Source of the DNA: Desulfoluna spongiiphila
Lineage (GTDB): Bacteria; Desulfobacterota; Desulfobacteria; Desulfobacterales; Desulfolunaceae
DNA length: 32,000 bases
Direction of reading: 5' to 3'
Assembly (NCBI RefSeq): GCF_900101345.1
Contig: NZ_FMUX01000014.1
Span: 57,233 to 89,232, forward strand
Shown: positions 1-32,000 of the stretch, in pieces
How the letters are laid out: each line of letters opens with the position of its first letter
Position numbering within the stretch: position 1 is the first letter of the stretch
Notes under the pieces: model-generated
Told to the model about the DNA's origin: nothing
Seen by the model: only the letters and a program-made list of their open reading frames with translations
The model's database searches: none
Made by a program: the position numbers and the translations under genes

Positions 1-91
1 CACCGTGGATTCCCGGTTGGGTGAGGGGACCACGGTCTATCTCTGCCTGCCCCTTGGCGGCGTGAAGCCGGAGCCTGTATCAGAGGCCTGA
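1..91 (+). CDS. 3' end of a sensor histidine kinase (HATPase_c tail), truncated by the window edge
   Basis: Frame 2 reads [29 protein letters not shown] then TGA at 89-91. The G-x-G-T-x-hydrophobic-LP ending is typical of the G2 box and C-terminus of histidine kinases. It overlaps the convergent gene by 12 nt. Confidence 0.4.
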
Positions 92-385
92 GATGCGGTC
101 CATGAAGGCGGCCATGGCAAAATCTTTTTCTGTGAGACCTTCGGCGTCAAAGGTGGTCAGGGTGACATCCACCCGGCCGTAAACGTTGCTCCACTCCGGG
201 TGGTGATCTTCTTTTTCGGCTTTGATGGCCACACGGGTCATGAACCCGAAGGCGGCGTTGAAGTTTTTGAAAGCGAACTGTTTCTTCAAGGTGTCTCCCT
301 CCAGATACCAGGGCGCCTCGCACGCATCGTTCAACTCCTCCAGACGCATGCTGATCTCTTCTTGGGACAAGCCATTGGACTTCAT
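80..385 (-). CDS. phhB: pterin-4-alpha-carbinolamine dehydratase (PCD/DCoH family)
   Basis: 101 aa with ATG start and GGAGG RBS. It carries the family signature [33 protein letters not shown] (HHPxW...V). Confidence 0.85.
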
Positions 386-625
386 GGAACCTCCGTTTAT
401 GTAGGGGCCTTTTGTGCCGCCCTTTGTACCGGGCCGGGATGTCGCATCGCCGCGTTTTTAAGGCTGATTTTACGATGATCTCTTCCCGCCCGCTTGTGCT
501 TCCATGAGTAATCAAATGGTGCTGTGGAATCAAGGGTAAATCGCGCGATCACACTCTTTTTTCATCCTGGCCGGCCGGAATGTGAAATCCCGGCCGGTCG
601 GAGGCGGGGGGGATGGACAGGGGGG

Positions 626-1165
626 TCAGAAGGTGTAGAGAAGCTTCATGTTCCAGTCGTGAAAGCTGACCAGGGAGAGATCGTCTATGCCGGCGGTACC
701 GGCGAGTTCCACTTCAAGGGCGAGGGTGTCGTTGAGAGGCCAGTCGATGCCCATGTTCCCACGGGCACAGACATCGGAGCGGGACAGGGTGCCGTGGTCT
801 GCGGTGCCGTCGTCGCTGACATGGATATCAAGATAGCCCAGGCCCGCAGAGAGGTATGCCCGGGCCCGGGTCGTGGTGACGGGGTACCAGCGAAGCATGG
901 CGGCAACCTGCCGGACGTCCACATCGTCATCGGTGAGGGGGTTGGAGATGTCGAAGTCGTCTAAGAAAAGGGTTTCCAGAACCAGGGCCCAGCTGTCGTT
1001 CCACTGGTGCCCTGCCACAAAGCTGGCCCCTGTGGATTTGTCGAATTCGAAGTTTTTTCCTGCAAAGTGGGCACCGACCCCCATGAAGGTTTTGCCGTTT
1101 GCGGCAAAGGCGGGCTGGATGATCAGGGCGAGCAGGCTGGCAAGCACTAGGATGCGTCGTGTCAT
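626..1165 (-). CDS. outer-membrane beta-barrel protein (OmpW/OmpA-like porin family)
   Basis: Internal ATG at 1165 is preceded by AGGAGA. Signal peptide is MTRRILVLASLLALIIQPAFA. Alternating beta-strand pattern and terminal ...LLYTF (C-terminal Phe) typical of OMPs. The ORF-track start at 1210 lacks an RBS. Confidence 0.7.
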   Translation of the reverse strand: MTRRILVLASLLALIIQPAFAANGKTFMGVGAHFAGKNFEFDKSTGASFVAGHQWNDSWALVLETLFLDDFDISNPLTDDDVDVRQVAAMLRWYPVTTTRARAYLSAGLGYLDIHVSDDGTADHGTLSRSDVCARGNMGIDWPLNDTLALEVELAGTAGIDDLSLVSFHDWNMKLLYTF

Positions 1166-1472
1166 GGTGTCTCTCCTTTTCTGGCGTGGCAGTGGGTAAA
1201 CTATGGTCATGTCGTGATGCTCGGTGACAGAAAAGGGAAATTACATAAACTGTGCCGAAATGAGCTTTTTCCGGGGGCAGGGGGCTGCATTCAGGCCCGG
1301 GGCGAGGCATTCGGTTTCGATTTCAGGGGGATGGGGGCAGGTGGAAAAAAGGGCCACCGCCAAGGCGCCCGCCCGGATGGTTGCGGGGGGTACACGAGGG
1401 AGGGAACCCGGGTTTGACAAGGGTGTCCGTCGGTTTTCCAGGGTGTCGGTCCCATGGGGTCGGTGTGTGTCC

Positions 1473-1934
1473 TTAAGGCGTAGAGCTGGGGAAGAGAACG
1501 GTGAAGCGGTGGTGCCGGTGGGCGAAGATCCGTTCCAGGGTCCTTCGGACCACCAGGGCGTGGACCAGCTCGCCCAAGGGGCCGAAGGGGAGGCGGTAGC
1601 GGACGGTGTCGGTCATGAGGACACCCCCGGGCACCTCCCGGAGTTCGTGGTGATGGTACCAGAACCGGTAGGGGCCGAGGCGCTGTTCGTCCACAAAGCG
1701 GTACGGGGCCTTGATGTGCTTGATCTCGGTGACCCACCGCCTGCGCCCGAGGACAGGCAGGCCGATGCGGTACTCAATGATCAGGCCGTTTTCCATGGCC
1801 TCGGGAACCTCCGAGACGATCTCGAACCGCAGCCAGGGCGGGGTGATGGTGTCGAGGTTGGCCGGGGCCTGGATAAACGCCCACGCCTTTTCAAGGCTGG
1901 TGGGAAGGAGCTGGCTCTGTTTCAAGGTGTGCAT
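1473..1934 (-). CDS. SRPBCC (START/cyclase-dehydrase-like) family protein
   Basis: 153 aa with ATG start. The N-terminal pattern ...LPTSLEKAWAFIQAPANLDTITPPWLRFEI... and RFWYHHHEL are typical of SRPBCC ligand-binding proteins. Confidence 0.65.
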   Translation of the reverse strand: MHTLKQSQLLPTSLEKAWAFIQAPANLDTITPPWLRFEIVSEVPEAMENGLIIEYRIGLPVLGRRRWVTEIKHIKAPYRFVDEQRLGPYRFWYHHHELREVPGGVLMTDTVRYRLPFGPLGELVHALVVRRTLERIFAHRHHRFTVLFPSSTP

Positions 1935-2051
1935 GACCGTCCTGCCTTGGCTGACAGATGATGCGGTTCCGTTACGGTCTCCGTTGTCCGGGCCACGCCC
2001 GGCGCGGGTTTGGGCCGGCCCGAAAAACGAGATAGGGGCGTTTCGTCGAAC

Positions 2052-2357
2052 CTACTTCTCTTCGATGCGCCAGCCGGGACCGCAGATGATTTTTTTGCCG
2101 TCTTCGTCAAGAAAGGAGAAGCCCCCGCCGCCCCCGCCTTCGGTGGGGAAGGGGAAGATCTTGATGCGGCCGGACCAGGTTTTTTTCGATCCGTCGTAAA
2201 GGGTGTGGGTGATGACCCGGTCCAGGCCCACGGCGTCGGCCCGGAGGTCCTTGACGCCTTTTTTGATATCCTCACTGGGGATAAAGAAGGTCCAGGAGAT
2301 CCATCCGGCGATGATGAGTACCACGGCGGCTCCGAATCCGAATTTCCATTTGTTCAT
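2052..2357 (-). CDS. small membrane-anchored hypothetical protein
   Basis: 101 aa with ATG start. One N-terminal TM helix (FGFGAAVVLIIAGWISWTFFI), a soluble domain and a G6 tract. No recognisable family. Confidence 0.5.
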   Translation of the reverse strand: MNKWKFGFGAAVVLIIAGWISWTFFIPSEDIKKGVKDLRADAVGLDRVITHTLYDGSKKTWSGRIKIFPFPTEGGGGGGFSFLDEDGKKIICGPGWRIEEK

Positions 2358-2677
2358 CGTTTAAAGGTCCCTTTCGGTCAGTCGTGTGTAGGGTGGCTCA
2401 GGAAAAAGGCCCCTTTTCTTAACGGCGGGGGCCTCAGCAAGAATAAATTTTTTCACAGTATACGAGTGATTTGGCGGGACCGCAAGCGCAGGCGGTGAAA
2501 TGGGGCTCCGGGGGGTGAAAAAGGGGCTTGATCCGTGAAGAGGCGTTTGGGTATAGTCATTTGATTCAGAACATGGCGGTTGTCAGACGGAGCGGGGAGA
2601 GTCCCTGTGCCCTGGCACCTGCCGGCATCATTACCAACCGCCTGCCCAGCCAGGCTGTGTATCAAGGGAGCACCGAG

Positions 2678-3025
2678 ATGGAAATCAAACGCTTTGAAAC
2701 CAAGGCTCGCATGAGCCGCGCCGTGGTTTACAACAACACCGTATACCTCTGCGGCCAGGTGGGCAAGGACGCCTCAAAGGGCATCACCGAGCAGACCGCC
2801 ACCACCCTCGAAAAGATCGAAGAGCTCCTTGAGAGCGTGGGGTCCAACAAGGACAAGATCCTTTCCGCCACCATCTACATCAAGGACATGGCGTATTTCG
2901 CGGACATGAACGCTGTATGGGACGCCTGGGTCACCCCTGGCATGGCCCCTGCCCGTGCCTGCGTCCAGGCTGCCATGGCACGTGAAGAGCTCCTGGTGGA
3001 GATCTCCATCGTCGCCGCCGTGTAG
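2678..3025 (+). CDS. RidA/YjgF/TdcF family reactive-intermediate deaminase
   Basis: ATG at 2678 with AAGGGAG RBS at 2664-2670. 115 aa: MEIKRFETK...VYLCGQVG...[24 protein letters not shown], typical of the RidA fold. The upstream ORF-track extension from 2528 has no RBS. Confidence 0.85.
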
Positions 3026-3045
3026 ATACCCCCTGACAAAAGATC

Positions 3046-3084
3046 CGGCCGCAGGGTGCGTGATGCCTGGGGCCGTTTTTTTTT
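3046..3084 (+). terminator. intrinsic terminator downstream of the RidA-family gene
   Basis: Stem CGGCCGCAGG (3046-3055) pairs with CCTGGGGCCG (3066-3075), 10 bp with 1 mismatch, followed by T9 (3076-3084). Confidence 0.75.
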
Positions 3085-3361
3085 GCCTTCTTTGCCTTAT
3101 CGTTCCCTCCCTCTTATCCTCCTTCCAACACGGAACGCACAACGCCTGCCCCGGTCTTTTTCGTGGGCATTTCTCTCGTATTGGTGAAATAATAAAAAAA
3201 AGAGCCGGCTCGGGTTCAGAAATGGCGGAAAAAAGCCGATGACTTGAACGGTTTGGTACTTTTTTAGGCCGGTCGCGACCCTTGCCCCAAGGGCGGACAT
3301 CATGCGGCTTTCTGGTGGGAAATACCGGTGCGGAGTGATCCGGGCCGGGTCTGGGGGGGCA

Positions 3362-4375
3362 ATGCACCTTTTAGGGAATGGGAAGGCCAGGCATGGTCAG
3401 TCGTTGCTTCTGGGAGCGCTGTGCGTTCTCTTGGGGCCGATCTGCGCCCGGGCTCTGGAATCGGTGTCCCTTCAGCTGAAGTGGACCCATCACGTTCAAT
3501 TTGCCGGGTACTATGCAGCCCTTGAAAAGGGGTTTTACGAAGAGGAGGGGCTGGCCGTCACCCTTCTGGAGGGAGGTCCCCCGGAGCAGGGTTCTTCTCC
3601 GGGGACCCCTGCCTTTCAGTACGGCATTGGTTTTTACGGCGACACCCTGGTTACCACCGGGACGGAAGTTCGCAGGCACCCCGATCGGGTGCGCCGTTTT
3701 GCCCGGGCGTCCGTGAAAGGGTGGCGCTACGCTTTTGATCACCCCGGTGAGGTCATGGACCTGTGCCTTGAACGCCATGCCCATGGCCCGGTCAACCTTT
3801 CCCGCGAGGAACTCACCCGTGAGCTGGAGGAGATGAAACGGCTTCTCCAGCCCGGACAGATGGATCCATTGCCTGATTCTCTGGTGCGTATCGGGCTGAC
3901 GGAGGCGGGGTACGAGGTGACCGGCCCCTTTGACGAGGAGACGGCTCCTCTTCCCTTTGACTGGACCCATTGGGGGGTGAGAACAGGGGGACTTGCCCTG
4001 ATCCTGGCCGTCTCCGGCGGGATCTGCCTCTGCTTTTACAATCGCAGGATGCGGGCAGAAATCTGTCGGCGCATCCAGAGCGAGGAGGAGCGCGAACAGC
4101 TTATCACCGAACTGACCCAGGCCCTGGAAGAGGTCCGGGAACTCAACGGCCTGCTCCCCATCTGCTCCAGCTGCTTCAAGGTCCGCAACGACAAGGGATA
4201 CTGGGAGAAACTGGAGAGCTACATCGAATCCCACACCAAAGCCCGATTCAGCCACGGCATCTGCACCGAGTGCATGAAGGAGCGGTATCCCTACCTGTTT
4301 GACGAAGAGGAGGGGGCCGACGGGGACGCCGATGCCCTGTACAACGAGGAGTCCGGGACCCTGCCCTCGTCGTGA
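3362..4375 (+). CDS. membrane sensor: NMT1/THI5-like periplasmic binding domain (shortened), one TM helix, coiled coil, C-terminal Cys/His-rich module
   Basis: Signal-like N-terminus from ATG 3362 (MHLLGNGKARHGQSLLLGALCVLLGPICARA); an alternative ATG is at 3302. SLQLKWTHHVQFAGYYAALEKGFYEEEGL is the NMT1-type SBP start. TM is GLALILAVSGGICLCFY. C-terminal LPICSSCFKVRNDKGYWEKLESYIESHTKARFSHGICTECMKERYP. Confidence 0.7.
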   Translation: MHLLGNGKARHGQSLLLGALCVLLGPICARALESVSLQLKWTHHVQFAGYYAALEKGFYEEEGLAVTLLEGGPPEQGSSPGTPAFQYGIGFYGDTLVTTGTEVRRHPDRVRRFARASVKGWRYAFDHPGEVMDLCLERHAHGPVNLSREELTRELEEMKRLLQPGQMDPLPDSLVRIGLTEAGYEVTGPFDEETAPLPFDWTHWGVRTGGLALILAVSGGICLCFYNRRMRAEICRRIQSEEEREQLITELTQALEEVRELNGLLPICSSCFKVRNDKGYWEKLESYIESHTKARFSHGICTECMKERYPYLFDEEEGADGDADALYNEESGTLPSS

Positions 4376-4396
4376 TGACGGTCATGCGGACATGCT

Positions 4397-6136
4397 TTAC
4401 CGTGCCGGAATGTCGACAACAAAGGAGGCTCCCCCGAGCTCTCCCTGGTCGATGCGGATGGTGCCGTTGTGATCCATGACGATGCGCTGGCTCAGGCTGA
4501 GCCCGATGCCGGTGCCGTCGCTTTTGGTGGTGTAAAAGGGTTCGAAAATACGCTCACGGATTCTCTGGGGTACTCCGGGACCGGAGTCCGAGACGCTGAT
4601 CAATACCCTTGCCGACTCCACGGCGGTTTTTACCTGGATGATCCGGGACCCGGGCAGGTCCTCCATGGCTTCGGCGGCATTGTGGATCAGGTTCAACAGC
4701 ACCCGCAGGAGAAGGTTGCCGTCCGCATAGCAGGGCAGTGGCGCGTCGCTGAGGGCTGTCTCCATGCGGACCCCGCTTTTGCGCAGGGAGGCCGCCGTGA
4801 GCCCCAGGGCATTTTTGACGGGCTCGTTGGCATCCATGACCCTGAACTGGGGCATGCCGGGCTTGAGAAAGTCCATGGCCCGCCTGATGACCGTTTCAAT
4901 GTCGCAGGACGCCTCCTTGAGCTGACGGATGCATTCCCGGGCCTTTGTCTCCTGCTCCGGGTCCCCGGCGATTTTGTCCAGGACGCTCAGGTAGAGGTTG
5001 ATGCCGGACAATGGGTTGCGGACCTCATGGGCAATGCCTGCGGTGACGCGTCCCAGGGAGGCCATCTTGTCCTGGATACCCACCATGTGCTCCAGCTCTT
5101 TGGCGCGGGTGACGTCGATCATGTTCAGCAAAACGGACTCCCGGTCCTGGTAGACGATGCGGGCCGCCCGGCAGTGGACCCATCGCGTCCTGGGGGCCTT
5201 GTTCTTTTCTGTGTCCGGGAAGAAGCAGAAGTCCGATTCGTTGCAGGACACCTCGCCATTTTTAACCACCTCTATAAATCGATGGATTTTGTCCATGTCG
5301 TCGCTGTGGGGGGTGACATAACCGAAGAAGTCTGCCTTTTCGGGCAAAGGCCCGAAGAGCCGCTCCTGCTCAGGGTTCTGGTAGACCACCTGGTTGTCCT
5401 GGATGATGGAGATACCCACCGGGGAGTTGATAACCAGGTCATGGAACTGCTTCCTGCTGGCGATGAGGGCTTTTTCCGCTTGTTTAAACTCCGTGATGTC
5501 GGTGATAAAACCATCCACGGAGAGGAATTCACCCTGGGGCCCGTAGAGGCCCACACCCTGTTCCCAGACCCATTTCTTTTTCCCCGAGGCCGTTGTGATG
5601 CGGTAGACCAGACGGTACGGTTGTTTTTCCGCCAGGGCCTTTCGGATGGTCTCCCGGTTGGGCCCGATGTCGTCGGGGTGAACCACCTTGGTGGCGTAAA
5701 AGAGCTCCATGCCCGGCGCGCATAAACTTGGGTACCCGGTGAGTTCCTGGCAGCCCTGGCTTGTGTAGCCCATGGGCCAGTCGTCGTCATCGACCCGGTG
5801 GCTGAACGCCATGCCGGGAAGGTTGCTCACGAGGGTGGCCAGGCGGTGGCGGCTTGTCCGCAGCTCTTCTTCAACGGACCGTCGCTGGGCCAGCTCCAGG
5901 GTGAGCTCACGGTTTTTGGATTTGAGCCTTTTGCGCAGGATGAGGTTCCATGCCACGATGAGCCCGCACGCGGCGACTGCAAGGGGAAGGACCGGGGAAA
6001 AAAGGCCTGTCGGTGAGTGAGGGACGTCTTGGGCGGCAAGGGCTGCTCTGGGCAGGCAGGTGGCTGTAAGAATACTCCCTGACGCTGTGCAGAGGATTGC
6101 ACACATTCTTTTAATTGCTTTGAAAAATGGGCGCAT
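4397..6136 (-). CDS. membrane PAS-PAS sensor histidine kinase
   Basis: 579 aa with two N-terminal TM segments, a coiled coil and two PAS-like regions. H-box is AGIAHEVRNPLSGI, N-box NLIHNAAEAM, G-boxes DSGPGV and GTGIGLS. No adjacent response regulator. Confidence 0.9.
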   Translation of the reverse strand: MRPFFKAIKRMCAILCTASGSILTATCLPRAALAAQDVPHSPTGLFSPVLPLAVAACGLIVAWNLILRKRLKSKNRELTLELAQRRSVEEELRTSRHRLATLVSNLPGMAFSHRVDDDDWPMGYTSQGCQELTGYPSLCAPGMELFYATKVVHPDDIGPNRETIRKALAEKQPYRLVYRITTASGKKKWVWEQGVGLYGPQGEFLSVDGFITDITEFKQAEKALIASRKQFHDLVINSPVGISIIQDNQVVYQNPEQERLFGPLPEKADFFGYVTPHSDDMDKIHRFIEVVKNGEVSCNESDFCFFPDTEKNKAPRTRWVHCRAARIVYQDRESVLLNMIDVTRAKELEHMVGIQDKMASLGRVTAGIAHEVRNPLSGINLYLSVLDKIAGDPEQETKARECIRQLKEASCDIETVIRRAMDFLKPGMPQFRVMDANEPVKNALGLTAASLRKSGVRMETALSDAPLPCYADGNLLLRVLLNLIHNAAEAMEDLPGSRIIQVKTAVESARVLISVSDSGPGVPQRIRERIFEPFYTTKSDGTGIGLSLSQRIVMDHNGTIRIDQGELGGASFVVDIPAR

Positions 6137-6383
6137 GAATTCTGTGTGTCCTAATGGTTATGATTTAAAGCATGGGATTATGATGGCATATTTTTTCCTT
6201 AAATTGAATATCAATAATAATTTATTTTATAAAATTTAACATTAAATAGGGGCTCTTTGGCCCTGGGCCGTCTTTACCGACCAAGGGGCTCAGGCCGTGC
6301 ACTTTTTCTTTGACTCTCCCCCAGGGGCGGGCTTCAGGGTGTCGGTAATGTGAACGCGGAAAGGCAGAAAGAGAAGGCGGAGT

Positions 6384-7184
6384 ATGTACAACATCGGCAC
6401 ATTTTCACGGATCACGGGGCTCACGGTGAAGGCCCTCAGGCTCTATCACGAACGGGGGATCCTTGAGCCCCGCTTCGTGGATGAGAAGAGCGGCTACCGG
6501 TATTACAACCGGGAGGATGCCTCCAGGGCCCGCGTGGTGGTTGCCCTGAAGGCCATGGATTGCTCTTTGGCTGAGATTCGGCACGTCATGGAACATTGCG
6601 CCGACGAGTCCGATCTGGTGGGCTTTCTTACGACCAAACGGGAGGCCCTCCAGGCTGAGATTGCGAGGCTCCGGGACATCTCTTCTGTCATCGACCGCAT
6701 TATCAACCGAGAAAAAGAGGTGACAAAGATGAAAGAGGACGGCTTTGAGGTAGAGGTGAAACGCGTGGAACCCCAACTGGTGATATCCCACCGCTGGACC
6801 GGGGCCTGGATGGAGATCGGCGAGGTGGTGCTCAAGCTGCGTGGGGCCGCAGAAAAGGAGATTTCAGGCAGTGTGGTGAATCTCTGCTTTAACGACGAGT
6901 ACAAAGAGCTGGATGCCGACATCGAGGTGTGCATGCCCCTGTCACGGGCCGTTGAAAGTCCCTGGACCTGCCGCACCCTCGAAGGGGGCGAGTTCGCCAC
7001 CCTGCTGCACCGGGGTCCCTTTGAGACCCTGGGAGAGAGCTACCTCCGGGTCTTCGACTGGATCGAGGCCTCGGGTCGAAAGGCAACCCTGCCCACCCGC
7101 CAGGTGGTCCACAAGGGCCCCGGCCCCCTGCTGGAAGGCGACCCGAACAACTACCTGACGGAGGTTCAGGTGCCCCTGATCTGA
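6384..7184 (+). CDS. MerR-family transcriptional regulator with GyrI-like (AraC effector-binding) C-terminal domain
   Basis: N-terminal MYNIGTFSRITGLTVKALRLYHERGILEP...GYRYY is the MerR HTH. The C-terminal 150 aa, ending ...NYLTEVQVPLI, matches the GyrI-like small-molecule-binding fold (BmrR/TipA-type architecture). Confidence 0.85.
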   Translation: MYNIGTFSRITGLTVKALRLYHERGILEPRFVDEKSGYRYYNREDASRARVVVALKAMDCSLAEIRHVMEHCADESDLVGFLTTKREALQAEIARLRDISSVIDRIINREKEVTKMKEDGFEVEVKRVEPQLVISHRWTGAWMEIGEVVLKLRGAAEKEISGSVVNLCFNDEYKELDADIEVCMPLSRAVESPWTCRTLEGGEFATLLHRGPFETLGESYLRVFDWIEASGRKATLPTRQVVHKGPGPLLEGDPNNYLTEVQVPLI

Positions 7185-7221
7185 TGCCGGGCCGCAATGG
7201 CTGGTGTAAAAAAAGACCGAC

Positions 7222-7375
7222 AAAAAGCGCTGCCTCCGGTGGGCAGGGGCTTTTATCTTAGTGTGGCTTCGCCACCCCCTGCACCCCGGGTTCGCGAATG
7301 CTCCGAGTCCTCGTTCCTCGGTCTCGTCACATTTGCTGACGGTCTTCATGATTTTGAGACCTGTTTGTCAAACCC
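7222..7375 (-). repeat. modular intergenic repeat, degenerate copy in reverse orientation (head-to-head with the next copy)
   Basis: AAAAAGCGCTGCCTCCGG start. Terminal GC hairpin 7232-7250 followed by TTTT. Reverse-complement hairpin A is GCGAATGC...CCTCGTTCCTCGG...CACATTTGC (7294-7336). Ends with CCTGTTTGTCAAAC (7360-7373). Confidence 0.8.
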
Positions 7376-7387
7376 AGCGCATAGAAA

Positions 7388-7537
7388 TTGACAAAAGGTT
7401 GGCAAACAGGTTTTAAAAAACAGATTCAGTATAGCCTGGATCAAAGGCGGATGTGATTTTTCCCGAGGAACGAGGGGAAAAACGCATTCGTAACCTGCTT
7501 TCAATGTGGCACACCTTGCCGCCGGAGGCAGCTTTTT
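7388..7537 (+). repeat. modular intergenic repeat, forward copy (L remnant plus complete R module)
   Basis: TTGACAAAAGGTTGGCAAACAGGTTTTAAAAAACAG, then GGCGGATGTGATTTTTCCCGAGGAACGAGGGGAAAAACGCATTCGTAACCTGCTTTCAATGTGGCACACCTTGCCGCCGGAGGC (12-mer at 7518-7529), then AGCTTTTT. Confidence 0.9.
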
Positions 7538-7580
7538 AGGCGCTGAATGGTTACGAAAATATTGATTTTTGGGTGCTCTT

Positions 7581-7597
7581 AAGCTAGTATGCTAACA
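7581..7597 (+). promoter_or_regulatory. 17-bp box AAGCTAGTATGCTAACA (copy 1), putative promoter -10 plus MarR operator upstream of marR
   Basis: Identical 17-mer recurs at 8174-8190. It contains TAGTAT (7585-7590) placed 17 nt after TTGATT (7562-7567), and lies 53 nt upstream of the marR ATG. Confidence 0.55.
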
Positions 7598-7649
7598 AAA
7601 AACAACCCGGCGGTTCTGCCCCGTCTCATTTTACCCCAAGGAAGATACC

Positions 7650-8087
7650 ATGAAAGGGATCGATCCCAATGAAAGCCTCGGTTTCCAATGCAACCTTACG
7701 GTGAAATTCTTTGTGGGATCCCTTGAAGAGAGGTTGAAAGGAACCGGGGTGTCGCCATCTCAGCACCGGGCCCTGGCCCACCTGATCGCTTTGGGCCCCC
7801 TGCCTCTCACCGACCTGGTGAAACGGCTGGGCATCGCCACGCCCACCGGCGTGCGCCTGGTGGACCGCATGGAGCGAGACGGATGGGTGACCCGGGAGCC
7901 GGATCCTGAAGACAGCCGACGGAAAATGCTTGTCCCCACGGAAAAGGCCCATGAGGTCTGGGAAACCATTTCGGTTGTCTCTAAGGAGATGCTGACTCAG
8001 GCATATCGAGGGATTCCCCCCGAAGAGATCGAAAAGGCCATTGAGGTGCTGGAGAGGGTTCGGGAAAACCTGGCAGATTTTTCTTGA
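7650..8087 (+). CDS. MarR-family transcriptional regulator
   Basis: 145 aa with AAGGAAG RBS. Winged-helix region is LSPSQHRALAHLIALGPLPLTDLVKRLGIATPTGVRLVDRMERDGWVTREPDPEDSRRKML. Confidence 0.9.
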   Translation: MKGIDPNESLGFQCNLTVKFFVGSLEERLKGTGVSPSQHRALAHLIALGPLPLTDLVKRLGIATPTGVRLVDRMERDGWVTREPDPEDSRRKMLVPTEKAHEVWETISVVSKEMLTQAYRGIPPEEIEKAIEVLERVRENLADFS

Positions 8088-8107
8088 AACCACAGTGGTT
8101 ATAGTTG

Positions 8108-8166
8108 GCGCGGCAGTAACCAGCTTGCAAGGTGGTTCACCTTGCGCTCAATAGTCACCTTTTTTT
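8108..8166 (+). repeat. partial R-module (3' half) of the intergenic repeat family, terminator-like
   Basis: GGCGCGGCAGTAACCAGCTTGCAAGGTGGTTCACCTTGCG aligns with GCGCAGCGGTAACCAGCTTTCAAGGTGGCTCACCTTGCC at 15296-15334. Hairpin is GCAAGGTG (8127-8134) with CACCTTGC (8138-8145); T7 at 8160-8166. Confidence 0.7.
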
Positions 8167-8173
8167 ATTTAAA

Positions 8174-8190
8174 AAGCTAGTATGCTAACA
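8174..8190 (+). promoter_or_regulatory. 17-bp box AAGCTAGTATGCTAACA (copy 2) upstream of the split-permease operon
   Basis: Exact repeat of 7581-7597. It ends 16 nt before the permease ATG (8207) and includes the same TAGTAT hexamer. Confidence 0.55.
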
Positions 8191-8206
8191 TTACAGGAAG
8201 GGGTAT

Positions 8207-8686
8207 ATGCTGAACGCCATTCTTTACCTGGCAGCCTTCGCGCTGCTTCTGGCCTCCTACGTCAAAGACAAAAAGAAGACCCGGACGGCGCTTCTGAAGG
8301 CCTGGAAATCATTTGAGAACCTGTTGCCCCAGTTTCTCGTCATTCTTCTGGTCATCGGGATCCTGCTGGCGGCAGTCAGCCCTGAAACCATCACCCTTGT
8401 TTTGGGACAGAACACAGGCTGGGTCGGTATGGGCATGGCCGCGCTCATCGGTTCTGTGACCCTTATTCCCGGTTTTGTGGCTTTTCCGCTTACGGCGGCC
8501 CTTTACGAAAACGGGGGAGGGCTCATGCAGCTGGCCGTGTTTGTTTCCACCCTCATGGGGGTGGGAGTCGTAACCCTTCCTGTGGAGATGGGGATTTTCG
8601 GGCTGCGGGTTTCCCTGGCACGCAATTTCTTGAACTTGCTGCTGGCCTTTGGGGTGGCTGCGATCATGGGGGTGGTGCTTACATGA
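8207..8686 (+). CDS. permease subunit 1 (half-size, DUF318/ArsP-like predicted permease)
   Basis: 159 aa with 4-5 TM helices and GGAAGGGG RBS. The stop overlaps the next start (ATGA at 8683-8686). GSVTLIPGFVAFPLTAALYENGGG resembles the repeat unit of two-part permeases. Confidence 0.6.
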   Translation: MLNAILYLAAFALLLASYVKDKKKTRTALLKAWKSFENLLPQFLVILLVIGILLAAVSPETITLVLGQNTGWVGMGMAALIGSVTLIPGFVAFPLTAALYENGGGLMQLAVFVSTLMGVGVVTLPVEMGIFGLRVSLARNFLNLLLAFGVAAIMGVVLT

Positions 8687-9207
8687 TATCTTTGCTTAAA
8701 CGATACCGGGCCTTCCTTCTGCTGCTCGTGGCCTTAGGGGGGCTTGGTTATTTCAACCCGACCCTTGCCGTTCGCTCCATCAGGCTTTCCACCGATTCCC
8801 TCGTGGAGATGATGCTGGTGATTCCACCCATTTTTGTGCTTCTGGGGATTTTTGATGTCTGGGTTCCCCGGGAAACCATCGTGAGACTCATGGGCGGGGA
8901 GTCCGGTGCCAAAGGGACTCTTCTGGCCCTTTGTCTGGGGTCTTTTGCTGCAGGACCGCTCTACGCTGCGTTTCCTGTGGCCGGGGTGCTGATCAAAAAA
9001 GGGGCGCGCTTTTCGAATATCATGATTTTTATCGGGGCCTGGTCCACCACCAAGATTCCCATGCTTCTTTTTGAAGCCTCATCCATGGGCTGGGATTTTA
9101 TGCTGTGCCGACTGGTGATGAACTTGACGGGAATCATTGTCATTGCGCATATTCTGGATGTGTTCTTGCCTGAGCAGTACAAAGCCCTGGCCCCTTCGGA
9201 ATTTTGA
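8683..9207 (+). CDS. permease subunit 2 (half-size, DUF318/ArsP-like predicted permease)
   Basis: 174 aa polytopic protein. GSFAAGPLYAAFPVAGVLIKKGARF parallels the motif in subunit 1. Translationally coupled to 8207-8686. Confidence 0.6.
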   Translation: MISLLKRYRAFLLLLVALGGLGYFNPTLAVRSIRLSTDSLVEMMLVIPPIFVLLGIFDVWVPRETIVRLMGGESGAKGTLLALCLGSFAAGPLYAAFPVAGVLIKKGARFSNIMIFIGAWSTTKIPMLLFEASSMGWDFMLCRLVMNLTGIIVIAHILDVFLPEQYKALAPSEF

Positions 9208-9261
9208 CGTGCCTGGCGATGTTATGTGATTGTGCCTTAGTCGAATGGTGACGTAAAGACA

Positions 9262-9394
9262 TGGGCGAAGGCAGATTCCTCGGGCGAATCATATTCGCCC
9301 CTGATTTTGAGTGGCCTGAATCTGTTTTTAAAAAAGCCTGTTTATTAAGCTTTTTTAAAAGTTTAGCCCCCGGCAGGGCCGCCGGAGGCTTTTT
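9262..9394 (-). repeat. intergenic repeat, 5'-truncated composite (hairpin-A relic plus complete L module)
   Basis: Hairpin GGGCGAAT-CAT-ATTCGCCC (9282-9300). Then GAATCTGTTTTTAAAAAAGCCTGTTTATTAAGCTTTTTTAAAAGTTTAGCCCCCGGCAGGGCCGCCGGAGGC (12-mer at 9378-9389) and TTTTT. Near-identical to 22951-23022. Confidence 0.9.
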
Positions 9395-9406
9395 CCGCTT
9401 TACTCC

Positions 9407-10123
9407 TTATTTCTTCCCCCCGCCCAGGTAAGCTTCCCGGACGCTGGGGTTGGCCAGGAGGGCGTCGGCGTCGTCTTCCAATACGATGCGGCCCACCTCC
9501 ATGACGTAGCCCCGGTGGGCGAGTTTGAGGGCGGCCTTGGCGTTTTGTTCCACCAGGACCACGGTGACCCCGCTTTTGTTGATTTCGGCCACGGTCTCGA
9601 AGATGGCTTTCACCAGGATGGGGGCAAGGCCCAAGCTCGGTTCGTCCAGAAGGAGGATCCGGGGGTTGTTCATGAGGGCTCTGCCGATGGCGAGCATCTG
9701 CTGTTCGCCGCCGGAAAGGGTCCCTGCCAGCTGGCTTTTCCGCTCTTTCAGGCGGGGAAAGAGCTCAAAAATCCAGCGCCGGGTCTCTTCCACCCGCTTG
9801 GGGTTCTTGGCGGTGAAGGCGCCCAGGTTGAGGTTTTCCTGGACGGTTAAGGTGGAGAAGACGCGGCGGCCCTCCGGGGACTGGGTGAGTTTTTCCTCCA
9901 CCACCTTGTGGGCGGGCATGGTGTGGATGGGTTTTCCGTCGAACCAGATTTCGCCCTCCGAGGGTTTCAAGAGCCCGCTGATGGTCATGAGGGTGGTGGA
10001 TTTCCCGGCGCCGTTGGCCCCTAAGATGGTGACGATCTCTCCCTCTTCCACCTGCAGGTTGATGCCGTGAAGGGCTTCGACGGTGCCGTATTTCACATGG
10101 AGATTTTTTACGTCTAAAAGCAC
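9407..10123 (-). CDS. livF: branched-chain amino acid ABC transporter ATP-binding protein LivF
   Basis: 238 aa with GTG start. Walker A GANGAGKST, signature LSGGEQQML, Walker B LLLDEPSLGLAP. Ends ...REAYLGG, typical of LivF. Confidence 0.9.
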   Translation of the reverse strand: MLLDVKNLHVKYGTVEALHGINLQVEEGEIVTILGANGAGKSTTLMTISGLLKPSEGEIWFDGKPIHTMPAHKVVEEKLTQSPEGRRVFSTLTVQENLNLGAFTAKNPKRVEETRRWIFELFPRLKERKSQLAGTLSGGEQQMLAIGRALMNNPRILLLDEPSLGLAPILVKAIFETVAEINKSGVTVVLVEQNAKAALKLAHRGYVMEVGRIVLEDDADALLANPSVREAYLGGGKK

Positions 10124-10899
10124 GTCTCACCCTCCTCCTCGTCATCGGTGCCGAGGTAGGCTTCGATGACCTTCTTGTTGGTCTTTATCTCTTCGGGCAG
10201 TCCTTCGGCAATTTTCTTGCCGTATTCAATCACCACCAGTTTTTCGCAGGCCTGCATCACCAGGCTCATGTCGTGTTCGATGAGGAGCACGGTGATGCCG
10301 CGCGCCTTGATGCGGGCGATGATCTCGATTAAGGCGTCGGTCTCCTGCTCGTTCATGCCCCCTGCCGGTTCGTCCAGGATGAGGAGCTTGGGCTGGGTGG
10401 CCAGGGCCCTGGCGATCTCCAGGAGGCGCTGGTTGCCGTAGGAGAGGCTGTCGGAACGGGTTTCCGCTTCTTCCCCCAGGCCAACGAAGTCCAGCTCGGC
10501 CAGGGCGAGTTGGATGGCCTCTTTTTCTTCCCGTTTTTGAAAGGGTGTCTTCAGCATGGCGGCGATGGAGCCTGAAGTCATGCGGCAGTGGCACCCGGCC
10601 AGGACGTTTTCAAGGGCCGAGAGGGTCTTGAAGAGCCGGATGGTCTGAAAGGTCCGGGCAACGCCTAAGGAGACGATCCTGTTGGGGGCCAGTCCGTTGA
10701 GGGGCTGGCCGTTAAAGAGCACCTTGCCGTGGTTCGGCACGTAGTTGCCGGTGATGAGGTTGAAGACCGTGGTCTTGCCCGCCCCGTTGGGGCCGATGAG
10801 GCCGAAGACGTCTCCGGCCTCCACCTCAAAGGAGACCTCGTCCACGGCCCTTAAGCCGCCGAAGTCCTTGATCAGGTTGTCGAGTTTTAACAGGCTCAC
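10114..10899 (-). CDS. livG: branched-chain amino acid ABC transporter ATP-binding protein LivG
   Basis: 261 aa with GTG start overlapping the livM stop (GTGA). Walker A GPNGAGKTT, LSYGNQRLLEIARAL, LILDEPAGGMN, IEAYLG. Confidence 0.9.
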   Translation of the reverse strand: MSLLKLDNLIKDFGGLRAVDEVSFEVEAGDVFGLIGPNGAGKTTVFNLITGNYVPNHGKVLFNGQPLNGLAPNRIVSLGVARTFQTIRLFKTLSALENVLAGCHCRMTSGSIAAMLKTPFQKREEKEAIQLALAELDFVGLGEEAETRSDSLSYGNQRLLEIARALATQPKLLILDEPAGGMNEQETDALIEIIARIKARGITVLLIEHDMSLVMQACEKLVVIEYGKKIAEGLPEEIKTNKKVIEAYLGTDDEEEGETCF

Positions 10900-11954
10900 G
10901 GCATCTCCTCCCGGACTTTCATCTCTTCTCTAAGTTTCATCTCTTTGCGGATCTTTTTAAGGGGGTATTTCCTGGGCAGGGGAGGCAGGAGCCCTTCGTT
11001 TCTGAAAATCATCATGATCACCATGGCCGCGCCGAAGATCAGCATGCGGGCCTGGCTGAAGTTGCTGAAGTCAAGGGACAGGGTGACGCCGAAGTTTAAA
11101 AAGAGGCTGTTGATCAGGTCGCTGACGGCGCCCATGCCCCGGAAGATTTCGGGCAGGCCGATGACGAGAAATGCCCCCAGGATGACCCCCCGGATGCTTC
11201 CGGAGCCCCCTAAGATGACGATCATGAACATCACCACCGACTCCCAGAAGTTGAAGGACTCCGGGGCGATGATGGTCATCTTGGCCGCGTAGATGGTTCC
11301 CACCATGCCGGCCCACACCGCGCCCAGCACAAAGGCGATGAGTTTGTAGTAGGTGGTGTTGATGCCGCTGCCTTCGGCGGCCACGTCGTCTTCCCGCAGG
11401 TAGTTTAAGGCCCGGCCGAACCGGGAGTTTTCCAGGCGGTGAAAGAGAAAGACCGTCACCGCCATGAATCCCCAGATGAGATAAAAGAACTCGTGGGGCT
11501 TTCGGATCTTGAAGCCGAAGAGGTACGGGCGGTCGATGCCGAAGATGCCGTTGGCCCCTCCGGTGATGCCGAAGACGTTGTTGATGAGGGCGATGCGCAC
11601 GATCTCCACAAAGCCGATGGTGACGATGAGGAGGTAGTCCCCACGCAGGTGGATGATGGGACGTGCCACGATCAGGGCCACGAGCCCTGCCGTGATCCCT
11701 GCCACGGGCATGAGCCAGAGGACGGGGATGTCAAAGGTGGTGTTCAAGATGGCGGTGGTGTAGGCACCCACGGCGTAAAAGGCCGCGTGGCCCATGTGGA
11801 ACAGGCCGGCATGGCCCAGGATGATGTTGAGGCTCAAGGCCAGAAGGGCGTACATGCCGACGTTGTTCAGCACGTCCACCCAGTAGGCGTTGAGAAAGGC
11901 CGGGGAGACGGCCAGAAGTGATGCAAGTGCTAGGTAAATGGCGTTTCGTTTCAT
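10896..11954 (-). CDS. livM: branched-chain amino acid ABC transporter permease LivM
   Basis: 352 aa polytopic protein. LNIILGHAGLFHMGHAAFYAVGAY is the LivM/LivH-type motif. Confidence 0.88.
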   Translation of the reverse strand: MKRNAIYLALASLLAVSPAFLNAYWVDVLNNVGMYALLALSLNIILGHAGLFHMGHAAFYAVGAYTTAILNTTFDIPVLWLMPVAGITAGLVALIVARPIIHLRGDYLLIVTIGFVEIVRIALINNVFGITGGANGIFGIDRPYLFGFKIRKPHEFFYLIWGFMAVTVFLFHRLENSRFGRALNYLREDDVAAEGSGINTTYYKLIAFVLGAVWAGMVGTIYAAKMTIIAPESFNFWESVVMFMIVILGGSGSIRGVILGAFLVIGLPEIFRGMGAVSDLINSLFLNFGVTLSLDFSNFSQARMLIFGAAMVIMMIFRNEGLLPPLPRKYPLKKIRKEMKLREEMKVREEMP

Positions 11955-12046
11955 ACGGTCAAGGCCTCGCTAAAAAAATCTGTCCAGGGATTGGTGGGGT
12001 GAGCCGTCAGGGGCCCAAAGGCGGCCCCTGTGTTTCGGAAACCCCG

Positions 12047-12952
12047 TCACACTTTTTCTGCAACCCGTTCACCCAGGAGGCCGGTGGGGCGAACGATGAG
12101 GATGAGAATCAACACGACAAAGGCGATGGCGTCTTTCCAGGCGATGGAGATGTACGCCGCGCCCAGGGCTTCGATGACCCCCAAAAGCAGGCCGCCGAGC
12201 ATGGCCCCGGGGATGTTGCCGATACCGCCCAGGATGGCCGCGGTAAACGCCTTCAGGCCGTAAATCCACCCCATGGTGAAGTTGATCTGCCCGTAGTAGA
12301 GCCCCACCATGAGGCCGGCCGCGCCCCCTAAGGCCGGGCCGATGAGAAAGACGATCATGATGACGGCGTTGACGTTGATGCCCATGAGCTTGGCCGCGCC
12401 CTGGTCGATGGCAACGGCCCGGATGGCCGTGCCCGTGCGGGTTTTCTGGATAAAGAAGTAGAGGGCGGCCATCATCACCACGGAGGTGAGAAGGATCAGG
12501 ATGCGCAGCAGGGGCACGTTGAGGCCGAAGATGGGGATGACCACCTTGGGCAGGATATCGTGGGGGTAGACCTGGTAGCGGGCGCCGTAGATAAGCATGA
12601 CGGCGTTCTGGAAGAAGATGGAGGCGCCCAGGGCCGACACCACGGCCGAGAGCCGGTGGGATTCGCGCAAGGGGCGGTAAGCGATGCGCTCCAGGATAAT
12701 GCCCACCACGGCCACGAGGCCCATGACCATGATGGCCAGGGCGATGACCACGCCGAAGGGGCCCAGGCGGTCGGTGAGGCCCAGGGCGGACAGCAGGGTG
12801 AGTCCCAGGTACGCCCCGATGGTAAAGAGGTCACCGTGGGCAAAGTTGATCAATTTCAAAACGCCGTAGACCATGGTGTAGCCCAGGGCGATGAGGGCGT
12901 AAATTCCCCCCACGGCAAGGCCGTTGGTCAGCTGCTGAAAAAACAGTTCCAT
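12047..12952 (-). CDS. livH: branched-chain amino acid ABC transporter permease LivH
   Basis: ATG at 12952 (MELFFQQLTNGLAVGGIYALIALGYTMVYGVLKLINFAHGD), the canonical LivH N-terminus. The ORF-track start at 12988 adds 12 unlikely residues. Confidence 0.88.
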   Translation of the reverse strand: MELFFQQLTNGLAVGGIYALIALGYTMVYGVLKLINFAHGDLFTIGAYLGLTLLSALGLTDRLGPFGVVIALAIMVMGLVAVVGIILERIAYRPLRESHRLSAVVSALGASIFFQNAVMLIYGARYQVYPHDILPKVVIPIFGLNVPLLRILILLTSVVMMAALYFFIQKTRTGTAIRAVAIDQGAAKLMGINVNAVIMIVFLIGPALGGAAGLMVGLYYGQINFTMGWIYGLKAFTAAILGGIGNIPGAMLGGLLLGVIEALGAAYISIAWKDAIAFVVLILILIVRPTGLLGERVAEKV

Positions 12953-13192
12953 CTTACTTCTCCGGTGGTGCCGACGCCCCGGCAACACCGGATGACCCGA
13001 TGCCGCCGGGGCGTGTTGGGATTTTTATTGACCGGGCCATTTGGACTTACCCCGGGGGCTTTGTCTGTCCTGGGTAACGTGCGGCAGGAGGGCCTGCGCC
13101 CTGCCGTCACCTGAACTGTTGCCGGGTCAATAACCTGTGCGGGGGCCGCCGTGAGCTCCTTGGCCGGAAAGCCGCCCCACGCGACTCACGCC

Positions 13193-14308
13193 TTATGGTT
13201 GGAGAACGAAGTGCCCGTCGGCGTCGACCTTGTAGAGGCGGTAGAGATCCCCCACGCGGTCCCCTTTTTCGTTGAAGGAGAGCTTGCCGGTGAGGCCGGG
13301 CATGTCCTTGAGCTCTTTGTGGAGGTAGTTTGCAAGGACTTTGGAGTCCGTGGAACCGGTGGCCTTGATGGCGGCGGCAATGGCGTTGAACCCGTCGCCG
13401 GAAAGGACCGCCCAGACAGAGCCGGGAACCTCGTTGTACTTTTTGGTGTAGGCGGCAAGGAAAGAGCTGGCTTCAGGGGTGTCCAGGTCCTGGGGAACAG
13501 GGGGGCTCAGGAAGAAGAAGCCCTTGGCGGCTTCTTTGCCGGCGATCTTGACCAGGTCCGGGTTGTTGGTGGCGTCACCGCCGATAAAGGGAACATTCCA
13601 GCCCATCTCCATTTTCTGGCGAAGGAGGAGACCCGCCTCGGGGTAGTAGCCGGTGAAGAGGACCGCATCCGGGGCCGAGGCCTTCATCTTGGTGAGGATG
13701 GCGCTGTAATCGCGTTCTCCGGCGGTGAGGGCTTCGTAAAAGACAATCTCTGCGGTTTCGTTTTTGAGCAGTGCCTTGGCTTCATCGGCCAGGCCCTTGG
13801 CGTAGGTGGTGTTGTCGTGGAGGATGGCCACCTTTTTGAATCCCATGCTCATGAGGGTCTTCACCGCCACCTTGCCTTGCTCATCGTCCCTGGGGCAGGA
13901 GCGGAAGAAGTAGTTCAGTCCTTTTTCAGAGAGGCGGATGGCCGTGGAGCCGTTGGCGATCTGGATGATCTCCTCTTCGTCGTAAATGTTCTGTGAGGCC
14001 TCGGTGATGGACGAGCCGTAGGTGCCGATGACGGCGACGATACCGCGGGTGGAAAGGCGCTGGGCTGCCAGGGCAGCCGTTCGGGGATCGCCGGCGTCGT
14101 CTTCGGTGATGATTTGAACCTTATTGCCGAGGAGCCCGCCCTTGGCGTTGACCTCATCGGCCAGGAGCTCGACGATTTGTTTCATGTCCTGGCCTTCGCT
14201 GGCCCAGGAACCGGTGAGGGGACACATGAGGCCGATCTTGATGGTGGCGGCCGCGGCAATGGATGCCGTCAGGGAAAAACACAAGGCAAGAAACAGAACT
14301 CTTTTCAT
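13193..14308 (-). CDS. livK: branched-chain amino acid ABC transporter substrate-binding protein (LivK/LivJ type)
   Basis: ATG at 14308 lies 9 nt after GAGGAG; the ORF-track start at 14314 is a GTG only 3 nt from the RBS. Signal peptide MKRVLFLALCFSLTASIAAAA, then IKIGLMCPLTGSWASEG, typical of type I PBPs. Confidence 0.88.
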   Translation of the reverse strand: MKRVLFLALCFSLTASIAAAATIKIGLMCPLTGSWASEGQDMKQIVELLADEVNAKGGLLGNKVQIITEDDAGDPRTAALAAQRLSTRGIVAVIGTYGSSITEASQNIYDEEEIIQIANGSTAIRLSEKGLNYFFRSCPRDDEQGKVAVKTLMSMGFKKVAILHDNTTYAKGLADEAKALLKNETAEIVFYEALTAGERDYSAILTKMKASAPDAVLFTGYYPEAGLLLRQKMEMGWNVPFIGGDATNNPDLVKIAGKEAAKGFFFLSPPVPQDLDTPEASSFLAAYTKKYNEVPGSVWAVLSGDGFNAIAAAIKATGSTDSKVLANYLHKELKDMPGLTGKLSFNEKGDRVGDLYRLYKVDADGHFVLQP

Positions 14309-14856
14309 AAACACATCTCCTCATTGTTTGGTCTCGGTGTGACGGGATCCGGCCCCACCCGGATCCGGGTGGACAGTGGATAAGCGCCATGCAGATCGGC
14401 GTCAGCCCAGCGGCTGGCCACCTGCTTACCCTGTCCGGTCATGCCTAAAGAGCTTGGCGCCTCAAGTTATCTCATATTACTATTATGCGTTAGTGACGAG
14501 ATATGACGAGGCCCGTACGTAAGCCGATGAACCCATGGGCACATTGCCACAACGCTTTATGGAAACGGTACGCGGAAAGCTGGATGTAGCGTTGGGGTTG
14601 GGTTGTCCTTACGAAGGGTTATTTAACTCGTATTTTTACAAAACATCAAGTTTTTTATATGGATTGCTCTGTATTGACTCTCTGAAATGTTCCTTGATTT
14701 GCGGCCTGATTTACAGGGGCGTAGGTGATATGGATCTAATATTACGATTGATATTGCGGGGAATTTAGAAATTGATGGGCGATGTTGCCTGCAACCCGGT
14801 GATGGTAATAATGGGATCGTCCGGGGAACGCACGGGTTGACGCCTTGGGGATTCTG

Positions 14857-14880
14857 TATTATCGTAATATTACGATAATA
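14857..14880. promoter_or_regulatory. perfect 24-bp palindrome TATTATCGTAAT|ATTACGATAATA, putative ArsR operator overlapping the arsR promoter
   Basis: Perfect dyad seen directly. It lies 19 nt upstream of the GTG start of arsR and overlaps a candidate -10 (TATCGT) placed 17 nt after TTGACG (14837-14842). A half-site TAATATTACGAT recurs at 14737-14748. Confidence 0.7.
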
Positions 14881-14898
14881 GAAACGAAGGAGAAAACC

Positions 14899-15198
14899 GT
14901 GACATCACTTGAAGGCGACACCACCGGCAGACTGGCCGAACTCTGCAAGGCCCTGTCTCACCCGGCGCGAATCGAGATCCTCAACCACCTCCTGGCGGAA
15001 AACCGCTGCATCTGCGGCGAGCTCGTGGCCGTCCTTCCCCTGGCCCAGTCCACAGTGAGCCAGCATCTGAAGGTCCTGAAGGCCTCGGGGCTTGTTCTGG
15101 GTGAGGTGGAAGGTCCGGCAACCTGCTATTGCGTGGATAAAGCGGTGCTTGATGCGTTCAAGGGGATGGTGGGGAAGATGGGCAACATAGGTAAATAG
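14899..15198 (+). CDS. arsR: ArsR/SmtB-family metalloregulator upstream of hgcAB
   Basis: GTG at 14899 lies 6 nt after AAGGAG (14887-14892). HTH region is LCKALSHPARIEILNHLLAENRCICGELVAVLPLAQSTVSQHLKVLKASGLV, with a Cys-x-Cys (CIC) at the position of the ArsR ELCVCDL metal site. A second Cys pair (CYC) lies near the C-terminus. Confidence 0.88.
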   Translation: MTSLEGDTTGRLAELCKALSHPARIEILNHLLAENRCICGELVAVLPLAQSTVSQHLKVLKASGLVLGEVEGPATCYCVDKAVLDAFKGMVGKMGNIGK

Positions 15199-15260
15199 GT
15201 CATAGGTAAAGAGGGAATAGGGGCTCAGACAAAAAATGAATATACACGTCACGCATGAAT

Positions 15261-15352
15261 GCCGCTGTGATTTAACCCGAGGAACGAGGGGTAAAGCGCA
15301 GCGGTAACCAGCTTTCAAGGTGGCTCACCTTGCCGCCGGAGGCATTGTTTTT
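15261..15352 (+). repeat. intergenic repeat, complete R module between arsR and hgcA
   Basis: GCCGCTGTGATTTAACCCGAGGAACGAGGGGTAAAGCGCAGCGGTAACCAGCTTTCAAGGTGGCTCACCTTGCCGCCGGAGGC (12-mer at 15332-15343), then ATTGTTTTT. Confidence 0.9.
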
Positions 15353-15392
15353 GTAGGCTTTTTTGTACCGTCTTAGAGAATAGGGTGGGAGT

Positions 15393-15439
15393 ATTCGCAA
15401 CCCAGGGTTTCAAGGGCTCAGCCCTTGGCCACCGTAGGC
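15393..15439 (+). repeat. degenerate R-module 3' half immediately upstream of the hgcA RBS
   Basis: ATTCGCAACCCAGGGTTTCAAGGGCTCAGCCCTTGGCCACCGTAGGC aligns with the consensus CATTCGCAACCTGCTTTCAAGGTGGCACACCTTGCCGCCGGAGGC. Hairpin CAAGGGC-TCA-GCCCTTG at 15411-15427. Confidence 0.65.
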
Positions 15440-15461
15440 TCGTTTGACAAGGAGTCCGTCA

Positions 15462-16604
15462 ATGCAAGACGATTTGATGGCATTTGGAGAGAGGGCGGCC
15501 CGGGATCTGGGCAAGCCCTCCTGTTGCGGCCCGTCTCCGACGAGGGATACCCGGGAGATGCCGGGATATCGCCTGTGCGGCTATGTGGCTTCGTTTACGG
15601 AGACCCCGGCGGGAAAGGTGCCGGTGGTGAAGACCCGCCTTGACGGGTCGGATCACCTGGGTGGCCTTGCGGTGCGCTGCAACCTGAGGCGAAGCCGTTA
15701 CGCGGTGGCCCCCGGCCTTTACGCTGTGGGCAGCCCGTCGGACACCTCCCCGGTGCTGGTGACGGCCAATTACAAGCTCAGCTTCGATGCCGTGCGACGG
15801 GCCCTTGACGGCATGGACGCCTGGCTCCTTGCGGCGGATACGCAAGGGGTCAATGTCTGGTGCGCTGCAGGAAAAGGAACCTTCTCAGCCGGTGAGGTGG
15901 CAGGCCGGGTGAAGGCGTCGCGCCTTGCCGAGGTGGTGACCCACAGGCGGTTGATCCTGCCCCAGCTTTCGGCAAGCGGGGTGACGGCCCGTGAGATGAA
16001 GACACGGTGCGGGTTTGCAGCCGACTTTGGCCCTGTGCGCGCATGGGACCTGCCTCGGTTCATTGAAGCTGGGGGGTGCGCGGAACCGGCCATGCGCCGG
16101 GTTACCTTTTCTTTGAAAGAGCGCCTGGTACTCTCCCCTGTGGAACTCAGCCTGACCTTTAAACCCCTTGTCTGGATGCTGCCCGTTCTTTTTCTTCTTT
16201 CCGGCATCGGTCCGGGGGTTTTCTCTTTTTCTCAGGCCCTGGAACGGGGGCCGGTCGCATGGGCGGCCCTTTGTACCGGCATCCTGGCCGGTGCCGTCGT
16301 CACCCCGGCCCTTCTCCCATGGATTCCCGGGCGGGCTTTTTCGCTTAAAGGGTGCCTTGCGGGGCTGGCCTGCGGGTTCCCTTTCTGGGTATACTACAGG
16401 CAGGATCTGGAATTCGGCTCCCTTTTAGCGCTGATCCTCTGGTTGGTCGCCGTCAGCTCGTATCTGGCCATGAACTTCACCGGCGCCACACCCTTTACCT
16501 CCCCCACAGGGGTCGAGTATGAGATGAAACGGGCCATACCGGCCCAGGTCGCCGCCATGGTCCTGGGGTTTATTCTCTGGGTGGCGGCGCCCTTTACAGG
16601 CTAA
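15462..16604 (+). CDS. hgcA: mercury methylation corrinoid protein HgcA
   Basis: ATG at 15462 lies 7 nt after AAGGAG. Diagnostic cap-helix motif GVNVWCAAGKGTF (Cys codon TGC at 15861-15863) inside a CFeSP-like corrinoid-binding domain (SPVLVTANYKLSFDAVRRAL). C-terminal multi-TM domain. Followed by hgcB. Confidence 0.92.
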   Translation: MQDDLMAFGERAARDLGKPSCCGPSPTRDTREMPGYRLCGYVASFTETPAGKVPVVKTRLDGSDHLGGLAVRCNLRRSRYAVAPGLYAVGSPSDTSPVLVTANYKLSFDAVRRALDGMDAWLLAADTQGVNVWCAAGKGTFSAGEVAGRVKASRLAEVVTHRRLILPQLSASGVTAREMKTRCGFAADFGPVRAWDLPRFIEAGGCAEPAMRRVTFSLKERLVLSPVELSLTFKPLVWMLPVLFLLSGIGPGVFSFSQALERGPVAWAALCTGILAGAVVTPALLPWIPGRAFSLKGCLAGLACGFPFWVYYRQDLEFGSLLALILWLVAVSSYLAMNFTGATPFTSPTGVEYEMKRAIPAQVAAMVLGFILWVAAPFTG

Positions 16605-16616
16605 GGAGGTGTTCCC

Positions 16617-16904
16617 ATGAAAGATCTTCGGTACATCGACAACATGGCCACCCTTGAGCTTCACACCGACTTGTGCGTGGGGTGCGGCCTCTGCACCACC
16701 GTCTGCCCCCACGGCGTCTTTGCCCAGGAAGGCCCCAAGGCGCTCATCGCCGACGGAAACGGCTGCATGGAATGCGGGGCCTGCGCCCGGAATTGCCCGG
16801 TGGCAGCCATTTCCGTCAACCCCGGCGTGGGCTGCGCCGCCTACATCATCTCCGGCTGGATCAAAGGCAAGGATAACGCCTCCTGTGGGGGTGGGTGCTG
16901 TTGA
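16617..16904 (+). CDS. hgcB: mercury methylation ferredoxin HgcB (2x[4Fe-4S])
   Basis: 95 aa with AAGGAGG RBS. Two CxxCxxCxxxCP motifs (CVGCGLCTTVCP, CMECGACARNCP), a conserved mid Cys (GVGCAAY) and C-terminal ...SCGGGCC with the vicinal Cys pair typical of HgcB. Confidence 0.9.
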   Translation: MKDLRYIDNMATLELHTDLCVGCGLCTTVCPHGVFAQEGPKALIADGNGCMECGACARNCPVAAISVNPGVGCAAYIISGWIKGKDNASCGGGCC

Positions 16905-16980
16905 GGCCTAGGGGAAACGTTTTTTTATAATCAACGTCGGGGGGATGACAGAGCCACAGAGGGCGTAGGAAAAAAAGCAC

Positions 16981-17121
16981 GCCTCCGGCGGCAAGGTGGG
17001 GGCACCTTGAAACCTTATGGCGAATGCATGGAGGCCGTCGTTGTGCGGGCGTTGTCGGGGCATTCGCGTGAAGGATGACATTCGGCAACCGTCTCGGCAG
17101 GAGACACCCATGTCATTCTTC
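16981..17121 (-). repeat. variant structured element V1 (related to the R module, with three hairpins)
   Basis: Starts GCCTCCGGCGGCAAGGTGGGGGCACCTTG. Hairpins: CAAGGTG/CACCTTG (16992-17009), GCGAATGC/GCATTCGC (17020-17067), GAAGGATGACAT/ATGTCATTCTTC (17070-17121) enclosing GTCTC/GAGAC. Paralogous to 28572-28709. Confidence 0.85.
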
Positions 17122-17150
17122 TAAAAACATGATGTAACTATTCAGCTTAT

Positions 17151-17328
17151 GCCTCCGGCGTCCCTGTGGGGGGCTAAGCTTTTAAAAAGTTTGACAAATA
17201 GGTCATAAAAAACCGTCTGAACCAATGACGATTTATAAGCGGATGTGATTTGACCCGAGGCACGAGGGGCAAAACGCATTCGCAACCTGCTTTCAAGGTG
17301 GCACACCTTGCCGCCGGAGGCAGCTTTT
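17151..17328 (+). repeat. intergenic repeat, complete composite (L-rc plus R)
   Basis: GCCTCCGGCGTCCCTGTGGGGGGCTAAGCTTTTAAAAAGTTTGACAAATAGG...GCGGATGTGATTTGACCCGAGGCACGAGGGGCAAAACGCATTCGCAACCTGCTTTCAAGGTGGCACACCTTGCCGCCGGAGGC (17310-17321), then AGCTTTT. It abuts the stop codon of the TRIC gene. Confidence 0.92.
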
Positions 17329-17332
17329 ACGT

Positions 17333-17950
17333 TTACGCGTTTCCTTTATACAAAAGGAACCGTGGGTAGTAGAGATCCCAGTGGATGGAGGCGCATCGCA
17401 GGCCGAAGGCCAGGGCCAGGCCGTAGTAGCGGTTAAAGGGGTGGTCGGGTGCCAGGTGGAGGAGGACGCAGAAAAGGGACGCACCGAGGAGGGCGGGGGT
17501 GGCGTAGAACTCCCGGCCCAGGAGCAGGGGCATCTTGCCGGTGAGGATGTCGCGGATCATGCCCCCTGCGATGCCGGTGGTCAGGCCCATGAGGACGGCC
17601 ACCGGGTAGGAGAAGCCCAGCGAGAGGGCCTTTTCCGCGGCGGTGATGGTAAACAGGCACATGCCGAAGGAGTCGGCATAGAGAAAGAGGGTGTAGGTGT
17701 TGTTGACAAAGCGGATAAAGAAAAAGGCGATGAGGGCGGCGGCCACGGAGACCCAGAGGTAGGTCTCGTCCCCGATCCAGAAGATGGGGTTGGCGTCCAT
17801 GAGGATGTCCCGGATGGTCCCGCCGCCGAGGGCTGTCACCACCCCCAACAGGATGATGCTGAAAAGATCCATGTCTTTTTTGCCTGCGGCCACCACTCCC
17901 GTGACGGAGAAAGCAGCGATGCCCATCATGCCGATAAGATAGATGATCAT
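17333..17950 (-). CDS. trimeric intracellular cation channel (TRIC/UPF0126, YadS-like) family membrane protein
   Basis: ATG at 17950 (MIIYLIGMMGIAAFSVTGVVAAGKK), 205 aa. Duplicated glycine motifs ALGGGTIRDIL and GIAGGMIRDIL are characteristic of UPF0126. The 412-aa ORF-track extension overlaps arfB in another frame. Confidence 0.85.
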   Translation of the reverse strand: MIIYLIGMMGIAAFSVTGVVAAGKKDMDLFSIILLGVVTALGGGTIRDILMDANPIFWIGDETYLWVSVAAALIAFFFIRFVNNTYTLFLYADSFGMCLFTITAAEKALSLGFSYPVAVLMGLTTGIAGGMIRDILTGKMPLLLGREFYATPALLGASLFCVLLHLAPDHPFNRYYGLALAFGLRCASIHWDLYYPRFLLYKGNA

Positions 17951-17961
17951 GAGTCCATACC

Positions 17962-18378
17962 TTAATGGGAGACTTTTCCCCGTGTTTTTTTCAGGTCGCC
18001 GCGTTGGGTCTTGGCCTTGAGGCGTCTTTCCCGGGCATTTTTCGAGGGCCGGGTGGGGCGCCTTTTTTTCGGCGCCTTGGTCACGCTTTGGATCAGGCTG
18101 ATGAGTCGCTCCAGGGCGGCCTGCCGGTTCATCTCCCGGCTGCGGTGCTCCCGGGACTTGATGATCACGATGCCCTCGTCGGTGATGCGATGGTCGGTGA
18201 TGGCCAGGAGCCGCTCCTTGTAGACCTCCGGCAGGGAGGACGCCCGGATGTCGAACCGCAGGTGAATGGCCGTGGCCGAGGTGTTGACGTGCTGGCCACC
18301 GGGGCCCGATGCCTTGACTGCGGAGATCTCCACCTCGTCGTCGCCAAGGGAGAGCTGCTGTGAGATTATGATTGGCAA
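17962..18378 (-). CDS. arfB: alternative ribosome-rescue factor ArfB (YaeJ, peptidyl-tRNA hydrolase)
   Basis: 138 aa with GGQ motif (SGPGGQHVNTSATAIHLRFDIRASSLPEVYKERLL) and a basic C-terminal tail (KKRRPTRPSKNARERRLKAK...). In-frame TTG start lies 7-8 nt after AGGAG. Confidence 0.9.
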   Translation of the reverse strand: MPIIISQQLSLGDDEVEISAVKASGPGGQHVNTSATAIHLRFDIRASSLPEVYKERLLAITDHRITDEGIVIIKSREHRSREMNRQAALERLISLIQSVTKAPKKRRPTRPSKNARERRLKAKTQRGDLKKTRGKVSH

Positions 18379-18393
18379 AACATAGACTCCTGT

Positions 18394-19593
18394 TTATTCT
18401 TTTGCGCCGTGGTACCACGCCGCGATGGCTGCAGCCGCCTCGCTCGAATCGATGTTGGGTACGGTAAACAGGGGCGGGGCGTCCACGGCCTTGTAAACCT
18501 TGTCGTAGTAGTCCACCATCACCTCTTTGAGAAATCCGCGGTAGTCTCCCGCGTCGATGGCTGCACACCACCTCTCCACCGTCTCTTTTCCCACCCGCCG
18601 CGTGAGAAAGCGTACCGCCTCCTTGACCATCTCTTCCACCTCTTTGCCACCCTTGCCGAAATACTCTTTTTCCAGTCGGGCCAGCCGGGTCTCAAGGGGG
18701 CAGGTGAGGCCGATGTGCGTCTCCTTTGCAAGGGCCTTGCAGATGGACGGGGGCAGGTTGAACCGGCCGATTTTTTTGCTCTCCATCTCGGTGAGGAAGG
18801 GGGGCAGGCTGCCGTCGGCGTTTCGGTGCTGCAGGAGGTTGACGTAGAGGTTGGTCTCAAAGTCCCGCTGGCTCTTGGCCAGGGATTCCCCCATGAGGTT
18901 GAAGCGGATTTCGCCAAAGACCGAGGCGGCGTGGCCTGCCGCGGCCTCCAGGTGGAGGGCGGGCAGGTCCCGGTTGTTCGCCTGGATGTACTCCAGCAGC
19001 TCGGATTTTCCGCAGCCGGTCTGGCCGGAGAGGGGGTAGAGGGTGATCTCCTGTTCGTAGAGCATGGTGTGCACCTCTTTTCGGAAGGCCTTCTGGCCCC
19101 CGTTGAGGCGTACGGCGTCGATGCCGTTTTTGTTGAGCATGCTGGTGGTGTAGCGGCTTCGTCCCCCGCCGCGCCAGCAGTAGAGAATCACCGGGCCGCC
19201 CTGGGCCAGCTTCCGGACCTTTTCGAGGTAGGCCTCCTCTTTCTGTTTGGCCAGGTACCAGGCATAGGAGAGGGCCAGGTCCTTGTCGTGGCGCTTGTAG
19301 ATGAGCCCAACCTGATGGCGTTCCGTGTTGGTGAGGATGGGGATGTTCACGGCAAAGGGGAGGCGCTCCCGTTCAAACTCCGCCTCGGATCGCACGTCGA
19401 TGAGGGTGTACGGCCCTTTTTTCCCATGGGCGAAATCGGTGAGGATCTCCGTAAATCCGTCCTGGGGCATCACCCGTTCAATGGCGGCGATGTCCTTGAA
19501 GTGAACGTGGGGAAGATCCAAGGGGAGCACCTGCTTGAGCAGTGCGTCGAGCTCCTCCTTCTGGTCGTGGTTGTCGGTGTCGCTATGGGTCAT
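18394..19593 (-). CDS. selU: tRNA 2-selenouridine synthase (SelU/MnmH)
   Basis: 399 aa. Rhodanese-like domain with active-site loop YCWRGGGRS, then P-loop SGQTGCGKSELL. Architecture matches SelU. 15 nt upstream of arfB. Confidence 0.85.
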   Translation of the reverse strand: MTHSDTDNHDQKEELDALLKQVLPLDLPHVHFKDIAAIERVMPQDGFTEILTDFAHGKKGPYTLIDVRSEAEFERERLPFAVNIPILTNTERHQVGLIYKRHDKDLALSYAWYLAKQKEEAYLEKVRKLAQGGPVILYCWRGGGRSRYTTSMLNKNGIDAVRLNGGQKAFRKEVHTMLYEQEITLYPLSGQTGCGKSELLEYIQANNRDLPALHLEAAAGHAASVFGEIRFNLMGESLAKSQRDFETNLYVNLLQHRNADGSLPPFLTEMESKKIGRFNLPPSICKALAKETHIGLTCPLETRLARLEKEYFGKGGKEVEEMVKEAVRFLTRRVGKETVERWCAAIDAGDYRGFLKEVMVDYYDKVYKAVDAPPLFTVPNIDSSEAAAAIAAWYHGAKE

Positions 19594-19764
19594 GGGGGGT
19601 ATCCCTTTTGTCTTCGGTTGTATGGGTGACGGATGTCACCGCAAAACGAATCAAGGGGTGGGTGACGTTGCGATGGCTTCCTTATGTTTTTTTGTGCCCG
19701 CTTCTTATCAGAAAGAGGCCGGGGGATGCCACCTGAAAAAAAACGGCCTCCCCAGATGCCGGGG

Positions 19765-20418
19765 TCAGAGGGTCTGCCGCACCTCGTCCCAGAAGGCCAG
19801 GGCATGTTCCGGCAGGGTGGTGACGGGACGCCCCGTTGCCAGGGCGCTGTGGTAGACCTTGGCGATTTTTTCCAGGAATTCTGCGTTTCTCAGGGCCTGT
19901 TTAAGGGTCCCCCCTAAGTTTAAGGCGCCGTGGTTCTGCATGATAAAGCAGGCGCACCCGTTGGTGACGGCATTGCCCACCTGGGCGGCTAGGGCGTCGG
20001 TACCGCTGATGGCGTAAGGGATCACCGCCACCTGGTTGCCGATGTGCATGGTGATCTCGTCAAAGAGGGGCGGGATGGGGGTGTTGAGTACCGAGAAGAT
20101 GCTGGCGTGGAACTGGTGGGTATGGGCCACGGCACCTACGTCGGGGCGCTTTTCATAGATGGCGGCGTGCATGCCCGCTTCGATGGAGGGCTTCAGATCT
20201 CCTTCAATCCGGTTGAGGTCGAAGTCCAGAAGGCAGATGTCCTCGGCGGAGAGCTCGTTGTAGGGCACCGACGAGGGGGTGACGGCAAAACGGTTCTCGC
20301 CGGGGACCCGTGCGGAGACGTTGCCCCCTGAGCTGAGATGGGCGCCGAAGTAGTCGTTTTTCGAAAGCCAGAGGGCGGAATCCAGAACCTTCTGCCTGAT
20401 GTCGAGGGTCGAGTCCAT
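19765..20418 (-). CDS. class II aldolase/adducin-domain protein (fuculose-phosphate aldolase-like)
   Basis: ATG at 20418 (MDSTLDIRQKVLDSALWL...GGNVSARV); metal-binding region AVAHTHQFHAS. The longer ORF-track start at 20505 runs to the edge of the adjacent repeat copy (20507-20710). Confidence 0.8.
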   Translation of the reverse strand: MDSTLDIRQKVLDSALWLSKNDYFGAHLSSGGNVSARVPGENRFAVTPSSVPYNELSAEDICLLDFDLNRIEGDLKPSIEAGMHAAIYEKRPDVGAVAHTHQFHASIFSVLNTPIPPLFDEITMHIGNQVAVIPYAISGTDALAAQVGNAVTNGCACFIMQNHGALNLGGTLKQALRNAEFLEKIAKVYHSALATGRPVTTLPEHALAFWDEVRQTL

Positions 20419-20506
20419 TTTATGGTGATGCTCCTTGGCGCCACCCCGACGATGCCGGGATACGCTTGTGTTTATCTGGGGCGCAGTATGCGGCGTGAAA
20501 CACATC

Positions 20507-20710
20507 AGCTTATGCCTCCGGCGGCCCTGCCGGGGGCTAAACTTTTGCCTGATTAATAAAAAACGTGTTTAACAAACAGGCCTAAAAAAACTGCTTGAAT
20601 GCATTTCGCTTTAAAGGCGGATGTGCTTTGACCGGCGAGGGCCGGGGGGCAAAGCGCATCCGCAACCTGCTTTCAAGGTGGCATACCTTGCCGCCGGAGG
20701 CTGTTTTTTT
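20507..20710 (+). repeat. intergenic repeat, complete composite (L-rc plus R) in a divergent promoter region
   Basis: AGCTTATGCCTCCGGCGGCCCTGCCGGGGGCTAAACTTTTG...GTTTAACAAACAGG...GGCGGATGTGCTTTGACCGGCGAGGGCCGGGGGGCAAAGCGCATCCGCAACCTGCTTTCAAGGTGGCATACCTTGCCGCCGGAGGC (20690-20701), then TGTTTTTTT. Confidence 0.92.
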
Positions 20711-20881
20711 GTGCTGAATCGTTGCAAAACATTTTAGTATAGGCCCCTGGCATGGCACCGTAAAGAAGATTGTTGTGCGGGCTTGTCTCTGCAGGCGGAA
20801 TACGGTAAAAGTGGGGAATTTCTTTAAAATATCGATTTTATCGCAATAGGGCGGTCATCGTATCGCCCGGGGAGTGTCGTT

Positions 20882-22819
20882 ATGTTCGGATGGTGCGGTA
20901 CCGTGCTTCGTGTGGACCTGACCCATGGGACCCTGGAAAAAAAAGAGCTGGACCCCGGGGTGGCCAAGGCGTTTCTGGGCGGCCGCGGGCTCAACGCAAA
21001 GACCCTGTTTGACGAGGTGGGACCCGGCGTGGACCCTCTGGGGCCGGAAAACCTCCTCTGCTTTGCCACGGGGACCCTTACGGCAACGACCATGGGGCTC
21101 TCCAGCCGTCTCCACGTCAGCACCCTTTCACCCTACAGCGGGATCATGGGGGACGGCAACGTCGGAGGCTCCATGGCCAACGTCATGAAGCGTGCCGGGT
21201 ACGACCAGATCGTGGTGAAGGGCGCTTCCGAGGCCCCTGTCTATATGCTCATCGAAGACGAAAAGGTCTCCCTCCATGACGCAGGGGATCTCTGGGGCCT
21301 GGACACCTGGGCCACCACCGACATGCTGGTGGAACGCCACGGCAAGGGCGTGTGCGTGGCCTGCATCGGCCAGGCCGGAGAGAACCTGGTGCGTCTGGCC
21401 TCCACCATGGTGGACAAGTACGCCTCGGCCTCCCGGGGCAGCGGGGCGGTCTGGGGATCCAAAAACCTGAAAGCCATTGTGCTGAGAGGCACCGGGCGCC
21501 CTGAGCTTTTCGACCGGGCCGGTTTTCTGGCCCTGTCCAAGGAAGACAAGCGGTTCATGGCAGAAGACCGGGTGCAAAAAGAGGTGGCATCCGTCTACGG
21601 CTCCCACTACGGCATCACCCACTGGTACCCCGGGTACCGGAACTTTGAAAAGGAGCTTCCCCCCGAGGAGGTACCGGCCCAGATTCGGCACGACGCGTGG
21701 AAAGAGTACGAGATAGACCGCGTGGGTTGCCAGAGTTGCCACATCAAGTGCAAAAATATCTATAAAATTCCCAAGGGAGAGCGAAAAGGGGAGGTGGGGG
21801 AAGGTCTGGAATACGAGGCCGTCTACTGCCTCGGCACCAACTGCGGGGTGGAAGACCCTGTTGCCATCATGGAGATGGAGAATCTCTGCGACGCCTACGG
21901 GGTGGACGTCATCGCCATCGGCAACACCATCGCCCTGGCCAAGGACCTCTACAACCGGGGCATCATCGACGACCAGGTCACCTGCGGCCTGGATCTCTCC
22001 TGGGAGAACGCAGAAGACCAGGTGGAGCTGGTCCATAAGACCGTCATGAGGGAAGGTTTCGGTAACCTCATCGCCGAAGGTATGTACTCTCTGGCCAAGA
22101 TCATCGGAAACGGGGCCATGGATTACTGCTACCACACCAAAGGTCTGGGACGCGGGGTCTATCCCGCAGGCCTGTTTACCCTGGCCCACGCCATTGCCAC
22201 CCGCGGAGCGGATCACCTGCGCGGCCGAAGCTGGTCCTGTGGGGAGAACTCCGATGAAGACGTGCTCAAGGACCTCATGGCCAAAGGGATCATCACCGAC
22301 GATCCCGTACACTCCATGATCCACGGGGAGCGGGTGACGACCCTTGCCGATACCATCGGCCGCTGCAAAGGGGCCGTCAACACCTGGACCTGCGCCTTGC
22401 CCCTCATCTGGAAAGGGTCCCTTTTTGACGGATTGGCCGACATGCTCACCAAGGCCACGGGCATCCCCTACACCGGTACCATGGTGGAGGAGGTCTCCGA
22501 CCGCATCGGGGCCGTGGAACGGGCCTTTAACGCCCGCCAGGGCATCACCATCAACGATGACATGCTGCCCCAGCGCCCCGATTTCAAACAGACCCCCGAA
22601 GGGGCCAAGGAGCGGGAAGCCCACATGGCCCTGGTCCGGTCCTGGTACGAAGAGAACGGCTACGCCCCGGAAACCGGGCTGCCCACGGCCGAGACCTGCC
22701 GTCGCCTGGGCATTGGCGACGTGGCTGATACCCTGGCCGGTGAGGGTCCCTACAGCACCTGGGACGGCCCCCTCTTGATGGACCTGGACGCATACCCCAA
22801 GGGTGGAAAGCGGGTTTAG
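20882..22819 (+). CDS. aor: aldehyde:ferredoxin oxidoreductase family (tungsten/molybdopterin) enzyme
   Basis: 645 aa. N-terminal GWCGTVLRVDLTHGTLEKKELDPGVAKAFLGGRGLNAKTLF is the canonical AOR N-domain. GSGAVWGSKNLKAIV, and a Cys cluster CQSCHIKC for the [4Fe-4S]. Confidence 0.9.
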   Translation: MFGWCGTVLRVDLTHGTLEKKELDPGVAKAFLGGRGLNAKTLFDEVGPGVDPLGPENLLCFATGTLTATTMGLSSRLHVSTLSPYSGIMGDGNVGGSMANVMKRAGYDQIVVKGASEAPVYMLIEDEKVSLHDAGDLWGLDTWATTDMLVERHGKGVCVACIGQAGENLVRLASTMVDKYASASRGSGAVWGSKNLKAIVLRGTGRPELFDRAGFLALSKEDKRFMAEDRVQKEVASVYGSHYGITHWYPGYRNFEKELPPEEVPAQIRHDAWKEYEIDRVGCQSCHIKCKNIYKIPKGERKGEVGEGLEYEAVYCLGTNCGVEDPVAIMEMENLCDAYGVDVIAIGNTIALAKDLYNRGIIDDQVTCGLDLSWENAEDQVELVHKTVMREGFGNLIAEGMYSLAKIIGNGAMDYCYHTKGLGRGVYPAGLFTLAHAIATRGADHLRGRSWSCGENSDEDVLKDLMAKGIITDDPVHSMIHGERVTTLADTIGRCKGAVNTWTCALPLIWKGSLFDGLADMLTKATGIPYTGTMVEEVSDRIGAVERAFNARQGITINDDMLPQRPDFKQTPEGAKEREAHMALVRSWYEENGYAPETGLPTAETCRRLGIGDVADTLAGEGPYSTWDGPLLMDLDAYPKGGKRV

Positions 22820-22883
22820 AGAGCGCGACGGGCGATCTGGAACACCTGATTAAAAGAAGCCTTCTATGGTTAAAGTTGGGTAG

Positions 22884-23030
22884 AAAAAGTTTGCCTCCGG
22901 CGGCGAGGTGAGCCATCTTGAAAGCTGGTTGCGGATGTGACCCAGGCTGGACGGAATCTGTTTAAAAAAAACTGTTTATTAAACTTTTTAAAAGTTTAGC
23001 CCCCGGCAGGGCCGCCGGAGGCATCGCTTT
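22884..23030 (-). repeat. intergenic repeat, composite in reverse orientation (R-rc with deleted hairpin A, plus L)
   Basis: AAAAAGTTTGCCTCCGGCGGCGAGGTGAGCCATCTTGAAAGCTGGTTGCGGATGTGA...CTGTTTATTAAACTTTTTAAAAGTTTAGCCCCCGGCAGGGCCGCCGGAGGC (23011-23022), then ATCGCTTTT. Confidence 0.9.
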
Positions 23031-23056
23031 TGTGCCTTGTATTTTTGCGCCGCCCT

Positions 23057-23224
23057 TTACAGCAGCCGTTTGTCGTCGGGGATGTCGCAGGTGGTGTTGG
23101 CGTTGCATTGGGAGCATCCGCCACTGCACCCGCTCTTTTTCCCGGTGAAGGTGTGGTAGAGGGACCGCACAAAAAAGAAAAAAGCGGCGGCCACCACCAG
23201 GATGACGATGAGTGTGTCGAGCAT
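23057..23224 (-). CDS. small FeoB-associated Cys-rich membrane protein (55 aa), absent from the ORF track
   Basis: Manual translation of the minus strand gives MLDTLIVILVVAAAFFFFVRSLYHTFTGKKSGCSGGCSQCNANTTCDIPDDKRLL then TAA. One TM helix followed by a CxxxCxxC cluster, the layout of the FeoB-associated Cys-rich family. Divergent from feoAB. Confidence 0.65.
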   Translation of the reverse strand: MLDTLIVILVVAAAFFFFVRSLYHTFTGKKSGCSGGCSQCNANTTCDIPDDKRLL

Positions 23225-23744
23225 GGAATCGACCTCTTATTTATGAGGTGTTGCGATACATGGGCGGATAAGCCCGGGGGCGGGGGCCGCCCCTTTGCAC
23301 CCCCTGCGGGTGCACCAGAAAGATAGGGCGTGCGCGGGGGGGTGTCAATGCAAAAAGTTAGGCTCACCGAAAAGTATTTTGTAAAAAAAGAAGAGTTCCT
23401 GATTGTCCAGGTAGGTTGTTTTTATGTTTAACAGACTGAAATAATATCTTTATCTACGCCTCTGTCTTCGTGACGAGGTATCGTTGAAGGTCTGAAATCG
23501 TTGAAAAAAAGAGTTGCATGGGGTGAGACGGTGTGCTATCAACCCCATAAAAACTTTGGCTTGCCAAAAAGAAGGCTTCCCGAAGGACACCGTGAGGCCA
23601 TCGTTCCCCGAAGGCACCTCCCCGCAGACAAGATGCGGCAGGCAAGCAGGTCGGGGGCGCCTGTTCCGGCAGTTGGATCAGGCAGCGGCGGCGTGGGGCA
23701 TGATGTCCCGTTTTATCTTTTCTTAACGGCAGTGTGATGCTGGC

Positions 23745-24002
23745 ATGAGTGAGGCAACAATGGCAGAAATGATGAGTTTGCGTAAGATGAAGGTGGATCA
23801 GAAAGGCGTGATCCGCATGGTGACCGGAGACGGAGAACTGGGCCGCAGGATTCGGGACATGGGTATCGTTCCCAACACCGAGTTCATGGTGGTGGGCAAG
23901 GCCCCCTTAAAAGACCCCGTGGCCATCCGCTTGAGGGATTTTACCCTCACCCTTCGAAACAGCGAAGCGGACTTTATTTTCGTGGATGCCCTGGAAGGGT
24001 AG
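23745..24002 (+). CDS. feoA: ferrous iron transport protein FeoA
   Basis: 85 aa SH3-like FeoA pattern: KGVIRMVTGDGELGRRIRDMGIVPNTEFMVVGKAPLKDPVAIRLRDFTLTLR. The exact start is uncertain because there are several in-frame ATGs. Confidence 0.85.
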   Translation: MSEATMAEMMSLRKMKVDQKGVIRMVTGDGELGRRIRDMGIVPNTEFMVVGKAPLKDPVAIRLRDFTLTLRNSEADFIFVDALEG

Positions 24003-24093
24003 CTCCGGTGGTCCGGCAAAGGCGGCCCCTTGACTTAATAAGGCCGGCCTGGACCCATGCATTGACATCTTACACAGGTAAATAGAACTGATC

Positions 24094-26256
24094 ATGGATA
24101 AGCACTTGACGCTGGCTCTGGCCGGCAACCCGAACTCCGGGAAGACCACCATGTACAACTCCCTCACCGGCGCACGGCAGAGGGTTGGAAACTATCCGGG
24201 AATCACCGTGGAGCACCGCGAAGGCGATGCCCGCCACAACGGCCACGAACTCACCATCGTGGACCTTCCAGGAACCTATTCCCTGACCGCCTATACCCCC
24301 GAGGAGCTCGTGGCCCGGGACTATATCGTGGAGCGTCGCCCCCACGCCGTGGTGAACATCCTCGATGCCACCAGCCTGGAACGAAACCTCTACTTAAGCC
24401 TTCAGTTCATGGAACTCGGGGTTCCGGTTGTTTTGGCCCTGAACATGATGGACGCGGTGAGGAAGCAGGGCAAGGAGATCGACACGGCCCTGTTGTCCAA
24501 GCGCCTCGGCCTTCCCGTGGTGGAGACCGTTGCCCGCACCGGAGACGGCAAACATGAGCTCATGGAAGAGGCCGTCCGGTTTGCCGGTGAAAAGCAGGGT
24601 GCATGGGCGCCCCTTTCTATCTCCTATGGCCCGGATCTGGACCCGGTCATCGACGAGATGGTGGCCGTGGTGGAGAAGGCCGCTTTCCTGGCCGACCGCG
24701 CCCCGGCCCGCTGGGTGGCCATCAAGTATCTGGAGAACGACGAACAGGTGATCAAGATGGGCGAGAGAAAGGATGCGGAAACCGCAGGTATTCTCACCCA
24801 GATGGCCGATTCCGTGGCCCGGCACTGCCGCTCCACCCTGAAGATCAGCCCCGAGTCCCTTATCGCCGACTACCGGTACGGGTACATCGCAGCCCTGATG
24901 AAAGAGGGCGTGGTCCGCGCGGTGCGTCCCCAGGCTCGCCTGCAGTTCTCCGATCAGCTGGACAAGGTTTTGACCCAGCAGTTCATGGGGCCGGCCATCA
25001 TGATCGGCATCCTGTACACCATTTTTTATGCCACCTTCACCCTGGGCGAGATTCCCATGGGCTGGGTGGAGGCCTTTTTTGCCTGGTTCTCGAATGTGGC
25101 CACGGCAGTCCTTCCCGAAGGCATGCTCCAGTCCCTTGTGGTGGACGGCATCATCGGCGGTGTGGGCGGAGTCCTTGGCTTTGTGCCCCTTATCATGGTC
25201 ATGTTCATGATGATCGCCTTCCTTGAAGACTCCGGCTACATGGCCCGCATGGCCTACATGATGGACCGCGTCATGAGAGCCTTCGGCCTTCACGGTTCGT
25301 CCGTCATGCCCTTTATCGTCTCCGGCGGCATTGCCGGCGGCTGCGCCGTGCCCGGCGTCATGGCCACCCGGACCCTGAGGAGCCCCAAAGAGAAGCTCGC
25401 CACCGTGCTGACCGCTCCCTTCATGAGCTGCGGCGCCAAGGTGCCGGTGATTATTCTGATCGCCGCCGCTTTCTTCGAAAACTCCGCATCCGTGATGTTC
25501 TGGACGGTCCTCGGCGGATGGGCCGCAGCCCTTGTGGTGGCAAAACTCCTGCGATCCACCGTGATCAAGGGTGAGTCCACCCCCTTTGTCATGGAACTGC
25601 CCCCCTACCGCATGCCCACCCTTAAAGGGCTTCTTATCCACACCTGGGAGCGGGCCTGGTCCTACATCAAAAAGGCAGGGACCGTGATCCTCGGGATTTC
25701 CATCCTCATCTGGGCCATGATGACCTTTCCCGGCCTGCCCGAAAACGAGGTGGCACAGTACGAGGCCCAGCGCACGACGGCGGAGTCCACCCTGAGCGCC
25801 ACCGCCCTTGAAGAGCGCCTCTCCGAGATCGACAACGTCGAATCCCAGCATGCCCTCAAGCACTCCGTTGCAGGCCGGATCGGCACCGGCATGGAGTCTG
25901 TCACCCAGCTCGCCGGGTTTGACTGGCGGACCAACATCGCCCTTGTGGGCGGCTTTGCCGCCAAGGAGGTCATCGTCTCCACCCTGGGCACCGCCTACTC
26001 CCTGGGCGAAGTAGACGCCGAAGAGTCCGAAGGGCTCTCCACGCGCCTGGCCGCCGACCCCACCTGGAGTGTGGCAACGGCCGTGGCCCTCCTTGTCTTT
26101 GTGATGCTCTACGCCCCCTGCTTTGTCACCGTGGTGGTCATCGCACGGGAGACCTCCTGGAAATGGGCCACCTTCAGCGTGGTTTTCAACACAGGTTTTG
26201 CCTTTGTGCTCTCGGTCATTGCCTACCAGTTCACCCGGGCCATCATGGGCGGATAA
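24094..26256 (+). CDS. feoB: ferrous iron transporter FeoB
   Basis: 720 aa. N-terminal G-domain (LALAGNPNSGKTTMYNSLTG, DLPGTYSL, ALNMMD), then the polytopic gate/permease domain. Confidence 0.95.
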   Translation: MDKHLTLALAGNPNSGKTTMYNSLTGARQRVGNYPGITVEHREGDARHNGHELTIVDLPGTYSLTAYTPEELVARDYIVERRPHAVVNILDATSLERNLYLSLQFMELGVPVVLALNMMDAVRKQGKEIDTALLSKRLGLPVVETVARTGDGKHELMEEAVRFAGEKQGAWAPLSISYGPDLDPVIDEMVAVVEKAAFLADRAPARWVAIKYLENDEQVIKMGERKDAETAGILTQMADSVARHCRSTLKISPESLIADYRYGYIAALMKEGVVRAVRPQARLQFSDQLDKVLTQQFMGPAIMIGILYTIFYATFTLGEIPMGWVEAFFAWFSNVATAVLPEGMLQSLVVDGIIGGVGGVLGFVPLIMVMFMMIAFLEDSGYMARMAYMMDRVMRAFGLHGSSVMPFIVSGGIAGGCAVPGVMATRTLRSPKEKLATVLTAPFMSCGAKVPVIILIAAAFFENSASVMFWTVLGGWAAALVVAKLLRSTVIKGESTPFVMELPPYRMPTLKGLLIHTWERAWSYIKKAGTVILGISILIWAMMTFPGLPENEVAQYEAQRTTAESTLSATALEERLSEIDNVESQHALKHSVAGRIGTGMESVTQLAGFDWRTNIALVGGFAAKEVIVSTLGTAYSLGEVDAEESEGLSTRLAADPTWSVATAVALLVFVMLYAPCFVTVVVIARETSWKWATFSVVFNTGFAFVLSVIAYQFTRAIMGG

Positions 26257-26274
26257 ACCAGGGGCTGAGCCCTG

Positions 26275-26317
26275 GCGAATGCTTCGAACCCTCGTTCCTC
26301 GGGCTCCTCACATTCGC
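26275..26317 (-). repeat. isolated hairpin-A fragment of the repeat family, right after the feoB stop
   Basis: GCGAATGCTTCGAACCCTCGTTCCTCGGGCTCCTCACATTCGC is nearly identical to 7294-7336 and is the reverse complement of the R-module hairpin A (loop GAGGAACGAGG). Confidence 0.8.
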
Positions 26318-26376
26318 TGACGGGCTACGCCCGTGAATACCGGTCTGAGAAGCCTCACCCTAATTGACAGAATAAG

Positions 26377-26427
26377 AATGCCGTTGCGATTTGCCTTTAC
26401 GGGTGACGCGTAACGGCATTTTTTTTT
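26377..26427 (+). terminator. intrinsic terminator-like hairpin downstream of feoB
   Basis: AATGCCGTT (26377-26385) pairs with AACGGCATT (26412-26420), followed by a long T run to 26427. The loop is large (26 nt), which lowers confidence. Confidence 0.55.
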
Positions 26428-26472
26428 GCTGGGCGCTCTCATGCCCACACCCTTAAGGGGGGTGTGAAAGAT

Positions 26473-26652
26473 GCCTCCGGCAGCCCTTCCGTGGGGCAAC
26501 CTTTTGAAACGGTGGATAAACAGGTTTTGGAAATAGGTTCGGTTTAATCTGAATCAATGGCGACTGTGTTTTTCCCTGAGGAACGAAGGGGAAAGCGCAA
26601 TTCGCAACCTGCTTTCGAGGTGGCACACCTCGCCGCCGGAGGCTGTTTTTTT
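26473..26652 (+). repeat. intergenic repeat, complete composite (L-rc plus R)
   Basis: GCCTCCGGCAGCCCTTCCGTGGGGCAACCTTTTGAAAC...GGCGACTGTGTTTTTCCCTGAGGAACGAAGGGGAAAGCGCAATTCGCAACCTGCTTTCGAGGTGGCACACCTCGCCGCCGGAGGC (26632-26643), then TGTTTTTTT. Confidence 0.9.
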
Positions 26653-26715
26653 CGGTGATTTTAACCATAGAAGGCAACGCTTGAAAAGGTGCCCTCTCGC
26701 CTGTAAAATGCCCCC

Positions 26716-27492
26716 ATGAACATGAAACTCTTTGATACCCATGCCCACCTTCAGGACCCCCGTATGGCGGACACCATGGACGCCATGATGGACCGAGCCC
26801 GCAAGATCGGGGTGACCCGGATTCTTTCCTGCGGTACCCGGGAAGAGGACTGGGGGGCGCTCACGGCCCTAGCCGGGCGTCATCCCGAGATTCTTCCTGC
26901 CTACGGTGTTCACCCCTGGTTCATCGAGACCCTTTCCCCGGACTGGGTGAACGCCCTGGGTCAACGGTTGACGGAAAGTCAGGCCGCCGTGGGAGAGATC
27001 GGCCTTGATTTTGTGGTGGAAGGCCTTGACCGGGGCAAGCAGGAGGCGGTCTTCCTGGCCCAGCTCAGGCTGGCCCGATCCCTGAAACGGCCGGTTTCCA
27101 TCCACTGCCGGAAGGCCTGGGGCCGCATGGTGGAGCTCTTGAAGCAGGAGGGCGGACTGCCCCACGGCGGCGCCATCCACTCCTTCTCCGGATCCGTGGA
27201 GATGGTCAGGGAGTTTGAACGCCTCGGCGTTTTTTTCTCTTTTTCCGGTTCCATCACCCGCCCCAACAACCTCAAAGCCAAAAAAGCCGCTGCCGCAGCC
27301 TCCCCGGATCGCCTCCTCATTGAAACCGACAGCCCCGATATCCTTCCGGAAAATGCCCCCGGCCCTTTGAATGAACCGGCCCATGTGATACAAGTCGTGA
27401 CCACCCTGGCAACCGTACGCAAGACCACCCCTGAAAAGGTGGCCGACATAACGTGGAATAACGCGGTGGGGTTGTTTGGTTCGGGAGATTAG
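26716..27492 (+). CDS. tatD: TatD-family metal-dependent hydrolase/DNase
   Basis: 258 aa. N-terminal KLFDTHAHLQD, then GEIGLDF, SIHCR, AIHSFSGS, ETDSPD - the TatD metal-ligand motifs in order. Confidence 0.88.
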   Translation: MNMKLFDTHAHLQDPRMADTMDAMMDRARKIGVTRILSCGTREEDWGALTALAGRHPEILPAYGVHPWFIETLSPDWVNALGQRLTESQAAVGEIGLDFVVEGLDRGKQEAVFLAQLRLARSLKRPVSIHCRKAWGRMVELLKQEGGLPHGGAIHSFSGSVEMVREFERLGVFFSFSGSITRPNNLKAKKAAAAASPDRLLIETDSPDILPENAPGPLNEPAHVIQVVTTLATVRKTTPEKVADITWNNAVGLFGSGD

Positions 27493-27501
27493 GGAAAGGG
27501 C

Positions 27502-27755
27502 AAAAAGACAGCCGCCGACGGCAAGGTGTGCCGCCTTGAAAGCTGGTTGCGGATGTGTTTTGCCCCTTGCTTGTCGCTCCGTAGCCCATTGACGTGGGGC
27601 GAATGGGGCCACATAGACACGGGCGTAGGTGGATTCATCGGGTCACATCACATCCGCTTTTAATGTAAAATTCATTCAAAAAGATTTTTTAAAACCTGTT
27701 TGTTAAACTTTTTAAAAGTTTAGCCCTCGGCAGGGCCGCCGGAGGCTGCTTTTTT
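27502..27755 (-). repeat. intergenic repeat, reverse composite with about 90-nt insertion inside hairpin A
   Basis: AAAAAGACAGCCGCCGACGGCAAGGTGTGCCGCCTTGAAAGCTGGTTGCGGATGTG (27549-27557 arm)...CACATCCGC (27649-27657 arm)...CCTGTTTGTTAAACTTTTTAAAAGTTTAGCCCTCGGCAGGGCCGCCGGAGGC (27735-27746), then TGCTTTTTT. Confidence 0.88.
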
Positions 27756-27780
27756 ATTATAAGAAGGCGATACAAAAGAC

Positions 27781-28533
27781 ATGACGACATCAAAGCGCCA
27801 TGCGCGTACTGAGCAGCTCCTCGGGGAAGAGGGGCTGGAGACGTTGAAGGGAGCCCACGTGACGATATGCGGGCTGGGGGCTGTGGGCTCTTTTGCGGCG
27901 GAGGCCCTGGCACGGGCTGGGGTAGGGCACCTTTCCCTGGTGGATTACGACGTGGTGAGCGAGAGCAATATCAACCGTCAGCTCTACGCCCTCACCTCCA
28001 CCGTGGGCCAGAAAAAATCGGCTGTGGCCGAGGCGAGAATCAAGGACATCAACCCCGAGTGCAAGGTCACCATCTTTGATTGCTTCATCGACGAAGAGAC
28101 CACCGAGGCCATCCTCGATCGGCCTATGGACGTGGTGGTGGACGCCATCGACAGCCTCTCCTCAAAGGTCCATCTGATTTTAAATGCCAAAGAGCGCGGC
28201 ATCCCCACGGTATCCAGCATGGGCGCTGCCGGAAAAATAGACGCCAACGCCATCACTTGTGGCGATCTCTCCGAGACCCAGGTCTGCGGCCTGGCCAAAA
28301 GCGTCCGGCGCAGGCTCCACAGGAAGGGGCTCTATGAGGGCGTCCGCTGTGTCTATTCCACCGAACCCTCCCGCAAAAATCCCTCCACGACAGGAGAAGA
28401 ACCCTCCGACGACGGCTTCCGCGTTGCCCCCGTTCTTGGCAGCATTTCGTATCTGACGGCCATCTTCGGTCTTAAGGCTGCGGGGGAGGCCATTGGGATT
28501 ATTCTTAAAAAAGAGCATGGAGAAGGGCATTGA
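27781..28533 (+). CDS. tcdA: tRNA threonylcarbamoyladenosine (t6A) dehydratase TcdA/CsdL (ThiF/E1-like)
   Basis: 250 aa. RTEQLLGEEGLETLKGAHVTICGLGAVGSFAAEALARAGVGHLSLVDYDVVSESNINRQ matches the TcdA N-terminal Rossmann signature. Confidence 0.8.
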   Translation: MTTSKRHARTEQLLGEEGLETLKGAHVTICGLGAVGSFAAEALARAGVGHLSLVDYDVVSESNINRQLYALTSTVGQKKSAVAEARIKDINPECKVTIFDCFIDEETTEAILDRPMDVVVDAIDSLSSKVHLILNAKERGIPTVSSMGAAGKIDANAITCGDLSETQVCGLAKSVRRRLHRKGLYEGVRCVYSTEPSRKNPSTTGEEPSDDGFRVAPVLGSISYLTAIFGLKAAGEAIGIILKKEHGEGH

Positions 28534-28571
28534 TCATCTGTCTTCAATGGTCAATATGGGGTGGGAAATAC

Positions 28572-28709
28572 GCCTTCGGCGGCGCGGTGGGGGCACCTTG
28601 AAACCCTGTGGCAAATGCATGGAAGGGGGGATGGCGCGACCCTTATCGGGGCATTGGCGTGATGGGTGACAGGGTGCAACCGTCTTCGCAAGGAAGACGG
28701 GTTTCACCT
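28572..28709 (-). repeat. variant structured element V2 (paralog of V1)
   Basis: GCCTTCGGCGGCGCGGTGGGGGCACCTTGAAACCCTGTGGCAAATGCATGGA...GGGGCATTGGCGTGATGGGTGACA...CCGTCTTC-GCAAG-GAAGACGG (28680-28700)...GTTTCACC is collinear with 16981-17121. Confidence 0.85.
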
Positions 28710-28773
28710 TTCGGTGTCGTTGTTTCTGGCAAGGTGCCGAAAAATGACTGGGCTGTCGTATTCTTACGAAAAA

Positions 28774-28812
28774 AGCCCTCAGTCGATCTGTCAGGATCGG
28801 CTGGGGGCTTTT
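28774..28812 (+). terminator. strong intrinsic terminator-like hairpin (plus-strand polarity)
   Basis: AGCCCTCAGTCGATC (28774-28788), loop TGTCAG, GATCGGCTGGGGGCT (28795-28809): 15 bp including two T-G pairs that are wobbles only on the plus strand. Followed by TTTT and preceded by AAAAA. Confidence 0.7.
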
Positions 28813-28854
28813 GTCATATGGGCGCTACAGGAAAGGGTCAAACTACAGATAAAT

Positions 28855-28947
28855 GCCGCTGTGATTTAACCCGAGGGGCGAGGGGTAAAGCGCTGCGGCA
28901 ACCCGCTTTCAAGGTGGCACACATTGCCGCCGGAGGCCTCGCTTTTT
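28855..28947 (+). repeat. intergenic repeat, complete R module
   Basis: GCCGCTGTGATTTAACCCGAGGGGCGAGGGGTAAAGCGCTGCGGCAACCCGCTTTCAAGGTGGCACACATTGCCGCCGGAGGC (28926-28937), then CTCGCTTTTT. Closest to the copy at 15261-15352. Confidence 0.9.
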
Positions 28948-29008
28948 GTCTGTTTTATTTTTGCACCGACCCTAAGGCAAAGCCCCGGGCAGAGGCTTTG
29001 CCGCGTGC

Positions 29009-29596
29009 TTACAATTTTTCCAGGAACCTCACCAGGTGACGGTGGAATGTTTCGGTCTGGTTGAGGTAGGTGGGGTGGCCGCCTTCGGGGAGGATCACCA
29101 CCTCGCTGTCTGCCAGGACGCTGTCCAGGATGTGGGCGTTTTCCACGGGGACGATGGGGTCGTTGTCGCCCCAGATGATGAGGAAGGGCAGGGAGGTGCC
29201 CTTGAGGGCTCCGGCATTTTCGGGGATGCCCAAAGGTGCCGGGGCCACCACGGCGGTGAAGTCCGAGGGGTGTTCGGAGATGACGGGCAGGGCGTATTCA
29301 CCGCTGAAGGAGGGGGCCACGATGATGGGGGCGGTGGCGCCCAAGGCCTCGATGATCAGAGGGAGGACCTGCTCTTTTTCGATGTCGGCAGCCGGGGACT
29401 CGCCGTAGCCGGGGAGGTCCACGGCGATGGCGTCAAAGCCTTTGTCGGCGAGCAGATCAAGGGTACCCAGCTCTTCCCAGTTGAGGGATGAGAAACGCAT
29501 TCCGTGAAGGAAGATAACGCTCTGTTTGTTCCCTTCGCCGCTTCTGCGAAGAAAGATATCGGTTTCCTGAATACGAATGGTCTGATGGTTGGGCAT
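29009..29596 (-). CDS. alpha/beta-fold hydrolase
   Basis: 195 aa with GAGGAG RBS. HG oxyanion motif (VIFLHGMRFS), nucleophile-elbow-like APSFSG, and a C-terminal His region (GGHPTYL). Confidence 0.75.
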   Translation of the reverse strand: MPNHQTIRIQETDIFLRRSGEGNKQSVIFLHGMRFSSLNWEELGTLDLLADKGFDAIAVDLPGYGESPAADIEKEQVLPLIIEALGATAPIIVAPSFSGEYALPVISEHPSDFTAVVAPAPLGIPENAGALKGTSLPFLIIWGDNDPIVPVENAHILDSVLADSEVVILPEGGHPTYLNQTETFHRHLVRFLEKL

Positions 29597-30043
29597 GGAT
29601 CACATCTCCTCATGGTTCTGATTTTTAAAAAAGTCGGTGTGCCTGTGAGGCGGTTGCACTGATGATGACTCCTTAGCTGATATATCAGATATCAGAAAGT
29701 TGTGAAAGCAGACATTTTTTCCGGGGGGCGGCTGGCCGTGGCGTCGCAAGCCCCGAAGGCATAAAGGGGGGACGCTCGGAACTCTCTTTTTTAATGGAAT
29801 ATGTGGCGTCTGTCATCTCCGGTGTTCTCATCAAGGCATCATCTGATGGTTAAGGAAACCATGAAACCGGCGAAAAACCAAGGACAAAAAGCGAGGCCGG
29901 TTGCATCCTTTTTTGGGGGGGGGATATAGATGGCTAAGGGCGAAAGGGCTTTGTTGCCGGAGGTTTTTTCCTGTTTGGCCCAGATACGGTATGTTTTTTG
30001 TAACTATTTGGCTTAAAAAACAGCTTTCTATGGGTGGAGTGCG

Positions 30044-30226
30044 AAAAAAAGCCTCCGGCGGCCAGGGGATGATCTTCTGGACCCCAGGATACAAATCATT
30101 TCACCCCTCGTTCCTCGGGGTGAAATGATTTGCGAAGGCTTCTGCAAAACCCAGGTAAAACCTTTTTGTTAAACTTTACAAAAGTTTAGCCCCCGGCGGG
30201 GCCGCCGGAGGCATAAGCTGAATAGT
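30044..30226 (-). repeat. intergenic repeat, reverse composite with a perfect 16-bp hairpin A
   Basis: AAAAAAAGCCTCCGGCGGCC...CAAATCATTTCACCCC (30092-30107), loop TCGTTCCTC, GGGGTGAAATGATTTG (30117-30132)...TTTGTTAAACTTTACAAAAGTTTAGCCCCCGGCGGGGCCGCCGGAGGC (30201-30212), then ATAAGCTGAATAGT. That outer tail matches 17137-17150 in reverse complement. Confidence 0.9.
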
Positions 30227-30265
30227 GACTATTTTTTAACCCCAAGACGAGAAATTGGCGGTCGT

Positions 30266-30859
30266 ATGGATGGGTACAGGGTTCCGGTGGGACGACACCG
30301 GGTGGAAGAGAAGATCGGGGGGAGCCTGTTTATCGCCACGGCCGACAGGGTCTCGTCCGCGGAGGAGGCCAAGGCCTTTGTGGAGGCGATGAAGCGGGAG
30401 TTCCGTGACGCCACCCATAACTGCCACGCCTTTGTGGCCGGCCCCCCGGGGGCGTCGGCCTCGGGCATGGGGGATGACGGCGAGCCCCGGGGCACGGCCG
30501 GGCCGCCCATGCATCAGGTGTTGACCCATTGCGGCATCGGTGAGATCGCCGTGGTGGTGACCCGGTATTTCGGGGGCACCAAACTGGGCACGGGCGGCCT
30601 TGTACGGGCTTACGGCGGCATGGTCAAGCGGTGCCTGGAGGCCTTGCCGTCCCGCTTTTTCGCCACCTCCGAGCCCCTGGCCCTGACCGTGGCTTACGGG
30701 GATCTGGCCGCGATGAAGCACGAGGTGGCGGCCCACGACGGGGAGGTGCTCTCAGAGGTGTTTACCGAGGTGGTGGGGCTTTCGGTGAGACTTCCCGAGG
30801 CGTTAAAAGACGCGTTTCTGGATCGTGTGTCGCGCATGGCAACGGTGATGGAGGGGTAG
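30266..30859 (+). CDS. yigZ: YigZ/IMPACT-family (UPF0029) protein
   Basis: 197 aa. IGGSLFIATADRVSSAEEAKAFVEAMKREFRDATHNCHAFV...GDDGEPRGTAGPPM...VVVTRYFGGTKLGTGGLVRAY are the IMPACT N-domain motifs. Confidence 0.85.
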   Translation: MDGYRVPVGRHRVEEKIGGSLFIATADRVSSAEEAKAFVEAMKREFRDATHNCHAFVAGPPGASASGMGDDGEPRGTAGPPMHQVLTHCGIGEIAVVVTRYFGGTKLGTGGLVRAYGGMVKRCLEALPSRFFATSEPLALTVAYGDLAAMKHEVAAHDGEVLSEVFTEVVGLSVRLPEALKDAFLDRVSRMATVMEG

Positions 30860-32000
30860 ATGGCGGTGGATGATTACATTCGGGGCATGACCGGTCACCC
30901 TGCGTTTTCGCAGCAGGTTGCCGCCCACAAGGTGATCCCGGGACGCGAGGCCTCCCTCGGGGAGCTGGACCCGCCGTTGCCCGCCGCCCTTGAAACCGCG
31001 GTGAAGGGGCTGGGAGTGGACCGGTTGTACAGCCATCAGGTGGAAGCCATCCAGGCGATCCGGCGGGGTGAGCACACCGTGGTGGCAACCCCCACGGCCA
31101 GCGGCAAGAGCCTGATCTATAACCTTCCGGTGATGGAGGCGGTGCTGGAGGAGCCCGGTACCCACGCCCTTTATCTCTTTCCTTTAAAGGCCCTGGCCCA
31201 GGACCAGCTCAGGGCCCTTGAGCGACTCACCGGTGCGGTGTTTGCGGCGGACCCGGTGACGGCGGCCATCTATGACGGGGACACCCCGCCCCACGCACGC
31301 AAGAAGATCCGCACCCGACCGCCCCACATCCTCATGACCAACCCGGAGATGCTGCATCTCTCCATCCTTCCCTACCATGCTTCCTGGGCAACATTCCTGC
31401 GGGGGCTCCGCTTTGTGGTGGTGGATGAGGTCCATACCTTAAAAGGGGTGATGGGTTCCCACATGGCCTGGGTGTTCCGGCGTCTTAAGCGGATTTGCCG
31501 GTACTACGGCTCGGACCCGTGTTTTGTGTTCTCCTCGGCCACCATCGGCAACCCGGCGGAGCACGCTTCCCGGCTGGCCGACGTGGAGGTGTCGGCCATT
31601 ACGCGCAGCGGGTCCCCTGCCTCCACCAAGCACTTCATCCTTCTGAACACCCCGGAAGGAGCCTCCCAGGCGGCCATCAAGCTGATCCATTCGGCCATGC
31701 ACCGGGAGCTTCGCACCATTGTTTACTGCCAGTCCCGGAAGATGACAGAGCTCATTGCCATGTGGGCGGCCTCCAAAAAGGCGGCCTTCGGGGAGAAGAT
31801 CACGGCCTACCGGTCCGGGTTTCTACCGGAGGAGCGCCGGGAGATCGAGCGGAAGATGGCCGACGGGGAGCTCCTGACAGTGGTCTCCACCAGTGCCCTG
31901 GAGCTGGGCATCGACATCGGCGGCCTGGACCTCTGCATCCTTGTTGGTTATCCGGGAAGCATCATGGCCACCTGGCAGCGGGCCGGGCGCGTGGGGCGGA
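30860..32000 (+). CDS. DEAD/DEAH-box helicase, MrfA/YprA-like (5' part, continues beyond the window)
   Basis: Not in the ORF track because there is no stop within the window. ATG at 30860 directly follows the yigZ TAG. Manual translation gives MAVDDYIRG...LYSHQVEAIQAIRRGEHTVVATPTASGKSLIYNLPV...LYLFPLKALAQDQ...VVVDEVH...SSATIGNP...QRAGRVGR (helicase motifs I, Ia, II, III, VI). Confidence 0.85.
   Translation, partial: MAVDDYIRGMTGHPAFSQQVAAHKVIPGREASLGELDPPLPAALETAVKGLGVDRLYSHQVEAIQAIRRGEHTVVATPTASGKSLIYNLPVMEAVLEEPGTHALYLFPLKALAQDQLRALERLTGAVFAADPVTAAIYDGDTPPHARKKIRTRPPHILMTNPEMLHLSILPYHASWATFLRGLRFVVVDEVHTLKGVMGSHMAWVFRRLKRICRYYGSDPCFVFSSATIGNPAEHASRLADVEVSAITRSGSPASTKHFILLNTPEGASQAAIKLIHSAMHRELRTIVYCQSRKMTELIAMWAASKKAAFGEKITAYRSGFLPEERREIERKMADGELLTVVSTSALELGIDIGGLDLCILVGYPGSIMATWQRAGRVGR

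Follow-up and report, generated by a model that had tools for sequence, protein, structure and literature searches.

Bacterial miniature inverted-repeat transposable elements (MITEs), such as the Correia elements of Neisseria, are short, non-coding, high-copy sequences with terminal inverted repeats (TIRs) and target duplications that lie mostly between genes, form long hairpins and are polymorphic between strains. The target duplication of Correia elements is TA. REPs are single palindromes of 20–40 nt with a GTAG head, and they are moved by RAYT without target duplication. In the neisserial intergenic mosaic elements the repeat units are bounded by the 20-bp dRS3, a phage/recombinase target, and the pneumococcal BOX elements are assembled from A-, B- and C-type boxes.

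The repeat family described here was analyzed in a 32-kb stretch of Desulfoluna spongiiphila DNA (the window) and in related genomes and metagenomes. It resembles IS-derived MITEs (MITEAba12, Correia) in being short, non-coding, high-copy and polymorphic, in having TIRs, duplications and hairpins, and in its intergenic position in both orientations. It differs from them in its unrelated sequence and 8-bp duplication, in an interior made of interchangeable modules that share a subterminal 12-mer, and in the absence of the terminal repeats, whether by loss or from the start, from most copies. An earlier note on this DNA had distinguished only two module types, R and L; there are more, namely S, U and several R subtypes. 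With the enterobacterial BIMEs the family shares intergenic palindromic mosaics of alternating orientation, variable linkers, enrichment at gene 3' ends and conserved hairpins, whereas its modules are larger and contain multiple hairpins, and its intact units have TIRs and duplications. The neisserial mosaics and BOX elements are likewise modular intergenic repeats with internal units bounded by one short repeat (dRS3 there, the 12-mer in Desulfoluna), but no sequence similarity exists and the short repeat of Desulfoluna lies within a transposon end.

Repeat modules in the window

The 12-mer GCCGCCGGAGGC occurred 14 times as an exact copy on the two strands of the 32-kb window, against 0.02 occurrences expected by chance, and all 14 copies were located within R or L modules. 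An exact search returned the same 14 positions and strands that the earlier note had given, and all five of its variants with one or two mismatches (at 7232, 17151, 26473, 27511 and 28572) were found as well. The R and L families were recovered independently by de novo repeat finding and by nhmmer. The profile searches gave 15 R-type matches and 7 full and 2 partial L-type matches, all within 7223–30229, and at least 22 modules were spread over 11 gaps between 7.2 and 30.3 kb. No R or L module was detected by nhmmer in the first 7.2 kb of the window, whose gaps had already been described as free of them. When the gene calls were checked against the annotation of a sister strain, the region after 7.2 kb had 17 gaps of 30 nt or more, 11 of them with a module; the earlier note had counted 11 of 14 'operon' gaps. 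A head-to-head fusion (7223–7537) and an insertion of ∼90 nt inside an R copy (27558–27648), both read previously from the sequence, proved to be real.

The modules are sets of hairpins: R (∼90 nt) has the three helices P1, P2 and P3, and L (∼56 nt) has the two helices H1 and H2. The 12-mer had been taken for the terminus of the element, which was wrong; it is subterminal, and intact elements end in GTAACTATTCAGC. This terminal motif, T, is a 13-bp inverted repeat that lies just outside the module ends and occurs at the two ends of the element in opposite orientations, and conservation stops exactly after it. The T-run after the R end, which had been described as lying outside, is inside the element.

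Features of the window (coordinates, strand, description):
7223–7337, minus: R-type variant module with a degenerate 12-mer at 7232–7243 (nhmmer with a 92-copy R profile, E = 3.3e-5)
7310–7320: P2 loop CGAGGAACGAG of the R variant at 7223–7337
7357–7414, no strand: local hairpin made of degenerate L-like pieces, lying between the two R copies (weak L-profile matches and sequence reading)
7445–7554, plus: full R module with 12-mer and T-run (7445–7537), then inverted T motif (7542–7554); E = 7.5e-28
8108–8158, plus: truncated R (P3 hairpin only, without 12-mer), then inverted T motif (8146–8158); repeat finding and R profile
9282–9389, plus: P1-like hairpin remnant (9282–9300) and full L (9333–9389); profile search
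15213–15352, plus: GCCGCTGTG-subfamily solo R, which has a 5' extension specific to this subfamily; the R profile covers 15259–15352
15388–15445, plus: partial R variant with an alternative P3 hairpin and the degenerate 12-mer GCCACCGTAGGC; E = 1.2e-4
16972–17099, minus: R variant with a different insert within stem P1, 78% identical to 28570–28690
17134–17329, plus: composite of T end (17134–17146), reversed L (17151–17204), spacer and R (17237–17329), without a right T end
18386–18387, no strand: empty insertion site, at which a 99%-identical strain holds a 245-bp T-R-L-T element
20514–20725, plus: divergent-gap composite of reversed L (20514–20583), R (20614–20710) and inverted T end (20713–20725)
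22859–23031, minus: U piece (22859–22874), reversed and truncated R (22884–22940) and L (22967–23022); the sister strain carries an additional, full composite in tandem at this place
26257–26335, minus: fragment of an R module from the GCGAATG subfamily, with an alternative P3, P1/P2 and the upstream hairpin P0 but no 12-mer, adjoining the feoB stop codon
26473–26675, plus: composite of reversed L (26473–26528), R (26558–26651) and reversed U piece (26660–26675)
27502–27746, minus: composite of reversed R with ∼90 nt inserted in P1 (27502–27657) and L (27691–27746)
28566–28690, minus: R variant, paralogue of 16972–17099; repeat finding and R profile
28805–28946, plus: GCCGCTGTG-subfamily solo R that has the 5' extension
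29992–30237, minus: complete MITE with the duplication TGTTTTTT / TATTTTTT and T ends at 30000–30012 and 30217–30229; inside it, reversed R with an alternative P3 (30044–30124) and L (30157–30212)

A Desulfolunaceae MAG (L065) has, at the orthologous locus, an R copy in the same place as the solo R at 28805–28946.

Terminal repeats, target-site duplications and mobility

Target-site duplications of 8 bp, with at least 7 of 8 positions matching, flanked 32 of the 68 T-bounded units and none of 68 controls, for which positions 10 nt further out from the same units were used. They were present in 10 of the 22 genome units and 22 of the 46 metagenome units (controls 0/22 and 0/46), and the duplicated target was usually A/T-rich. 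The T-bounded units measured 89–433 bp, within a span put at 90–450 bp for intact units in general, and contain no ORF of at least 80 aa with a Pfam match. Their commonest forms are T-L(reversed)-spacer-R-T-run-T (∼212 bp) and T-S-L-T (∼255 bp). The 245-bp element of the 99%-identical strain, whose site is unoccupied in the window, has an imperfect duplication (6 of 8 positions), and the same strain carries an extra tandem composite at 22893. Comparison between species showed orthologous gaps with an element in only one of the two genomes. As the elements have TIRs and target-site duplications and one of them is present in the related strain but absent from the window, they are MITEs. The earlier note had favored a BIME/REP/Correia-like or MITE-like mosaic element over ordinary terminators and had proposed looking for target-site duplications and for insertion polymorphism between strains; both were found, and the terminal repeats, the 8-bp duplications and the insertion that is polymorphic between 99%-identical strains bear out its reading.

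Most R and L copies are without terminal repeats and lie in BIME-like mosaics. The T motif was present at only ∼15% of R ends and ∼40% of L ends, with no trace of it at the remainder, and isolated R copies had no target duplication at a fixed offset. Another route of spreading or of truncation is therefore possible for most copies. Reshuffling after insertion is evident from a tandem copy by which two strains differ, its gain or loss having come about through recombination between modules, and truncations, foldbacks and an in-place inversion of a hairpin were also seen.

Distribution in Desulfoluna and relatives

The family is dispersed over Desulfoluna/Desulfolunaceae genomes and metagenomes. 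In 667 kb of sampled DNA nhmmer gave 325 module matches (217 R and 108 L), and among the matches listed at least 83 genome loci had an R module, all from five Desulfoluna/Desulfolunaceae assemblies. The S module was found on at least 120 metagenome contigs. The repeats are thus genome-wide and genus-wide, and not a local artefact confined to the window. In the sampled loci, which were chosen for carrying an R module so that module densities and gap occupancies are biased upward, modules occupied 43 of 60 convergent, 105 of 233 tandem and 12 of 55 divergent gaps (Fisher p = 1e-7), and only 17 of the 325 modules overlapped predicted genes. Orientation with respect to genes was random in these loci, with no sense bias, in keeping with the earlier observation of copies in both orientations. 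On the D. limicola chromosome, too, orientation did not differ between the two GC-skew halves.

The earlier note had not recognized any described family, and the searches of Rfam and the full-text literature agreed. Rfam gave no covariance-model match at the gathering score and two chance-level matches at E up to 5, and nothing relevant was found in full-text literature on the 12-mer, the P2 loop or Desulfoluna repeats. In a plasmid collection the sole similarity was to the L hairpin, over 33 nt, and the plasmids that had it were unrelated. The family is apparently undescribed so far, and the type of genomic parasite to which it belongs is already known. An origin from tRNA or tmRNA was rejected, as ARAGORN found none. 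A DNA uptake sequence (DUS/USS-like) was rejected too, the sampled DNA having no population of free-standing 12-mers: 235 of the 276 exact 12-mers lay inside R or L profile matches, and nearly all of the 40 that were inspected among the other 41 followed the P3-type hairpin of another R variant or lay in a truncated module. One of them (L007:6271) had no obvious hairpin before it.

Hairpin conservation and alternative readings of the modules

The hairpins have been kept through compensatory changes on one particular strand. In the R modules 93% of cells were paired and 22 of 26 pairs had changed on both sides; none of 500 shuffles reached as high a value, and slid controls gave 36–42%. On this one strand G·U outnumbered A·C by 119 to 12 in the R stems. 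The L stems also covary, and the P2 loop GAGGAACGA and the 3' tail with the 12-mer are invariant among the covarying stems. The G·U tolerance of one strand coexists with random insertion orientation. As to other signals, the element does not appear to have its own promoter, since a consensus scan of the window put no sense-strand promoter inside a module; the only in-module match (9/12) was on the minus strand at 7457–7428. An IHF site in L was also discarded, as WATCAANNNNTTR was present in only 2 of 67 copies.

Conserved hairpins of this kind could belong to host regulatory RNA, i.e., to intrinsic terminators or 3'-UTR stabilizers that are under selection at gene ends, convergent or duplicated, and not mobile, which we consider quite unlikely. 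The R ends are terminator-like in that TTTT comes within 12 nt after 72% of them and that minimum-energy folding of the common R copies places the 12-mer in a 12-bp stem immediately ahead of the U-run; in composites the paired 12-mers are predicted to lie beside a T-run. Convergent gaps are also enriched in modules, and some copies are at the same position in different species. However, the covariation backs P3, a hairpin that competes with the terminator stem. In tandem gaps 15 solo R copies were sense and 20 antisense, and for solo L the numbers were 7 and 17, so that there is no preference for pointing the terminator-like end at the upstream gene. With no sense bias there and a hairpin with T-run at only 20% of L ends, an intrinsic terminator class was rejected. 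Copies lie in divergent gaps too (e.g., 20514–20725 and 30000–30229). The modules are not better conserved between strains than other intergenic DNA; the opposite was found, with differences of 1.43% in modules and 0.90% elsewhere. Finally, the TIRs, duplications and strain-specific insertion indicate mobility.

Mobility could also have another basis. R and L may be REP/BIME-type single-stranded DNA hairpins moved by RAYT or an IS200/IS605-like HUH tyrosine transposase, the T-bounded MITEs being separate elements that captured them. The strand-specific hairpins, in which only one strand accepts G·U (G·T), would fit this, as would the majority of copies without TIR or duplication and the BIME-like mosaics of modules in both orientations; the invariant unpaired P2 loop and the 12-mer beside the hairpins would suit recognition of a hairpin plus cleavage site. 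Yet the modules, at 55–95 nt and with several hairpins, are not single palindromes of 20–40 nt, a conserved GTAG-type head is absent from their alignments, and the GC-skew halves of D. limicola show no orientation bias. A tblastn search with E. coli RayT gave a best E of 0.77 in 1.48 Mb, a weak test with a small sample and a distant query. Intact ends have a TIR and a duplication of 8 bp, features that HUH enzymes do not generate; for units with such ends the RAYT-type mobilization raised earlier is unsupported, and we regard this reading as a whole as very unlikely. Still less probable, in our view to an extreme degree, is that the L(reversed)-R composite represents a family of small-RNA genes situated on a mobile element, its top strand transcribed from within, ending at the 12-mer and U-run and acting in trans, e.g., by protein titration via the GAGGAACGA loop and the GGAGG-containing 12-mer. 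The same single strand is structured in both modules, the loop and 3' tail are invariant beside covarying stems, the 3' end is terminator-like, and of the six window composites four fold more stably as the top strand, with a margin of 2.5–17 kcal/mol. Nevertheless, no conserved promoter was seen: the L-R spacer is unconserved and the TTGACA-like motif in L has no −10 box at a fixed distance. Rfam gave no match, and the sequence upstream of solo R copies is unrelated.

Origin and movement of the elements

ISDge4 of Deinococcus geothermalis, a member of the ISBst12 group of the IS66 family, has the TIRs GTGACTACTCAGCA / GTAACTGCTCAGCA and an 8-bp direct repeat (PMC12898284), and other IS66 inverted repeats begin with GTAA (PMC12888890). 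The GTAACTATTCAGC ends show both marks of IS66/ISBst12 ends, a 5'-GTAA start and the 8-bp duplication; they start with GTAAC and match GTAACTGCTCAGCA of ISDge4 at 11 of 14 positions. Judged from sequence, the ends resemble those of an ISBst12-group insertion sequence. In contrast to that group, the Desulfoluna units and the sampled DNA are without a transposase gene, and no transposase of the DDE_Tnp_IS66 type was seen at the sampled loci. In ∼1.48 Mb of sampled DNA there was no transposase gene with matching ends, no pair of T motifs 0.8–4 kb apart with a duplication, no long intragenomic repeat, and no transposase domain in the ORFs adjoining T motifs. Because no such gene was found, the link to IS66/ISBst12 rests on the 11/14 end identity and the duplication length. 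The ORFs beside T motifs were considered as an autonomous insertion sequence and rejected, being ordinary genes (Na+/H+ antiporter, MnmE and aconitase).

It is likely that the family is a Desulfoluna-specific MITE superfamily with its rearranged remains, moved by a trans-acting DDE transposase and later reshuffled. A DDE transposase supplied in trans would move the T-bounded units and would most likely come from the ISBst12 group of the IS66 family, since the ends and duplication length of this group match closest. The enzyme would recognize the terminal repeat and probably also the neighboring subterminal 12-mer GCCTCCGGCGGC, which every module type carries next to the terminal repeat. Reshuffling may then have produced the BIME-like mosaics and perhaps also the many R and L copies that have no ends. 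Folding predicts that the two 12-mers of a composite pair and close the whole element beside the T-run, so that a read-through transcript from either direction would meet a large terminator-like structure. Copies would persist mainly downstream of genes, where they are probably least harmful.

A DDE mechanism needs no single strand and therefore does not account for hairpins that are conserved strand-specifically although the elements lie either way round relative to genes and replication. The hairpin modules might be active, one L-R strand (RNA or single-stranded DNA) being functional and its GAGGAACGA loop and 12-mer being read by the mobilizing machinery. Propagation, above all of the copies without TIRs, would then depend on nucleic-acid structure in a way not known for IS66-type or other transposons that make TIRs and duplications; we think this unlikely.

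Implications

For the Desulfobacterota, in which repeats have been little studied, this would be a very dense and genus-wide MITE family. Its copies are ready markers for strain typing and mark assembly problems in Desulfoluna genomes and MAGs. They are also a warning for annotation, as about half of the intergenic gaps, at loci selected for an R module, have terminator-like structures that are transposon-borne. The hundreds of diverged copies constitute a natural data set in which hairpins are compensated on one strand despite insertion in either orientation. If this strand asymmetry is a requirement for propagation, it would bear on the movement of IS66/ISBst12-type elements, whose mechanism is poorly known, or of their parasites.

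Repeat modules in the window and their distribution

The exact 12-mer GCCGCCGGAGGC was present 14 times in the window (10 plus-strand and 4 minus-strand copies), against a chance expectation of 0.02 obtained from shuffles. The coordinates that the earlier note had given for these 14 copies were all correct, and the near-match variants it listed were all present. Repeat finding in the window independently recovered the two hairpin module families that it had proposed, R and L. Profile searches resulted in 15 R-type and 7 full and 2 partial L-type copies, all of them between 7223 and 30229, and showed the first 7.2 kb to be free of R and L modules, as had been claimed. Of the 17 gaps after 7.2 kb that measure 30 nt or more, 11 contained a module; for this count the gene calls of the window were checked against the annotation of a sister strain. 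The genes themselves are ordinary chromosomal genes (MerR, MarR, Liv-type ABC transporter, ArsR, AOR, FeoAB, TatD, ThiF and others). No population of free-standing 12-mers was observed in the sample, where nearly every exact 12-mer was located behind a module hairpin.

No repeat module lies in the 520 nt that separate a small FeoB-associated gene from feoA (23225-23744), though this gap is among the longest; it may contain a leader or regulatory region. The 15-mer AGCTAGTATGCTAAC occurs twice (7582-7596 and 8176-8190), once upstream of the MarR-family gene and once upstream of the gene that follows, in both cases directly behind a repeat module, and probably serves as a MarR operator. A 24-bp perfect palindrome, TATTATCGTAATATTACGATAATA, is located just upstream of the ArsR-family gene (14857-14884), with a related half-site 120 nt further upstream (~14736-14755); this palindrome is probably the operator of that gene.

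To investigate the distribution beyond the window, one genome per species was searched with a degenerate R pattern. No fewer than 83 loci carried the pattern, and among the matches listed all were in five Desulfoluna/Desulfolunaceae assemblies: D. limicola, D. butyratoxydans, two Desulfoluna-type MAGs and MAG GLD-1. The window and 635 kb of these loci contained 217 R and 108 L matches, a density that is biased upward as the loci were picked for containing R. A third module, S, was present on at least 120 metagenome contigs. The window was 99% identical to part of LR701292.1, a 6.68-Mb chromosome, and 79-85% identical to orthologous MAG loci. The earlier note had named confinement of the repeats to the window as grounds for rejecting its reading; given their distribution over assemblies and metagenome contigs and the orthologous loci, they cannot be put down to a local duplication or an assembly artefact.

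A 33-nt part of the L hairpin (ATGCCTCCGGCGGCCCTGCCGGGGGCCAAAC) was also found at 97% identity in plasmid NZ_AP022017.1 (L089, the fetched plasmid locus, 2501-2533) and in 15 other plasmid records; the plasmids are from Aeromonas, Klebsiella, Pseudomonas and Enterobacter. In one record the match lies ~500 nt downstream of repA in an unannotated stretch. It is far too long for chance.

Module anatomy and folding

In the most frequent arrangement a reversed L is followed by R after 30-40 nt (70 adjacencies), so that both 12-mers point outward. R is composed of a long stem (P1/P2) with the invariant cap loop GAGGAACGA, a linker, the hairpin P3 and the invariant tail CCGCCGGAGGC, which is usually followed by a T-run (72% of R ends). 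L is composed of a G+C-rich hairpin, H1, taking up 9 nt of the 12-mer, and an A/T-rich hairpin, H2. R subfamilies are distinguished by alternative P3 hairpins, different P1 inserts or additional 5' pieces. The S module consists of GCCTCCGGCGG-GTCGCTTTTTGAAAAAAGCTCCGC... and a variable long hairpin and is joined to L, and the U piece is a further module type.

The helices of R were analyzed in 92 full-length copies.

Pairing in the R helices
Proposed helices: 93% of cells paired
Partner slid by 1-3 columns: 36-42% of cells paired
Both partners changed: 22 of 26 pairs
Shuffled controls as high as observed: 0 of 500

Helix H2 of L covaries too, with both sides changed in 6 of 9 pairs. The non-Watson-Crick cells of the R helices comprised 119 G·U and 12 A·C, and of 56 copies of H1, 53 had a U·G, equivalent to a C·A mismatch on the opposite strand. 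Because of this asymmetry and the U·G of H1, the strand running from reversed L to R is, judged from the sequence, the folded strand. According to the predicted folds, the composite would be closed by its two 12-mers, and in solo R copies the 12-mer could pair with GCUUUC..GGUGGC directly before the U-run. The latter stem competes with P3, and covariation favours P3.

Ends, duplications and insertion polymorphism

Outside many module ends we found the motif GCTGAATAGTTAC (T motif), and conservation ended directly behind it. The motif was located 4 or 8 nt past L ends and ~12 nt, T-run included, past R ends. Units were searched for as inverted T-motif pairs 60-450 bp apart and checked for 8-bp direct repeats, with a control 10 nt further out.

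Direct repeats flanking T-motif units
Genome loci and window: matches of at least 7/8 in 10 of 22 units; controls 0 of 22
Independent metagenome loci: matches of at least 7/8 in 22 of 46 units; controls 0 of 46
Window 30000-30229: complete unit, 8-bp duplication TGTTTTTT / TATTTTTT, the sole complete example in the window

The 99%-identical strain carries a 245-bp T-R-L-T unit at window position 18386/18387, flanked by GACTCCTG and GGCTTCTG, and this site is empty in the window. At 22893 the same strain has a second composite in tandem, a difference that recombination between two R starts explains. No other structural difference was present where the strain's loci overlap the window. In comparisons between species, many orthologous gaps were occupied in one genome only. 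The terminal inverted repeats, the 8-bp duplications and the filled and empty sites define these repeats as MITEs. The mosaic, MITE-like interpretation of the earlier note is supported by the inverted ends, duplications and polymorphism once its ends are corrected, the true end being the T motif beyond the 12-mer.

The strain-specific MITE lies between an RF-1-domain gene and a downstream rhodanese/SelU-domain gene. In the annotation of the sister strain, the 412-aa ORF at 17333-18571 of the window corresponds to two genes, for a glycine-transporter-domain protein and the RF-1-domain protein.

The ends of the units, GTAACTATTCAGC(T), have the same base at 11 of 14 positions as the published ends of ISDge4, GTGACTACTCAGCA and GTAACTGCTCAGCA. 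This element of the ISBst12 group of the IS66 family has an 8-bp direct repeat (PMC12898284), and the inverted repeats of other IS66 elements begin GTAA (PMC12888890). The resemblance is a lead to an IS66/ISBst12 origin of the unit ends, not proof. A transposase gene with such ends was not found in the ~1.48 Mb of fetched DNA.

The T motif was present at ~15% of R ends and ~40% of L ends, and the rest showed no trace of it. Copies without the motif may be remnants of recombination and truncation, both of which were seen directly in the strain comparison, or a second route of spread may account for them. Isolated R copies were not flanked by a duplication at any fixed offset. A second route of the REP/RAYT type may exist but draws no support from the shape of the modules or from a (weak) RayT search.

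Two rearranged copies were observed in the sampled loci. The minimal foldback at ~2330-2372 of L025 (T motif, A-run, GCCTCCGGCGGC-AAGGTGTGCCACCTT-GCCGCCGGAGGC) is an 18-bp perfect hairpin formed by two R ends joined at the P3 loop. In an R copy at L010:3943-4037, the P2 hairpin (stem and GAGGAACGA loop) is reverse-complemented in place while the remaining module is unchanged, which points to a DNA-level inversion at the hairpin.

Orientation and divergence of the copies

The orientation of the modules with respect to the flanking genes was random. In tandem gaps R was sense in 44 and antisense in 59 cases overall; solo R copies there were 15 sense and 20 antisense, and solo L copies 7 sense and 17 antisense. 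On the D. limicola chromosome orientation was likewise unbiased with respect to the GC-skew halves, and no conserved promoter was found in the modules. Between the 99%-identical strains (window 7223-30229 against the sister-strain loci L084/L087), the modules differed at 1.43% of positions, higher than other intergenic DNA (0.90%, p=0.05) and coding DNA (0.79%, p=0.002), and thus give no indication that resident copies are under strong purifying selection. Modules occupied 43 of 60 convergent, 105 of 233 tandem and 12 of 55 divergent gaps. The data on orientation, promoters, divergence and occupancy fit a terminator function no better than they fit tolerance of insertion away from promoters. 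As neither orientation, promoter nor selection explains the strand-specific conservation, the simplest reading is that it belongs to the lineages from which new copies continue to arise.

Neither sequence nor covariance-model searches matched the elements to a described family. The elements work like insertion-sequence-derived MITEs and, as mosaics, resemble BIMEs, neisserial mosaic elements or BOX elements. The unusual feature of these MITEs is their strand-specific, covarying, modular interior.

Follow-up and report, generated by a model that had tools for sequence, protein, structure and literature searches.

The focal composite and other copies in the window

The window, that is, the whole 32-kb stretch of DNA that was analysed, carries at 20497-20725 a composite element of 229 bp, the right half of which is the focal copy of a repeat referred to here as the R module. 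The focal module lies in sense orientation 170 nt upstream of an aldehyde:ferredoxin oxidoreductase gene (20882), and the ATG at 20505, the start of the longest open reading frame of an aldolase gene, falls within the element. The composite consists, in order, of a terminal inverted repeat (TIR), an inverted 12-mer hairpin, an A+T-rich palindrome, a spacer, hairpin A, hairpin B, the family 12-mer GCCGCCGGAGGC, a T-run and a second TIR, and all of these parts are given on the plus strand. The outer left end is the TIR 'E1', GAAACACATCAGC followed by TTAT (20497-20513), which is degenerate and matches the consensus GTAACTATTCAGC in 9 of 13 bases. It is followed by the L2 hairpin, GCCTCCGGCGGC-CCT-GCCGGGGGC (20514-20537), which opens with 12 bases that match the family 12-mer in reverse complement. 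One U-G pair of this hairpin on the plus strand is a C x A mismatch on the minus strand, and 91 of 98 L copies retain this position, which is C x A in the L sense and G-U in the R sense. Positions 20538-20615 hold the A+T-rich L1 palindrome, then AACAAACAGG..AAAAAAA, which is the conserved spacer, and a stretch that varies (consensus of 34 composites); the focal palindrome is the long variant, in which the GCCTGATT... stretch is inserted.

Hairpin A (20616-20663) follows, with the arms GGCGGATGTGCTTTG (20616-20630) and CAAAGCGCATCCGC (20650-20663). As the first-pass annotation had proposed, 20617-20630 pairs with 20650-20663 in a 14-pair stem that includes the t20624-g20656 wobble. The apex of the focal copy is atypical, as a small hairpin, CCGGC-GAGG-GCCGG, replaces the family loop GAGGAACGA. 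The conserved linker AACCTGCTTT (20664-20673) leads to hairpin B, CAAGGTG-GCA-TACCTTG (20674-20690), with a G20680-T20684 wobble that is private to the focal copy. A GCTTTC motif spans 20669-20674, so that its final C is also the first base of hairpin B, and it is able to pair with GGAGGC of the 12-mer to give an alternative 'T' hairpin. The 12-mer itself (20690-20701) is invariant, the T-run TGTTTTTTTGT (20702-20712) is an integral part of the R module, and the outer right end is the second E1 repeat, GCTGAATCGTTGC (20713-20725; consensus GCTGAATAGTTAC), with 11 of 13 bases matching. Both TIRs and the target duplication have decayed in the focal copy.

Modules of the family were found in 10 of the 25 intergenic regions of the window. 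R1 modules lie on the plus strand at 7444-7535 (113 bits), 28852-28943 (108.6 bits) and 15258-15349 (113.8 bits), the last being a solo copy with the GCCGCTGTG-type stem, which the first-pass annotation had used for comparison. Full L-R composites on the same strand occupy 17151-17327 (12-mer pair 17151-17321, R1 17236-17327) and, upstream of tatD, 26473-26649 (R1 26557-26649), where hairpin B is CGAGGTG/CACCTCG. A composite of the opposite orientation (27505-27746, minus strand) abuts the tatD stop codon with its R1 module (27505-27660, minus strand), and its L module ends at 27746 on the plus strand. The minus strand also carries an E1-bounded composite at 30000-30229, with an R2-type module at 30045-30136 (minus strand) and the flanking 8-mers TGTTTTTT and TATTTTTT, a short composite at 22887-23022 made up of a truncated R1 (minus strand) and an L module (plus strand), and a divergent R-type module with hairpin B and the 12-mer at 16975-17070. 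Exact copies of the 12-mer GCCGCCGGAGGC number 14 in the window, and with up to two mismatches 47 matches were obtained, compared with 9.2 +/- 3.3 in shuffled sequence.

Abundance, mobility and gene context of the family

These hairpins are members of a very abundant, mobile, intergenic repeat family of the sulfate-reducing genus Desulfoluna, and the focal region is a single R module of this mosaic family, which is specific to Desulfoluna/Desulfolunaceae. A covariance model search detected 283 copies in 720 kb of Desulfoluna DNA, every one of them from Desulfoluna-type assemblies and most of them intergenic, and the comparisons among copies took in about 150-190 of them, the set depending on the test. 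No Rfam family was matched at its gathering score across the whole window, and a permissive search of the 261 bases at 20480-20740 returned chance-level matches only (E >= 3.2). The literature yielded no paper on Desulfoluna repeats and none on GCCGCCGGAGGC in a relevant context; the family is apparently undescribed so far. The exact R pattern is also present in two IMG/VR contigs, a possible link to phages.

All module types of this mosaic superfamily (R1, R2, R3 and L) share the 12-mer as their common and invariant 3' end, usually followed by four variable bases and the T-run. Pairs of 12-mers face inward in 102 cases and outward in 5, and in the composites the inverted 12-mers stand 170-190 nt apart, the L and R halves being otherwise dissimilar. 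Some forms of the family are true MITEs (miniature transposable elements that end in inverted repeats), with 13-bp TIRs and 8-bp target duplications. Elements bounded by E1 pairs (GTAACTATTCAGC/GCTGAATAGTTAC) measure 133-456 bp, and perfect 8-bp duplications were found in 9 of 35 pairs (L076, L087, L064, L004, L008, L031 and L060 among them), with one mismatch in 5 more. The TIRs and 8-bp duplications of the complete forms point to staggered-cut (DDE-type) insertion, and termini starting with GTAA together with 8-bp duplications presumably recall the IS66 family. In a search for an autonomous partner insertion sequence, none of the E1 pairs 1-4 kb apart had a duplication. Two other candidates were rejected: a second outer inverted repeat, CTTTAACCATAGAAGGC, of which the 37 occurrences are never paired 100-500 nt apart, and random 5' truncation, as by target-primed reverse transcription, as the matches have 5' ends that gather where modules begin or end (profile positions 1-20, 101-110 and 141-150).

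The family spreads and undergoes rapid replacement between species. We observed orthologous sites that hold different module types in species with 92% identical flanks, as well as filled and empty sites at the same position, and the comparison of filled with empty sites places the T-run within the inserted DNA. A group II intron homes into copies of the family, and two of them hold it at the identical module position; a location behind terminator-like inverted repeats is known for IIC introns (PMC1702495).

The copies adjoin ordinary genes (AOR, FeoB, TatD, ThiF) in both orientations, are scattered over the D. limicola chromosome and lie mostly at the 3' ends of genes, with unrelated neighbours. 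On gene calls from a crude self-trained caller, R1 modules were enriched between convergent genes (28% of placements versus 16% of intergenic regions) and depleted between divergent genes (9.5% versus 23% of intergenic length); on the same calls, in tandem intergenic regions, the T-run of composites pointed with the genes in 28 cases and against them in 14, and solo R1 modules were co-oriented in 23 and anti-oriented in 34.

Fold conservation and strand polarity

Selection on the strand that ends in ...GCCGCCGGAGGC-N4-TTTT maintains the hairpin A stem. The first-pass annotation had argued from a few copies that structure, and not just sequence, is conserved, and had asked for a family-wide covariation analysis, which, carried out with a covariance model, supports the conserved fold. 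All of the strings that it quoted were found at the positions given, and its comparison copy at 15261-15304, with the arms GCCGCTGTG/CGCAGCGGT, indeed differs from the focal copy by A-T to C-G and G-C to C-G changes and retains t15268-g15298. Across the family, all 16 pairs of hairpin A covary, with double-sided changes at each of them. Among 147 distinct copies, 96.0% of the hairpin A cells are paired, compared with 83.9 +/- 0.3% in shuffles and 35-48% with a slid partner, and changes on both sides amount to 361 cells versus 78 +/- 14 in shuffles; none of 500 shuffles reached the observed value by any measure. A parsimony count gives about 108 independent double changes, and an alignment-free mirror test on 187 loop-anchored hairpins gave 2469 Watson-Crick, 246 G-U and 73 A-C pairs. 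The claim that all copies keep a T-G pair at one stem position is true of the six full R copies aligned from the window (6/6); family-wide, this pair (11/41) reads TG 73, CG 46, TA 14 and CA 2, a GC<->GU<->AU series. The apical loop described as conserved is kept in the family as the 9-nt GAGGAACGA, an invariant purine-rich block on a freely varying stem, with the focal copy and its own hairpin apex as an exception. On its 5' side hairpin A is flanked by a variable AAGG/AATG.

That one strand is the folded strand was likewise borne out by the count that had been named as a test, as G-U pairs far exceed A-C pairs in hairpin A, by 189 to 24 in cells and 70 to 13 in inferred events, and by 51 to 8 on terminal branches alone (p = 9e-9). 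Of 150 copies, 136 fold better as the sense strand than as the antisense strand. Transitions at single stem columns are symmetric between the strands (C>T 86, G>A 78, A>G 39, T>C 36), so mutation bias cannot account for this asymmetry and was ruled out as its cause; the unpaired columns are also free of deamination-type bias. Hairpin B behaves differently. Its strings were found as annotated, CGAGGTGGCACACCTCG at 26616-26632 and CAAGGTGGCATACCTTG, with the G-T pair, at 20674-20690. The argument from wobbles to one folded strand, which is supported for hairpin A, does not extend to it, since G-U and A-C counts are about equal (12 versus 10 cells, 4 versus 7 events) and show no strand polarity, and the single wobble at 20680/20684 is thus not a family trait. 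Hairpin B covaries at one pair only (60/74: AT 92, GC 47, CG 6).

For the 3' part of the module, RNAfold prefers another hairpin, GCUUUC-AA-GGUGGC / GCCGCC-GGAGGC, and this 12-pair T hairpin, ending at the 12-mer, was placed in 6 of 6 window copies. Its three U-G pairs are conserved in 130-140 of 147 copies, and U-to-C changes that would strengthen it are almost absent, which suggests that the T stem is kept for sequence recognition and not for stability. In R2 modules the T hairpin is not conserved and hairpin B is, so the geometry of R2 is not that of a canonical intrinsic terminator. Within 15 nt after the 12-mer, a run of four T is present in 76% of R1 modules and 58% of R2 modules versus 9% of the intergenic background, at a fixed offset of +5 to +8, the T-run starting 4 nt past the stem and not immediately after it. 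An extension of the T stem into this 4-nt spacer was rejected (p53 versus p87, no covariation, chi-square p = 0.11), and a simple terminator scan does not call the module. An internal sigma-70 promoter was also rejected: the spacer TTGACA is conserved, but has no -10 element at the right distance, and a scan of the sense strand finds none.

Competing readings and comparison with known systems

We infer that the folded sense strand acts as RNA, and we give an even chance to the reading that the R module is a mobile cassette that works at the RNA level and is similar to a transcription terminator. Such a module would be portable, would stop transcription and would form the 3' end of an RNA. Transcripts arriving from its 5' side would fold hairpin A first, presenting the purine loop GAGGAACGA on a stem that is free to vary, where it is probably read by a protein; the following hairpin, 12-mer and U-run would then fold, and the RNA would be terminated or stabilised. 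Placed behind a gene in one orientation or the other, it would be of use or at least be tolerated, because antisense transcripts would also be stopped, and between divergent promoters it would be harmful. Copies without the fold would neither persist nor seed new copies. In favour of this reading are the T-run with its fixed offset, the T hairpin predicted at the 12-mer, the GC<->GU<->AU series of pair 11/41, the G-U of the L2 hairpin in the same sense, the enrichment between convergent and depletion between divergent genes, the co-orientation of composites with genes and the group II intron; against it are the solos that are not co-oriented, the 4-nt gap before the T-run, the T stem that does not extend by covariation, the R2 modules in which the T hairpin is not conserved, the near absence of U-to-C changes and the failure to find an internal promoter. 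A more speculative suggestion, to which we attach a low probability, is that GAGGAACGA and GCCGCCGGAGGC, both purine-rich and both with GGA, dock a single dedicated factor, by which the folded sense strand would be read throughout the genome. This factor may be an undescribed single-strand-specific mobilisation enzyme, which would imply REP-like transposition of a new kind, superimposed on MITE shells; or it may be a global regulator that binds RNA, in which case hundreds to thousands of 3'-end modules would form one regulon or sponge.

A serious rival, though less probable than the RNA cassette, is that the selected molecule is single-stranded DNA, the sense hairpins, loop and 12-mer being recognition or cleavage sites of a strand-specific mobilising or recombining enzyme, such as an HUH/Y1 transposase (RAYT or IS200/IS605 type) or a different single-strand recombinase. 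The fold would then be under selection through the elements' own propagation. G-T is the best-tolerated mismatch in DNA hairpins too, so that a polarity in which G-T is tolerated and A-C purged does not on its own point to RNA, and transversion mismatches number 43 on terminal and 2 on internal branches, as expected if intact copies alone propagate. Invariant blocks beside free-to-vary stems (compare GTAG in REPs), the BIME-like mosaic grammar of modules alternating in orientation, the random orientation of solos relative to gene transcription and the quick exchange of module types at a given site, with the 12-mer as anchor, would all suit such a substrate. This reading nevertheless leaves the element's own T-run without a role, finds no GTAG-like 5' motif, and has to accommodate complete forms with TIRs and 8-bp duplications. 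The R1 sense strand lies on the G-rich strand in 110 versus 84 cases, a replication-strand bias that is weak at best, and tblastn with E. coli RayT and IS200 TnpA queries gave no Y1 transposase at E < 0.6 in 745 kb, a sample drawn from several genomes that amounts to no more than roughly one tenth of a genome equivalent.

Less probable by far is a double-stranded site, in which the palindromes and the 12-mer bind a nucleoid or topology protein or extrude as cruciforms, the fold signal being a matter of dyad-symmetric binding. Gyrase, IHF and Pol I bind BIMEs, and the high density and intergenic position of the copies, the partly palindromic 12-mer with its CCGG core and the orientation independence of solos would agree with this. 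However, the two strands are equivalent in a dyad site or cruciform, and yet one strand shows an excess of G-T over A-C of about 5-8 fold; the stems vary freely with pairing kept, unlike the evolution of sequence-specific half-sites, and conserved A-G and U-G positions, which are not Watson-Crick pairs, persist.

Very improbable, in our view, is the absence of any selection on the fold, with template switching or arm-to-arm gene conversion restoring complementarity and a few amplified subfamilies inflating the covariation. Copies are related by descent, so cell counts exceed independent events; the arms of a sister MITE type that forms a long hairpin stay largely complementary despite great sequence difference between copies; and in one orthologous pair the copy decays, by eye, at about the rate of its flanks. 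Yet the double changes counted by parsimony are already independent events, the excess of G-U holds on terminal branches alone, single-column transitions are symmetric, and template switching is strand-neutral and would wipe out the U-G and A-G positions that are conserved. A riboswitch or attenuator, as a cis-regulatory leader of the downstream gene, here that for aldehyde:ferredoxin oxidoreductase, would fit the sense orientation 170 nt upstream and the two exclusive folds possible (B or T), but is hardly credible for copies that point either way relative to their unrelated neighbour genes and lie mostly at 3' ends, that are depleted in divergent (promoter) regions, that have no Rfam match, and in which a candidate antiterminator, GCUUU:AAAGC, was rejected by inspection, as its AAAGC side varies with its hairpin A partner and GCTTT is invariant, with no covariation.

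Whether REP-like repeats are selected as RNA, single-stranded DNA or duplex DNA is an old question that is only partly settled. The present family displays an unusually clean one-strand fold signal, with about 108 compensatory events and wobbles about sixfold over A-C, in copies that are randomly oriented to genes and carry a built-in T-run and two invariant blocks, which makes Desulfoluna a convenient system for asking which molecule is selected. The repeats also occupy a large share of the intergenic regions and will confuse annotation, break assemblies and attract the group II intron.

With reference to known systems, the first-pass annotation had drawn an analogy with REP/RAYT and IS200/IS605 ends, which holds for the compensatory stems and the one-strand fold of hairpin A and is weakened by the missing GTAG, by the negative search for a Y1 transposase in the sample, by the weak replication-strand bias, by hairpin B without polarity and by the complete forms with TIRs and 8-bp duplications. 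REP/BIME elements, associated with RAYT (TnpA-REP; PMC3184786), are likewise imperfect palindromes, short and extragenic, that reach hundreds to thousands of copies, with compensatory stems, an invariant short motif beside the hairpin, alternating orientation, mosaics with other motifs, a position mostly at gene 3' ends and a tendency to be targeted by other mobile elements. The invariant block of Desulfoluna, however, is a 12-mer 3' of hairpin B and not GTAG on the 5' side, its unit includes the T-run, its complete forms carry the TIRs and duplications, and no RAYT gene has so far been linked to the family; the composite halves are alike in the 12-mer only and are therefore not a REPIN-like doublet. 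A known interspersed repeat of about 100 nt, found behind genes, has a predicted RNA fold that ends in a hairpin and U-run (PMC3184786). The Desulfoluna module resembles it in size, 3' end and position without sequence relation, and differs in the 4-nt offset of the U-run, in the extra covarying hairpin with a conserved 9-nt loop, and in solos that are not co-oriented with genes.

The MITEs Correia/NEMIS of Neisseria and bcr1 of the Bacillus cereus group are transcribed within neighbouring RNAs, and the RNA-level fold of bcr1 is kept by compensatory changes (PMC3184786, PMC10969869). Desulfoluna forms share with them the TIRs, target duplications and small size, and, being without coding capacity, have the properties of MITEs; unlike them, they have the inverted repeats in some copies only, their internal modules also occur alone and outlast these repeats, and conservation is higher in the internal 12-mer than at the termini. 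The ends of IS200/IS605 likewise have sub-terminal hairpins that are read on one strand as single-stranded DNA and in which wobble or mismatch positions matter. That family is not known to have terminal inverted repeats or to make target duplications, and it shows a strong replication-strand bias towards the lagging-strand template, whereas the complete Desulfoluna elements have TIRs and 8-bp duplications, which is not IS200/IS605 behaviour, and the strand bias is weak at best. Integron attC sites are similar in that structure outweighs sequence, one strand is folded and functional and unpaired bases are kept, but the Desulfoluna copies have no R'/R'' core sites and form no array, being scattered in both orientations beside ordinary long genes. 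An intrinsic terminator has a G+C-rich stem with the U-run immediately behind it and follows a transcription unit in the same orientation; the T hairpin is predicted in the window copies and most R1 copies have the T-run, but the latter begins at +5, and co-orientation with genes differs between composites and solos. The Desulfoluna repeats are a further example of an element type already known rather than a novel type of system.

Selected pairing in hairpin A and its strand polarity

In this study, the pairing in hairpin A, the main stem of the repeat module (20616-20663 in the focal R1 copy), was found to be under selection. The first-pass annotation had proposed from the sequence alone that the fold of the repeat hairpins is conserved and that one strand is functional, and the strings and coordinates it quoted were all correct on direct check. 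The focal stem joins 20616-20630 with 20650-20663 in 14 pairs, one of them the wobble t20624-g20656. At 15261-15304 this wobble is retained, and a pair of double changes (A-T to C-G and G-C to C-G) preserves the stem. Hairpin B, the smaller stem 5' of the family 12-mer, reads CGAGGTG/CACCTCG at 26616-26632 and contains a G-T pair at 20674-20690. RNAfold reproduced hairpin A in six window copies (z-scores -1.2 to -4.7), and for their 3' part preferred over hairpin B a "T" hairpin, GCUUUC-AA-GGUGGC / GCCGCC-GGAGGC, which ends at the 12-mer and contains three U-G pairs. The proposal that the apical loop is kept while the stem differs holds for the family, with GAGGAACGA identical in 96 of 147 copies whose stems varied at many positions, but not for the focal copy, where a small CCGGC/GCCGG hairpin takes the place of this loop.

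A covariance model built from the six window copies, with hairpin A as its only structure, gave 283 matches at E < 0.001 in 720 kb; the pattern used to collect copies does not touch hairpin A. In the covariation test suggested by the first-pass annotation, run on the best 150 of the 283 matches (147 distinct), both-side changes were observed at all 16 hairpin A pairs. Hairpin A cells were paired in 96.0% of cases, against 83.9 +/- 0.3% in shuffles and 35-48% with the partner slid, and 361 cells were changed on both sides, against 78 +/- 14, with 0 of 500 shuffles reaching the observed value. An alignment-free comparison of mirrored offsets around 187 distinct GAGGNACGA occurrences, with no fitting to the model, yielded 2469 Watson-Crick, 246 GU and 73 AC combinations, and the signal collapsed on a shift of 1-2 bases. 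Parsimony on a distance tree recovered about 108 double events from one Watson-Crick pair to another, and the kept non-Watson-Crick positions are two A-G purine-purine mismatches and one U-G.

The molecule under selection is one specific strand. Unequal numbers of G-U and A-C pairs, as the first-pass annotation expected, were seen in hairpin A cells (189 vs 24), in the events inferred by parsimony (70 WC>GU vs 13 WC>AC) and on terminal branches alone (51 vs 8, p = 9e-9). Mutation bias was ruled out as the source of this excess, since stem transitions are symmetric per column (C>T 86, G>A 78, A>G 39, T>C 36); G>A stem changes occur, yet persist only if compensated. Transversion mismatches number 43 on terminal branches vs 2 on internal ones, so broken-stem copies leave no descendants. 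In 136 of 150 copies the sense strand, which ends in the 12-mer and then a T-run, has the more stable fold (mean energies -40.6 vs -35.3 kcal/mol for the antisense), and together with the hairpin A asymmetry this bears out the claim of one functional strand. The wobble polarity claimed for the hairpins stands for hairpin A but not for hairpin B, with G-U/A-C at 12 vs 10 cells and 4 vs 7 events. Hairpin B displays strong covariation at one pair (AT 92, GC 47, CG 6), and its shape is retained in R2 and R3. One non-Watson-Crick pair of the L2 hairpin, kept in 91 of 98 copies, reads as G-U in the R-module sense and as C x A in the opposite one, and the rest of the variation in this hairpin slightly prefers that opposite sense.

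A mobile and mosaic repeat family

The 12-mer GCCGCCGGAGGC has 14 exact copies in the window and 47 matches with at most two mismatches, compared with 9.2 +/- 3.3 in shuffles. It forms the shared end of several module types: R1, the type first described, including the focal copy; R2, where CCAGGGG-ATCAT-CCCCTGG replaces hairpin B; R3, with an inserted GTGGC-TTC-GCCAC hairpin; and L, which is AAAAGTTTAGCCCCCGGCAGG followed by the 12-mer. A module is present in 10 of the 25 window intergenic regions, among ordinary genes (class II aldolase, aldehyde:ferredoxin oxidoreductase, FeoB, TatD, ThiF and others). R2-subfamily pieces lie in reverse orientation (- strand) at 7232-7345 and 26275-26335, as GCGAATGCT..CCTCGTTCCTCGG..CACATTCGCTGACGGGC. 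Upstream, these pieces also carry one more small hairpin, ACGGGC-NNN-GCCCGT, which is found again in many solos (modules standing alone).

A scan of one genome per species, with a pattern fixing the linker and 12-mer only, returned at least 88 stretches. Among the matches listed, all fall in six assemblies, five of them Desulfoluna/Desulfolunaceae/Desulfobacteraceae (D. limicola ASN36, D. butyratoxydans MSL71 and three MAGs) and the sixth a MAG labelled Alphaproteobacteria; window coding regions are 78-86% identical to one matched MAG, which places the window in a related genome of Desulfoluna type. The contig L065 (CALNZX010000006.1), from a MAG labelled "uncultured Alphaproteobacteria" of the same study as a Desulfolunaceae MAG, carries three exact R patterns, which probably reflects either a binning error or a family that extends beyond the genus. 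One exact R pattern occurs in each of two contigs of the IMG/VR viral collection (L089, L090), which may be prophage regions of Desulfoluna genomes. Rfam searches of the whole window and the focal region returned nothing similar, and a literature search found no paper on the family.

Inverted 12-mers face outward 102 times, with peak spacing of 170-190 nt, and the opposite way 5 times. Aligned composites (L plus R) read, in order, GTAACTATTCAGC-TTAT, GCCTCCGGCGGCCCTGCCGGGGGC, TAAACTTTT-N-AAAAGTTTA, ACAAACAGGTTTTAAAAAA, a variable stretch, hairpin A, AACC-N-GCTTTC, hairpin B, the 12-mer, the T-run and GCTGAATAGTTAC. Their outer 13-mers are terminal inverted repeats, and 8-bp flanking duplications are perfect in 9 of 35 terminal-repeat pairs, with one mismatch in 5 more. 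The 13-bp termini and the L module are shared with a second, roughly 255-bp MITE type, represented by L004:1283-1536, L008:1177-1428, L031:1191-1445 and L060:6991-7245, which show perfect 8-bp duplications. The interior of this type is different, being a hairpin some 24 pairs long that varies greatly in sequence from copy to copy but has largely complementary arms. R modules are mostly solos without terminal 13-mers, and solo 5' ends coincide with module boundaries rather than being random. The block CTTTAACCATAGAAGGC lies 3' of the T-run in some R modules (window 26644-26676 and 37 sites in the sampled loci), and no two of those 37 sites form an inverted pair spaced by 100-500 nt.

The focal composite (20497-20725) has decayed termini and contains the start codon of the longest aldolase-gene ORF, ATG at 20505. 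This start is probably an annotation trap, because the Pfam match begins only at residue 55; on the - strand of 20503-20525, GGAGG of the 12-mer lies nine bases upstream of this ATG.

Two different R1 copies of D. limicola (L083:589-2690, - strand; L033:5868-8000) are interrupted by an antisense group II intron some 2.1 kb long, which encodes a reverse transcriptase and a maturase domain (Rfam D1-D4 63.9 bits, D5-D6 44.5 bits). In both, the insertion lies precisely at the junction of hairpin A and the linker, and therefore the repeat is a homing site; IIC introns are known downstream of inverted repeats that resemble terminators (PMC1702495).

Turnover was examined in two pairs of species. At orthologous loci with flanks 92% identical (L059:1331-1760 and L068:2881-3320), one species has R1 and the other R2, both anti-oriented behind the same stop codon, and some 130-150 nt beyond are unalignable. 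The difference in module type points to replacement, or to insertion more than once, with the 12-mer and T-run as the anchor. In the R module upstream of tatD, the window and L037 share near-identical hairpin B and 12-mer and differ in hairpin A subfamily. At 26682-26718, between this module and the gene, TTGAAA-N17-TAAAAT just 5' of the tatD start codon would make a good sigma-70-like promoter.

The T-run, genomic placement and the form of the selected strand

Within 15 nt past the 12-mer, a run of four T's was found in 76% of R1 modules, 58% of R2 and 27% of L; the share among intergenic windows is 9%. The T-run has an offset of +5 to +8. In filled site L016 compared with empty site L046, homology picks up directly after the T-run, which thus belongs to the element. 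With a crude self-trained gene caller, 44 R1 modules (28%) were placed in convergent intergenic regions (background 16% of intergenic regions) and 15 (9.5%) in divergent ones (background 23% of intergenic length). Between tandem genes, 51 R1 modules are co-oriented and 48 anti, comprising 28 and 14 composites and 23 and 34 solos, respectively. The sense strand is the G-rich strand 110 times vs 84 for the other. In the 8-kb D. limicola loci L002-L083, the GC skew changes sign near 1.3-2.2 Mb and 4.5-5.0 Mb of NZ_AP024488.1, so the origin is probably near 5.0 Mb rather than at position 1.

Judged from sequence, the reading we favour, at about an even chance, is that the selected strand acts as RNA, because the T-run is integral to the module and has a constant offset, the three U-G pairs of the predicted T hairpin are sense-only, placement shuns promoter regions and prefers convergent gene ends, and the composites' T-runs point with genes. 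A one-way stop signal behind a gene would be tolerable in either orientation, since antisense transcripts would also be blocked, and such tolerance would account for the solos. Against the RNA reading count the 4-nt gap before the T-run, R2 without a T hairpin, and the near absence of U-to-C improvements in the T stem. That the strand acts instead as single-stranded DNA is a serious though less likely alternative: this would account for the mosaic grammar and for invariant blocks next to variable stems, as well as for the independence of orientation and the way modules replace one another, but it leaves the T-run unexplained, is without a candidate enzyme and fits uneasily with terminal repeats and duplications. 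A duplex-DNA site or cruciform cannot produce the G-U/A-C asymmetry, nor would template switching, under which the conserved mismatches would be lost.

Comparison with known systems

The analogies drawn in the first-pass annotation, with REP/RAYT and with IS200/IS605 ends, did not survive the defining tests of either system; for REP/RAYT, there is no GTAG and no REPIN symmetry, and no RAYT was seen in the 745 kb of sampled DNA, a small part of each genome. The tests for MITEs are passed by a subset of copies. In kind, the family is similar to the REP/BIME mosaics, to SPRITE, which are terminator-like repeats, and to bcr1, which are structured MITEs (for this comparison group, see PMC3184786, PMC10969869).
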